Shown piece after piece: positions 1 to 64,000 of a stretch of 64,000 nt of DNA. Position 1 is the first letter of the stretch. The number at the start of each line of letters is the position of its first letter. Source of the DNA: Malassezia furfur (taxonomy: Eukaryota); NCBI GenBank assembly GCA_052055015.1, contig JBQJIT010000018.1; one strand, 5' to 3'. The notes under the pieces are model-generated. The model searched no databases and had not been told where the DNA came from. It was given only the letters and a program-made list of their open reading frames with translations. The translations under genes were made by a program, and so were the position numbers.

Positions 1-25
1 GCAGCGGCTGCGGCGCGCGCCGGGG

Positions 26-1437
26 ATGCTCGCGAGCGACTTTGTGTGGCGCGTGTTTGTGCCGTTCAAGTTTGACGCACAAAACGACACGCTCACCTAC
101 ACCGACTTCCCCTCGCTCGCGGACGTGTGCGCCGACGCGGCGATCGCCGAGCAGGACGCCGTGGAGCTCGTCGTGCAGATCGCCGCGGGACCCTCGGTGC
201 AGACGGCGCCCGTGGCCGAGGCGACGCAGGACGCACGGCTCCCGTTCGAGACGCCGAGCGCAGTGCAGATGCCGCGCAGCCTCGTGCATGCGCTCGCGCA
301 CCTCGTCGACGACGCGGGCACAGGCGACCTTATGATCATCGTCCGCGAAAAGGGGCTCCAGCAACACCCTACCGCGGAGCTCGCGGCGAGCGTCGGGCTC
401 AAGACATTTGTGCAGCCGTGGCCGACCGGCACGCCGATGCCCGTGCTCACCGACGACGTCGAGCCAGACGTGTTTGTGCGCGACCGCGTGCTGTGGGCGC
501 ATGCGTCGGTGCTGCGCGCGCGCAGTGAATTCTTCGACACGATGCTCAGCTCCGAGTTTAGCGAGAGCGCGCAGCACGACGCGCCCGGCGCGTCGCGCGC
601 GCCGGGCTGGCGGCGGCCGTACCGTGTGCTGCGGATCCCAGACGCAGACTACGTCACGCTCTACTGGTTCCTGCGCTACCTCTACACCGACGAGGTGCAG
701 CTGCTCCCCGCCGAGGACATCCAGGCGGTGACGCTGGACGACCACTGGATCCTCGGGCAGGACGGCGCATCGGACCGTCTCGACTGGAAGTGGCGCCGCG
801 TGTACGCCAACGAGGACGACGCCAGCACCCTCGCCTCCTCGCCGGGCGCCGCCGACACCAGCGTGAGCCGCTTGGCACAGACGCGCACGCCGCTCGTGAC
901 GAGCGCCGCGACGAACCCGACGCTGACCGATCTGCACTCGGGCCACAACGTGGAGATCACCACGAGCCCGCGCGATGGCACGCCGCAGTGCCGCCCCACC
1001 AAGACGCACGGCCGGCAGCGCTCGGGCGGCGCGTCCAGTGCGCTGTACGCCTCCGATCCACACCCGCACCCGCCGATGCTCGCGGTGCCGCCGGCGTCGG
1101 CGCTCGCGCTCTACCGCCTCGCGCACCGATACCACATCCCCACGTTGTGCGAGCTGACTACGACGCACATCATTGCGCAGCTCACGCCGCAGAACGCGAC
1201 CAACTACCTCTTGTGTACGGCGCTCTTTGATCAGCTGCAGTACGCAATTCAGCACTACATCTGTACGTTTCACACACTCACGCAGTCCAACATTGGCACG
1301 ATGTGTCGTCCAGCGAAGAGTTTGAGCGCTGCTGCGACCAGGTGTCCGAGGGCGATTGGGGGCCCTCGGCGGGCCGCGCGCTCGCCTCCCTCATGCGCAA
1401 TCTGCGATTGGCCGAAACCCAATCGGGTTTCCCATAG
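26..1437 (+). CDS. BTB/POZ-domain protein; frame is open to the window edge, so probably 5'-truncated; intron 1263-1285
   Basis: BTB-like LWAHASVLRARSEFFDTMLSSEFSES, YWFLRYLYTD and LYRLAHRY; removing a 23-nt GTACGT..CTCAC..CAG intron gives QHYIFQHWHDVSSSEEFERCCDQVSEGDWG and a TAG at 1435-1437. Confidence 0.75.
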
Positions 1438-1479
1438 CCACGTAGCGATCTGGCTGCGCCCGGACCACACCGTTGCCCC

Positions 1480-2397
1480 ATGCCGCCCGCTTCGCGCGCC
1501 TGGTGGACCGCGCTGCCGGCGTCGCTCGCCGTGCTGACAACGACCGCATACTCGCGCACCGCACGTTACTACTTCAATGCCGTACTCTACATCGCCCTGA
1601 TGGGCGTCTGCAGCATCCTTGGCGTCGTGTACCCGTTGCTGTTCAGCGTCGTCGGCCAGCGCTACAACACCAACTACGCCGTTGCACGCTCGTTCTATGC
1701 TCTGACAGGCACACTCATCGGCATCAAGATCACCATCGTCGAGGGTGAAGAGTACCTCAAGCAGCGCCCTGCCATCATTCTCGGCAACCACCAGAGCTTC
1801 CTGGACATCCTCTACTTGGGCCGCATGTTCCCCTCGGGCTCGGTCATCATGGCCAAGAAGGAGCTTAGGTGGATGCCCCTCCTCGGCCAGTTCAGTATGT
1901 TTGCTCTTACTCACACAGTGATGCTCGGCGGCAACGTGTTTATCGACCGCAAGAGCCGCGCCAGCGCGATCCAGACCACCAAGGCGGCCGGCGAGCAAAT
2001 GCGCAAGCACAAGCTCGCGCTCTTCGCTTTCCCCGAGGGAACACGCTCGCACGCATCCAAGCCAATGCTGCTTCCGTTCAAGAAGGGCATCTTTCACTTG
2101 GCCATCGAGACGCAGCTCCCCATCATCCCGCTCGTGTGCGAAAACTACCACCACCTCTACGACAGCAAGACGCGCTTCGACGGTGGAGAAATTCGCCTCG
2201 CAGTGTTGCCGCCCGTGAGCACCCAGGGCCTCACGATCGCCGACACGGACGCGCTCATCAAGCGCGTGTACGACGCCATGCTCGAGCGCCTGCTGCGTTT
2301 TGGCAGCGACGGGGATGCGGCCACCTCCTCGGCGCTGTCGGAGCCAGAATCCGGAAAGAACACGCATGGCCTCGCGGGTCTCGTCGCGCGCCTGTAG
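1480..2397 (+). CDS. SLC1: 1-acyl-sn-glycerol-3-phosphate acyltransferase (AGPAT) copy 1; in-frame intron 1895-1918
   Basis: NHQSFLD (NHxxxxD), FIDR and FPEGTRS motifs; splicing the 24-nt intron restores GQFMMLGGNVFIDR. Confidence 0.92.
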   Translation: MPPASRAWWTALPASLAVLTTTAYSRTARYYFNAVLYIALMGVCSILGVVYPLLFSVVGQRYNTNYAVARSFYALTGTLIGIKITIVEGEEYLKQRPAIILGNHQSFLDILYLGRMFPSGSVIMAKKELRWMPLLGQFSMFALTHTVMLGGNVFIDRKSRASAIQTTKAAGEQMRKHKLALFAFPEGTRSHASKPMLLPFKKGIFHLAIETQLPIIPLVCENYHHLYDSKTRFDGGEIRLAVLPPVSTQGLTIADTDALIKRVYDAMLERLLRFGSDGDAATSSALSEPESGKNTHGLAGLVARL

Positions 2398-2513
2398 ATT
2401 GGATTCGTAGCATACGACCCCCGTTGCTTTCGGCTTTTCCCCGCGTGTCGCGCACGTCCGCGCATTATTTCCCCATTTTGCCCAAATTCCCCCACCATTC
2501 GCGTCCGGACACC

Positions 2514-3583
2514 ATGGCCAAGTGGACTAGGAGTGCGTTCTCTTTCTTTTCCGTCTCCTTCTTGCTGTTCTCGTTCGCTTCTGCTCGTTCCCAACGTGTG
2601 CGGCGCCTGTACAATGCGGCATTGTACATCTTCTCCCTGAGCGTATGCAGCACCATTGGTGTGGTATTCCCCCTCGTGTTTGGCCTGTTTGGCCAGCGCT
2701 ACAACACCAACCACATTGTCGCGCGCTCCTTCTACAAGCTGGCTGGCACGCTGATCGGGTACAATGTCAAGATGGAGGGCGCCGAACACCTCAACACGCG
2801 CCCGTCCATCATCGTCGGCAACCACCAGAGCTTCCTGGACATCCTTTACCTCGGCCGTGTCATGCCGCCGAACTCGGTCATCATGGCCAAGAAGGAGCTC
2901 AAGTGGATGCCGCTGCTCGGCCAGTTCAGTATGTTGTTCCTACTCACCCAGTGACGCTCGGCGGTACCCTGTTTATCGACCGCAAGAGTCGCGCTAGTGC
3001 GATCAAGACTATGAACGAGGCCGGCGCGCGCATGCGCAAGAACAAACTCGCGCTCTTCGCGTTCCCCGAGGGCACACGGTCGCACTCGGTGCTCCCGGAG
3101 CTGCTTCCGTTTAAGAAGGGCGTGTTCCATCTTGCGATCCAGACCCAGCTGCCCATTGTCCCTGTCGTTTGCGAAAACTACAGCCGGTTATACGACAGCA
3201 AGACGCGCTTCGAAGGCGGCGACTTGCGCCTGGCTGTCCTGCCGCCCATCAGCACCGAGGGCATGACCAATGAGGACACCGACAAGCTCATTAGCACGGT
3301 GCATGATGCCATGCTGCGCCAGCTCGTCAAGTTCGACCAGGAGAACGATGCGGAGGACGTGCAGCGCACCCTGCACCCTTCGCAGCCTTCGCCCCAGCGT
3401 GTGCGTGGTCTGGCGGGGCTCTTTGCCCGCCTCGTGGGCGACGGCAGCAAGTCGTACCACAACCGCACAGTGCGCCGCGTCCAGAAGGAGGAGGAGCAGC
3501 TGCGTGCCAATGCACACAACGGCACGAGCCCGAGTGACTATGGCCTAGTGTCCGCGTCCCATAGCCAAGCCCCCGCGTCGTAG
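2514..3583 (+). CDS. SLC1: AGPAT copy 2 (tandem paralogue); intron 2929-2951
   Basis: Same NHQSFLD, FIDR and FPEGTRS motifs; 23-nt intron at the identical codon position to copy 1. Confidence 0.92.
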
Positions 3584-3648
3584 CCGGACACGGACACGGT
3601 CCTCCACCCTGTATGTTGTGGAATTACGCCCTCTGGCCAGCACCTACC

Positions 3649-5367
3649 ATGCTGCCGTGGGCCTGGATCGCTTTCGCTGTGTGCGCGACCCAGGTATTTG
3701 CGTCGGTGCCGCGGGGCGTCGCGCCACAGGGTAAGTGAGCACACTTACATCAGATGCATCACTGTACGAGCCGCATTCGGACAAGGGCGGCGTCGCTATG
3801 TGGAAATGTCTGGGCACCGAGCAGCTCATCCCGCACAGCCGCATTAACGACGACTACTGCGACTGCGACGATGGCTCGGACGAGCCAGGAACCTCAGCGT
3901 GTGATGAGGGCCGCTTCTACTGTGCAAACGCGGGCCACATTCCCAAATACATCCGCAGCTCGTTTGTGAACGACGGTGTGTGCGACTGCTGCGATGGCTC
4001 CGACGAGGTCGAGGGCAAGACACACTGTCCCAACGTGTGCGCGCAGGTGAACAAGGAGTACCGCAAGGAAACAGCCCAAGCTGAGAAAAAGTACCAAGCA
4101 GGCGCTAAGATCCGCGCGCGGTACGTCGCCTCTGCGGCGCAGGACCGCGAATTCCACCAAAAGAACCTCGCGCGCCTGTACGCCGAGCTGCCCGACGCCG
4201 AGCGTACCGAGGCACAACTCAAGCAGGCACTCGAGGATGCAGAGTCGGTCTCGTCCTGGCTCGAGCAGCAGAAGCGCTCCAGCCCGCTCTTTGCCCAGCT
4301 GGAGCTGCGCCAGGCGACGTTGCGTGCGCAGCGCGAGGCGCTGGACAAGCTTGCAGGCGAGCTGCGCATTGTGGCACAGATGATCGAGCGTCTCGGCGGA
4401 GAACCAAACAAGCAGGAGCTTGACGACATCCGCGATGCCTACCGCCTCTGGTTGGGCCGCGTGTTTGACGACCACGATGAGGAGCGGCAGGCGACGCTCG
4501 ACGAGAAACTCTCGCAGCTGTTGCAAAGTGGCACGGAACTCTCGGAAGAGGATCTGCAAACACTCATAAACGAGGACCCTCTCACCCTACTGGACGGCGC
4601 GCCAGACTACGCGGGCCAGGCGCCTCCCGCGGTGCCGCAAGCGCGTACGTTGCCTTGGCTCACTCAGTGCTCCACATCCCGTCGTACTTGCCTGAATCGC
4701 TCGTGCCGCTGTACGAGCGCGGTCTGCAGTGGCTCGTCGATGTGCTCGTGCGTCTGGAGGCCATCCCACCGCCCCAACGCGAAAAGGGCTCGATGCCCCA
4801 CAACTACAAGAGCCGTGTGGGTGTTGCTGCTGCCCGCGATGCGTACGAAAAGAGTCGCGATGCGTTGAATCGGATCAAGGGCGATATCGAATACCACAAC
4901 AAGGCACTCGGGAACCTGTCCAAGAAGTACGGCCGCGAGGGCGAGTTCAAGACGCTGGATGGCACCTGTCTCAAGAAGGACATGGGCGAATACACGTACG
5001 AGTTCTGCTTTGGCGGCACCACGTCGCAAATCTCCAACAACGACGGCTATACCTTCCAGCTGGGGTACGTATTGACCGCTCACGCAGCCGTTTCAAGCAC
5101 TTCGATGTGCAGAACAAGTACAGCAGCGACGACTACCGGCATTATCTCACTATGCTATACGACCGCGGCCAGGCGTGCTGGAACGGTCCGATACGTTCGA
5201 CGCGCGTCACGCTCGAGTGCAGCGACAAAAACGAACTCTTGGATGTGTTCGAGGCGGAAAAGTGCACATATTCTATGCGCGTCGCGTCGCCCGTGGTGTG
5301 CTTCCCCAGGGAGGAGTCCCCCAAGGAGGAGCCCATCAAGCAGGAGGTGGAGCACACCGAACTGTAG
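3649..5367 (+). CDS. GTB1: Glucosidase II beta subunit (PRKCSH family); introns 3731-3753, 4645-4667, 5065-5087
   Basis: Signal peptide, LDLa-like INDDYCDCDDGSDEPGTSAC, MRH domain (CWNGPIRS...EAEKC) and C-terminal HTEL ER-retention signal. Confidence 0.92.
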
Positions 5368-5374
5368 CTGCCAT

Positions 5375-5657
5375 CTAATTAACATGGATCTCCTGGTTTG
5401 GTTCGATAGACTCACTGGGGTCAGTACGGAGCGTACATCAGGCCGTCGTCCTTCTTGCTCTGCTCAAGCTTCTCCACGTAGTTGGGCGGCATACGCGCCG
5501 CGAAGCCGCGGAGGAAGTCGGCATTATAGCGTTGCTGGATCGTGCCACCTTGCTGCTGCACTTCGTCGACGTATTTGTCAACGTCTTTGTCGGTGGCCGA
5601 CTTGCGAAACATCCTGCACCGGTCAAGGAGCTCGACTTACACAACGTACGACTGCAT
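5375..5657 (-). CDS. Small peptidase inhibitor I9 / proteinase B inhibitor-like protein; introns 5614-5640, 5415-5436
   Basis: Spliced product MQSYVVMFRKSAT...GGTIQQRY..FLRGFAARMP...LIESIEPNQEIHVN matches the I9 pattern (YIVxF, GG.I..Y, GFAA, IE.DQ). Confidence 0.8.
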
Positions 5658-5711
5658 GACCGTCGTAACACGGGGAAGCACACATCGGGTGTCAGATCGG
5701 GTCCCTCCACG

Positions 5712-8319
5712 ATGGAATCGTCCTTGGAAGCGGGGGTTGTGACCGCTCTTGGCGCCGACTGGCCGCCGGAACAGCTCGTCGAGCAGGTACGCCACATTGC
5801 ACAAGAGCATGAGCTGCCAGAGGAACATGCATTGCGCGCGCTGCCGGACATCCTTATCCGGATCGTCTTTGCAGTAGACCCGGCCCCGGCACAAGCCATG
5901 CACTACCTCTCCGCATTGTGCATCGCGCCGCTCCCAAGCGAGAATGCCCAGCACGCGTTCATCGGCGCAGCTCTGGTGTCTCTTTTGAAACATGCCGACC
6001 ACGATGCAAACAAAGCGGACCAGGTCTGTGCACTCTTCTTCCATGGCAGCGACGATGCTCTACCGATCACAGCCGCGGAGCTCGCCAAGAACCTGCCCGA
6101 TAGCCAACTGTGGCCAACCGCTTTCGCGTTGGTCCGCTTGGCCTTGCAGCTCCATGCCCCGCGCTCAGCATCAGCGTCGCTGTTTATGCGCCTTGCGACG
6201 CAAACCCACAACGAACCGCTTCCTGATTCTTTTGCTGCGCTCCTACACGACGTTGAGAGCGCATGCACCCAAAATGCGGCTTGGTCCCCCATTGCACAGA
6301 CATTGGCCAACTTTGAAAAGCACCCTGAAGATGCTGAGACTCGTATGAGCCCGTCGGCGCTCCCTGACCTCTGGAGCGGGCGACAGACTCTGGCATATGC
6401 GTTGGGCCTGGCAGGTGCTGCGCACCAACTCCAAAACAACGGTGGGCGCACTCCTGCGCTTCCGCAGGCCCCACATCCCGAACCAGATACGGTGCTCTTC
6501 GTGTACCACCTGTCGTCAGATGCTTACGATTGGTCGCAAAAATGCGCCATGGCGCAGGGACTCTTGGCTGTGCGCCTAGCGTATACGGAGATTGAACCAA
6601 AGAAGGCCCGGCTGGCATTCTACGTCGAATTGCTGATTGCCACAAGCCATGCAGCCCTGACCTGCATCTCGACTCACCAGGATCGCGCACCGTATTGGCG
6701 CGGATTTGTCGGTGGCATTCTACCTCCCCTTCTCCGGTATCTCGACAGTGAGAGCAGTGCAGAGGCACAACGGATGCTCTCTGCTACGCTCGCTGCATTT
6801 GTCGAGTTGCATGCTCCGCTCAGTCAATGGGCCGCTGCCGAGCCCGCCATGGAGCCTGCGTTGCCCGAGCATATCCTGCGGTGCATGGCAAGTTGGGGTC
6901 TCGTCGAAACGCATGCGAGCGAGCCTGTCCAGCCGGATGAACTTGTACGGGTGGCCAGCCCGGATCTCCAGCAGTATGCTGCAAATGTCCAGGCACAGAT
7001 CCAAGTGCAAGGTGGCCTGGCGGCCTTGGCCATGCAAGCTGCGTCCGATCCTGCGCGCCAGTTGTGCTTTGCACACGTAGTAGCGCGCTTTGCTACGTCC
7101 TGGTATCAAGGCCTGCCCAACATGGAGCATGTGGCTGAGGTCTGTGGGGCACTGGGTGTACCAGGCGCCTGCAATGCCCTTTTCCTCTTCTACAGCCGAC
7201 CTTCATTTCTTCGCGCACTACTCGCCGCCGTGCAGCAGCTCACGCCGCGCCAGTGGCAGGACGCAGACGAGCTGGCGTCCATATCCACCGCGCTCCTTTT
7301 CCTCCAGCGGTTCCCGAGCAAAGGGATGGATGCGTGTGGACCTGCATCCGTCTTTTTGGCGTTTGCTCAAATACCCACATTGCCGCGCGAAGCATGGTCG
7401 CAGGGCCGTGCTGAGCTGCTGGACCGCTGGATGGCCGCATTGGTCGGGCCTGAAGGTTTACCCGACGTGCTTCTGCGGTACGTCTCCCAACTTACACAGC
7501 GACTCGCCCCCGTGGACCGTTTATCGACAGGCACCCACCATGATCCAACAGCTCATGGCTTCATACATCGCCCAACGTCTTGACCGAGCTGGATTGGATT
7601 CGGCACTGTCCTACTTTTTGCAAGCACCGTTGCGCTATACGCTACCGTGCATCTTGCACTGGCTCCTGGTGCAAGCCCAGTGTATGGCTGCAAGATCGGT
7701 CTATGCCTCAGTGCCGCACAGTACAATCTATGCCGAGGTGTTCCAATCGCTGATCACGGCTGATACATGCCCAGCACAGGTACGCGCTTTGTTCAGCACG
7801 ACGGCCGCGCCTTTGTTCAGCGATCGGCCCGATCTGGTGACGCTGTTGAAAAGTGCGCCGACGGATTATACCCCCCCTTGGCCCGCCGAGGCGCTCGTGG
7901 CGGTGCTCGGTGGCGATCACCTTGTCCAGGAGGCGGCATCGACGATGCTCGAGACACGCGGGCCTTTTTATGACGCACGATGCATCCTTACCATCGCTGC
8001 GGCGACCACTATGGAGTCCAGCGATGCGCGAGCAGTGTGTGCGGTGCTGGCGCTGGCGTACCCCCCGCTGGTGCTTGCGCGGCGTGCCTTATCCCTACTG
8101 GACGCCGATCGTGCGCCGGCGTCGGAGCTGCGCAATTTGTGCGCATGCTACCTGCAAAGTGCTGCACTCGCTCGCTATCTTCCTGAGGGTCCTGAGGCGG
8201 TGCAAGACGTGCTGAACTCGCTTGAACGCATTGAACGAGTCGCGCCTATGCGCGAAATGTTGGTGGGGGCACGGGCCCCCTTGGCCGCTGTCGCTGCGGC
8301 AATTCCCGATACGTTGTAG
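5712..8319 (+). CDS. MED5: Probable Mediator tail subunit Med5; intron 7478-7499
   Basis: Two long ORFs joined by a 22-nt intron; WMAALVGPEGLPDVLLRDSPP and LSYFLQAPLRYTLP resemble the Med5 conserved block. Confidence 0.65.
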
Positions 8320-8455
8320 TTAGGCCTAGTAGGACCCCACCGATAAATGCCTCCACGAGCCCCAAGACACGGGCTTGCCGCGGGCTGAAAATTCCGCGCA
8401 CGGACGGTGAACCCTCGGTAAGCCACCTTTTTTTGTTTTCGGTCCGTCTGCCATC

Positions 8456-10134
8456 ATGTACGCCCAATCCGCTACGACGCAACTGGAATGGTTTGCTTCA
8501 ATGCATCCCATCGAGTACAAAATCGATAACATCTTCCTGCGTAAGACGTATGTTCACTCGCCCGCTTATCCAGCTCGATTATCTGCACTATCGGCCCCAA
8601 GACCAACAATGTGCCCATGCTGCAGAAGCTGCGGAAGACGGGTATGAACATCGTGCGCCTGAACGCGAGCCACGGTGACCACTCATACTTTCAGAGTGTG
8701 ATTGACAACGTGCACCAGGTGGAGCGCGAGGCGCCCGGTCGTCCGCTCGCGATCGCCCTCGACACCAAGGGTCCGGAGATGCGGACCGGTGTAATGGAGA
8801 ACAACGAGGACCAGCCGATCGAGGAGGGCCACGAGTTCATCGTTACGGTTGACAAGGCATATGCGGATAAATGCAGTGCGAGCCACCTGTACATCGACTA
8901 CGAGCGCCTGCCACTCAAGGTGCAACCGGACCGCATTATCTACATCGACGACGGCATTCTGGCGTTGCGCGTCCTGTCCATCGAAGGGAATAACGTGCGC
9001 GTGGTTGCGATGAACAACGGTGTGCTGTCCTCCCGCAAGGGTGTCAACCTGCCACTCACCGAGGTCGACCTGCCCGCCGTCTCGGAGAAGGACCGCAAGG
9101 ACCTCGAGTTTGCGCGCGACCAGTCGCTCGACATGGTGTTTGCCTCCTTTATTCGCAGTGGACAGGACATCAAGAGCATCCGTGAGATCCTTGGTGAGAA
9201 GGGCCAGCACATCCGCATTATTGCCAAGATTGAAAACCACCAGGGTCTGGTTAACTTTGACGAGATTCTCGAGGCGGCCGACGGTATTATGGTGGCCCGT
9301 GGTGACCTTGGTATTGAGATTCCGGCCCCGCAGGTGTTCCTTGCGCAGAAGATGATGATTTCCCGGTGCAATATCATGGGCAAGCCGGTGATCTGTGCGA
9401 CGCAAATGCTCGAAAGCATGACGGTCAATAACCGCCCGACCCGTGCCGAAGTGTCCGACGTCGCCAATGCTGTCGTTGATGGTGCGGACTGTGTGATGCT
9501 TTCCGGTGAGACCGCCAAGGGCAAGTACCCTGTGGAGGCGGTCAAAATGATGGCCGAGACGACTTATATCGCCGAGCAGAGCCTTTCCTACCAGGCGCTC
9601 TTTAACGAGATGCGCAGCCTGACGCGCGTGCCGACGAGTACGCAGGAGACGATCGCGCTCGTAGCCGTCTCGGCCTCGCTCGAGCAGCGCGCCGGCGCTA
9701 TCCTGCTCATGTCTACGTCGGGTAATACGGCGCGCCTCGTGAGCAAGTACCGTCCCGAATGTCCGATCCTGATGGGTACGTTCCCCCTTCCCTACTTACC
9801 CCGCAGTCACGCGCAATGTGTACACGGCCCGCTCGTGCCATCTTTACCGTGGTACCTATCCCTTCCACTACCCGCTGCCGAAGATCGACAGCCCGGCCAA
9901 GTGGCAGGAGGATGTGGATAACCGTATCAAGTTTGGTCTGTCGGAGGCGCTCAAGCTGCACATCATCAACAAGGGTGATACAGTTATTGCCGTCCAGGGC
10001 TGGCGCGGTGGACAGGGCTATACCAACTCGCTGCGCGTCGTTGTACGTATTCGATTGCCGCGGCTTGCTGACCACAGACGGTCCCTACGTCGACCGAGGG
10101 TTACATTCTCGAGGACACCTCGGCCGGAATCTAG
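8456..10134 (+). CDS. PYK1: Pyruvate kinase; introns 8548-8573, 9776-9806, 10043-10077
   Basis: [47 protein letters not shown] and [12 protein letters not shown] motifs. Confidence 0.97.
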
Positions 10135-10507
10135 CTAGTGGGATAGAGCTGGTGGTAAAAGTTCATATCGAACTTGCTCGTGAGCTCTGGGGTGGCTTTG
10201 GCAAGCGCTTGGAACTCGGGCGCGGCCTGGTGAGCGGCGAGTGCCTCCGCACTCTCGTACTCCTCAAACACGACAATCTCGAGGCCGACGTTGGCTTCGC
10301 GCGTAACACGGTACTGGTGATCAGTGCAACGACTACGCACCGTCTTGGTGCCCGGCTCCTCTGCCGAGTTGGCACGCTTGGCGACCGCAACAACCAGTTC
10401 AGCGAGCTTGTCGGCTTCGCTCTGGCCCTTGGCAACGATACTGCACGTCAGTAGGACACGCACGTGGCAACGAGGATAAACGATCCTTGGCTCGGCGGCG
10501 TCGACAT
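10131..10507 (-). CDS. Small ABM/Dabb-barrel (antibiotic biosynthesis monooxygenase-like) protein; introns 10441-10463, 10314-10340
   Basis: [35 protein letters not shown] are typical ABM-domain motifs; both introns have GT..CTGAY..CAG signals. Confidence 0.8.
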
Positions 10508-10668
10508 CGTGGGGTGGAGTGGCCCGCGCACCCAGAGCCGCACCGCCGTCTCGAGTACGGCCCACGTGGCCCACGCGCGCGAGAGGGGATCGGCTGCGCG
10601 CAAGGCCATGGCCGTAGCGGCGCTACGCAATTTCTATAACTATGCATGCACATGGGCTGCCTCGCTAC

Positions 10669-11042
10669 CTAGCCGGGATAAGCTTGGATGAGAAACTTGA
10701 TGCCAATCGACTCGGTGAGCTCGGGTGGCGACGAGAGCACCGTCCTGAATTCCGACAAAGGCTTGTGTACACCCAGCGCAGCGGCGTCATCGAACTTCTC
10801 GAAGATGACAATCTCTCAGCTACCCTTATACTCACGCTGCACGCGGCACTGCAACTGTAGACCAGGGATGTGCCGTACGAGCTGCGGTCCCCTCGGACGA
10901 ATTTGCACGCTTCGCAATGTGGATGACGAGCATCATGAGCTTGTCGGCATCGTCCTTGCTTTTGGCAACCACACTGGCTCCGCTGTGAGGTGTACGTGGC
11001 GATCGAAACAAACGGGCCTTGGCTAGGTGCAGTCTAATCCAT
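10669..11042 (-). pseudogene. Degenerate tandem paralogue of the ABM-domain gene
   Basis: MD*TAPSQGPFVSIAT / VVAKSKDDADKL..IAKRANS / RVQRE..*EIVIFEKFDDAAAL..H..EF..PELT is collinear with the neighbour; in-frame TAG at 11034-11036 and TGA at 10816-10818. Confidence 0.75.
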
Positions 11043-11149
11043 CGTAGTAGTTCTGCGGATGGGCCACCTGCCCACTTGTGGAATTTCTCCAAGTCGCGTA
11101 CGTGTATGCACGCACGCACGCACGCACGTGGCACCACACCAACACCGTC

Positions 11150-11707
11150 ATGTCCGAATGGTTTGACCTGTTGAATTTCGAGTCCCCAAGACGGCATGGC
11201 GAAGGCGGTGCACGGAGACATCGAAGCGCGTCGCCCTCGCCACGGGGGCGCGTATCATGGCAACCAAGTTCGTCCCCCCTCGATGCGGACAAAACTAGCG
11301 GCGCAGAGAAACGCGACGCGACCAAAGACCTGCCACTTCCCACACCGAGCGTCGAAGACGAGCATGAGAACCGGCCACCCCAGATCAGCCCCAGTCGGGT
11401 ACGTACCATGCGGGCACGAAGGAATGCACGGCGCGCACATGCGCATGGCCCTTATACCTATGCGATGTATGCCTATGCACTCCCTGGCCACTCTACGGCA
11501 CAGTCGCGTGATGCGCCAACCTCGCGTACATCCCCGCTGCCCAGTCCTCGATTCGCGCGCGTACACAGTGACCCTGTGACGGTGCCGGCTGTCTCCCAAG
11601 ATACCCACGACAAACCCGAATCGGACGACAGCTTTACGCGACTCATGGGCGAAGACGAGTTGGACGCCGCTGCCGTTGAAGAGATAGCGTCACGCCAGGG
11701 ATGGTAA
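11150..11707 (+). CDS. Hypothetical low-complexity Ser/Pro-rich protein (~185 aa)
   Basis: Only sizeable ATG-initiated ORF filling the gap; CACGTG about 20 nt upstream; no recognisable domain. Confidence 0.45.
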   Translation: MSEWFDLLNFESPRRHGEGGARRHRSASPSPRGRVSWQPSSSPLDADKTSGAEKRDATKDLPLPTPSVEDEHENRPPQISPSRVRTMRARRNARRAHAHGPYTYAMYAYALPGHSTAQSRDAPTSRTSPLPSPRFARVHSDPVTVPAVSQDTHDKPESDDSFTRLMGEDELDAAAVEEIASRQGW

Positions 11708-13496
11708 CGTCGTTTGTGACGCTTTTGTATAATTAGCCAGGACCTTTTCCCGTTCATCGATATACCGCAATACCACAATGTCCCCTTTGCGTTGCGGCTC
11801 TGGATGCCATACCGTGTTCCAGAAACGTACCACTTCTTCGTACCCGCGCTGGGCCAGAAGATCCCCGACCGTTTGTGGTGTGCCCGTATGCAAAAGGGAG
11901 TCGTACACGACCAGGTGCGATGGCCAAGGGTGCCGCCAGCCCAGGTCACTGGCGGCGTGCTGGGCCACCACATCGGAGGCGTTTGTGCCGCGGGGCGAGC
12001 GGAAATGCATGGCCCGCATCGTCGGAAACGTGGGGTCCACGCGTGAGGGGAAGCGGTCGCGTAGGTAGCGTACTGGGTCGTACAGGAAAAAGTCGGACTG
12101 GTCCCAGTACGTCGTAGGATCTGCGTGCCGTGGCGGGGGGCATGCGAGGAACCAAGCGCGGCCTACATCGCCGCTCACGAGCCCGCTGTCGAGTTCGGTG
12201 GTCTCAAGCACGCGAGCGTGCATGTGGCTCTGCCACGGTGTCGAGTGGCAGGGCATCAGAAAACCAAACGTGGTGCGTGGCGTTGCGACGTCGTGGACGT
12301 ATTGCATGACGCGAATTTGGCCCTTGGCATGGAAGCCGAGCACGTAGATAAGTATAGGTACTTGCGCGAGCAGCGCATACCGCAGTACTTTGGGTAGTGC
12401 CGTCCATGCGGCACGCCACGTCGTTCCGCGTGGCCGCAAGGAACACGCAGCGAAGAGATGGAGGAGCGGCACGAGCGGTTGCAAGAATCGCGCCTCCTTG
12501 TGGCTTAGTAGAGAGAAAACACCCACCGTCCACACGGCGAGTGCGCCGAGCGTCCATAGGGCACTGTCGTGTGGAAGGCCAAGCACTTTCTGCCACCCGC
12601 GGAGCGCCCACGGTAGGCTGACGGTGAGGACGCCCGGGAGGCCCTGGGTGAGGTACCAGTGCCAAGGATGTGCGCCGTAGAACACCGACAACGAGCGCAT
12701 GACGTTTTCCACGAAAAAGTGCACGAAGGTAAACACGGGCCGCTGGAAGTACCAGGTATCGGCTGCGTAGCCGAGTGCGCCCATCGCGGTTCTGTGTGAG
12801 CCAGCGACGTACCCAGTGACGGCTGCAACGCTCACGAGACGAGCAATACTGCGTGGACCGCCAGTGTGTGCGCCATCGTAGAGTGCCTTGGCACCCAAGA
12901 ATGCCCAGACCAGCAGCCCCGTGGGCCGTACCAGGATCCCCGCGAAGGCTGCAAAGAGCGCCAGGATGAGCGACGCAGTGGATCCGTGCGCGACGTCGCG
13001 CGCCGTCAGGGGCCAATAGTACAGGGCGATGCTAAGCAGCGCTGCTTCGGTCGAGTTGGACAGTGGACGTGCACATGTGTACGTCCAGTACAGCGAGAGT
13101 GTGTGCAGTACGGCCCACACCCGTGCTGTGCCGAGGCCCGCGACGCGGCATGCCAACGCATAGAAGAACGCATCACCGAGCGTCGCAAGCGCCGTCTGTT
13201 GCATCGCAGGGAGCGTGACCTGTTTCAGTATCTAGACGTACCATCCATGGACCGTGTGTGTCTGCGCCAGTCCAGCGGAGCGCTGCGTAGAGCGGCACAA
13301 AGAGGAGGGGATGCACGGCGCTGCGGATCGGCGCGACGCCGATCCACTCCCATGTCTGGTAGCCATACCCAAACACGATGCGGTGCGCAATCTCGAGCGT
13401 CTGCCAGTACTCGTCTGGCTGAAAGAATGTGCGGCTCGCGCCCCACGCCGTGAGCGCGCGTGCCACAGCGCACGCGACGCTCACCAGCATGCCCAT
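11690..13496 (-). CDS. GPI10: GPI mannosyltransferase 3 (PIG-B); introns 13220-13241, 12792-12812
   Basis: TFFQPDEYWQTLEIAH, TWEW, HKEARF and FLMPCHSTPWQSH motifs; exact 3' end uncertain. Confidence 0.92.
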
Positions 13497-13583
13497 CCGT
13501 GCGCAGGGATGCTGTATGCTGACTAATCGATAGGGCGGCGAAAGTGTGCGCAGGCCCCCCGAACCGGTCGGCAGGCAAGCACG

Positions 13584-15419
13584 ATGGGTGACGAAGTGGA
13601 TCTTGCCGCTGAGGCGGCAGAGAAGCTGCGCGTCTCCTCTGAGTCACATTCTGAATCCCCGTCACCTGGCGAGGTACCACAACTCGATGCGCCGAGCGTG
13701 CCTCCGACGGCGCCCGCGCTGACGTCGGCGTCGGCTGGCGCTGCGCCGTCAGCGCTGCCGAGTGGGGTGACCAAGGGTGTGCGTGCTCCCTCGAAGCCCG
13801 GCTCGGTCCCGCGCGGGTTTGCTGGCGCAAATGAGCGTACGCGGCAGCTGGCGAGCACGAAGCTGCCGCCTGGTCTGCAGGCCAAGTTGGAAGCGGTACG
13901 TTGAGTGTGCGCCGCACCACTGACCCAGAATGCTCGACGGAGCGCGAATGCCGCGCCGCCTGCGAATATGGACAACAAGGTACTTAATGCGGGGCAGAAG
14001 CTCGACGCGTCGCTGCTGAACCGCGCGCCGATGCCGACGGCCCCCCAGTCGCGTGCACCGCCGGCGCGGCCCAACCGTCCTGGGCTGCGGCTGAGCGATC
14101 TGGGCGTGGACGTGAGTGCGAGCAATGCAAGTGCGCGCGCGCAGAAGCCGAGCCTCGGTGGCGCTGCGGCGGGAGGGCGCCCGAAGCTGAACCTGGGCAA
14201 GTTGCCGGGGGCGTCCGGCCCTGCGCCACCGATGGAGACGCCGTTTGCCAACTTTAGCAAGATTGTCGACCCAAGTGGCCGGCTGAACTTTGACGGGAAA
14301 GCCGTGCTGCATGCGTCCGGTGTCGAGTTCCGGAACGGGACGTCGTTCAGCATCAACATGCAGGAGCTCGAGCTGCAGGAACAGCTTGGATTCGGCAACT
14401 ACGGCACGGTGAACAAGGTGCGGCACACGCGCACCAAGGTCGAGATGGCCATGAAGGAGATCCGTCTGGAGCTGGACCAGGCGAAGCTGAACGCAATCAT
14501 TATGGAGCTGGACATTCTGCACCGCGCCATCTCGCCTTACATTGTCGAGTTCTACGGCGCGTTCTTTGTGGAGAGTTGTGTATACTACTGCATGGAGTAC
14601 ATGGACCGCGGCAGCCTGGAGAAGCTGTGTGGTGGACGCCACTGTGCGGTGCCCGAGGGGGTGCTGGCGCGCATTGCGTCGTGCACGGTCAAGGGTCTGA
14701 GCTTCCTCAAGGACGAGCTGCAGATCATCCACCGCGACATCAAGCCGACCAACATCCTGGTCAACTCGCGCGGCGACGTGAAGCTGTGCGACTTTGGCGT
14801 GTCGGGCCAGCTCGAAAAGAGCCTCGCCAAGACCAACATCGGGTGCCAGAGCTACATGGCGCCTGAGCGGATCAAGAGTGACCCGCGCAGCAAGGATTCC
14901 ACCTACACCACCGCCTCGGACGTCTGGTCGCTCGGACTCACGCTCATCGAGGTCGCCAAGGGCGCGTATCCCTACCCGCCCGAGACTTTTACCAACGTTT
15001 TTGCGCAGCTGCAGGCGATCGTCGACGGCGACGCCCCCGAGTTACCGACGCCGAGCACGGAGCCGATCACCCTCAGCTCACCGACGGGCGTGCCGATCGA
15101 GCTCGAACTAGGAACGTGCACGTACGGCGCAGACGCGCGTGACTTTGTCGCACAGTGCCTGCGCAAAATACCCGAGCAGCGCCCGAGCTACGCAGAGCTG
15201 CTCGAGCACCCCTTTTTGAAGCAGGACGCGGCGCGTCGCATCGATATGCGTGCATGGGTCGACGAGGCGGCCGCCGCACAGAGCGCGCGCCGCGCCGCAA
15301 GTGAGCCGTCGACCCCTCGCAGCGACTCGGCGCCGGGTGCCTCGCCCAGCGCCTCGCCCAGCGCCTCGCCCAGCGCCTCGCCTCGCGCCGCACCGGCACC
15401 CAGCCACCAAGACGCCTAG
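13584..15419 (+). CDS. PBS2: HOG-pathway MAP kinase kinase; intron 13896-13928
   Basis: STE7-family kinase with MAMKEIRLELD, IIMELDILH, DFGVSGQLEKSLAKTNIGCQSYMAPERI. Confidence 0.93.
15339..15383 (+). repeat. 12-nt coding tandem repeat (GCCTCGCCCAGC, about 3.7 copies) encoding ASPS units
   Basis: Direct reading of the sequence in the PBS2 C-terminal tail. Confidence 0.9.
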
Positions 15420-15458
15420 TCGTACATTCTGCCTATAGTATGCATGCCCCTCCCTTGC

Positions 15459-17257
15459 CTAGTATGCCTCGTCCACCCCCAGCGCACGCGGCACGTACCG
15501 GATCGGGTACGGCGCCGGCGCGGGGCGCTCGCGCTCCACCTCGCCAAACCGCTCGTCCATCGCGGGCAGGTGCACCGAGTCGGCGAGGCGCGCCAGTACG
15601 TCGTCGATCGGATCTCCACGCGCCGCCCCAAGGCTGCGCCGTGGCGCCGAGGTGCCTGGCGTGCGCGTCAGCGAGACGCCTGACGAACGCGCGGGCGGCG
15701 CCGCGGTGTGCAGTGCCGGCGGCGCCTCGAGCATCTGGACGAGCTCAAAGAGGTCGTCGGATGGCGACGCGTGCGCCGCACCGGCTGCGCCCGCCGCACC
15801 GCCCACGGACGCAGGCTTGGCCAGCGCAAACGCGGGCGCGTGCGACGGCGCCGTATTGGCAAACAGTCGCGAGCCGCTCGGGCTGGGCTGCGAGCGCGGG
15901 ACGTGCGCAGGCGACTCGCGCGCCACGCCGCGCTCCATCATGCGCCGCTGCTCGACACGCTGCGACCAGCTGCGCGCCGACGTCGAGAGCTCATCATTTG
16001 CGCCGCCAGCCGAGCGCGAGTACTCGCGCTGGCGGTACGACGGCTGCCGAGCGTACCGCTGGATGCGCACCGGCCGCGCGCGGTCCGGCGGCGTTTCGGA
16101 GGCGGCCTCGGCACGCCGCCGCATGTGTGCGTCAAAGTGGCCGTGCGGCGAGTGACGCAGCGAGTATAGCGAGCTCGGAGAGAACCCGATCTGTGCGCGG
16201 GTCGGCGTGTATGACTGGAAGAGCGCACGGAGGCCGTCGGGCGACGCCTCAGGGCCACTCGGCGACACGCCGCGACGCGGGCACACCACGCTCGTGGGCG
16301 CGCCGGGCGCGTCCCCTGCGTCCGTCCACATGCGCCGCAGCAGCGGCGAGGTGGTGTCGGGCGGTAGCGCGCCGGACGCGTGCGGCGTCGCGGGCAACGT
16401 CGTGCCAGGCGGGCGCGGCGTCAAGGAGCGCGAGCGCTCGCGGCGCGCGGGCGGCGTAAGGACATCGCGCTCGCGCGACGGCGGCGGCGTCGGCAGGGCC
16501 GCATCCATGCACGGCACCGCATGCCCACGCTGCTCAACGCGCAGCTCAGTGCACGCGCGATAGGCGACGCGGCATGCCAGGGTACCGATCGGTGTTTGAA
16601 CGCCCTGCAGCGCCCACGTCTTGGGGTCGGCACCGAGGTCGTCCGCGCCGGCATCCGCACTGCCATGCACCTCGATCTCGACATCGAGCGGCGGCGCATC
16701 ACTCCCCGCGGCAATACTACGGCACAGGGCCTGGGCAGGCAGCGCCCGCGCCAGCGCATACAGCGTGCGGAAATGCACAATCGCACGCTTGTACACAGCA
16801 GGCAGGCGGATATCGTGCGCGGCGGGACTGTGTCAGCATGGGCACGTACTCCAAGTCGACCGTCCAGCGCTCTAGCAGCACACTCGTGCGCGCCGCATCG
16901 CCCAGCTCCACCACACGCGTGCCGCTGCCGTGCGGTGCGCAGCCGACCAGCACCTGGTCGGCACGTAGGCGCGAGGTGCGCACACGTACATCGACACACA
17001 GACGCGGCACATTGCCATTGCTCGGCGCGCGCCACGGCCGCAGGCGATCGCGCATCCGATCGATCTCGTCGAGGCTCAGCGAGAACTGCGTGAGCGGTGC
17101 AGCCACGTACCCACTTGTTCGCGCGCGCCGCGCTGGGGGCGGTCGGCGCACGGCTCTCACACGCAACCGCCACTGTCTTTGCATAGAAGTGGTACAAGAC
17201 CGTATTGAGTTTGGCGGCATGGGCCCCCTCAGATGCCCCGGGCCGCACCGAGGTCAT
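15459..17257 (-). CDS. ATG13: Autophagy protein Atg13 (N-terminal HORMA domain); introns 17086-17110, 16828-16849
   Basis: KLNTVLYHFYAK..ESR, NKWFSLSL, VLLERW, VYKRAIVHFRTLYALARALPA and TPIGTL..V.YR, followed by a disordered tail. Confidence 0.88.
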
Positions 17258-17343
17258 CGTGGGACCGTGCGCTGGAGGGAGCCCAATCGCCACCGCCCCC
17301 CCGCCCCCCGGCGCGCACGTCACGTGCAGTGCCCAACACCACC

Positions 17344-18660
17344 ATGGCGCGGCGGGTGTGGCAGGCGTACGAGCGCTTCCTGCTCGCGAACGCGTCGCAG
17401 ATCACGGCGCTCGAGTCGTCGCTACGTAGCATTACCTATGTGCTACCGGGCCGTTTCAAGGATGCCGAACTGTACGTCCGCCTGACTCACCCAGCGCCGG
17501 CGAAGCCAGTATGTCGAGGCGCAGCTGACCCAGTCTATGCCGGTGTGCACCTCCTCGGCATGTACCACGACTCGGTACTTTTCAAAATTGTGTATTCGCG
17601 TCGCGCGAAGCAGGCGCACGCGCTCGTGCAGCAGGCGCGCGACGAGCTCTCGGGCGACCTGCCGAAACTCTCGCTCCATGCACGTTACACCAACTTCTGG
17701 CACTCGTCCAGTCAGCGCTACGGCGCAGCCGCAGTGCTCCTGATGATCGTCGAGGCCACTCAGCTTCTTGTGGAAATGGTCGCACGCCGCAAGCTCCGCG
17801 AGCGTGCGTGGGACGTCGTCGTGAGCATCGAGCTCCTCAAGGCGCTCCTCCGCTTCGCCCTCGTGGAAGCGTCGCAACGCCGCCCCGTGGTCCACCCGCC
17901 GCTGCCCCAGCGCGAGATAGACCCGGCACTGCTTGAGCGAAGCGCCGCTTCGCCCACGTACACGTGGCGCGGCGAACGCACCGGCGTCATCCACACGTCC
18001 ATCAACGCCCTCGTCCCGCTGCCCAATGCGGCGCGCGATGCAACGCGCACCGAGGAGCCGGACATTTACGAATACCTACTCTCCCACACCCTCACAGACC
18101 AGGACGTTGCGCCGCCCGCGCAGCTCGTGCGCAAGCTCCAGGGCGCCGTCGGCCGCGTCGCCGAAGCGGTGTACATATTGCGCCCGCTCGTCTACGTGCT
18201 TGCGTTGCGCAAGTGGGGCAAGCGCGACGCCAAGCCGTTCGCCTTGTCGCTTGTGCTCGAGCTGCTCGCCGCGTCGCTGCGCCGCCGCTCCTTCTACCTG
18301 CCGCGTGAGAGCGCCGAGAAAATGCCCGTGCCGCCCATGTCGTCCGTGTCGCTGATGCTGTCGATGCTCGGCATCGAGAACTCGTTCCTCGACTGGCTCG
18401 CCGGATCGCTGTCGCGCAGCGACCCACGCCGCGCACTTGCCAAGCCCATCAGCGCCGTCGAGGGCGACGAGTGGGCTGCGCGCGACCGCAGCTTCTGGTG
18501 GTACCTGCTGCGTGGACCGGTGTGGTATAACCACACGCGGCCCAAACTCGAGGGGCTTGTGCGCCGCACCGAAGGCAAACGTCTCATTGGCGTGCTTGCT
18601 AGCATCGGCGGCGACTACCTGCCGCTCGTCGACGAGTACTACTACTATACAGCCGCGTAG
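17344..18660 (+). CDS. PEX16: Peroxisomal membrane biogenesis protein Pex16; introns 17472-17494, 17509-17533
   Basis: YERFLLANASQITALESSLRSITYVLPGRF, ILRPLVY, WYLLRGP and C-terminal YYYYT. Confidence 0.92.
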   Translation: MARRVWQAYERFLLANASQITALESSLRSITYVLPGRFKDAELYVRLTHPAPAKPVCRGAADPVYAGVHLLGMYHDSVLFKIVYSRRAKQAHALVQQARDELSGDLPKLSLHARYTNFWHSSSQRYGAAAVLLMIVEATQLLVEMVARRKLRERAWDVVVSIELLKALLRFALVEASQRRPVVHPPLPQREIDPALLERSAASPTYTWRGERTGVIHTSINALVPLPNAARDATRTEEPDIYEYLLSHTLTDQDVAPPAQLVRKLQGAVGRVAEAVYILRPLVYVLALRKWGKRDAKPFALSLVLELLAASLRRRSFYLPRESAEKMPVPPMSSVSLMLSMLGIENSFLDWLAGSLSRSDPRRALAKPISAVEGDEWAARDRSFWWYLLRGPVWYNHTRPKLEGLVRRTEGKRLIGVLASIGGDYLPLVDEYYYYTAA

Positions 18661-18728
18661 CCGATTCCCCCGACCTGCACCCCACACTGCATTTCCCGAT
18701 GATCGGGCGTGCACTTTCTCGCCTGATC

Positions 18729-21034
18729 ATGACGTCCCAAGCCCCGCCGCTGGGCGCGACGGACCTGACGCGCTGGCGCTTGCGTGTGTCCGACGGAGGT
18801 AGGCACGTATGGCACTATCTCTCCGAGGAAGAGGCACGCAGTTGGCCACAGACCATCGAGGACAAGTATTGGCTCGGCCTCGACGTGGTACGTCGGTGCA
18901 CCTCACCCAGGGTCTTCCGACGCTTCCCAGCGCGCACACGGCGCTGGACGCGGCACGCAACGGCCTCGAGTTCTACAAGCATCTGCAATCGAGCGATGGC
19001 CACTTTGCCGGCGAGTACGGTGGACCGATGTTCCTCCTGCCGGGTCTCATCATCGGCATGTACGTCACCAAGACGCCCATTCCGGAGCCGTGGCGCATCG
19101 AGATTGCACGCTACCTCTGGAACCGCCGCAATCCAGTGGACGGAAGCTGGGGAATGTATGTTTCATCTCTGACGCAGCCACATCGAGGGACACTCGACCG
19201 TGTTCGGCACCGCGCTCAACTACACCGTCTTGCGCCTCGTCGGCGTCGACGCCGACCACCCGATGATGGTGCAGGCGCGCAGCACGCTGCACAAGCTCGG
19301 CGGTGCGACCTCAATCCCGAGCTGGGGCAAGCTGTGGCTCGCGATCCTCAACGTATACGATTGGGACGGCGTGAATCCTATCCCGCCGGAACTCTGGCTG
19401 CTGCCCGACTGGGTGCCGATCCACCCATGGCGTTGGTGGATCCACACGCGCATGGTGTATCTACCCATGGGCTTCCTGTATGGCAAGCGGTTTCGCGCAG
19501 AGATGGACCCGCTCCTTGCGTCGCTACGCAACGAGTTGTACCCCGAACCGTACGACTCGATTGTGTGGGCCAAGCAGCGCAATCACGTCGCCCAAGCCGA
19601 CCTGTATGCGCCGCACACCTACGTTGTTGATGCGCTATTCCAGGTGCTTGGTGTGTACGAAAAGGTGCACATCCCGTTCGTGCGCAAGCGCGGCATCGAT
19701 CTCGCGTACAAGCTCATCGTCAAGGAAGACGAAAACACGGGACACCAATGCCTCGGGCCAGTCAACAAAATGCTCAACTACATTGCTCGTTGGATTGTTG
19801 AGGGACCCGACAGCGAGGCGATGCGGCTGCACCGCGAAAAGCTCAAAGACTTTGCATGGATGTCATCCGAGGGACTCATGATGACCGGCACGAACGGTTC
19901 CCAGCTGTGGGATACGTCGTTCCTTGGTCAGGCTTTGGCCGACTCGGGTCTAGTGAATCGACCTGAGAACAAGGAGATGGCGTCACGCATCCTGCACTGG
20001 CTGGACGAGTGCCAGATCCGCGAGAACCCTCAGCATTACCGCAGCGCCTACCGCTTCGCGACCAAGGGCGCGTGGCCCTTCAGCACGCGCGAACAGGGGT
20101 ACACGGTTAGTGACTGCACCGCTGAGGGCCTCAAGGCGGTGCTCATGCTACAGGAGGCCAAGCCAGCGTACGTCCTCCGCTCACCCAGTGACTTGGGGCA
20201 CCCCGTTTCCAAGCAGCGCCTGCACGATTCGGTCGATTTGCTGCTCTCCATGCAGAACCCGGGTGGAGGCTACGCAAGCTACGAGACCATCAACGGGCCT
20301 GAGATCACCGAATGGCTCAACCCTGCAGAGGTGTTTGGCCGCATCATGGTCGAGTATGCGTACCCTGAATGCACGACGTCGGTCGTCACGGGTCTGCGCC
20401 TCTTCCAGCAGTACGACTCGTACCGCAGCGATGAGATTAAGTACGTATGTTGGCTAACACAGCGCCGCCGTCAATGCCGCGGTTAAGTACATCCTGCGCG
20501 CGCAGCGTCCCGACGGCTCATGGTACGGCTCATGGGCGATCTGTTTTACGTACGCGGCCATGTTTGCACTCGAGAGTCTGCGGCATGCCGGCCTGACGTA
20601 CGAAAACAACGAGCAAGTGCGCCGAGCGTGTGCTTTCCTCATCGGGAAGCAGCAGGCCGACGGCGGCTGGGGTGAAAGCTACAAGGTACGCCGACGACAC
20701 ACTAATGCAGTCGTGCGAGACCGGCACGTATACGCATGCGCCTAAGTCGCAGGTGGTGCAGACCGCGTGGGTGGTCATTGCCCTGCTCCATGCCAAGTAT
20801 CCGGACAAAGGGCCAATCGAGCGCGGCGTGCAGCTCATCATGGATCGCCAGCAGCCTAACGGCTCCTGGAAACAGGAGCAGATCGAGGGCATCTTTAACC
20901 AGTATGTCGACCTGACTTATCCAGCAACTGTGCGCATCCCATCTACTCACACAGGTGCAATTTCGTACCACAACTACAAATTCAGTTTCACCATCTGGGC
21001 GCTTGGCAAAGCCGCGCGCGAACTCAGCTCGTAG
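18729..21034 (+). CDS. ERG7: Lanosterol synthase (oxidosqualene cyclase); 7 introns: 18888-18910, 19156-19177, 20168-20188, 20441-20462, 20686-20710, 20902-20924, 20930-20954
   Basis: SDCTAE catalytic motif, [10 protein letters not shown] repeats, GTNGSQLWD and WYGSW. Confidence 0.96.
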
Positions 21035-21058
21035 AGAGGATAGCACGTGCCTCTTTTC

Positions 21059-22072
21059 ATGCACGCTCGGCGGTTGGTACGTGCGCTGTGCAGCCCCCGC
21101 GGCGCCGGTGTTGTACATCGCGGTGGCAGAGCCCACACACGCGGCGTGCATACAGACGCTACACAAGCGCTTACCGAGGCGCTCTGGAAGCACAAGGAGC
21201 CGAACGAAACGCGGCAGGACGTGCAGGAGCAGGCACAGCAGTATGCACGCTGGATCCTCGACGAAGCGCGGGCGCGGCATTCTGAGCCCGAGGCGGTACA
21301 TACCTCGTTGCAGGGCATGATCCAGCGCATCGCACAGGGTGAGCCGCTCGCCTACGTGCTAGGTACGTACCGTACTTACCTAGGCCATCAGCCCTTTGGA
21401 CCCCTAAGCATACGTGTGCGGCCGCCTGTACTCATCCCCCGACCAGAGACGGAGGAATGGACACTACGTGTTGCCGACCAGCTCCGCCATGTAGTAGCTG
21501 AGCCTGGGCCCTGCCTGCGCATCTTGGACCTCTGTACGGGGTCTGGGTGTATTGCCCTGCTGCTAGCGCATGAACTGCAAGGCTCACGAAGACCATGGCA
21601 CATCACCGCGCTGGATTGTGACGATCAAGCTATTGCGCTTGCTCAAGAGAATGCGACATTGCATTCTCTTCCTGTGAACGTCGTGCGTGGGAACTTGCTG
21701 GATCCACAGGATCACTACCTGAACCGCAGCTACGATGTGGTCGTGTGCAATCCGCCATACATTGTCGAAGACGACTACAAAGCACTGCCGCACTCGGTGC
21801 GCTCCTATGAGGCACATGGTGCACTCGTGGGGCATGCAGAAGGCGATGGACTCGCGTACTACCGCCGACTCGCTGAATGGGCGGAGCGAGGCCTCCTCCA
21901 TGCGTCGCGCGGTTCGCCACAGCTCGTCATGGAAATTGGCGCTGGCCAGTCTGACGATGTACTGCGCCTTTTTGACGTGCCAGGCGAGGTGTGGCACGAC
22001 TTTGCGGGGCGCGACCGCGTCGTGATCGTGACATGGGCGCGCACGTCCCCCAAAGCACATCACGTGCCGTGA
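21059..22072 (+). CDS. MTQ1: HemK/PrmC-family N5-glutamine methyltransferase, probably mitochondrial; in-frame intron 21363-21383
   Basis: GEPLAYVLG, LIPRPETEEW, LDLCTGSGCI and NPPY motifs. Confidence 0.88.
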   Translation: MHARRLVRALCSPRGAGVVHRGGRAHTRGVHTDATQALTEALWKHKEPNETRQDVQEQAQQYARWILDEARARHSEPEAVHTSLQGMIQRIAQGEPLAYVLGTYRTYLGHQPFGPLSIRVRPPVLIPRPETEEWTLRVADQLRHVVAEPGPCLRILDLCTGSGCIALLLAHELQGSRRPWHITALDCDDQAIALAQENATLHSLPVNVVRGNLLDPQDHYLNRSYDVVVCNPPYIVEDDYKALPHSVRSYEAHGALVGHAEGDGLAYYRRLAEWAERGLLHASRGSPQLVMEIGAGQSDDVLRLFDVPGEVWHDFAGRDRVVIVTWARTSPKAHHVP

Positions 22073-22119
22073 GCGCCGCGGTGGATGGTTGCGTCCGGAC
22101 TGCGTGCTTGTTGCTCGGC

Positions 22120-22424
22120 ATGGTGCGTACGCGCAATGCGCCTTACCCAGACTGCTTTGTTCAACTTCCAGTCGCTTCTTCTCGTCGTGCTGCTTACGAT
22201 TTGCACGTGCACGTACATCCGCGCGGCTGCACCGACACTGGTGGACCGCAACAAGAAGGGGTAAGTTGGATTGGCTGACGCAGCTTCCTCGGCATCTTTT
22301 TCAAGGCTGCCCGGATAGGTACGTCGCTACTCGAGATGTACAGGATGCTTACTATGCAGGCGAGCGACTCTCACCGTATTGTTCACTGGCGTGTCTCATC
22401 ATGGCCATCTACATCATTACGTAG
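22120..22424 (+). CDS. KSH1: Kish/TMEM167 small secretory-pathway protein; introns 22123-22150, 22261-22283, 22319-22359
   Basis: Spliced [25 protein letters not shown]...[24 protein letters not shown]; not present as one ORF in the track. Confidence 0.92.
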
Positions 22425-22492
22425 CGAACGTGCATTGTATAGTACCCCGTAGGCCACGCGCACGATGTGGAGGCCGCGACGCTTGGACCGCC

Positions 22493-23321
22493 ATGTCGCA
22501 GGACTCGAAGCTGCATAACGCGTGCTTGGACGGTGTGTGACGCGCGCTAATCCAGGCAAACTTGGGCTCGTCCAGCAGTACCTTAACGAAGGTATCACCG
22601 ATGCTCAGCTGAACGAAAAAGATGCCGATGGGCGTACGCCATTGCACTGGGCGGCGTCTTCCAATGACAAGCTCGGCATTATCGAGGCCCTTGCCGCGGC
22701 AGGACAGCTGCAGGTCAACGAGCCGGATGCGAGCGGGTGGACGCCACTGATGATTGCATCGTCTGCGGGTGCACCGCGGATCGTCGACTGGCTTTTGAAG
22801 CAGTACGTACGCAACGACTCATCCAGCGACGCCGACCCCAATGCAGGCAACCACCGAAAGCTCACCGCATTGCACTATGCCAGCAGCAAGAACCAAGCTG
22901 AGGTAGCACGGCTGCTTCTCGAAGCGGGTGCAGATGTGAACGCGCAGGACGGCGCGCTCCAACGGCCTATGTATGTCGCTTCTCTCACACAGTCATCGCG
23001 CCGCCAGCGCCGGCCACGATGCAGTCCTCCGTGTGTTGCTGTCGCCCCCTCCCCGCGCCGATGGGCAGGCACATCCCAAGACGCGTGTCAAGTGCGTATC
23101 TCGACTAACGCAGCCCCGCGGACCGGCTTCGGAATACACCGCTGCACCTCGCCGTGGAGTCGGCGCATCCCCAAACGGCGGCGATCCTCATCAGCGAGGG
23201 AGGCGCCGACCGGAACCGCCCGAATGCCGACGGAATCATCCCAGAGCAGATGGAGGGTGTGGGCGGTTTGGAACAGAAGCGTGTGCGCGACTTCCTGGTC
23301 GCATCGTTCGGAGCTCCGTAA
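22493..23321 (+). CDS. NAS6: Ankyrin-repeat proteasome chaperone (Nas6/gankyrin-like); introns 22533-22555, 22803-22826, 22971-22992, 23092-23113
   Basis: DGRTPLHWAAS, GWTPLMIASSAG, TALHYASSKN, PIHRAASAG and NTPLHLA repeats in the Nas6 order. Confidence 0.82.
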
Positions 23322-23339
23322 CAGCCATACATTGGGTAT

Positions 23340-23998
23340 CTAAAACATACGTCGCCGGCGCCCAAGGCCCGGTGCGCCGCTGGAGGCGCCTGGTGGGTAG
23401 TGTCCTGGACGCTCCTGTGCAATTTTGTAGCGGCGGTATGCCTCGTAGAGGTGCGCGGGCCGCAAAGGCCCCGTATCGTTGCGCTCCTGCTGGACGCGGC
23501 GTGCCGACTCGACCATTTCGCCGACAAACACTTTGCCGACACCGCTTGCGGCCATGACAAAGTGCTGGTTGACCGACTGCGACAGGACGTGGTTGACAAG
23601 CTGCGTGAGAGAGGCGGCGTACCGTGCGGACGCTGGCCTTGTTCAGGGTGCCGCGGCGCGACGCCATATGGCGCTCGAGCTGGTCGTCGTCCATGAGCTG
23701 CGAGAGCAGGCTAGGTGAGTGGTGCAGTAACATACCCCATGTTCCGCTGCTGCTGTGCGTAGATCGCCTGCTGCCTGCTGAACTCGTCGTCGGCAAGCTC
23801 GTTGCCCTCGGCGCCGTCCGACTCGGCGTCGTCATCTTCGTGCTCGCTTTGTTCATCTCGCGCGTATGGCTCTGGCTCTCCGGCGACACGCGACTCGCTG
23901 CGGCGCATTTCTCTGCGGCGCATTTCGACGCTGGGCGCGCGCGAATGCGGCGTCTCGCTGCCCCGGCGCGGCGGCTCCGGCGTGGTGCTGGGGGGCAT
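23340..23998 (-). CDS. TAF11: TFIID subunit Taf11; introns 23711-23735, 23601-23622
   Basis: DQLERH..RR..LNKASVR, SGVGKVFVGEMVESAR and GPLRPAHLYEAYRRY histone-fold motifs. Confidence 0.9.
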
Positions 23999-24070
23999 GG
24001 CGTGCAACGGTCACGTGTTCGCGCGGTGCACAAAATTGCGCCGGGTGACTCGCAGTGACGAACGGACACG

Positions 24071-26386
24071 ATGACTAGCTCCGAAGTGCTTACCCACCCC
24101 AGCATCCGCGATGGCTGGTTCCACGAGATCAGCCCGCAGTGGCCCGGACAGGCGATGAGCCTCAAGGTGCGCCGCATTTTGCACACGGAGCAGAGCAAGT
24201 ACCAGGACGTGCTCGTCTTCGAGTCGGAGACGTACGGCAACGTGCTCGTGCTCGACAGTGCCATCCAGTGCACGGAGCGTGACGAGTTCTCGTACCAGGA
24301 GATGATTGCGCATCTCCCGATCAACTCGCATCCTAACCCGAAGCGCGTGCTGATCATTGGCGGCGGCGACGGTGGTGTGCTGCGCGAAGTCGTCAAGCAC
24401 GAGCTGGTCGAGGAGGCCGTGCTGTGCGACATTGACGAGGCGGTGCCGCGCGTGTCGCGCAAGTACCTGCCCGACATGGCCGTCGGTCTCGACCACCCCA
24501 AGTCGACGGTGATCATCGGCGACGGCTTTGCGTTCCTGAACGACCCCAAGAACAAGGCGTCGTTCGACGTGATCATCACCGACTCGTCGGACCCCGACGG
24601 CCCCGCCGAGGTGCTGTTCCAGCAGCCCTACTTTGCGCTGCTCAAGGAGGCGCTCAAGCCTGGCGGCCACATCTCGACGCAGGCCGAGAGCATGTGGGTC
24701 CACCTGGAGCTGATTGCCAAGCTGTCCAAGTCGACCAAGGAGCTCTTCCCGGTGGCCGACTACGCCTTCACCACGATTCCGACCTACCCTTGCGGCCAGA
24801 TCGGTTTCGTAATCTGCTCGCTCGAGCCGAGCCGCGACGTGCGTACGCCGCTGCGCGACGTGCCCGAGTGCCGCTACTACAACAAGAACGTGCACCGTGC
24901 CGCGTTTGTCCTGCCCGAGTTCACGCGCAAGGTGATCGAGGACGGTGCGCCGGCGCCCGGCCCCGTGATCGCCACGGGCGACGGCAAGCCGCGCACGAAG
25001 CAGAATGACCCGAAGAAGGTGCTGCTGCTCGGCTCGGGCTACGTCGCGGGCCCTGCGCTTGAGTACCTGCTGCGCACGCCCGAGTTCAGCGTGACGGTTG
25101 CGTCGCAGCACAACAAGTCGAAGCTGTTTGACGGCCACCCGCGTGTGAAGAACATTGCGCTCAACGTCAACGACAAGAAGGCGCTTGGCGACGCGATCGC
25201 TGGCCAGGACCTCGTGATTTCGCTCATCCCCTACATCTACCACGCCGACGTGATCGAGGCGGCGATCCAGCACAAGGTCGACGTGCTCACCACCTCGTAC
25301 GTCTCGGACGCCATCCGCGCGCTCGAGCCCAAGATCGAGGAAGCGGGCATCACTGTGTTCAACGAGATCGGCCTGGACCCTGGCCTGGACCACCTGTACG
25401 CCGTCAAGGCGATCCACGACATCCACGAGCAGGGCGGCAAGGTCAAGTCGTTCCTGTCGTTCTGCGGCGGTCTGCCCGCGCCTGAGGCGGCCACGAACCC
25501 GCTCGGCTACAAGTTCTCGTGGTCGTCGCGCGGCGTGCTGTTGGCGCTGCGCAACACCGCCAAGTTCTACCAGGCGCCCGCCAAGGAGGCGCAGGTGGTC
25601 AGTGGCCTCGAGCTGATGAAGAGCGCCAAGCCCTACCACATCAACCCCGCGTTTGCGTTCGTCGGCTACCCGAACCGCGACTCGACGCCCTTCCGCGAGT
25701 GGTACGGTATCCCGGAGGCCGAGACGGTGATCCGCGGCACGCTGCGCTACCAGGGCTTCCCCGAGTTTGTGCTGGCGCTCGTGCGCCTCGGCTTCCTCGA
25801 CGAGAGCACGCAGGAGTGGCTCACCGACGGCATCACCTGGGCGCAGCTCACCCAGAAGCTCGTCGACGCCAAGTCGACCGACGAGAAGGACCTCGTCGAG
25901 GCTGTGCGCGCGCACGTTGCGTTCGACAACGCCGAGCATGAGTCGCGCGTCCTGCAGGGCTTCCGCTGGCTCGGTCTGTTTGACAACCAGACCAAGGCCA
26001 CCGTGCACGGCACCGAGGCGCAGCTCGCGGCCAACAAGGGCGGCAACCTGCTTGACACGCTCTGCAAGAACCTCGAGCAGAAGTGCAAGTACGAGCCAGG
26101 CGAGCGCGACATGGTCATGCTGCAGCACCGCTTCGGCATCGAGACCAAGGACGGCGAGCAAAAGACGCTCACCTCGACGCTGCTGGACTACGGTGTGCCG
26201 AACGGCACGTCGTCGATGGCGCGCCTAGTCGGCATGCCGTGCGGTGTGGCCGCGCGCCTGCTGTTGGAGGGCGAGCCCGCGCTGAAGAAGCCGGGTGTGC
26301 TCGCTCCCTACTCGATGGACATCGTCGAGCCCATCCGCCAGGCGCTCGTCGAGGAGGGCATCGCGCTCGAGGAGCGCTACGTGTAG
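24071..26386 (+). CDS. SPE3-LYS9: Bifunctional spermidine synthase-saccharopine dehydrogenase (reductase) fusion
   Basis: N-half [10 protein letters not shown] and [10 protein letters not shown]-half [30 protein letters not shown] and RGTLRY. Confidence 0.97.
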
Positions 26387-26506
26387 ACCCGTAGCTAGCA
26401 CGTGACACGACGCGCCCACAACACGGTGGGGCGCGTTGGCGATGGAGGCGTGTACACTGTATTTTCCGCGTCGTGCGCGGCCGCCCCCTTTTCTTCACGA
26501 CGAACG

Positions 26507-27862
26507 ATGCGTGAGATTGTGCACCTGCAGACCGGCCAGTGTGGTAACCAAGTCGGTTCCAAATTCTGGGAGGTCCTCTCCGAGGAGCATGCGATCGACG
26601 GCCACGGTAACTACTATGGCGACAACCGGCACTTGCAGCTCGACCGCATCAACGTCTACTATAACGAGGCGTCGGACAACAAGTATGTGCCGCGCGCCGT
26701 GCTCGTCGACCTCGAGCCGGGCACCATGGACTCGATCCGCTCGAGCCGCATCGGTGGCCTCTTCCGCCCAGACAACTTTGTGTTCGGCCAGAGCGGCGCG
26801 GGCAACAACTGGGCCAAGGGCCACTACACCGAGGGCGCCGAGCTCGTCGACTCCGTCATGGACGTCGTCCGCAAGGAGGCCGAGAACTGTGACATGCTCC
26901 AGGGCTTCCAGATCACTCACTCGCTCGGCGGTGGTACGGGTGCCGGTATGGGCACGCTGCTCATCTCCAAGATCCGCGAGGAGTACCCCGACCGAATGAT
27001 GGCCACCTTCTCGGTGATGCCGTCGCCCAAGGTGTCGGACACGGTCGTGGAACCGTACAATGCCACGCTTTCTGTGCACCAGCTCGTGGAGAACAGTGAC
27101 GAGACGTTCTGTATCGATAATGAGGCGCTGTACGACATCTGCTTCCGGACACTCAAGCTCAAGTCGCCGTCGTACGACGACCTGAACCAGCTTGTGTCGC
27201 TCGTCATGTCGGGTGTCACGACCTGCCTGCGCTTCCCTGGCCAGCTGAACTCGGACCTCCGCAAGCTCGCGGTGAACATGGTGCCGTTCCCGCGCCTGCA
27301 CTTCTTCATGGTCGGCTTTGCGCCGCTGACTGCCAAGGGCTCGCAGCAGTACCGCGCCGTGACCGTGCCGGAGCTGACGTCGCAGATGTTTGACGCAAAG
27401 AACATGATGGCCGCGTCCGACCCGCGCCAGGGCCGCTACCTGACGGTCGCTGCCTACTTCCGCGGCAAGCTCTCGATGAAGGAGGTCGAGGACCAGATGC
27501 AGGCGGTACAGACCAAGAACTCGTCCTACTTTGTCGAGTGGATCCCGAACAATGTACAGACCGCGCACTGTGACATCCCGCCGCACGGCATGAAGATGGC
27601 GGTGACGTTCATCGGCAACAACACCGCGATCCAGGACCTTTTCAAGCGTGTCTCGGTGCAGTTCCAGGCGATGTTCCGGCGCAAGGCCTTCTTGCACTGG
27701 TACACCGGCGAGGGCATGGACGAGATGGAGTTTACTGAGGCCGAGTCGAACCTGGCCGACCTCATCAGCGAATACCAGCAGTACCAGGACGCGACGGTCG
27801 ACGACGACCTCGAGGAGTTTGACGGCTACGAGGGCGAGGAGCTGTTGGAGGAGGAGATGTAG
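26507..27862 (+). CDS. TUB2: Beta-tubulin (no intron needed)
   Basis: [22 protein letters not shown] and acidic C-terminal tail. Confidence 0.99.
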
Positions 27863-28127
27863 TTACCGACCCTAATCATGTTCCATTAGCTACGAGTTTG
27901 ACGCGCACTCGCGACGCGCACCCGGGGTTCGCGCACCTGGGCCGGACGAGCGCCGCGTGATTCCCGTGCACGTGGCGCTTGGCCTGAGGGCGCCACAGGG
28001 GCGCGCCGGCCCACGCGCAGGGCTTCGCGCGGCGACCGGCCGGGCTTAGCTCAGCGAAAGACCGTGCGTGCGTCGCAACGGGCTTTGCATACCCCACCGA
28101 ATCCGCCGTCGAGGGCCGGCCACGAGC

Positions 28128-31089
28128 ATGTTGAAGGGGTCGAAAGCGCATCACTATGCGCAAGAGCTGCATAGTGCGCGACTCAAGGGGCTGTTCGGGC
28201 ATGGCTCGCAGACACGGAGCAGTTTTACAGAGCTGCTGCGCAAGTACCTCAAGCACAACCCTACCCAGTCCAGTACGTACGACCACGCGCTCATCTCCAG
28301 ACACGGCGCAGATCGCGCAGGATGAGCACGACATGCACGCCGAAATTTTGGAGTTCCTGGAGCAAGAGGGCTTCCGCGACGCGTCGCACTCGAACGACAC
28401 GCCGGAGCACATTGCCTTCCCTCCGGTGATGCGAAAAGGCCTCGCGTTCACCGAGCGCGTCGAGGCCGGCATCGAGCGCCTCGCGGCCGCCGAGCGCGAC
28501 AAAGAGCTGTCGATCATTGATGCGGCCACGACGGTCGCGATGCGGGCATACGGTATGTTCATGCTCGGCCTCGACGACGAGACGATGCGCCTCGTCAGAG
28601 TGTCGCGTATCCTCGAATCCGAGCCGCTCGCACCGCACAAGGCCCCGTACACGGCCGAAGTCGAGCACCACGTTGCGCTCGTGATCCTCGCGGCGGTCAT
28701 GAATGGCCTCGCACTCGAGCGCTCGGCAGTCGAGCGCGGCACGGAACGTCTCGAGGCCGCGCTGCAGTCCTACGCACGCGCCATTGCGCTCCACGAGCAG
28801 CTACGCGGCACCGACAGCCGGCGCGGCGGGCGCACCGCGCCGTTCGTCGACGAAGCTGAGCGCTGGACCGAAACGGCCCTGTACCGCACTGCGCTGCTCA
28901 CCATGCGCATCCGCGGCGACACCCTGGGCCTCGCCGCACTGCGGGCGTACCAGGCAAAAGAGTCGCGCTGGCCGTCTACGTTCCGCTTGCCGCAGCGCAA
29001 CGTCCTGCGCAACATCCAGGCCGCACGCCTGAACCAGGCGCGCACGGCGCCGCCGACGCACGCCGCAGCAGGTGCGCCAGCAGTGCGGACCACGTCGCAG
29101 CGCCGGGTGCGTGCAGCGCCGCCGACGGACAAGCCGACGAGCGCGTGGTCGGACGAGTTTACGCGGATCAAGGGCACCGTCATCCGCACGCTTGAGCAGA
29201 CCACCTCGTTCCCGCGTGCGGACGAGCCGAATGTCAATGCCGAGAAGCTGGCGGACCAGCTCGTACTGAGCTGGCAGCTCGACGGCGCACAGGGCGCCGA
29301 GGGTGCCGACGAGGTCGTCGACCTGCTGTACGGCCTGACGCGTATCACCTTCCGGTCGCAGACGTTGCTGCGCCTGCTCGTGCACATGCTCATCGCCGCC
29401 GAGGCGTATGAGGAGGCCAGTGCACTCGCCGACAAGTACACCCTCGTCGTCGAAACCACCTGGCAGGCAATGGGTAACCCGCCGCACAAGCGCGAGCAGC
29501 GCGACGGACGCGGCGTCGACGGCGTCGAAGAGTTCTTCGACACTCAACTGCTCGTCGCGCACGTCGAGCACATTCACCTTGGCGACGTGACGCGCGCGCA
29601 CGAACGGGTATACCACCTCCTCACCCTTCTTGACCGCGCACCAGCGCCCGACGACGGCGAGGAAATGCGCACGCGCTTACCGACGATCGAGGCCGACGCG
29701 GCGCTCCTCGCCCGCGTCCTGCGTGCCGCGGGCACCACGGCGTTTGCACTCGCGCGCGATGCGCTGCCGTCGCGGCGCAGTGAGGCGCAGAACGAGGCGC
29801 TTACGCTGCTGCGCGAGGCGACGCAGCTCGACGCAGACGCGGCTGAGTCGTTCTACGTACTAGCATTGGCACTCGGGCAGACGCAGGCGACGCCCGAGGC
29901 GCTTGCCGCGGCGCGGCGCGCGCTCGAGCTCGAGCCCGCGTGGCTGGACGCGTGGCACCTGATCGTGCTGCTCCTAACCGCCTCCAAAGACTTCCAGGGC
30001 GCGCTGGACCTCGCCGACGAAGCGCTCGTCCAGGCGGACGCGGACGAAGCGCGCGATGCGCAGGCCGTCGCCGACGGTGTACCGCCGACGGTCACGCGCC
30101 TCGCCTCGCTCGACCACCCGCCGTCGGCGCGCGAGCGCAGCGCGAGCTACATCCGCCTGTTTGCTACCTACAACACCCTTGTCGAGCTCACCGAGGGCGT
30201 TCAGGCGGCGCTCAACGGTCAGCGTGAGCTGTTTGAGGCGTTCCGAGCGCGCTTCCCGCTCACGCCCAATACAAACGCACAGAAGCGCGCGCGCGACGTG
30301 GCGAACGACGCCGCGCCGCAGTTTGACCCGCAGGGCCCGCGCGAGCTGACCGCAACGCCCGCCGAGGCCCGTGCGGCGTACCGTGCGCGAGTCGAGCGCC
30401 GGATGTTGCAGACGCTGTGGCTCATGAGCGACGCATCCTTCCGGCGCGCAGGCGATCTCGATCAGTCGCGCGATGCGATCCAAGAGGCCGAGAGCCTCGA
30501 CGCGCTCCAGCCGGACCTCTGGGTGCAGCTCGCCCTGTGGTGCCTGGACGCCCAGAAGCCGGGGGCGGCTGTCACGTGCCTGTACAAGGCGCTCGCGTGC
30601 GAGGCGGACCATGTGCCCGCGTCGCTGCACCTCGCGCGCCTGCTGCTGCAGCCGGACGCGTTGCACCTGCGCGCGTCGCACGCCGAGACAATTGCCGCAG
30701 TGGGCACCGCACAGCACGGCGCCGAGGCGCTCACGCAGCAGGTGCTCACCGACGAAGGCATCGGCACCGAACTCGAGGACGAGGCGCGCGCGAGCAACAC
30801 ACGTTCGCTTGGCGCCAAGCTGGACCGCGACGACCTTGGGCCCGTGGATCCGGCGTTCGCGTGGAAGAACAACCCAAGCATCCCACCGCTGAGCATCGCC
30901 GAGGGGCTCCTGCGTACCGCGACGCTCTACGGCGGGCACGACGTGCCCGAGGCATGGCACCTGCTTGCCCAATTCGCCACCCAAACGGGACGCCCTACCC
31001 ACGTACAGCGTTCCTACCTACAGACCGCGCTGCGCCTCGAACGCGCACGGCCGGTGCGCCCCTTGCGTGGGGCCCTCGCCTTGCCGTAG
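28128..31089 (+). CDS. TPR protein, Ypp1/TTC7-like; intron 28273-28300
   Basis: TPR helices (ARRALELEP..AWHLIVLLLTA, LWLMS.A.FRRAG, PEAWHLLA, ALRLE..RPVRP); upstream exon SKAHHYAQELHSAR. Confidence 0.7.
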
Positions 31090-31151
31090 TCCTCACATAA
31101 GCCTCCACGTGGCATCTTGTACGAGCGGCTCAGCGCTCCCCAGCGGCGACC

Positions 31152-33677
<2,526 letters not shown>

Positions 33678-33792
33678 ATCGATCGTAGCAGATGACTAAT
33701 GAACGCGGGGAAACGAATGAGGGACTCTTGGTTATTCTGCCAAGCAATTTGGTCGCGGAGTTATTTTGCTGCAACCCTACCCCAGAGCCACG

Positions 33793-35049
33793 ATGCGTAC
33801 GTGCTTGGAAAACTTACGCAGCGTCTGAAAACGAGCCTCTTTTGCCGCAAGGTAGGCTTCAACTCACACTCACCCAGGCCCGGCACGCAATGTCTCTGTC
33901 CATCGCCAACCGTCGTACTATGAGTCATTCCGCTGGCTGCTGACTTCTTCCTACATCAATGTGTTCCTCTTGTTTGTCCCGCTGGGTGTATTGTCCAAGT
34001 TCCTCCAATGGGGATCCATGCCCATCTTCGCGCTCAACTTCTTGGCCATCGTACCCCTGGCCAAGCTGCTGGGCGATGCGACCGAGCAGGTCAGCATCCG
34101 CCTCGGCCCGACGCTCGGAGGCCTGCTGAACGCGACGTTCGGCAACGCCGTCGAACTTATCGTGGCCATCGTCGCGCTCATGCAGGGTGAGCTCCGTATT
34201 GTACAGATCTCGCTGATCGGCTCGATCCTGTCCAATCTGCTGCTGGTGCTCGGCCTGAGCTTCATGGCCGGTGGCATCTTCAAGCCGGAGAACCTGTTCG
34301 CACAGACCCCGGCGCAGGCCTCGAGCTCGATCATGACCCTGGGGTGCTTCACGATGGTCATCCCTGCCGCCTACTGGGCGTCAATCCAGGAAAAGGAGGC
34401 CAACCTGCTCCGTCCCGAACTGTTCAAGGGTGGTGATGTGAGTGAGGCGCAGCATGGCCTGCTGTTCATCTCGCGCGGCACGTCGATCCTGCTTCTGGCC
34501 ATCTACGTGGGCTACCTCATCTTCCAGCTCAAGTCGCACGCCTTCCTGTACGAGGACGTGAGCCAGGACGAGCCGGAGGAGGAGCGCATGTCGCCTTACG
34601 CGGCGATTGCCAGCCTGCTTCTGGTGACTGTGGTGACCTCGTTCAACGCCGACTATTTGGTGGCGGCGATCGACGACGTTGCCAACGAGTACAAAATCTC
34701 GAAAGTGTTCATTGGTATCATCCTCCTGCCAATTGTGGGCAACGCGGCGGAGCACGTCACCTCCGTGTGGATGGCGGCCAAGGACAAGATGGAAATTGCG
34801 CTGGGCGTGGCGGTTGGCAGCTCGATCCAGATCTGCCTGGGCTTGGTGCCCACGCTGGTGATTGTTGGCTGGCTCATTGGCCAGCCGCTCTCGCTGTACT
34901 TCCACAACTTTGAGACCATCACGCTGGTGATTTCGGTGCTGCTGGTCTCGAGCCTCATTCAGGACGGCAAGAGCAACTACCTCGAGGGCTCCATGTTGGT
35001 GGCGCTCTATCTCGTGATTGCCCTGTCGTTCTGGGTCCAGCCTTCCTAA
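33793..35049 (+). CDS. VCX1: Vacuolar Ca2+/H+ exchanger; introns 33797-33821, 33852-33877
   Basis: GGLLNATFGNAVE and PIVGNAAEH alpha repeats; two short 5' exons restore MPSENEPLLPQ. Confidence 0.92.
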
Positions 35050-35095
35050 ATTATCAACAATTCATACTGCGTAGCTACATAACCCATCTGCTTGT

Positions 35096-36460
35096 TCATT
35101 GCGCGAACGGGTTCGAGGTGTGCTGCGGCTGCAACGGAGTGGCACTCCCTGAGCCAAACGCGGCTTCACCCAGCGCAGACGTTTGGCCGGTGCGCTGCTG
35201 GCGCAACCGCTCGTTCCACGCAGCAAAGTTGGGGCCCATACGCATGTCGCCCGTGTTTCCAAAGGTGTCCACGCCGTCTCCCGAGGCCAACAGGCGGTCC
35301 AGCTCGGGGTGGGCATTGCTGATCTTTACCTTGGGTGGTCCACTGGGCTTGGGTGGCGCAGGGGCAGGCTCTGCAGGGGTGTCGAAGGAAATCAGGGTAT
35401 CCGTCTTGTCGTCCGGCTTGCTTTCCTGTACAGGTTCCGGTTTGGGCTCGGACTGCGTCGGCGTCGGCGCAGGGTTCAGCCAGGGGTTGTTCGATCCAAA
35501 GTTGGTCGGCTGAGGCATAAGCGGCTGCTGCTGCTGCTGTGTCATGAGGTATTGATACTGCTGCGCCGCATTTTGCAGCGCCATTTGACGCTGGTATTCT
35601 TGCTGAGCGAGGTATTGTTGCTGGAGTAGTTCTTGTTGCTGCATCTGTGCCTGGAAGAAGGGATTGAATCCGGTCGGTTGGTACTGCATGTAGGGATTAA
35701 ACGAGGTGTACTGCGGCTGCAGCGAGCCGTATGGGTTCTGCTCACTCTCATCGAGATTGATCAGGTTCGACTTTTTCTCTTCTTCCTCCCGAGACAGGCG
35801 CAGTGCCTTTTCCAAGTCTTCGTCGTTTTGCGCCGTCGCCCTCTTCCGACGCTCTTCCTCCTCGGCCATACGCCTGGACTCTTCCAAAGCCTGCTGCAAC
35901 TCGCGGTCCTCCTTCGAGCGCTGGTCGTTCTCCGCTTGCCGACGCCGCCTGCCTTCGGCATCGCTGTAATCGTTCGGATCCGTCTTGGTGCGCTGGTTCA
36001 TATTGGATCGGGCACGGCGCTGTGACCGCATGCGACTCTCGTCCATGAGCAATGCCGTAATCTCTTTCGCTTTTTGCCGAACATTCGCACCTTGGTCAAT
36101 CCCGCCGTCGTCCATGTACTGGAACTCCTTGAGCGTCTTGACGATGTAGATGTTGTCGTGGAAATACATCCAGACATTCTCGCTCCCTGCATGGAGGAGA
36201 TAATCAAGTACAGACAGTGCCTTGAATACGTGCCTCCAGTTCTTGCCCTTGTCGTTCAATCGCTTGTCGAGGATCTCCATCATCTCAATGAAATCGGTGT
36301 GGTTGTGACTCAGTTGAGCCAGCTCGTTCATCTGTGACGCACTTGGGCCCCATGGATCATTCGAGGTGGCCTCACGGACTTTGATTTGTGTGTCAGTGTA
36401 TCCTTTGATGTAGTTCTTGCCCACGCGCACCGCAGACTTGGACAGGTTCTGCAACGACAT
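35096..36460 (-). CDS. ENT1: Epsin (ENTH domain, UIMs, NPF motifs)
   Basis: KVREATSNDPWGP, KRLNDKGKNWRHVFK, two UIMs (LQQALEES, LEKALRLS), Gln-rich region and NPF motifs. Confidence 0.93.
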   Translation of the reverse strand: MSLQNLSKSAVRVGKNYIKGYTDTQIKVREATSNDPWGPSASQMNELAQLSHNHTDFIEMMEILDKRLNDKGKNWRHVFKALSVLDYLLHAGSENVWMYFHDNIYIVKTLKEFQYMDDGGIDQGANVRQKAKEITALLMDESRMRSQRRARSNMNQRTKTDPNDYSDAEGRRRRQAENDQRSKEDRELQQALEESRRMAEEEERRKRATAQNDEDLEKALRLSREEEEKKSNLINLDESEQNPYGSLQPQYTSFNPYMQYQPTGFNPFFQAQMQQQELLQQQYLAQQEYQRQMALQNAAQQYQYLMTQQQQQPLMPQPTNFGSNNPWLNPAPTPTQSEPKPEPVQESKPDDKTDTLISFDTPAEPAPAPPKPSGPPKVKISNAHPELDRLLASGDGVDTFGNTGDMRMGPNFAAWNERLRQQRTGQTSALGEAAFGSGSATPLQPQHTSNPFAQ

Positions 36461-36652
36461 CGCGTACGGGGTGCCGATAGCACGTAGGTGGAGAAAGGGC
36501 ACGGCCACCCTGCCTCAACCCGTCCCCCCACGTGGTGAAGGTGGAGGGCGCGGACATTTTGATGAAACATGCATGACCAATAATTACCCGCTAAATCTAC
36601 AAATACATTTCAATTGCGCCCGGGGGGCACCACATTGCGGTGCAACTGGAAA

Positions 36653-38140
36653 TCAGGCAACGGCGTTGTCCACAGCCGTGTTACCCTTGAGCTCCCCGTT
36701 TGTGTCCGAGGGGAAGCTGTCGCTCGGGGCGTAGCTACCCGTCTGGAGCTCGTGCTTCGAAGGCTCATCCGAGTGCATGTTGCCGTTGTGCGCCTCGATG
36801 TGGCTAAAGTGCGGAATGACGTAGGCCTCCTCACCAATCTGGGCGATATCGGTGCCCAGAATCTCCTCCTTCTCGCTGCAGCGGAACTTGAAGCCGGGAA
36901 TGTGGTCGATCACAAACAACAGAATGAAGGTAAGGACGAACGACCAGCCAAAGCCAGCACATGAGTCAGCAAGCTGGTAGCCGAGCTGGATGTAGTGGTG
37001 GTTGATCCAACCAGAGCCATCTGACGGATCGCTACCATCAAAGCTCGACACGCGGCCGTCGGCAAAGAGACCCGTCAGGAAGTTGCCCACAAAACCACCG
37101 ACGGCGTGCGCCGCAAAGATATCGAGCGCATCATCGTAGCCAAGCAGATTCTTGAGCTGCGTGGCAAAGTTGCAAGCAGCACCGCCCACAACACCGAACA
37201 CCAGCGCCGACGGCGTGCCGACGTAACCCGAGGCGGGGGTGATAGCCACCAGGCCCGAAATGACACCCGAGCAGAAGCCAACGGCAGACCACTTGCGCTC
37301 CAGGCGGTAGTCAAGGATCATCCAGGTAAGACCGCCCATCGATGCAGCAATGTGCGTCACCATCATTGCCTGAGCAGCGCGCAGGTTGGCACCGAGACCC
37401 GAACCACCGTTGAAGCCGAACCAGCCAAACCAGAGCATGACCGTTCCGAGCACCACGTACGTGACATTGTGGGGACGGTAAGCCAGCTTCTCGGTACCAT
37501 AGCCGCGGCGCTTGCCGAGGTAGAGCGAGATGACGAGCGCAGCAGTACCCGAGCTAATGTGGACGGGCGTTCCACCAGCATAGTCGAGACCACCGAGGTT
37601 GTTCGACCAGCCATGGCCCACATTCCACGTCCAGCATGCAATCGGGTTATACACAATCGTGGCCCAGCAGAAGGCAAACACCAGCATAGGTCCGAACCGG
37701 GCACGATCAGCGAAGGCACCGCAAGCAATGACCAGGGTAATGCACGAGAACATCATCTGGTAAACACAGTAGACCAGTGCAGGAACCGTGTCACCACCCG
37801 GACTCACGTCCATGTCCACGTTGATCAAACCAAAGTGCTTCAGGTCACCGATAAAGGAGTCGGCTCCCTCGCTGAACGACAGTGAATAGCCCCAGAAGAA
37901 CCATTCCACAGAGACCACGGCCATGATAGCCATGGACATACAGATCATTGTCAACGCGTTCTTGCGGCGAAGCAAACCTGCGTAGAAGAAACCAAGACCC
38001 GGAATCATGATGAACACGAGCACCGTCGAAATCAACATCCAGGCAATGTTGCCCAGGTTGTAAACCACCTCGCCGTCGAGATCATCAGCGGCCGTAGGTG
38101 TAACGATGTTGTTCTCCCCGGTGTACGTTGAGTTCACCAT
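36653..38140 (-). CDS. MEP: Ammonium transporter (Amt/Mep family)
   Basis: DYAGGTPVHISSG, LWFGWFGFNGGS, GLVAITPASG and DDALDIFAAH. Confidence 0.96.
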   Translation of the reverse strand: MVNSTYTGENNIVTPTAADDLDGEVVYNLGNIAWMLISTVLVFIMIPGLGFFYAGLLRRKNALTMICMSMAIMAVVSVEWFFWGYSLSFSEGADSFIGDLKHFGLINVDMDVSPGGDTVPALVYCVYQMMFSCITLVIACGAFADRARFGPMLVFAFCWATIVYNPIACWTWNVGHGWSNNLGGLDYAGGTPVHISSGTAALVISLYLGKRRGYGTEKLAYRPHNVTYVVLGTVMLWFGWFGFNGGSGLGANLRAAQAMMVTHIAASMGGLTWMILDYRLERKWSAVGFCSGVISGLVAITPASGYVGTPSALVFGVVGGAACNFATQLKNLLGYDDALDIFAAHAVGGFVGNFLTGLFADGRVSSFDGSDPSDGSGWINHHYIQLGYQLADSCAGFGWSFVLTFILLFVIDHIPGFKFRCSEKEEILGTDIAQIGEEAYVIPHFSHIEAHNGNMHSDEPSKHELQTGSYAPSDSFPSDTNGELKGNTAVDNAVA

Positions 38141-38359
38141 GATGGTATCGGTAGGGTAGAGAGTTAACAGAAGATGGTTAGGCTTATTATAGATGGGATT
38201 CTGCTGACTCGATAGCCGGTACTAAACGGAATCGTCTTGGCGAGATTGCTTCTCCCTCCTGCAGCTGATAAGACTACTCGAGATAACAAATGCTGCAGGT
38301 GCCACGTGAACTTGTGTAAAATTGGACCTCCAGTACCACAGGTATTCCATAAGCACGCG

Positions 38360-40405
38360 ATGCAGGAGCACGGAGAGGACGAAGTGCGGCCTGTGAAACG
38401 CGCGCGCACTGAGCAAGCGCCTGAGTCGGCGCCGGAGCGGGCGCAAGGATGCATGGTGGAGCAAGATGCGGGGATGACGCAGTATGTACACCCCGACTGG
38501 ACGCCTGTACATGGCATTATCAAGCAACGCTATGCCGATTTCTTGGTGCATGAAATTGCGCCGGACGGACAGGTCGTGCACATCACATCGCTCGCGCCGC
38601 CAGAAGGTGAGAAGCGGAACCCAGAGGCAGTTAAGGAGACCAGCGAAGATTGGAATGCTTTGCAGCCTTGGTTCGGCGACCAGCTTGACGAGCTGAAAAA
38701 AATGGCTGCGGGCCGAAGCGCCGCTGAGGTCACCAGTGCACCGCTGACCGACAAAGCTGAGCGTACGCGTGTTCACCAGCTAATTCGTACATTGGGAGGT
38801 GGTGCGCTGGCGTCGGAGGCCGCCAGCGTGGACGATGCGCCGGTCGTCCGCGTCAAACGCATGCAAGCAGCGCGCGGTGGACGCAGTCAACGCGACCCGA
38901 CCTCGGAGGCGAATCGCTCCCCACCCTACATCCACTTTGTGCTGCAAAAGACCAACCGCGACAGTCAAGAGGCGCTGCAATGGCTTTCGCGCTTCCTTCA
39001 TTTGGACCACCGCCGTGGGAAGGAACAGCTGAGCGTCGCGGGCACCAAAGACAAGCGTGCCGTGACGGTCCAAAAAGTCTCGCTGCAGCGGGGGCGCAAG
39101 ACGCTCGATGAGGTCTGGCGCATGGTGAACCACATTGGCCAGCCTGTTTCCAGCGCACCTGGCACACGCGAGCGGCGTACCGTGGAACTTGCAACGACGA
39201 CGCGCGCTGAACGTGGTTTGCGCATTGCGCAGCTCGCATACGCAGATGCACCACTGCAACTCGGCATGCTCGCCGGAAACCAGTTCACCATCACTCTGCG
39301 TAACGTGCATTGGGATAACGAGGCGGAGCGCCTCAGCGACAAGGACCGCTCGCAACTCTCTGAAGCGCTCGAAAAGCGTGTCACCGAAATCCAAAAGGAC
39401 GGCTTCGTGAACTACTTTGGAATGCAGCGTTTCGGCACGGGTGCGGTCTCGACGCATGTGATCGGCATTGCAATCTTGCGCGGCGACTTCAACGAGGCCC
39501 TGCGTCTGCTGCTATCGCCCGAAGACAGGGAGGACGAGCGCGACGAAAGCACTGCGCCGCCCCACGTCGTGGCCACCAGGGCAGGCCGCAAGGCATATGC
39601 AGAGGGTCGGTACGAGGATGCTCACCGTCTTTTCCCGAAAATCTGTGTGGCTGAGCGTGCCGTGCTGGACAAGATGCGGATGCCGCACTGGCACCCAAGC
39701 GACGCATTGGGCGCCTTTCAGAATATACCCCGCTCGCTTCGCTTGATGTATGTGCATGCCTACCAGTCGTACCTGTGGAACAGCCTGGTCTCGGAGCGTA
39801 TTCGTCGTTTTGGGGCCTTCCGATGCGTCCCAGGCGACCATGTGGCCGAACTCGATGCTGCCCTCGATGCGAGCACGGCGGTCACTGTTGCAGGCGAGGA
39901 TGCAGAGACGAAGCACAGCATCGAGGAAGTGGTCATGCCCATGCCCGGCGGGGATGTGATACTTCCCGCGTCGGGATGGATGGCCGACATGTATTCGGAG
40001 CTGCTCGCCAAAGATGGTCTTACGCCGTCGATGCTGTCGACATCGAGGCAGCCCGAGTACCGACTGAAGGGCTCTTATCGGCGTATTGTGCAAAAGCCGC
40101 GGAATGCACGCTGCGAGCTGATACCCTACGAGGACGCCGACGCGCCGGAGGACGCCGACGCGCCGCTGTGTGAGACTGACGAGGAAAAGCTCTTGCCCAA
40201 TGTGCATCTGTCACCGCGGGCACCGCTGGACGCACCGTTCTTGGCGCTGCAGCTCGTGTTCCAGCTCCCTCCCTCGTCGTATGCGACCATCCTATTACGA
40301 GAGCTGCTACGGATGGACACCAGCGCACACACGCAAAAAGAGCTAACCAAAAACTCGGCGGACCAAAAAGTAGCTAGCACCCACAGCGCTCCTGCGCCGC
40401 CGTAA
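38360..40405 (+). CDS. PUS7: TruD-family pseudouridine synthase
   Basis: GIIKQRYADFLVHEI, AGTKDKRAVTVQ, GNQFTITLR, NYFGMQRFG, YVHAYQSYLWN and SSYAT..LRE. Confidence 0.95.
   Translation: MQEHGEDEVRPVKRARTEQAPESAPERAQGCMVEQDAGMTQYVHPDWTPVHGIIKQRYADFLVHEIAPDGQVVHITSLAPPEGEKRNPEAVKETSEDWNALQPWFGDQLDELKKMAAGRSAAEVTSAPLTDKAERTRVHQLIRTLGGGALASEAASVDDAPVVRVKRMQAARGGRSQRDPTSEANRSPPYIHFVLQKTNRDSQEALQWLSRFLHLDHRRGKEQLSVAGTKDKRAVTVQKVSLQRGRKTLDEVWRMVNHIGQPVSSAPGTRERRTVELATTTRAERGLRIAQLAYADAPLQLGMLAGNQFTITLRNVHWDNEAERLSDKDRSQLSEALEKRVTEIQKDGFVNYFGMQRFGTGAVSTHVIGIAILRGDFNEALRLLLSPEDREDERDESTAPPHVVATRAGRKAYAEGRYEDAHRLFPKICVAERAVLDKMRMPHWHPSDALGAFQNIPRSLRLMYVHAYQSYLWNSLVSERIRRFGAFRCVPGDHVAELDAALDASTAVTVAGEDAETKHSIEEVVMPMPGGDVILPASGWMADMYSELLAKDGLTPSMLSTSRQPEYRLKGSYRRIVQKPRNARCELIPYEDADAPEDADAPLCETDEEKLLPNVHLSPRAPLDAPFLALQLVFQLPPSSYATILLRELLRMDTSAHTQKELTKNSADQKVASTHSAPAPP
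40130..40165 (+). repeat. Perfect 18-nt tandem duplication (GAGGACGCCGACGCGCCG x2, EDADAP x2) in PUS7
   Basis: Direct reading of the sequence. Confidence 0.9.
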
Positions 40406-41066
40406 CGTAGCTCGATGCTTGCGACAACGAGATGGTTCCTGGTGCATTGGGCGCGCCACCGGGTATCCGATCGCCCGGGCGCCGGACGCCAGGCCCCACG
40501 TCTTGCCAGAGGGAGGGCGTGGAGGCAATTCCCTGCACGAGTTCCTCGAAGGCCTTTTGGACATGGATGTTTTCTTTGGCGCTGCATTCCGCAAAGAGAC
40601 AGTCGTGCTCCTGGGCCCACTCCCGACCTTGCTCGGTAGTGACGTTACGCGCGCTCTCCTGGTCCGTCTTGTTACCGATGAGGAGCTTGATGGGCGACTC
40701 CTTCCCCGTAAACATCTCCAGCTCCTTGTACCACGACGGCAAGGCGGCGAAAGAGTCCTCAGATGTCACGTCATACACGAGGATTACGCCCTGTGCGCCG
40801 CGGTAGTAGCTACTCGTGAGAGTCCGATAGCGCTCCTGTCCCGCCGTGTCCCAGATGGACAGCTTGAACCACTTGCCATGCACATAAATGCTCTTCATCT
40901 TGTAGTCAACGCCGATGGTGGCCTGATCATCGTCCAGGAATTCGTCTTCGGTATACCGACGAACAAGCGATGACTTTCCTACGCCAGAGGACTGCGTTAG
41001 CCGGTTACATACGCCAATGAGGAGGATTTTCAGTGTCGGCAGCTCTGCCGAGGTCGCCGGCTCCAT
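40374..41066 (-). CDS. RAB18: Rab GTPase, Rab18-like; in-frame intron 40992-41012
   Basis: LKILLIGSSGVGKSSL after splicing, ATIGVD, WDTAGQERYRTLTSSYYRGAQGVILVYDVT, AFEELV..I..TPSLW and C-terminal CGC. Confidence 0.88.
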   Translation of the reverse strand: MEPATSAELPTLKILLIGVCNRLTQSSGVGKSSLVRRYTEDEFLDDDQATIGVDYKMKSIYVHGKWFKLSIWDTAGQERYRTLTSSYYRGAQGVILVYDVTSEDSFAALPSWYKELEMFTGKESPIKLLIGNKTDQESARNVTTEQGREWAQEHDCLFAECSAKENIHVQKAFEELVQGIASTPSLWQDVGPGVRRPGDRIPGGAPNAPGTISLSQASSYVTAAQERCGC

Positions 41067-41128
41067 GGTGTCAGCGGGCTCGTGCGAGTGTGGAATTAAG
41101 CGATCGTCCGCTCGACGTCGCTTCCACC

Positions 41129-41768
41129 ATGGCGCCGGAAGTGAAGCACGTGGAACTCAGCGAGCGCGCGTACCGCAAGCTCGTGCTGCACGGTGCCAAG
41201 TACCCCTCGGAGACGGTCGTGGGCGTACTTGTAGGGAAGAACGGTAGCACGGTCGACGTGAACGATGTCATTCCGCTGACACACCACTGGACGCAGCTGA
41301 GTCCGATGACCGAGGCGGGGCTGGCAATGGTACGTGTACAAGGCTCACGACCAGATCGACGCGCATTTGAAAGGAAACGAGTACAAGATGGTCGGCGTGT
41401 ACGAGGTGCCCGAGTCGCTTGACGTGACGGAGCCTGAAAATACGACCAAGCTCCTTGCGCGGAAACTGGCCGCGAAGTCGTCGCAGCCCAGCGTCGTACT
41501 TCTGGTGCGTCGCATGCAACTAACGCAGGCGGACGGGAAAGAGTTGCTCGCACCCAAGCTCAAGGCGCTCACAGCGTTTGTGGAATCTGCCGACGGAAAA
41601 GGGCCCAAGACGCCCAGCAAACCTACATCCAGTGTGCAAGGGTACAACAAGTTGGTGCCCGCTCTGGACGAAGAGGTGAACGATGGCCGCTGGAAGGCGC
41701 TTTCCGACTGGGACGATCATCTTGAAGATACGCGTCGTGACTGGCTCACCAACGCCGACGTAGTGTAG
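41129..41768 (+). CDS. ER membrane complex subunit 8/9 (UPF0172); introns 41330-41354, 41505-41528
   Basis: [33 protein letters not shown] and L.DWDDHLED...DWLTN. Confidence 0.88.
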
Positions 41769-41793
41769 AGTAGCATCTTCCACCTCCACCAGC

Positions 41794-43408
41794 ATGTTGC
41801 GAACCGTTGCGCGGTGCATGGCCACGTCGCGCACGGCGCATGCGCCGCCGCTGCGCCTCGCTGTCGTGGGATCGGGACCAAGTGGCTTCTATGCTGCATC
41901 GCGTGTACTGCAGTCGTTCGATCAGGCCAAGGGAACCGGCGACGATGGCGTGGAAGTGCACATGTTTGAGCGGCTTCCGACACCGTTTGGGCTCGTGCGC
42001 TACGGCGTTGCGCCGGACCACCCCGAGGTGAAGGTATGTGTACGTGCTCACGCAGAACGTCGAAAACAAGTTCACCGAGGTGGCCAGCGACCCGCGTTTC
42101 CGCTTCTTTGGCAACGTGTGTGTGACAGCGAGCAGCGATGAGCCGCCGCCGCCCGGCTCGCTGTCCGTGGACATCACGATTCCTCAGCTCGCACCGTACT
42201 ATACGCACATCCTGTTTGCCTATGGTGCGAGTGAGTCGCGCCCGCTCGGCATCCCTGGCAGTGGCCCCAAGGAGCTCCGGAACGTGTTTTCCGCACTGAA
42301 GTTTGTGGAATGGTACAATGGTCATCCGGACACGCACAACCCCGCGAAAGACGACGCATTCAGCCTGAACCGTGTTGACGGCAGCAAGATACGGCGTGCC
42401 GCGATTGTCGGTGCTGGTAACGTGGCCCTGGACGTCGCGCGCGTGCTGCTCCGCCAAAGTGCCTCGGCGCCGCACGACGAGTCCTTGGCGAAGACCGATG
42501 TGCCGGTCCCTGTATTGGACGCGCTGCGTACGTGGAAGGTGGAAGAGGTGAATCTGTATGTGCGCCGCGGTGCCGCGCACCTCGCCTTCACGAACAAGGA
42601 GCTCCGCGAGATGCTCAACCTGCCGCATGTGGTCTTCCGCCCCGTACCGTCGGACCAGCTGGACCCGGCGATCCAGCAGGTGAGCACGCTCACCGAGGCC
42701 GGGCAGAAGCGCGCAATGACGCGTCTGCTGGGCCAGCTCAAGAAGGGGAGCAAGTTGTCGTACGTTCAGAACGAGGCGCACATCCCACGCTGGGGTCTGC
42801 ACCTGCTCCGCTCGCCGGCGGCGCTGCATGGCACAGACGAGGCGGTGCCTGCACTGCGCGCTGTGGACTGGAACGTGACCGAGATCGGCGCGCACAACCG
42901 CGCGGTGCACAAGGGCGAGCAGGTATCGAGCGACGAGGACCTGTTGATTTCTTCGGTGGGGTACCGCTCGGTGCCGCTGCGGGGTGAAGAGGACACAGCG
43001 ATGCAGGTGCCGTTTGACGAGACGCGCTACGTGATCCCTAACGTCCGCAATCGCGTTGTGAACGACGAGGGCGAGGTGCTTCCGGGCATGTTTGTCTCCG
43101 GCTGGCTCGCCACGGGCCCGATCGGTGTGATTGTCTCGACCATGTTTGACGCGTTCGGCGTCGCCGACGAACTCGTCAAGGAATGGCGCACGGGCATCGA
43201 GGGTGCCGAGCCGCCACCCACGCTGTGCTCCCAGGTGGGTGCTCGCGAGGCGCTGCGCGAGGCACCCGAGGCGCTGCGCGGCCAGCGCACCGTGTCGTAC
43301 GACCAGTGGCTCGCCATCGACCGTGCCGAACGCGAGCGTGGCCAAGCACTCGGCAAGTCGCGCGAAAAGTTTTTGACCGTGGCGGAGATGCTCCGTGTGA
43401 TCGAATAG
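41794..43408 (+). CDS. ARH1: Mitochondrial NADPH:adrenodoxin oxidoreductase; intron 42034-42055
   Basis: [48 protein letters not shown] and GK.REK. Confidence 0.95.
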
Positions 43409-43420
43409 GGGTATATAGGT

Positions 43421-44166
43421 CTACTGGCGAAACAGCACTTGCACCGTGTACAGCTTGCTCTCGGGGTCCCAAAAACTCCATGTCCCAGGCTCGTGGCGCT
43501 GTTGGGGCACCGGCACGCCCTCGACGACGAGCGATTCGGACTGGTCGACCTCGCGGCTCTGGATTTTGAAGGCAATTGTCTCGTACGGCTCGGCGGCGAT
43601 GACCACGTACTGGAATGCGCGGTTCGGCGGCTCTTGCCGCTGCTCGAAGCTGCTCATCAGGCGGTAAAGCGGCACGACGCCCTCCTTGATCTCGGGGAAG
43701 CTCACCTGGAACAAGAGGCCCAGGCGGCCACCGACCGTATGCGGCCCTGCCTCGGTACTGAGCTCCGCGTAGGGCTCACGTACCTTGGTGATCTTGTACC
43801 CCGGTCGCCCAATCTTGACAAACGACTTTTTGGGCACCTCGGTCTTGGGTGCCATGACCGCAGCAGGCGCGTCGTCCTGCGCCTCCTTCGCGGCGCGGCG
43901 CGCAAGGTTCATCTGGTGTTTTTTCCCCTGGATATGGGACAGGTACGACCCATCGTTGGCGTGCACAGTGAGGCAAAGGCGGCACTCGATGTTCCCCGAC
44001 GAATTGCGCAGCGCATAGGGATCCTTGGACAGGTCGAGCGTCTCGAGCGCGAGCTTGCGCAGCCGCTCGCGGCGGTTGAGCGCCTCCTGGCTCGCATCCG
44101 CGACACCGGCACCCTTGTTGCCCGCGCGGTTCTGATAGTCTGGGTGAGTGAGCGCGACGTACCCAT
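43421..44166 (-). CDS. PRP11: U2 snRNP splicing factor SF3a subunit 2; intron 44140-44162
   Basis: MDYQNRAG.K, RRERLRKLALET.DL.KDPY, zinc finger ECRLCLTVH..GSYL.H..GKKH, KIGRPGYK and AEPYETIAFK. Confidence 0.94.
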
Positions 44167-44425
44167 CGTGGTCAGAGCCAAGGAGCGGTTATCACGTGAT
44201 AGCATGCCGTGACGGCGACGACGCGCACGCTGGTGGGCGACATGGATGGGATCCAGCGCGATGTGGCATGGCCCGGCACGCTCTCCGAGCACTCAGGGAC
44301 GCCACCAAGCGCGCCGCAGCGCGAGGACGCGCGTTGGCAGCGGGTGGGGTATGGTTCTTCTCTCGGCCGAGGAAATCGGGCGTTGCGGTGCGCGCGGGGA
44401 TTGTTTGGATTCAGCCAGTTTCACC

Positions 44426-45671
44426 ATGTCGGCGGACGGGATGACGACGATGACGACGACGACAACGGAACCTATCGGTGCGTGCATTTATGTGGCTGAC
44501 CGCAGGCATCTCGAATCTCCCGAACCAGGTATGCCGCGCGCGTTTGCTAACAGCAGCGTCATAAGATTGCTTCGCGCTCGGGTGCGAACTTCACGTTGAT
44601 GGTGGTGGGCGAGAGCGGCACCGGCAAGACGACCCGTACGTGCACAGCACTTACCCAGTGATCAACACGCTCTTCCGCACCGAGCTCGCTCCCCCGAAGG
44701 ACGAGCTGCAGCGCCACACGAAGCAGCTGTCGCGGTCCGTTGAGATTGACGTGATCAAGGCCGAGCTCGAGGAGAAGCAGTTCCGCGTGAACCTGACGGT
44801 GATCGACACGCCCGGCTTTGGCGACTACGTGAACAACCGCGACTGCTGGACGCCGCTGGTCGACTTCTTGGACGACCAGTACGAGACGTACATGCGCCAG
44901 GAACAGCAGCCGTTGCGCAAGCAGAGGATCGACATGCGTGTGCATGCGTGCCTCTACTTTATCACGCCCACGGGCCACACGCTCAAGCCGCTCGATATCG
45001 AGGTGATGAAGCGCCTCTCGACGCGCGTCAACCTGATCCCGGTCATTGCCAAGGCCGACACGATGCTCCCGCGCGACCTGCACCTCTTCAAGGAGCGTGT
45101 GCGCGAAGTGATCCGCGTGCACAACATCCAGGTGTTTGCCCCGCCGCTCGACGCGATTGACGAGGCGAGTGCGGAGCACGCGCGCGCACTCATGTCGAGC
45201 ATGCCGTTCAGCGTCATTGGCAGCACCGAGGACGTCCGCACGCCGGACGGGCGCGTCGTCCGTGGGCGCGAGTATCCGTGGGGTGTGTCGGAGGTCGAGA
45301 ATGAGAACCACTGTGACTTCAAGAAGCTGCGCTCGCTGCTCATCCGCACGCACATGCTCGACCTGATCACCACCACCGAGGAGCTGCACTACGAAAACTA
45401 CCGCCAGACCCAGATGGAGACGCGTAAGTTTGGCGAGGGCAAGGTGAAGAAATTCGACAACCCGCGGTTCAAGGAGGAGGAGGACGCGCTCCGGCGCAAG
45501 TTCACCGACCAGGTCAAGCTCGAAGAGGGCCGCTTCCGCCAGTGGGAGCAGCACCTCATCGCCGAGCGCGACCGCCTCAACAAGGACCTCGAGACCGCAC
45601 ACAGCTCCATCAAGCAGCTCGAGGCCGAGATCGAGTCGATGCAGTCCTCGGCACGTGGACCAAGGAGGTAG
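44426..45671 (+). CDS. CDC12: Septin, Cdc12 group; introns 44478-44505, 44529-44556, 44636-44658
   Basis: PIGISNLPNQRHKI, GESGTGKTT, DTPGFGD, AKAD, GREYPWG and C-terminal FRQWEQHLIAERDRLNKDLE coiled coil. Confidence 0.92.
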
Positions 45672-45685
45672 AGTCCGTACAACGT

Positions 45686-46856
45686 TCATATGGTACCCGT
45701 GTCCCACTCGGACGGATCGACGTCCTCGAGCTCCTGTGCAAGCTGCGACTGGCGCAGGAGCAAGTCGTCTTCGAGCTCCAGCTCCAGTGCCATGCTCGCT
45801 GCCTCGGCGTCCTCGGCCTCGGCGCTCGACGGGTGTGCGGGTTCGGCCGCCGCCCGCTCCGACGCCGCCGGCTCGGGCGCACGCTCCGCCTTGACGCGCG
45901 GCCGCGGCTGGGGGCGAGCGCTTGCGGAAGGCGACGGCGCCGACGTGCCCGCGTCAAGTACGCGCGCCGGCTCGGCCGTGGGGCGCGCAGGCCGCTCGGG
46001 CGCTGTGTGTCGCCCGGCCAGCTTGGCGCGCGCAGCGGCGGCAAGACGAAGCCGCGCCTGCTTCGCCTCGGTTGCCTCGCGGTCGCGGTCTATGTCGTCG
46101 CTGGCGCGCTTGCGCACGTCTGCACGTGCGGGCGTGGGCGCGCCATGCCGGTGCAGGTCGGACGGGTCAAACGGCGTCTGGGTCAGAGCGCGACGTACCG
46201 AAGGGACGGGCATACAGAGCACTTCGCGCGCATATTGCCGGTCGTACAAGCAGTTTCTGCGTGAGTCACGCATACATACCCAAGCAGACGCCCAAACGTC
46301 TTGAGTCCGCGCTTAATTGAGTCGGTGATGGCCTCCTTCTTGCACTGCATCGTAAGTGGGGGCGGGCCGACGTACCTTTTCGAGCGCCGCGTGCTTGCCC
46401 CGAGCGCCCTCGGTGTGGCCATAGCCAACGTCCTCGTGGTACGTGCCGTCGCGAAGCGTGATGCGCACGATTGCGCTTACGCCGCAGTTGCACCGTCCGG
46501 ACTCGGGGTGCACGTCGAGCTGCGTTAGAACGCGCACGTACGTAATCGATGTCGAGACTCGTCACGCTTGTCGACCACCCGTTGAAGCCAAACACCTCAT
46601 TTGCCAGATCCACGACCTTCCACCCCTCGATGTACGTCAGTTTCGGCCCGCCGCCCGGCCCGGGACGTTGCGAGAGGTATTCGGGGCCGAGCCGCTGGTT
46701 CAGCTTACACTGCAGCGTCGCGAGCCGTGTCGCGCTCCACACCGGCAGGCCCGTGTCCGGATCAATGTCACTGGCGAGCGCTGAGCCGCCGACCCCCACC
46801 GGGAACGCGTCGTGCGCCGCACTGGGCGCAAAGGGTTCACGCGTCGTGCCGTCCAT
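45686..46856 (-). CDS. RAD52: DNA repair/annealing protein Rad52; introns 46520-46541, 46345-46375, 46257-46279
   Basis: LGPEYLSQRPGPGG, YIEGWK..LANEVFGFNGWS, DGTYHEDVGYG, KKEAITD..KR and GNCLYD. Confidence 0.94.
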
Positions 46857-46898
46857 CGCGTGCACTACGCCGACGCGTCGTGTTGGATGGATCACGTG

Positions 46899-47697
46899 CT
46901 ACCAAAGTTTAATGTACACGATGAACAGGAACAGCAGCGCGATTGCACCGAGGCTGCGTGAGGGCGAAAGGAAACGTACGGTGCATACTTGCGGATCATG
47001 GCGTCCACGTTGATCTTGCGTGCGGCACGGCGGTACTTAAGCGACTCGTCGCGCAGCGACGACGAGAGCGAAGACATATCTGGGTGAGCACGGCCTGCGC
47101 GGGGCATACGTACGGTCGAGACTATCGCCGCGCCATAGCAAATCTTCCATGTTTTTGGTCATAATCTTTTGCACATCCTGCAGATCCTCGTTGAGCCGGT
47201 CGAGGTTCGAGTGTGTGACGCTCTCGGCCGTGCGCGAATCCGCGTAGAGGCGCTTGGTGCGCTGCATAAAGGTGTCTGGCGTGAGTGTCGTGCCACCTAC
47301 CGAACCCGACAAATGCATACGGCCGCAGGTTGCGCTGTTGCACCTGGTGCCCGTAGGAGAGCGCAAATTCCTTCGCGAGCTCGTCGAGGTAGCTGAACGC
47401 AAGCTTGCGTGGGTACGATTTGTCGGTGATCGTCAGGTATACGACCGACCTTGGGTCGCCCGGCGGTGGCTGAACAAGGTAGCTGTGTGAGTGTGCGTGG
47501 GTGCGCGCGACGTACTGCAGCGCCATCGGCCCGCTCTCGATCGTGCACCGCGTCTCGGACATAGGCGTAAGCTTCCGGAAAATTGTCTTGGCCTGCTGCT
47601 TATACTTGGTCAGGTCAATGCCCGTCTGATCATCGTCGACGCTCTGCGCGAGCGGGAGCGCGTCCGAGACGCGCACGACCTGCGTGGAGCGCACCAT
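46899..47697 (-). CDS. SEC22: ER-Golgi R-SNARE; introns 47483-47515, 47276-47300, 47080-47113, 46954-46979
   Basis: Longin domain (LPLAQSVDD, YPRKLAFSYL, RPYAF), SNARE motif IMTKNMEDLLWRGDSLD and C-terminal TM helix. Confidence 0.94.
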
Positions 47698-47726
47698 GAC
47701 GATCCGGAGGCAGGCGCGTGGAGGGT

Positions 47727-47732
47727 CACGTG
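47727..47732. promoter_or_regulatory. CACGTG E-box in the middle of the 66-nt SEC22/WHI2 divergent promoter (representative of 15 such sites)
   Basis: GTCACGTG between the two ATGs; same hexamer recurs just upstream of many genes in the window. Confidence 0.6.
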
Positions 47733-47763
47733 GCGCAAGGCGCGGCGGCTCGCCGTGACCACC

Positions 47764-49024
47764 ATGGACGCCAGTGCACCGCAGGAGGCCGATGGCCCGC
47801 CGCCGTTCGCCCGGCTGATTCTGGACTTGCGTGGCGTGTACTTTGTGATTGAGCGCGAAACGCTGATGAGCTTGCCCGAGTCCATCCTGCTTTGTCTCTT
47901 TCCCAACGGCCTCGTCCTTCCCGAGGGCGGGGCGGACGAGACGGGCGACACGACGATGCAAGACGAGCACGTATACCACGTCGACGTACGTGCCACGCTG
48001 ACGCCAGTTTGATGCGAATTGCTTGCAATACGTCCTCTCCTTCTTCCGGCGCGCCCAGGAGTACTTCTACGGCACCGACAAGGCACCCGGTGTCTACCGC
48101 GGCATGGGCCGCGGTGCCAACATCCTTGACTTTGCCGATCCCATGCAGGGTACGGCTGGGTTTGGCAACCACTTTTATCTCCCGCTCTTCCACAAGCAGG
48201 CGATCATCGTGCTGCGCGAGGAGCTCGAATATTTCACGATCGCGCCAAAAGGCATGGCGCGCCCGGCCGTCGCGCGCCCGCCGGTGGGCAACCGCCCACC
48301 ACAGGCCTCGGAGGAGTTTGCGCATCTTAAGGATGCATGCGGCGACGTGCTGCTGCAGCGCCGCCAGATCTTTACGGCGCTTCAGCGCAACATCAACAAG
48401 GAGAACAACGTCGCCGAGCAGCACCTCATTGACATGCTGTGCATGAGCGGCTTCGAGCAGGACGACCTGTGGGGCTACCGCGCGCGCGAGGCGAACCGGT
48501 GCAGTATCACCAGTACTGCCATGGTGCTCCTCAAGACGGGCGTCACGCACCGCGGCGAGCTCCCCGAGGGCCGCGCCCCGCATCAGCCGGCGCCGCGCAA
48601 GCCGATCGGCGTGGAGCGTGCGGGGGTGGACCCAGACGCAGGGCTTGAGCCGCTGGACACGCACGTCTCCGAAGAGCAGCTCGGCGAGTGGGTCGACGAT
48701 GCACAGGGTGGCTCGCTGCGCGTAAACCAGCACCAGCTGAACACCACGCAAAAGCTGCTCCTCTTTTGGCGCAAACCTGCGGTACGTGCACACACTGACC
48801 ACAGCGGAAATGCTGGTGGGACGGCATTGATCTGGTGGTGCCGAGCGACGGCATCGCGACCAAGCCGCAGCCCGCGCCGTCCTTGGCGACGCTCGGCACC
48901 CTCTCGCCGCAGGAGCGCACGTGGCTCGAGCAGGGCAAAGGCCTGCTCGTCCGCGTGTGGGTCCGCCGGATCTGGACGCTCGAAGTGAGCTTGGTACGTG
49001 GGCGTGGGCTGACCACAGATTTGA
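47764..49024 (+). CDS. WHI2: Whi2-like BTB/T1-domain protein; introns 47986-48007, 48782-48804, 48994-49018
   Basis: LMSLPESILLCLFPNG, IIVLREELEYF, EQHLIDMLCMSGF, KLLLFWRKPARKCWWD and RRIWTLEVSLI. Confidence 0.9.
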
Positions 49025-49176
49025 GCGCATCGCGTGCAGCGCAAGAGATACCAATTGTAGCTATAGTATCGTCGGCAGGTCCTCGGAACGCAGCGCCCGG
49101 CGGCCACCCGCGGTTCGGGGCACGGGCGGGCCTACAGTGGGTGGATGGATCGTACGTCGTGGGTCTACCATTCACG

Positions 49177-49780
49177 CTATGCCTTCATGTGCGAACGCAG
49201 GATCTCTTCGGCCATCTCGCGCACCGCCTGCTCGCTGCGCTGGTCGACGAGCGTCTCGGTGTCGAGCTTCTTGCCGATGCCGAGGGGATAGCGGCTGGGT
49301 GAGCGGGAGCGCGACATACCGGAAGAGCGACACCTTGGACGCGACGCCGGGCATCTCATGCATGCGCAGAAACTGCAGCCAGCGATCGACGGTCGCGTCG
49401 CTCGCATCGTACACCTTGATGCTCCGGCGGTGCGTGCGGCGCCAGAAATTTTCCTGGGATTTTTTATGAACAAACGGCCCGCGTGGCACGGTCCAGAGCG
49501 AGGTGCGCGTCGGGAGCGACGCAATCCCGCCCGTGGGGATCTCGAGCGCCTGTGCACACCGCAACGCAAAGTCTGCGAAGAAGTCCAGGTCGAACGTCTT
49601 CTGGTTGTACGACTTGAGCTGCAGCGTCGCGACGTGCACACCGTGCGTCGGCTTCACCGGCGCGACCGGCGGAATGAGTTCTGTGGCCACCGCCGGCTCG
49701 CTCGACTCGGAGCTGTACGCCCGCGTGAGCCGCCGCAACGCGCGTGGCACGCTCGCCGCTCGCTGCGCTGCCCAGAACAT
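49177..49780 (-). CDS. RSM10: Mitochondrial ribosomal protein uS10m; intron 49295-49319
   Basis: LDFFADF, LPTRTSLWTVPRGPFVHKKSQENFWRRTHRR. Confidence 0.92.
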
Positions 49781-49823
49781 GGCGAGAAGACAGGCGTCGC
49801 GAATAAGATTAGTCAGCGGGTAT

Positions 49824-52800
49824 CTACGACGGCGCCGCGCGCGCAAGGCGCCGGGCGCGGCGCGCCTCGTAGGCGTCGCGCACCGCAGCGCGGATCACCT
49901 CGATGCTGCGGCTGCCCTCTTCCACGTTGGCCATCGCCGTGCGGAGGAGGGCGCGGACCTGGTCGGCGGTCCAGACGAGATTATAAGATGTGCTGTAGTG
50001 CGCCGTACTCGGGTCGAACCCGGGCTGCACCGCGTTGGGAAACAGGGGGCAGTACACCAGCCGTACGTCGGGGACGCGGCCCGCGGGCTTGCCGCGGCGC
50101 AGGCGCCACCCATCGAAGCGCTGCGCAAGGCGCGCCTCGTACTCGTTGCGGATGCGCTCCGCCTCGTCCTGCAACGCCTCGGGGGTGTGCTCGGTGCCCT
50201 GCTCCTTGCGCTGCTGCGCCTGCGCCGCATTCGCCTCGCCCGCACGCTTCGCAGCCTCGTTGGCGGCTTGGGTCTCAGGTTGGATTTCGACGTGCAGGCC
50301 ACACTCGCTCGCAAACTCGTGCAGGCGCTCGACAGCCGCCCCGAGCTTCACGTCGGAGGACGAGTCGAAGGAGATCAGCACGTCGGCGTCGCGCTCGTCG
50401 CGTGCCAGCACGTGGTTCGGCAGGTTGTTCGACAGGCCGCTGTCCATGAGACGCAGGCGCTTGGAGTGCTCCCACGACCACTCGTGCCGCGGCGCAGGTC
50501 CCCCATCGGACGGCGCCGCTGCGCCCTCGGCGGAGGGCCCAGGGACGTCGTAGAGCGGCGCCATGAATGTCTCGGGGTCGTAGTTTGACATGGACGAGGT
50601 GATCGACGCATCGCTGCCCCGCCTTTGCCGCAGCGGGTTCTCGACCGAGATGTCGCCGAGTTTGGGGATCGTGGGCATTTGGATGTCGGGCAGCTTGGGC
50701 ATGTGCGGCAGTTGGACGTGGGGGAGCTTGGTGAGGAACGCGTTGAAGGGCGTAGCAGCGTCCGGTGCGGCTTCTGGCGTGGGAGCGTCCGGTGTGACGT
50801 CCGACGTCGCCTTGTCGGGCGTCGCATGGTCGGGCGCCGCCTTCTCCGGGCTGGCAGCCTCGGGCGCCGCCGCCGCCGCCGCCTCCGTTGGCGCGCCTTG
50901 GGGCGCCTCGTGCACACTCTCGCCCAGCTCCTTGAGCGGCGGCGCGAACAGCGCCGGCGCCGGCCGCTCGCCGTTGCCGGGCCGTGCGTTGAGCCCGTCG
51001 CTGGTGAGGGTACCGCCGAGGCGCGCGTCGCCGAGCGCCGGCCCCGATTGCATGGCAACCGCCTGTGCGGTCGGGTCGCTGTACGGCTGGTCGACGATGC
51101 TTGTCGGGCGCGTGCGTGGCTCGGCGGGCGGGTGCTGCCCCTCCGGCGGGCGCGCGGCGCTCGGCGCGGTGCTGGCAGCCGGCATCGAGATCGCGCGGTC
51201 GTCCATGCCGTGGCCATAGAACGGGTTGGGCTCGTCGGCGGCGCGGATCGGATTGCCCCAGCGCTTCTCCCAGCGCTTCATCTTGATAAACTCGTTCACC
51301 CAGCTGAGCAACGTCGACATGACCGTGCCCTCGGGAATCGATGCGAGCATCGTCGAGATGTAGGCGGTGAGCGGCCCCGCAGGTGCGCCGGTGCACTGCC
51401 CCACGATCATCGCGAGGTTCACCTCCGGCTCGCGCTTGAGCGACACGCCGTTCTTAAAGCGGCGGCCGTAGCTCCACGTCGGGATCCACGCGCCGACATT
51501 GCGCGAGCCCAGCTCCAGCGGGCTGATCTCGTACCAGTCGTACCCGCCGCCGACGAGCTGCCGCGCCTCGTACGCGTCCGCATGCGGCGCGGTGCCCTGG
51601 GCGACCGCGGCGGGGTGCGGCGCCGGCGGCTGCTCGTGCGACACGGGCGCCGTCTGGCCCTTCTGCGGGCGCGGGCGCCACACGCGGCGCACGCCTGTGA
51701 GGATCGGTAGCGGCGCAGCGGCCTCGTGGAGCTTGGCGCGCTCCCACACCTTGGACCACTGGAACGAGGTGCGGCGCATCCCCTCGCTCGGCATATACTC
51801 GCCGTGCTCCGTGCTCTCGTGCACGGGCGTCTCCGGGCGCTTGGCGTCCGGGCCATGGTACGAGCAGTCCGTGCCAAACAGCGCGAGGGGGCGCGGCAGA
51901 TACTGGTAGGAGAGCACGAGCGTCGCGTAAAAGTCCATCAGGCGGCACGCCACGCTGCGCCCGCGCGATTTGCGCAGCAGCGGGCCCAGCAGGTAGTAGA
52001 TGCCGTTCTGGCTGCGCGCGACGCGGTCCATCGCCTGCACGCTCATCGGGTGCGCCTCCTCGTGCGCCATGGCGAGCAGGTGCGCAATCAGCACGTCGGT
52101 CGAGCAAGAGGCGATCGTGTACAGCGCCGCAATCGTCCAGCAGCTCCCGCTCACGCCCGACGCCCACGTCGTGCACTGCCAGAGGCCCGTGTTCTCCGCC
52201 TCCTTGATGAAGCCCGCGTACGCATACATCGCGCGATAGCCGCCGCCCGAGCCGCCGATCGCGATGAGCGGCACGTCGTCGGGGTGCACGTACGTGCCCT
52301 CGGGCAGCCGCAGAAAGTGCGCGAGCGCATTGTTGCCCTCGGACGAGATGCGCCGCCGCCGCTGCGCTATGAACGCGACCTCGTCATCGTGCAGCTCCGG
52401 CGAACAGCGCACCTTGGCGTCCCACTCGAGCTCAGGATAGGTCGCCGTGTCCTGAGTGTCCTGGTCGACCTGCGCGGCGAGCTGCGACAGGTCCGACCAC
52501 CGCCACCGCCATCGCTGCAGCCGCGGCAGCGCCGTGAGCCGCGGCGGCGGCGGCAGATTGAGTGGTAGCTGGGGGGGTGGGAAGAGATAGGGGAAGCGCC
52601 GCTCCTGCCACCACGGCGTAGACGGCGCCTCCGCCTCGGCCGCCGTGGCTCCAGGTGCCGCATCGGATTCGGCTGCGCCATCGCCACGCCGCGTCGCGTT
52701 GGCGAGCAACTGCTGCATCCGGCCCCACGACGTCGCGCCGTGCCCGCCCTCGGTCGACTCATACCACACCCAGTGCCCACCCGGTCGCAGCCGCGACGAG

Positions 52801-52898
52801 ATGGGGCGCGCCGCAAACAGCGTCACGAGCGTACAGATCAAGTAGCACTTGATGTACAAGTACGCCGGTGACGATCGGATCCGGTGCAGCCAGGCCAT
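49824..52898 (-). CDS. Cytosolic phospholipase A2 / lysophospholipase (PLA2c domain)
   Basis: GGSGGGYRA oxyanion motif, GVSGSCW nucleophile, LMDSGLSNNLP catalytic Asp and RDADVLISFDSS. Confidence 0.88.
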   Translation of the reverse strand: MAWLHRIRSSPAYLYIKCYLICTLVTLFAARPISSRLRPGGHWVWYESTEGGHGATSWGRMQQLLANATRRGDGAAESDAAPGATAAEAEAPSTPWWQERRFPYLFPPPQLPLNLPPPPRLTALPRLQRWRWRWSDLSQLAAQVDQDTQDTATYPELEWDAKVRCSPELHDDEVAFIAQRRRRISSEGNNALAHFLRLPEGTYVHPDDVPLIAIGGSGGGYRAMYAYAGFIKEAENTGLWQCTTWASGVSGSCWTIAALYTIASCSTDVLIAHLLAMAHEEAHPMSVQAMDRVARSQNGIYYLLGPLLRKSRGRSVACRLMDFYATLVLSYQYLPRPLALFGTDCSYHGPDAKRPETPVHESTEHGEYMPSEGMRRTSFQWSKVWERAKLHEAAAPLPILTGVRRVWRPRPQKGQTAPVSHEQPPAPHPAAVAQGTAPHADAYEARQLVGGGYDWYEISPLELGSRNVGAWIPTWSYGRRFKNGVSLKREPEVNLAMIVGQCTGAPAGPLTAYISTMLASIPEGTVMSTLLSWVNEFIKMKRWEKRWGNPIRAADEPNPFYGHGMDDRAISMPAASTAPSAARPPEGQHPPAEPRTRPTSIVDQPYSDPTAQAVAMQSGPALGDARLGGTLTSDGLNARPGNGERPAPALFAPPLKELGESVHEAPQGAPTEAAAAAAPEAASPEKAAPDHATPDKATSDVTPDAPTPEAAPDAATPFNAFLTKLPHVQLPHMPKLPDIQMPTIPKLGDISVENPLRQRRGSDASITSSMSNYDPETFMAPLYDVPGPSAEGAAAPSDGGPAPRHEWSWEHSKRLRLMDSGLSNNLPNHVLARDERDADVLISFDSSSDVKLGAAVERLHEFASECGLHVEIQPETQAANEAAKRAGEANAAQAQQRKEQGTEHTPEALQDEAERIRNEYEARLAQRFDGWRLRRGKPAGRVPDVRLVYCPLFPNAVQPGFDPSTAHYSTSYNLVWTADQVRALLRTAMANVEEGSRSIEVIRAAVRDAYEARRARRLARAAPS

Positions 52899-52961
52899 CG
52901 TGCGTCGGCGCGAAGGCCACGGCGCATTAGGCGCACGCCCACGTGCAGGCACAGTGGAGGC

Positions 52962-54551
52962 TTACCAACCGAGTGCGCCGGGGTGCCACGGCAGGTCCTC
53001 CTCCGTGTCCTCCACACGCGTCTGCGCGTCGATCTCGGCGAGCAACACGTGCAGCAGCGCACGCGTCGCCTCGTACAGCTGCGGCGACATGCCGGGCACG
53101 GGCGCGTAGGTCAGCACGCTCACCACGTCGCTCGTCGGGTACGGCGGGAGCGTTGACGCTCGCGTCGACCCCGCGTCCGTCTCGCGCGCCTCCTCCTCGT
53201 CCTTGGCCTCCTCCGCCGCATCGGACGCGTTGCGCGCGAGCGCCTTCTGTGTGCGCTCACGGATCGTCACAGCGTGCTCACCAAATTGCTTTTCGAGCGC
53301 CGCTTGTGTCTCGGGCACACCGCGTGTATAGGTAGTCAGAATGGTGTTTTGCGCGGCGCGCACATCACTAGTCGCCGCCTCGATGGCCTCGCCCATCTTG
53401 CTCTGCTGCTCCTGCATCGCTTTTTCGCGGGCAAACGACGTGCGAATCTCGTTGGTGATGTAGGTGCGGCAGAACTGGCACTGTGCATACGAAGCCTCCA
53501 TGTGCGCGTACATAGTCATCTCGTCCATCGCGCCGACCCGACGCCGGCCGGGCAACTTGGAGAGGTCCACCAGCTCAAACGTGGGCGCACGGTGCACCAT
53601 CTTTTGGCGTATGCGTGCCCGCGCGACACATGTGTGAAACTCACCAAGACTCGACTTGCAGCTCAGCAGGCGTGGCATGCTCTGGTCGGCAAACGCCAGC
53701 GCCGAGCCAGAAAAGAGCTTCTGGTGGTGCTTGTTGTTCTGCGGCACCCCCATTTTCATGCCGAGCTGCAGGATCGTGCGGATGAGCTTTAAGCAGTCCT
53801 CCACATGCTTGTCCGCGAACTTGAGCGCCTGGCGCGCACGCCGCTCACGGTCGATCTCGGTGGGAATCAGCCGGTGCAAGGCCGACTGCAACTCGACTTC
53901 CCATCGCAGCGTCTCGAGCACCGGGAATGCGCTCACGGTCTCGGGCGGGAAGATGCGCGCACCAAGCATCTGCAGTTGCGTACGTAGCGCATCGTAGCGC
54001 GCGCGCGCACTCACGAGGGCATCGCGTGTGCGCTCCAGCTCCGCCTGGCGCGCAACGTCGGCGTCCACCTTGGCTTGTGCCGCGTCGCGCGCCTGTATCG
54101 CGGCAGTCAACTCGGCCTTGAGGTCTAGCATGTTCCGCGAGCGGCGCTGCAGTGCAGGCACAAGGCGCACGAGCACCGCCTTGGCCGACTTGTCGTACGC
54201 GGCTTGCCGCTTTGCTCTGCGTCAGTGGAGGTGAACGCACGCTGCATCCTGGGCACGCTTCAGCACGACCGACGCAGTCTCGATCGAGCCCGAAATTTTC
54301 CATAGATCACGCTTGTTCGTCTCCTGTTGTGTGGGCACGTCGCCCAGGCTGACGAGCTCGGCTGCATCAGTGGCTGCACCTACCGTACAGACGGGTATAC
54401 TGTGTAAGTGTTGTAGACGCACCTCGTCTCCGCTCTCTTGGAACTGTGGGAAATACGACGGCGGTGACGCCCAGGCGGGCTCGCGCGCGAGCACCACGCT
54501 TGGGTCGTGTGGCGCGCCTCCATTCGCCGACTGCATTGTCTTGGCTGTCAT
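52962..54551 (-). CDS. Hypothetical coiled-coil protein; intron 54217-54240
   Basis: 404-aa ORF joined in frame to an upstream exon by a 24-nt GT..CTGAC..CAG intron; heptad-rich; no family recognised. Confidence 0.65.
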
Positions 54552-54600
54552 CCCGCTCGGACTGCGCGGGGAAGAGTGGAGGTGTCTTTGTACATCGGCC

Positions 54601-55753
54601 ATGGAGGGCGCCGAGGCAAATGACAACGCCGCGCGCCCGGCGGCCTCCGCCGAGGCGATCGATGGTGGCACGGGGTACAAGTACCAGCAGGAGATTGCAC
54701 AGATGGTATGCCCCGTACACTCACCTAGATGTTCGTCTCGACCGAAGTCGAGAATCCAGACCCACAAGTCACCCGGCTGATCGAAGATATCGTGCGCAAC
54801 CAGGTGATCGAGATGGTGCGTGTGCGCGCCACTGACGCAGATCATCCAATCGCGTTGGCTTGCGATGCGCCGCTCGTCTAAATACCTCATGCCAGAGGAC
54901 CTAATTTTCCTGATCCGGTACGATCGCGCCAAGGTCAATCGGCTGCGTACGTACCTGAGCTGGAAGGACGTGCGCAAGAACGCCAAGGACTCGGGCGGCG
55001 ACGGTGGCGCAGGGCCGGCCGCGGGAGGGGATGCTGGCGAGGGCATCGAGGACACCGCCGTCGACGGGCCCCTCCGCAACAACAAGCGCAAACTCAAGCT
55101 CCCCTGGGAGCTCTCTGCCCTCTTTTTTGAATACCCGCTCGTCGCAAACCCAAACCCAGGCATGGGCGAAGAGGCTGAAGACGAGGACGAAGATACCATC
55201 GAAACCAACGAGGACAGCCTGCGCCGCCTCAAGGCCGCCGACGAGACGACGCGGCGTATGACGCGCGAGGAGTACGTCTTCTACTCCGAGTGCCGGCAGG
55301 CTTCGTTCACTTTCCGCAAGGGTATGTGGTGCGACTCACTCAGCGAAACGCTTCCGCGAATTTATTAACTCGAGTCATTACCTGGACGTCAAGCCGAGCG
55401 ACGACACGATCGATATTCTGGGGTTCCTGGCCTTTGAGGTGGTCCACGAACTGTGCACGTCGGCGATGCGCATCAAGCGCGAATGGGAGGAACGGGCGCA
55501 GGGGGTGCAGGCACGTACACAGCGCACGTTTGAGCACACCGATGCAAAAGAAGACGGCGCCCCCGACGAACACGCCGAAGAGGCAGCATGCACCCTGTTC
55601 AGTCTCCCACCCAGCGCTGAGCCACCGCTCGAGGCCTGGCACATCCGCGAGGCGTTTGCGCAGCTTCAGCGCGACCGCCGCCTGCTTGAGACGGGACGCA
55701 GGACGGCAGGACCGACAGGCGGCTTGCGTCGTACACAGGTATTTGTCATCTAG
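54601..55753 (+). CDS. SPT3: SAGA subunit Spt3; introns 54706-54728, 54816-54840, 55322-55343
   Basis: YQQEIAQMMFV, EDLIFLIRYDRAKVNRLRTYLSWKDVRK, YSECRQASFTFRKAKRFREF and DILGFLAFE. Confidence 0.95.
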
Positions 55754-56798
55754 CTACAATGCATCGTAACGCTGCTGGGTGCTGGCCTTGGCATGCTCTT
55801 GGTACGACCGACGTTCGCTCGGCTCCACCAAGGCGCCGCTGCCCAGTCCGGCACGCTGGGCACCCACGCGGGGGGCAATGGGGGCTTGTTGGGGTATATG
55901 CTCGGCACCATCCGCCATCTTGGCCAGTAGTTGGTAGCCAACGTTGGAGGCATCGAGCGGTGCTGGCTCTGCCGAGACAAGCGGCTCCGTCCGCAGCTCC
56001 GAAGGCCCGACACGGGGTGCAGGGTGGGGCGCATCGGGGTGTAGACCCCGACGCGCAGAGGCACGGTCGCGGTACAGCGGCCGCTCATCCACCGACGCAG
56101 GGCCGGGCGCAACAGGCTTTAGATAGACCTTCTTGAGCTCCCGCAGGTGTTGCTTCGTCTCGTGGCGCGCCTTGCGCTTCTCACTTTGTGTCTTGCGCGC
56201 CTGGTGCGGGCCTTTCAGCGCTTTCGTCGGTGCATCCTGCGCATTCGTACGTGCCTGCGGTGCGAGCGAAATTTCGTTCGCGCCGTCGGGAGACAGTTGG
56301 CACGCGGAGCAGCTCGCCCATGCATTGCCGTGCATATGGACCTCGAATATGTTGCTCTGTACACCAAAACGGATCACATCAAGATGCTGCAGATCAAATG
56401 GACGGCTCGCGTGCTTCTCCGGAGAGAGCCGGAAAAACAGCTCCTCCGGAATTTGGTGAACTCGGCTGCGGGACATCGGCGCTGGGTTTGGCGAGTCGGG
56501 CCGGTAGACAAACGTCCCATGTGTAGAGCCAGTGTCCGTTAAAGACACATTTGGCGGCATATCAAACTGTTTCTTGCGGTATATGGCGAAGATGCGCGCA
56601 TGGTGCTTGCTAACCTCCATAGACGGCAGTCGGAGACGCGGGGTATACGAGCGATCGCGGCCCTAAGATGAGCGCTACACGTACCACAGAAACGCCCTCG
56701 TGACGTCCGTCTACCAGTGCTACCTGCTTGGCGGACGGTAGCACATCGGACGCGAGCTTCACGAGGCGCACGAGCGCGTCGTCCGAGGTATCGAGCAT
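55754..56798 (-). CDS. FHA-domain plus degenerate G-patch protein (AGGF1-like); intron 56663-56684
   Basis: Spliced VSVGRDR..SMEVSKHHA..DTGSTHGTF (FHA), YRDRASARR and NVGYQLLAKM..RAGLG. Confidence 0.8.
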
Positions 56799-56887
56799 AC
56801 CGCTGCAGCCGCCAGCGCACGCTCCACAAGCGAACAAGGGGCAGGATGGGCATATGTATAGACGAATGCAAGTTCGTTACAACACAA

Positions 56888-56996
56888 GACAAGGTGCCGG
56901 AGCGGTTAACGGGTACGCCTCGAATTCAGTTCGACACCGGTTGCGGTGGTTAGCGTATGGGCTCTGCCCGCACAGGTTCGAATCCTGTTCTTGTCG
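56888..56996 (+). tRNA. tRNA-Ser(CGA) with a 27-nt intron (56925-56951)
   Basis: Acceptor GACAAGG/TCTTGTC, anticodon stem TACGC/GCGTA around CT-CGA-A, long variable arm GGGC-TCT-GCCC, GGTTCGAATCC T-loop, G discriminator and downstream oligo-T. Confidence 0.95.
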
Positions 56997-57000
56997 CTTC

Positions 57001-57006
57001 TTTTTT
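57001..57006 (+). terminator. RNA polymerase III oligo-T terminator of tRNA-Ser
   Basis: T6 run four nucleotides after the tRNA 3' end. Confidence 0.75.
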
Positions 57007-57087
57007 GTTATTTTTTGCTTGAGTATATGAGATATGCAATTATTTTTAATTCTTCGCGGCATTGTACCTTACTTACCTTCTGACAAA

Positions 57088-59609
57088 ATGGCCCTGCGAG
57101 CAGTGCGCGGACTGCGGTCTGCTATGCCGACGCGCCGTCTGAGTGTGCCTGTTGTACAGGTGACGCGTGCGAGCTCGACGTTTGCGACGCGCCGCCCCGC
57201 CGTGCGAAGCGCGCGCGTGTGTGCCTGGATGGGTGCATCCCACACTCGCTTGCTCGCGACCGAGGCGGATAGTGCGACGGGCAATGTGACGCCTGTCGTG
57301 AGTGAGGCCGACATCGCGCGGCTGCTGCGCCAGCGCAATGTGGGTATCAGCGCACACATCGACAGCGGGAAGACCACGCTGACCGAGCGTGTGCTGTACT
57401 ACACGGGCCGCATCAAGGACATCCACGAAGTGCGTGGGCGCGACGAGGTCGGTGCCAAGATGGACAGCATGGACCTCGAGCGTGAAAAGGGTATTACCAT
57501 CCAGTCTGCAGCTACCTACTGTAACTGGAAGGCGACACCTCCGACCGAGACGAGCAACGTTACCGGCGACGCGGCGCTCGACACCGAGTCGACCAGCAAG
57601 AAAGAAGACTTCCACATCAACATCATTGACACGCCCGGCCACGTCGACTTCACCATCGAGGTCGAGCGTGCTCTGCGTGTCCTGGACGGTGCTGTGCTTG
57701 TGCTTTGTGCCGTCTCGGGTGTGCAGTCGCAGACCATCACGGTGGATCGCCAGATGCGCCGCTACAATGTGCCGCGCCTGAGTTTCATTAACAAGATGGA
57801 TCGCGCCGGTGCGAACCCGTGGCGTGTCGTGGAGCAAATCCGCACCAAGCTGCGCATGCCGGCCGCGGCACTTCAGGTGCCCATAGCGTCCGAGGAGAGC
57901 CTCGACGGTCTCGTGGACCTGGTGCGCTGGAAGGCCGTGTACAACGAGGGCACCAAGGGTAACGTCGTGCGCGAGACCGACGAGATCCCTGCTGAGGTGC
58001 TGGAGCTCGCCAAGGAGAAGCGTACTGAGTTGATCGAGCAGCTCGCAGATGTGGACGACGAGATGGCCGAGATCTTCATCGAGGAGCGCGAGCCTACTAT
58101 TGCCGAGCTGGCGGCCGCCATCCGCCGTGCGACGGTGGCGTGCCGTTTCTCGCCCGTGTTCATGGGGACGGCCATCAAGAACAAGGGTGTGCAGGCGCTG
58201 CTGGATGGTATGTGTGCCTACCTGCCGAACCCTATGGAGGCGCCTGCGATCGCCAACGACACGCGGCGTGCCAAGCAGATTGCGCAGCAGGCTACTGAGG
58301 AGGGCCAGGCCAACGACGAGATTGTGTCGTCCGCCCAGGCCGGCTCCGAGGTGCAGCTGGTGCCCGCCAGCGACGCGCCCCTGGTGGGTCTGGCGTTCAA
58401 GCTGGAAGAGAGCCGCTTCGGCCAGCTCACCTACATGCGTGTGTACCAGGGCCAGCTACGTCGGGGTGGTGTGATTTTCAACTCGCGTACCGGCAAGAAG
58501 GTCAAGGTGCCGCGTCTGGTCCGCATGCACTCGAACGACATGGAGGACGTCAATGAGATCGGGCCCGGCGAGATCTGCGCCATGTTCGGTGTGGAGTGCT
58601 CGTCCGGCGACACCTTCACGGACGGCAGCACGTCGCTGTCCATGTCGGCCATGTTTGTGCCCGACCCGGTCATTTCGCTGTCCCTTGCTCCCGAGGGCAA
58701 AGACGGCTCGCAGAACTTCTCGCGTGCGCTGAACCGCTTCCAGAAGGAGGACCCTACGTTCCGTGTCCACGTCGACAGTGAGTCGGGCGAGACGATCATC
58801 TCGGGCATGGGTGAGCTGCACCTGGAGATTTATGTGGAGCGCATGCGCCGTGAATACAATGTGCCGTGCAAGACGGGCAAGCCGCGTGTCGCCTTCCGTG
58901 AGACGATCGGCCAGCCTGCCAAGTTCAACTACACCCACAAGAAGCAGACGGGTGGTGCCGGTCAGTTTGGTCGTGTGATTGGCTACATCGAGCCGATGCG
59001 GATGGACGAGGAGACGGGCAAGGACACAGCGTTTGAGAACAGCGTTGTGGGTGGCAATATCCCCTCGGGCTACATCCCTGCCTGTGAAAAGGGCTTCTAC
59101 GATGCGCTCGAGAAGGGCTCGCTTGCGGGGTACCCCGTGTGCGGTGTCCGTTTCGTGCTGGAGGATGGTGCGGCGCACAGCGTCGACTCGTCCGAACTGG
59201 CATTCCGTATCGCCACGGTCGCGGCCTTCCGCGAGGCGTTCAACAATGCGCAGCCCATGATCCTCGAGCCCAAGATGACCGTCGAGGTGGTGGCCCCGGT
59301 GGAGTTCCAGGGTGCGGTCATTGGCGCGCTCAACCAGCGCAAGGGCACTATCGAGGACACCGAGGTCCGCGAGGACGAGTTCACGATCCGTGCCGAGGTC
59401 AGCTTGAACGACATGTTTGGCTATTCGAGCCAGCGTACGTATATTCTCGCTCACCACAGTCCGCGGCCTCACGCAGGGCAAGGGCGAGTTCTCTATGGAG
59501 TACAAGAAGCACGAGCCTGTCATGCCCAACATCCAGGCGGAGATGCAGAGTGGTGTGTACCTCCTTCCTTGCTGACGCAGCCTATCGCAAGAGCCAAGAA
59601 AAGAAGTAG
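57088..59609 (+). CDS. MEF1: Mitochondrial elongation factor G1; introns 59435-59459, 59553-59580
   Basis: [45 protein letters not shown] and [10 protein letters not shown]; Arg-rich presequence. Confidence 0.96.
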
Positions 59610-59832
59610 CCGGAATAGCACCACTTATGAAACGGACTCCATACGATGCTTGCGAAATGGCATGCATGCCGACGTGACATAAGCTTGCTTGTGTGTCTCG
59701 GCACTAGCACATGGCCATACTGCCCTGGAGCGGCCATCGTCTGTCTCGGCTAACCAAAAATACAATCTGTCAAATTGGGACTATTTGGCCCAAATCTTTC
59801 AGGTGGAGGAAGGGTGTGCACGGACCACATCC

Positions 59833-61268
59833 TCACGCTTGCAGCAGCAGGGACGGTACCGCCATATCGCTGCTCGATTCGTCGAAATAGGGGTCAAACT
59901 CGGCCTTGTTGAACTGTGCCGGAGCGGGCGATGCATGTGACGACCCCGCCGCACCTGCTATCGACCCGAGCACCGCAAAGCGCTCGGCCAAGGTAGGGTA
60001 GGACTGGAAATAGGCGTTGTATAGTGGGTCGGCAAAGAGCGGCGCATCGGCCGCCAGGTACAGCTTGAGCAGTGCATTCTCAAAGCACACTTTCAGGTCC
60101 GCACCTGTCGCGAAACTCGATGCCTCGTAGTCGACCCAGTCATTCACCAACTCATCCTCCACAACCATCTGTGCACACCGCACAGCGAAGCGACTGGGGG
60201 TCAGCAAGTCCATACGTACCGATCCTTTGCACACACGGAGCGTCGCGACAGAAAGTTGATCTGCAGCGTTGCGGCCACCAGCAGCGGCCGCAAGAGGAGC
60301 GCCGCCAGCGCACTGCCAACAACGAGCGGCGGCGTATCGATCACGGCCGGCATGCCCTGCCCCGCTGCGCCAAATCCAAATGCACGCAGGAACAGAGGGT
60401 TGCGGTTGACCAGCTGCACAAAAAGCACCGTAAAGACGAGATTAAATGCGAAGACGGTGCGCTGGGCGAACATCGACACCTTGGTGCTGCACTCGTACGT
60501 GCGGAGCGCCTCGGCCTCCTCCCTGGTCAGCTGGAGGAGCTCCTCGGGGTGCATATAGCCCTTTTCGTCACTGTCGGCGGGCGATGCGGCAGTCGACGCC
60601 TCGATCGGCGCGATGCATTGCGTTGAAGGCATTGAAGGCATGAGCGGCACGTTGATAAAGAAGACCACCATCGGGATCACGCATGCGGCAGCCGTATCGG
60701 CCACTGCGACTGCACCTGACTGCAGTGGCCATGCGCCGAGCTGCGTCGTGCTAGCGACATGCACTGCGCCCAGCACGAAGATCGCCGCTACTGTCGCGCG
60801 ATCGAGGAAGAAGGCGGCAAGCGACGGCCGCCTCGCGAGGCCGACGCGCCAACACTCTTCGATGTACATGGGTGTGCGCGTCACCGAGCGTAGGAGCTGG
60901 AGCAGCGCGAGCCACACGAGGCTCTGCAGGAAGGCGGCATGTGGCTGATCCAGGCGGACCAGGCACCCTGCCCAGTTCCATGCGATTGGCAGGAGACCGA
61001 ACTGCACAGAGCACACGATGGTGTTGAGCACGATGTTGGCGCGCCCCATCTGGGCTGTAAAGGTGCGCTGGAAGCGCTGGGCGCTGAACCGGAACTCGTC
61101 TGGGGTAACGCTGGACGTGAGTACGACAGGAACGGCCTTGGACCGGCTCAAACGCCGCTGCCGTACAAGCAGGACGACCTTCATGATCCAGTCCAGTCCT
61201 GCTATCAGCACGACCAAGGTGGCCCACGACGCGGCATCGCGCCCCTGCATCGCCTCGCTCCACGGCAT
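59833..61268 (-). CDS. Divergent STE24-like membrane protein lacking catalytic residues; intron 60194-60219
   Basis: Collinear with neighbouring STE24 (RQ.R, AW.WA, P, AFGF, RR...DR, ALLKL, D.LY.AY..S.PTL.ER) but has no HExxH. Confidence 0.75.
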
Positions 61269-61341
61269 GATAGCTCCGAGAGGGCCTTTGGGCCCCGCTG
61301 GGTGCTCTTACATAATAATAGGCTACCGTACTGCCTACTGC

Positions 61342-62980
61342 CTAATGCGTCTTTTTGGTGGAGGCCACCCGGTCGAGCGCCACGAGCCGCTCGGTGAGCG
61401 TGGGGTGAGAATGGTGGTAGGCGCTGTACAGAGAATCGTGGTACATAGACGAAAGACTGTGTGAGCATGTGCGCAACGTACTTGTGTATGTGCAGCTTGA
61501 CGAGCGAGCGCTTGAGGAGCTCTGTGTACGGCTCTTGCTCCTCGGGCAGCGCATCCCCAATCGTCTCAGAGGGCAGGCGGTGCGCAGGCACCTCGCTCAG
61601 GCGGTCGACCCAGTCGACCACCGTCGCGCTTGGCTGTACATCGTCGCTGTCACCGCCCTTGGCCTCAATCAGACGCATCGCCTCGATCTCGGCAGCCGTT
61701 CTGGGCGCGCGCGGAAGCTCGGCGGCAAAGCTGGGTTAGGCACTTGCCCACGTACCGGTCAGCGGCGTACTCCATACGGCGCACAGCCGCATTGATACCG
61801 AAGCGGAGCACCGCGTCAGTGGGGTTCAGAACCAACTGGAACAGCTCCAGGCCGACCATCACGGGCAGGTACGGCTCCACGACCAGCGCGCCAGGCGCCA
61901 CGCGCTGCACAAAGCCAAACGCACGGTACAGCGAGGCGTTGTGGATGAACAGCGTGAAGAGCGAGAGCATGAGCACGAGGTTGAGCTGCGACATAAGCAC
62001 GAGCTTCACCGGGTCCGAGTGTGCCCAGTGTCCCAGCTCGTGCGCCAGCACCGCCTCGATCTCTTCGGGCGTCGACTTCTCAATGAGCGTGTCGTAGATG
62101 ACTGGGTCAGCTAGCGCGAGAGCAACATACCGATGTGCTTGCCGCCGCCGGGCACAATGCCGTAAAAGTACGCATTCGAGTGCGAGCTGCGCTTGCTCCC
62201 GTCGATCACGTACAGGTGCTTGAGCGGGAAGTGCAGCGCACTCGCAAGCGCCACGACGCGGTCGCGCAGGGCGCCCTCGGAGAGCGGCGTGAGCTTGTTA
62301 AAGAACGGTTGGATGACGAGCGGGTAGAGCACGCTGCCGAACAGGATGACCACCGTGAAGAGCAGCATGACGTACACGACAAAGTAGTCTCCCGCCCAGC
62401 GGATCACCCACACGGCGAGCATCACGAGCGGCGCACCGATGGCGGCGCCGACGACCCACCCCTTGATGGTGTCGCTGACGAACGTCGCGAGCGTGAGCTT
62501 GTTGAACCCGTGGCGCTCCTCAACGACAAAGTTGCGGTACAGCCCGAGCGGGATGCCCACCACCTCGTGCATTGCCGAGTTCACAATGACCCACATCGCC
62601 GACTTGGTCACCTCGTTCGCCGGCGCACCGACGGCGGTGAGCAGGTCGCTGGCCCACACCCACGCAAGCGCGTAGAAATCGAAGTAGACGGCGGCGAGGT
62701 TGTATGCATGCGCAATCGCGTCCGAGACCAGCGCAAAGCGCGCCTTGTCGCGGCCGTATGCCTGGCTTTTGGTAAAGGTGTCGAGCGACACGTGGGGTAC
62801 GAGCGCCTTGGGCGGCATCGTCTTGTCGTACAGGCGCAACTGGCGCACCGCTACGTACGTCTCGAACAGGTACACGCCCCACAGCAGGCAGATCACCAGC
62901 TGCTTCCAGGGGATCGTGGGCGTGTCGAGGTACGCGGCGGCGCCCTTAATTTCGCTCGCGGCGTGCGCGAGCCAGGTCAT
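61342..62980 (-). CDS. STE24: CaaX prenyl protease 1 (peptidase M48); introns 62102-62130, 61731-61755, 61457-61481
   Basis: EERHGFNK, DGSKRSSHSNAYFYG, AVLAHELGHW, RRMEYAAD and YHHSHPTLTERL. Confidence 0.96.
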
Positions 62981-63000
62981 GGTGGTATGGGTTTAGTCAG

Positions 63001-64000
63001 CTACCAGAAGTCGTCCTCGTCGTCGCGGCCGCGCTGGCGCTTGGACGCGACGGCCTGTGCGCGGTACATGTGTGCAATCTGCTCGGGCGCCGTCGACTCT
63101 TCGGGCGCCTTGTCGTCGCGGATGCGGAGGAAGCGCGGGAAGCGCAGCGAGATGCCGCGCGCGTCGATGAGGCCCTTGGCCGCCGTGTACACTGGGCTCA
63201 GCGACAGGTCCGCCGTGAGCACCTCCCAGACGATTTTTGGCGCGAAATAGACCTGGGTGAGCAGCGCACACGTACATCGGGTTTTGCATCGCCGACATCA
63301 TAGTATCCCTTTTTCTGCGTAAGCTCCAGTGCCTTGAGCGTGGTGTAGTGCGCGTCCAGATCGGCCTCGGAGAAGCCGGTGCCGATCTTGCAGATGCTCT
63401 GGTACGTCTCCGAGTCCTCGTCGTCTGCGTCAGCAACAGCACACGCACAGCACGCAAGGAGGAAGGCACCGTACACGTTGGTGCGCTTGCCCTTGCCGTA
63501 GTAGCCGCCGATTACGGTCAGATCGAGGCTGTCGCCCGTGTCGGACACTGGGTGAGTCGTGCGGCGTACAATAGTCCTTTTTGAGCTTGAGCCAGTTGAT
63601 CGAGCGGCGGCTTGGTTCGTACGTCGCGTCGGCGCCGTCGAGCATCTTGACCATGAGTCCCTCGCAGCCGCTTGCGACGCTCTCGTCCAGGAACGTCTGG
63701 ATCTCTTCGGTGGTGTGGCAGTCGCGGCGCGTCGCAAAGTCAAACTCGTCGGCGACCGGAACAAAGTGCGCAAACAGCTTGGCGCGGCGCTCCGAGAGCG
63801 CGAGATGCAGCAGCGGCTCACCGTTCAGGTAGAGCAGGTCGAAGCCAAACAGCTTTACAAACACCTTAATGTCCTCCGCCTTGACATCCTTGCGCTTCCG
63901 CCGGCTCAGCTCCTGGAAGGGCAACAGGCGCCCGACACTGGCGTCCGGCCGCTCGGCACGCGCAACGTGCAGCGGCTGCCACGCGACCGCCTCGGCGTCG
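63001..64000 (-). CDS. CDC9: DNA ligase I, 3' part (gene continues beyond the window); introns 63548-63569, 63425-63448, 63253-63275
   Basis: FDLLYLNGE, CEGLMVK, WLKLKKDY, CKIGTGFS and SLRFPRFLRIRDDK. Confidence 0.96.

Follow-up and report, generated by a model that had tools for sequence, protein, structure and literature searches.

Ultra-short U2-type introns with a predicted floor of 21 nt in a furfur-group Malassezia, and a probably conventional spliceosome core

The 64,000-nucleotide stretch analysed here (the window), from the hybrid genome of a furfur-group Malassezia, carries 78 GT-AG introns of 21-41 nt with a median of 23 nt (Table 1), and a median of 24 nt was found over 324 candidates of the genome. 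As far as sequence can decide, the segments are confirmed as U2-type spliceosomal introns, and they are probably ordinary members of this type, shrunk to a physical floor and removed by the major spliceosome with a conventional core. An initial annotation of the window, which had reported 76 such introns of 21-41 nt with a median of 24, is thus upheld with a slightly larger set. Lengths in the tally of 77 were distributed as 21 nt (5), 22 nt (16), 23 nt (18), 24 nt (6), 25 nt (14), 26 nt (3), 27 nt (2), 28 nt (5) and 29 nt or more (8); a probable 26-nt intron at 33852-33877, whose donor is atypical, was added to this tally as the 78th. Five of 81 initial picks (36388, 38123, 44825, 46439 and 57340) were rejected as false introns, and one 53-nt pick among the 81 was resolved as two introns.

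A scan of the window for GTRNGT..CTNAY..YAG at 21-28 nt retrieved 61 candidates against 1.9 expected from 40 simulations under a fourth-order Markov null, an enrichment of about 30-fold, which bears out the layout of donor, branch motif and YAG described initially. No enrichment over this null was seen in the window in length classes above 36 nt. Among strict candidates of 19-45 nt, 144 of 170 were shorter than 30 nt, and candidates of 61-120 nt were not in excess over the null in a scan that reached up to this length. With a median below 30 nt and most candidates of 19-45 nt under that length, this Malassezia genome falls by length among ultra-short-intron lineages. The ends are GT...AG and the donor consensus is GTRNGT-like, as in U2-type introns, with GTACGT (40), GTATGT (14) and GTGCGT (10) as leading hexamers among 77 donors. 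U12-type introns are marked by the donor RTATCC and the branch site CCTTAAC; the donor table has no such character, and this class was rejected.

Table 1. Features of the window; rows are introns unless stated otherwise, and lengths are in nt.
Coordinates	Strand	Length	Homeolog length	Gene or remark
1263..1285	+	23	26	
1895..1918	+	24	22	
2929..2951	+	23	24	acyltransferase region
3731..3753	+	23	25	glucosidase II beta gene
4645..4667	+	23		
5065..5087	+	23		
5415..5436	-	22		
7478..7499	+	22		
8548..8573	+	26		pyruvate kinase
9776..9806	+	31	26	pyruvate kinase
10043..10077	+	35		phase uninformative
10314..10340	-	27		
10441..10463	-	23		
12792..12812	-	21		Alg9-like mannosyltransferase
13220..13241	-	22		
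13896..13928	+	33		protein kinase
16828..16849	-	22	23	ATG13
17086..17110	-	25	24	
17472..17494	+	23	22	Pex16
17509..17533	+	25		Pex16, preceded by 14-nt exon
18888..18910	+	23		ERG7 intron 1
19156..19177	+	22		ERG7 intron 2
20168..20188	+	21		ERG7 intron 3; 7-residue gap if retained
20441..20462	+	22		ERG7 intron 4
20686..20710	+	25	24	ERG7 intron 5
20902..20924	+	23		ERG7 intron 6
20925..20929	+	5		ERG7 micro-exon; model against Testicularia
20930..20954	+	25		ERG7 intron 7
21363..21383	+	21		predicted branch A at position 16; example in initial annotation
22123..22150	+	28		
22261..22283	+	23		
22319..22359	+	41		longest accepted
22533..22555	+	23		
22803..22826	+	24		
22971..22992	+	22		
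23092..23113	+	22		
23601..23622	-	22		
23711..23735	-	25		
28273..28300	+	28		basis is motif alone
31384..31410	+	27		SNF1-like kinase; retention gives stop
31599..31622	+	24		SNF1-like kinase; retention gives stop
33797..33821	+	25		
33852..33877	+	26	25	probable intron, atypical donor
40992..41012	-	21		Ras-family GTPase
41330..41354	+	25		
41505..41528	+	24		
42034..42055	+	22		
43421..44166	-			SF3A2/PRP11 gene, 240 aa, full length
44140..44162	-	23		directly after SF3A2 start codon; spliced out in public protein P0001
44478..44505	+	28		septin
44529..44556	+	28		septin; weak score
44636..44658	+	23		septin
46178..46198	-	21		
46257..46279	-	23		
46345..46375	-	31		
46520..46541	-	22		
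46954..46979	-	26		
47080..47113	-	34	32	
47276..47300	-	25		
47483..47515	-	33	36	
47986..48007	+	22		
48782..48804	+	23	25	
48994..49018	+	25		
49295..49319	-	25	26	
54217..54240	-	24	23	
54362..54383	-	22		
54400..54422	-	23		
54706..54728	+	23		
54816..54840	+	25		
55322..55343	+	22		
56663..56684	-	22		FHA-domain gene
59435..59459	+	25		EF-G family gene
59553..59580	+	28	33	
60194..60219	-	26	25	
61457..61481	-	25	26	
61731..61755	-	25		
62102..62130	-	29	25	
63253..63275	-	23		
63425..63448	-	24		
63548..63569	-	22		

Removal of the segments is indicated by the second subgenome and by the reading frames. Splice signals were kept in the homeolog for 65 of 66 blind-picked candidates; identity between homeologs amounted to 247/401 (62%) in the intron spacers and 3988/4438 without gaps in flanking exon, and intron lengths differed in 18 of 76 pairs, none falling below 21 nt. 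Codon phase was rejoined by all 49 informative frame-shifting (non-3n) introns, a further 14 cases being uninformative. ERG7 became full length only when all seven introns were removed: the model with the 5-nt micro-exon comprises 724 aa with two gaps relative to Testicularia, omission of the micro-exon (20925..20929) costs the normal C-terminus, and retention of intron 3 opens a gap of seven residues relative to homologs. Of six public ERG7 records named as Malassezia, five contain an error at an intron site or directly beside it, in agreement with the earlier expectation that gene finders mis-annotate such genes.

Among 331 genome candidates, the branch adenosine predicted by motif is usually 5 nt from the end and does not precede position 16 in 327; it falls at exactly 16 in 52, earlier in four, and at 16 in all 21-mers of the window including 21363-21383, where about 15-16 nt had been estimated before. 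Five nucleotides follow it in 56 of 77 window introns and five to eight in all 77, so that a pyrimidine tract, already described as missing, has no room. As the predicted branch A almost never precedes position 16, the minimum is 16 + 5 = 21 nt, and the length floor read from these motifs is sharp at 21 nt. The motifs of a 21-mer occupy positions 1-6 and 12-17, hence the five spacer bases between them are under no sequence constraint, but their number is never reduced. The branch motif is complementary to U2 GUAGUA, with a pairing potential of 0.85-1.0 at branch-site positions -4, -3, -2 and +1 and of 0.19-0.49 from -5 to -12. The 3' module of Yarrowia lipolytica resembles that of Malassezia, the branch motif there being nearly fused to the acceptor, one base before CAG; with introns of several hundred bases, however, donor-to-branch distance is not limiting in that yeast.

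In sequence, each intron is made up of a 6-nt donor, a free spacer, the branch motif RCTNAC and a 3' end usually 5 nt past the predicted branch A. For removal by a conventional core, we propose that branch point and adjacent AG would be read as one module by SF1 and U2AF1 without a pyrimidine tract. U2 would pair with the branch site only at about -4 to +1, whereas U1, then U6, would pair only with the six donor nucleotides, so that at least 5 nt would be left as a linker. Such introns would be too small for the 15-nm gap and the extended helices seen in the human B complex, so that the ends are most likely engaged by short helices in sequence, or U2 is drawn closer. The floor would represent the shortest donor-to-branch loop on which the Malassezia spliceosome assembles, and any adaptation would be local, consisting of SF3a/SF3b substitutions with subunits not lost.

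The genome contains genes for U2, U4, U5 and U6 snRNA, of which U2 is of full length with a normal GUAGUA and U6 has a normal ACAGAGA together with an additional hairpin at its 3' end that none of 116 other U6 loci shows. SF1, U2AF1, U2AF2, SF3A2, SF3B1, SF3B2, SF3B4, SF3B6 and Slu7 are present, U1-70K occurs twice, Isy1 and Cwc25 each possess their N-terminus, and SR-like proteins were read from the sequence. The HEAT region of SF3B1 has 807 residues, a length common to most outgroups, and the alignment of SF3A2 with the human protein spans residues 1-204. A U1 snRNA gene was not found in the genome by RF00003 (41 of 173 candidates scored) or by pattern searches; U1 of Cryptococcus was likewise missed by covariance-model detection (PMC10581693). 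For RED, the genome gave no RED_N match in a search run without positive control. Losses typical of a highly reduced spliceosome, U1-less or depleted of U2AF/SF3, were not seen among the proteins searched for here, U1-70K, both U2AF subunits, SF1, SF3A2, SF3B1, SF3B2, SF3B4 and SF3B6 all being found. The initial annotation had deduced a possibly remodelled spliceosome from the short spacing and named snRNAs, SF3b1/SF3a and U2AF as places for deletions or losses; the spacing stands, 16 nt being far below the approximately 50-52 nt needed between donor and branch by the human B complex (PMC6692369, consulted in part), whereas U2, U6, SF3B1, SF3A2, U2AF1 and U2AF2 gave no sign of loss or deletion. 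Judged from the inventory, wholesale remodelling is not supported; a subtle change is possible.

If the Malassezia spliceosome were remodelled specifically to handle lariat loops of 16 nt, with changes required for splicing, the remodelling would comprise altered RNA-binding surfaces of SF3A2 and SF3B1, loss of B-complex proteins of the RED/Smu1 type and possibly a U1 reading GUACGU. We regard this as rather unlikely, while several findings point towards it. Relative to smuts, the Malassezia branch was longer for SF3B1 (ratio 2.57) and SF3A2 (ratio 2.37), whereas ERG7, the one control gene, gave a ratio of 1.01. SF3B1 had changed at 49 of 498 near-invariant sites (0-8 in the smut-side outgroups among those listed) and SF3A2 at 8 of 78, seven of which fall at residues 23-71, a stretch surrounding the zinc finger, compared with 2 of 187 in ERG7. 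Relative-rate counts for SF3B1 were about 100 versus 35, in all 20 triplets; for SF3A2, however, no significantly higher rate was seen relative to Ustilago trichophora (4 of 20 triplets). A near-invariant His-Leu pair directly before the zinc finger of SF3A2 is lost, and TP motifs in the N-terminus of SF3B1 number one, versus 3-11 in the non-Malassezia set. The missing RED_N match and the additional U6 hairpin fit the same picture, as does C at donor +4 in 248 of 331 genome candidates despite a METTL16-family gene. On the other hand, most substitutions in SF3B1 are conservative, and they accompany a shift to residues with GC-rich codons (GARP 0.30 versus 0.24-0.27), as expected from relaxed selection under GC bias, and R625, H662, K700, K1071, R1074, R1075 and Y1157 (human numbering), which we take to be branch-pocket and hotspot positions, are unchanged. 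The presence of the Isy1 and Cwc25 N-termini, the lack of a control in the RED search and the Cryptococcus precedent for U1 also weigh against it, and the faster evolution of SF3B1 and SF3A2 gives a weak hint of local change.

It is quite improbable that the floor at position 16 is set later or elsewhere than in assembly, by lariat geometry at branching, by debranching or by a need for donor and branch motifs not to overlap. In Stentor, where the core is conserved, branching takes place at position 10-11 (PMC9505925), which shows that assembly is not limited to 16 in every organism; but the spacer bases of the 21-mers are free and never shortened, and human data, as far as covered by the consulted part of PMC6692369, link a short donor-to-branch distance to an activation block. 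That the segments are unspliced, being motifs that arose by chance, artefacts of the assembly or coding insertions that are retained, can practically be dismissed in view of the enrichment, the signals conserved independently in the second subgenome, the rejoined phase, the ERG7 model and a public protein from which one segment is already spliced out.

Ciliates, microsporidia and myxozoans have introns as short as or shorter than those of Malassezia, and the spliceosomes of Stentor and of myxozoans are largely conventional (PMC9505925; PMC13644364, the latter in part). Paramecium introns measure about 25 nt, according to the partial source used. Introns of Stentor are 15-16 nt long and 76% AU, their branch consensus is weak and their loop measures 10-11 nt; SR proteins are lacking, and the N-termini of Cwc25 and Isy1 are altered (PMC9505925). 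Ciliates and Malassezia share GT-AG ends, the major snRNAs, a 5-nt tail past the branch A and a largely conventional spliceosome, whereas Malassezia differs from Stentor in having SR-like proteins, a loop of 16 nt and GC-rich introns (448 of 728 spacer bases are G or C) in which both the donor and the branch motif are strong. Myxobolid myxozoans and Dicyema, with median introns of 22-27 bp, resemble Malassezia in length range, absence of a pyrimidine tract, conserved U2 and U2AF1/2 and host-associated compact genomes, as described in the consulted part of PMC13644364; their signals are reduced to GTa..AG, whereas Malassezia keeps a hexamer donor and a CTNAC branch motif. Degenerate signals with an AU-rich interior, of the myxozoan or Stentor type, were not found in Malassezia introns. 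Human Smu1/RED-dependent short introns are similar in that donor-to-branch distance is limiting and not total length, with a limit of about 50 nt there and of 16 in Malassezia, where the RED match was not found (PMC6692369, same part).

Novelty is partly lost, as sister species are already on record as having short introns: a curated mean of 30 bp in M. sympodialis, with 99% of 5350 introns supported by RNA-seq (PMC5389616, Table 2), and a median of 30 in M. restricta (PMC9241646, Table 1; PMC6473144), which agrees with the short introns initially stated for the genus; those of the present genome are shorter still, with a median of 23-24. Malassezia annotators set the minimum intron down to 15-20 (PMC5389616; PMC9241646; PMC6473144), and a review speaks of 'very short introns' (PMC7426719), each source being taken in part. 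The consulted parts of the M. sympodialis and M. restricta accounts describe neither the geometry of the branch point nor a floor, and they contain no inventory of the spliceosome; ciliates, Microsporidia and Dicyemida, but not Malassezia, are listed as lineages with introns under 30 bp in the same portion of PMC13644364, and no published paper with the 16 + 5 geometry or a Malassezia spliceosome inventory was found. It is conceivable, if doubtful, that Malassezia forms a so far unrecognised lineage with ultra-short introns, in which the spliceosome is tuned to a hard 16-nt donor-to-branch loop and bypasses canonical B-complex geometry, the route of tuning in that reading being the SF3A2 zinc-finger region, SF3B1, RED/Smu1 loss and perhaps a U1 pairing with GUACGU. 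If true, no such system would have been known before from a fungus that can be cultured and transformed and whose smut relatives have long introns. In any case, this culturable skin yeast could serve as a test bed for how the spliceosome handles tiny loops. The length curve of M. sympodialis (PMC5389616, Fig. S8, consulted in part) may show the same floor.

Ultra-short introns are real in Malassezia furfur and occur genome-wide. The 76 GT-AG segments listed in the initial annotation were recovered by a motif scan of the window. At 21-28 nt, candidates numbered 61 against 1.9 expected from 40 fourth-order Markov simulations, with no enrichment over this expectation in size classes above 36 nt. 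Although the weight matrices were built from seeds of 21-35 nt, segments as short as 13 nt could be scored in the scan; acceptance combined position weight matrices with evidence from the homeolog, i.e., the matching sequence in the second subgenome. Among 81 first picks one was divided into two introns and five longer ones were discarded after the phase test (antisense to genes, within a conserved motif, or untestable). The 77 accepted introns (21 nt: 5, 22: 16, 23: 18, 24: 6, 25: 14, 26: 3, 27: 2, 28: 5, ≥29: 8) have a median of 23 and a mean of 24.7 nt, and are accompanied by one 26-mer with an atypical donor. A deficit of lengths divisible by three (15/78 in the window, yet 94/324 genome-wide; p = 0.11) was not established.

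The assembly comprises 13.68 Mb in 1856 contigs, and a second copy of the region covers 55,969 of the 64,000 bases of the window, contig C18, at 86-89% identity. A DNA search with positions 1-20000 gave no match even though the homeolog exists, and two ORFs looked up for exact identity had none. Hybrids of M. furfur are reported to have doubled assemblies (PMC4634964). SF3B1 shares 97% identity with its Malassezia brasiliensis counterpart, and the best named matches for SF3A2 and ERG7 are also from Malassezia; we take the genome for a furfur-group hybrid.

Splicing was assessed by comparison of sequences. A set of 67 strict candidates (21-41 nt) was selected with the window sequence as the only guide; 66 had a homeolog, and GT, G+5, CTNA and AG were all kept in 65 of these. 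Spacers were identical at 247/401 positions vs 3988/4438 in the flanking exons, which aligned gap-free, and intron length differed in 18 of 76 pairs, by at most 5 nt and never to below 21 nt. Codon phase on each side of the intron, read from third-position mismatches with the homeolog, was rejoined in 45/49 informative picks of lengths not divisible by three; of the four failures, two were false picks antisense to genes, one was a neighbour that such a pick had disturbed and one was the double intron; the cleaned set reached 49/49, with 14 picks uninformative. Removal of seven introns, among them those of 23 and 25 nt enclosing a 5-nt micro-exon, is needed for ERG7 to yield a protein of 724 residues with two gap positions relative to Testicularia. 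In a public protein from the window, the 23-nt intron that follows the start codon of SF3A2 is already spliced out.

Coordinates of the features discussed (window positions unless a locus elsewhere in the genome is named)
Feature	Position	Strand	Remark
Acyltransferase genes	560-3600		apparent tandem duplicates, matching introns (1895, 2929)
ERG7	18888-20954 (first to last intron)		seven introns
ERG7 micro-exon	20925-20929		5 nt
Spermidine synthase-saccharopine dehydrogenase	24059-26386		one ORF
Atypical-donor intron	33852-33877		26 nt
SF3A2/PRP11	43421..44166	-	
CAAX prenyl protease (M48) genes	60200-63000		two genes, apparent tandem duplicates
U6 extra hairpin	L002, ~1485-1510	-	likewise in L003
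snRNA upstream element	L253, 1396-1465		also upstream of the RNA in L189 and L001

It had been anticipated that gene models would be wrong at such introns, and this proved true of 5/6 named Malassezia ERG7 records, which are faulty at or beside intron positions. Back-translated by hand, the read-through stretches suggest that in M. yamatoensis the same 5-nt exon is flanked by introns of 22 and 23 nt, and that intron sizes are 23 nt in M. sympodialis and 42 nt in Malassezia sp. CBS 17886, all derived from protein letters. M. yamatoensis and M. sympodialis apparently have the micro-exon too, and in their protein records it is read through. Records corrupted in this way matter for work on a skin commensal and opportunist.

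The introns share a sharp lower limit. The predicted branch A lies at position 16 or later in 77/77 window introns and 76/76 homeologs, with 5-8 nt left between it and the intron end (5 nt in 56/77). In 39 stretches elsewhere in the genome (390 kb), 170 strict candidates of 19-45 nt were found, 23 of them at 21 nt and none at 19-20 nt. An extended set of 116 further loci (323 kb), some of which form homeolog pairs and hence are not independent, brought the genome set to 324 candidates of 21-41 nt with a median of 24; the branch A was earlier than position 16 in 4/331. When 641 kb of other eukaryotic loci were scanned in the same way, 4 matches fell at 21-28 nt. Introns below 21 nt were not accepted anywhere: two strict candidates in the 390 kb compare with 2.2 expected by chance, two more came from the further 323 kb, and one in the window was nested inside a real intron. 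Two loci, L046 and L054, hold a 20-nt and an 18-nt candidate of fair score with no evident donor further upstream, a number that chance would give.

High complementarity to U2 is confined to -4, -3, -2 and +1, with background values further upstream. From these limits and a branch A at position 16 follows a predicted layout of the 21-mers, in which the donor would occupy positions 1-6, followed by five free bases, a branch helix at 12-17 and N-YAG. The human B complex needs about 52 nt, for donor and branch helices of 17 and 14 nt and a gap of 15 nm (PMC6692369). This arrangement cannot hold on the present introns, and to this extent the earlier proposal that the spacing falls below normal spliceosome coverage stands. 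Of 331 genome candidates, 248 have C at donor position +4, 60 have T, 14 have G and 9 have A, despite the presence of a METTL16-family gene; in Saccharomycotina, METTL16 is tied to donor +4 preference (PMC10581693).

Apart from U1 snRNA, the core inventory is intact among the components looked for. U2 is full length with GUAGUA, U6 carries ACAGAGA and the AGC triad, and U4 and U5 are each present in two copies. U1-70K, SF1, SF3A2, SF3B1, SF3B2, SF3B4 and SF3B6 are present; U2AF2 scores under the family cut-off, yet its matches span model positions 108-505 in a gene cut by contig ends, and U2AF1 was identified by its two zinc fingers and characteristic motifs. Loss of Slu7, which might have gone with the short branch-to-acceptor distance, or of Isy1, Cwc25, METTL16, SF1 or U2AF was ruled out, as all were found. 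The SF3B1 HEAT region has 807 residues in Malassezia and in 9/11 outgroups measured (the others 805 and 812), and three U2AF-ligand motifs remain. The losses for which a comparison of snRNAs, SF3b1, SF3a and U2AF had been suggested were not seen in the components listed, but U1 snRNA was not found in the genome with RF00003 and five patterns, some allowing a changed 5' end and some built on the shared snRNA upstream element, and RED had no match in a search without positive control. Candidate U1 loci L193, L194, L240, L245 and six 3'-box loci failed cmscan, and the L230/L240 pair was no more conserved than its flanks. Cryptococcus U1 is likewise missed by covariance models (PMC10581693).

Several smaller observations concern these components. 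The upstream element, AACGGCC then TATATA, is shared by U2, U4 and U5, and a single pattern picked out the four U4 and U5 genes and nothing else; a T run then ATGG lies downstream of U2 and U5. Between helix II and the U-tail, U6 has an additional hairpin of 6 bp capped by a GNRA loop; the two subgenomes carry it in identical form, and it was not seen in 116 other U6 loci. The 6-nt loop of its internal stem-loop was rejected as a lineage sign, being present in 116/116 loci from other eukaryotes, none of them from Malassezia. N-terminal Thr-Pro motifs of SF3B1 (L043; protein P0121) number one here and in M. brasiliensis, 2-7 in other close matches and 3-11 outside.

There is a hint of local change in SF3A2 and SF3B1. 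At near-invariant sites, defined among 103 other fungi and so favouring this outgroup, SF3B1 (measured on P0121, 99% identical to the genome ORF) differs at 49/498, with an outgroup median of 1, SF3A2 at 8/78, seven of them in residues 23-71, and ERG7 at 2/187. The 17 sequences above the first named non-Malassezia match, four of them named or near-self, have 22-50 SF3B1 differences. Branch-length ratios relative to six smuts were 2.57 for SF3B1, 2.37 for SF3A2 and 1.01 for ERG7; relative-rate counts for SF3B1 were about 100 vs 35 in 20/20 triplets, and the test was significant in 16/20 triplets for SF3A2 and 1/20 for ERG7. The faster SF3 proteins may hint at adaptation; however, ERG7 is the single control gene for rate, the SF3B1 changes are mostly conservative and shifted to residues of GC-rich codons, and the positions presumably forming its branch pocket are unchanged.

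Short lengths are already in print for the genus: curated M. sympodialis has 5350 introns of mean 30 bp, 99% supported by RNA-seq, whereas automatic sets give means of 50-65 bp (PMC5389616), M. restricta has a median of 30 (PMC9241646) and was annotated with a minimum intron of 15-20 (PMC6473144), and a review terms Malassezia introns very short (PMC7426719). Elsewhere, Stentor introns are 15-16 nt long with the branch A at 10-11, and its spliceosome is largely conventional (PMC9505925), and in myxobolids, which conserve U2 and U2AF, medians are 22-27 bp (PMC13644364); Malassezia is absent from the short-intron lineages in the available text of the latter. The available portions of PMC8476143, PMC3560662, PMC5654937, PMC12506658 and 10.1101/638429 hold nothing on intron geometry. 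Malassezia adds one more lineage to those with ultra-short U2-type introns, as could already be seen in published summary tables for the genus. Novelty is partly lost, but the 16+5 floor (branch A at position 16, then 5 nt), the intact inventory of core components and the raised rates of the SF3 proteins are new relative to the literature found, in which neither branch-point geometry nor a spliceosome description was met for Malassezia; prior description is possible, as few subscription papers and preprint supplements were covered.

Known cases of 15-25-nt introns come from ciliates, nucleomorphs, microsporidia and animal parasites, few of which are easily manipulated, and the present system bears on how a multi-megadalton spliceosome assembles on such introns. 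For M. furfur, insertional mutagenesis and CRISPR/Cas9 exist (10.1101/638429), and with readable splice motifs and the sharp 16+5 floor, spacer-length reporters and native spliceosome structures are therefore feasible.

The window also holds the two apparent tandem duplications listed in the table. The fusion of spermidine synthase to saccharopine dehydrogenase, likewise tabulated, is typical of basidiomycetes.
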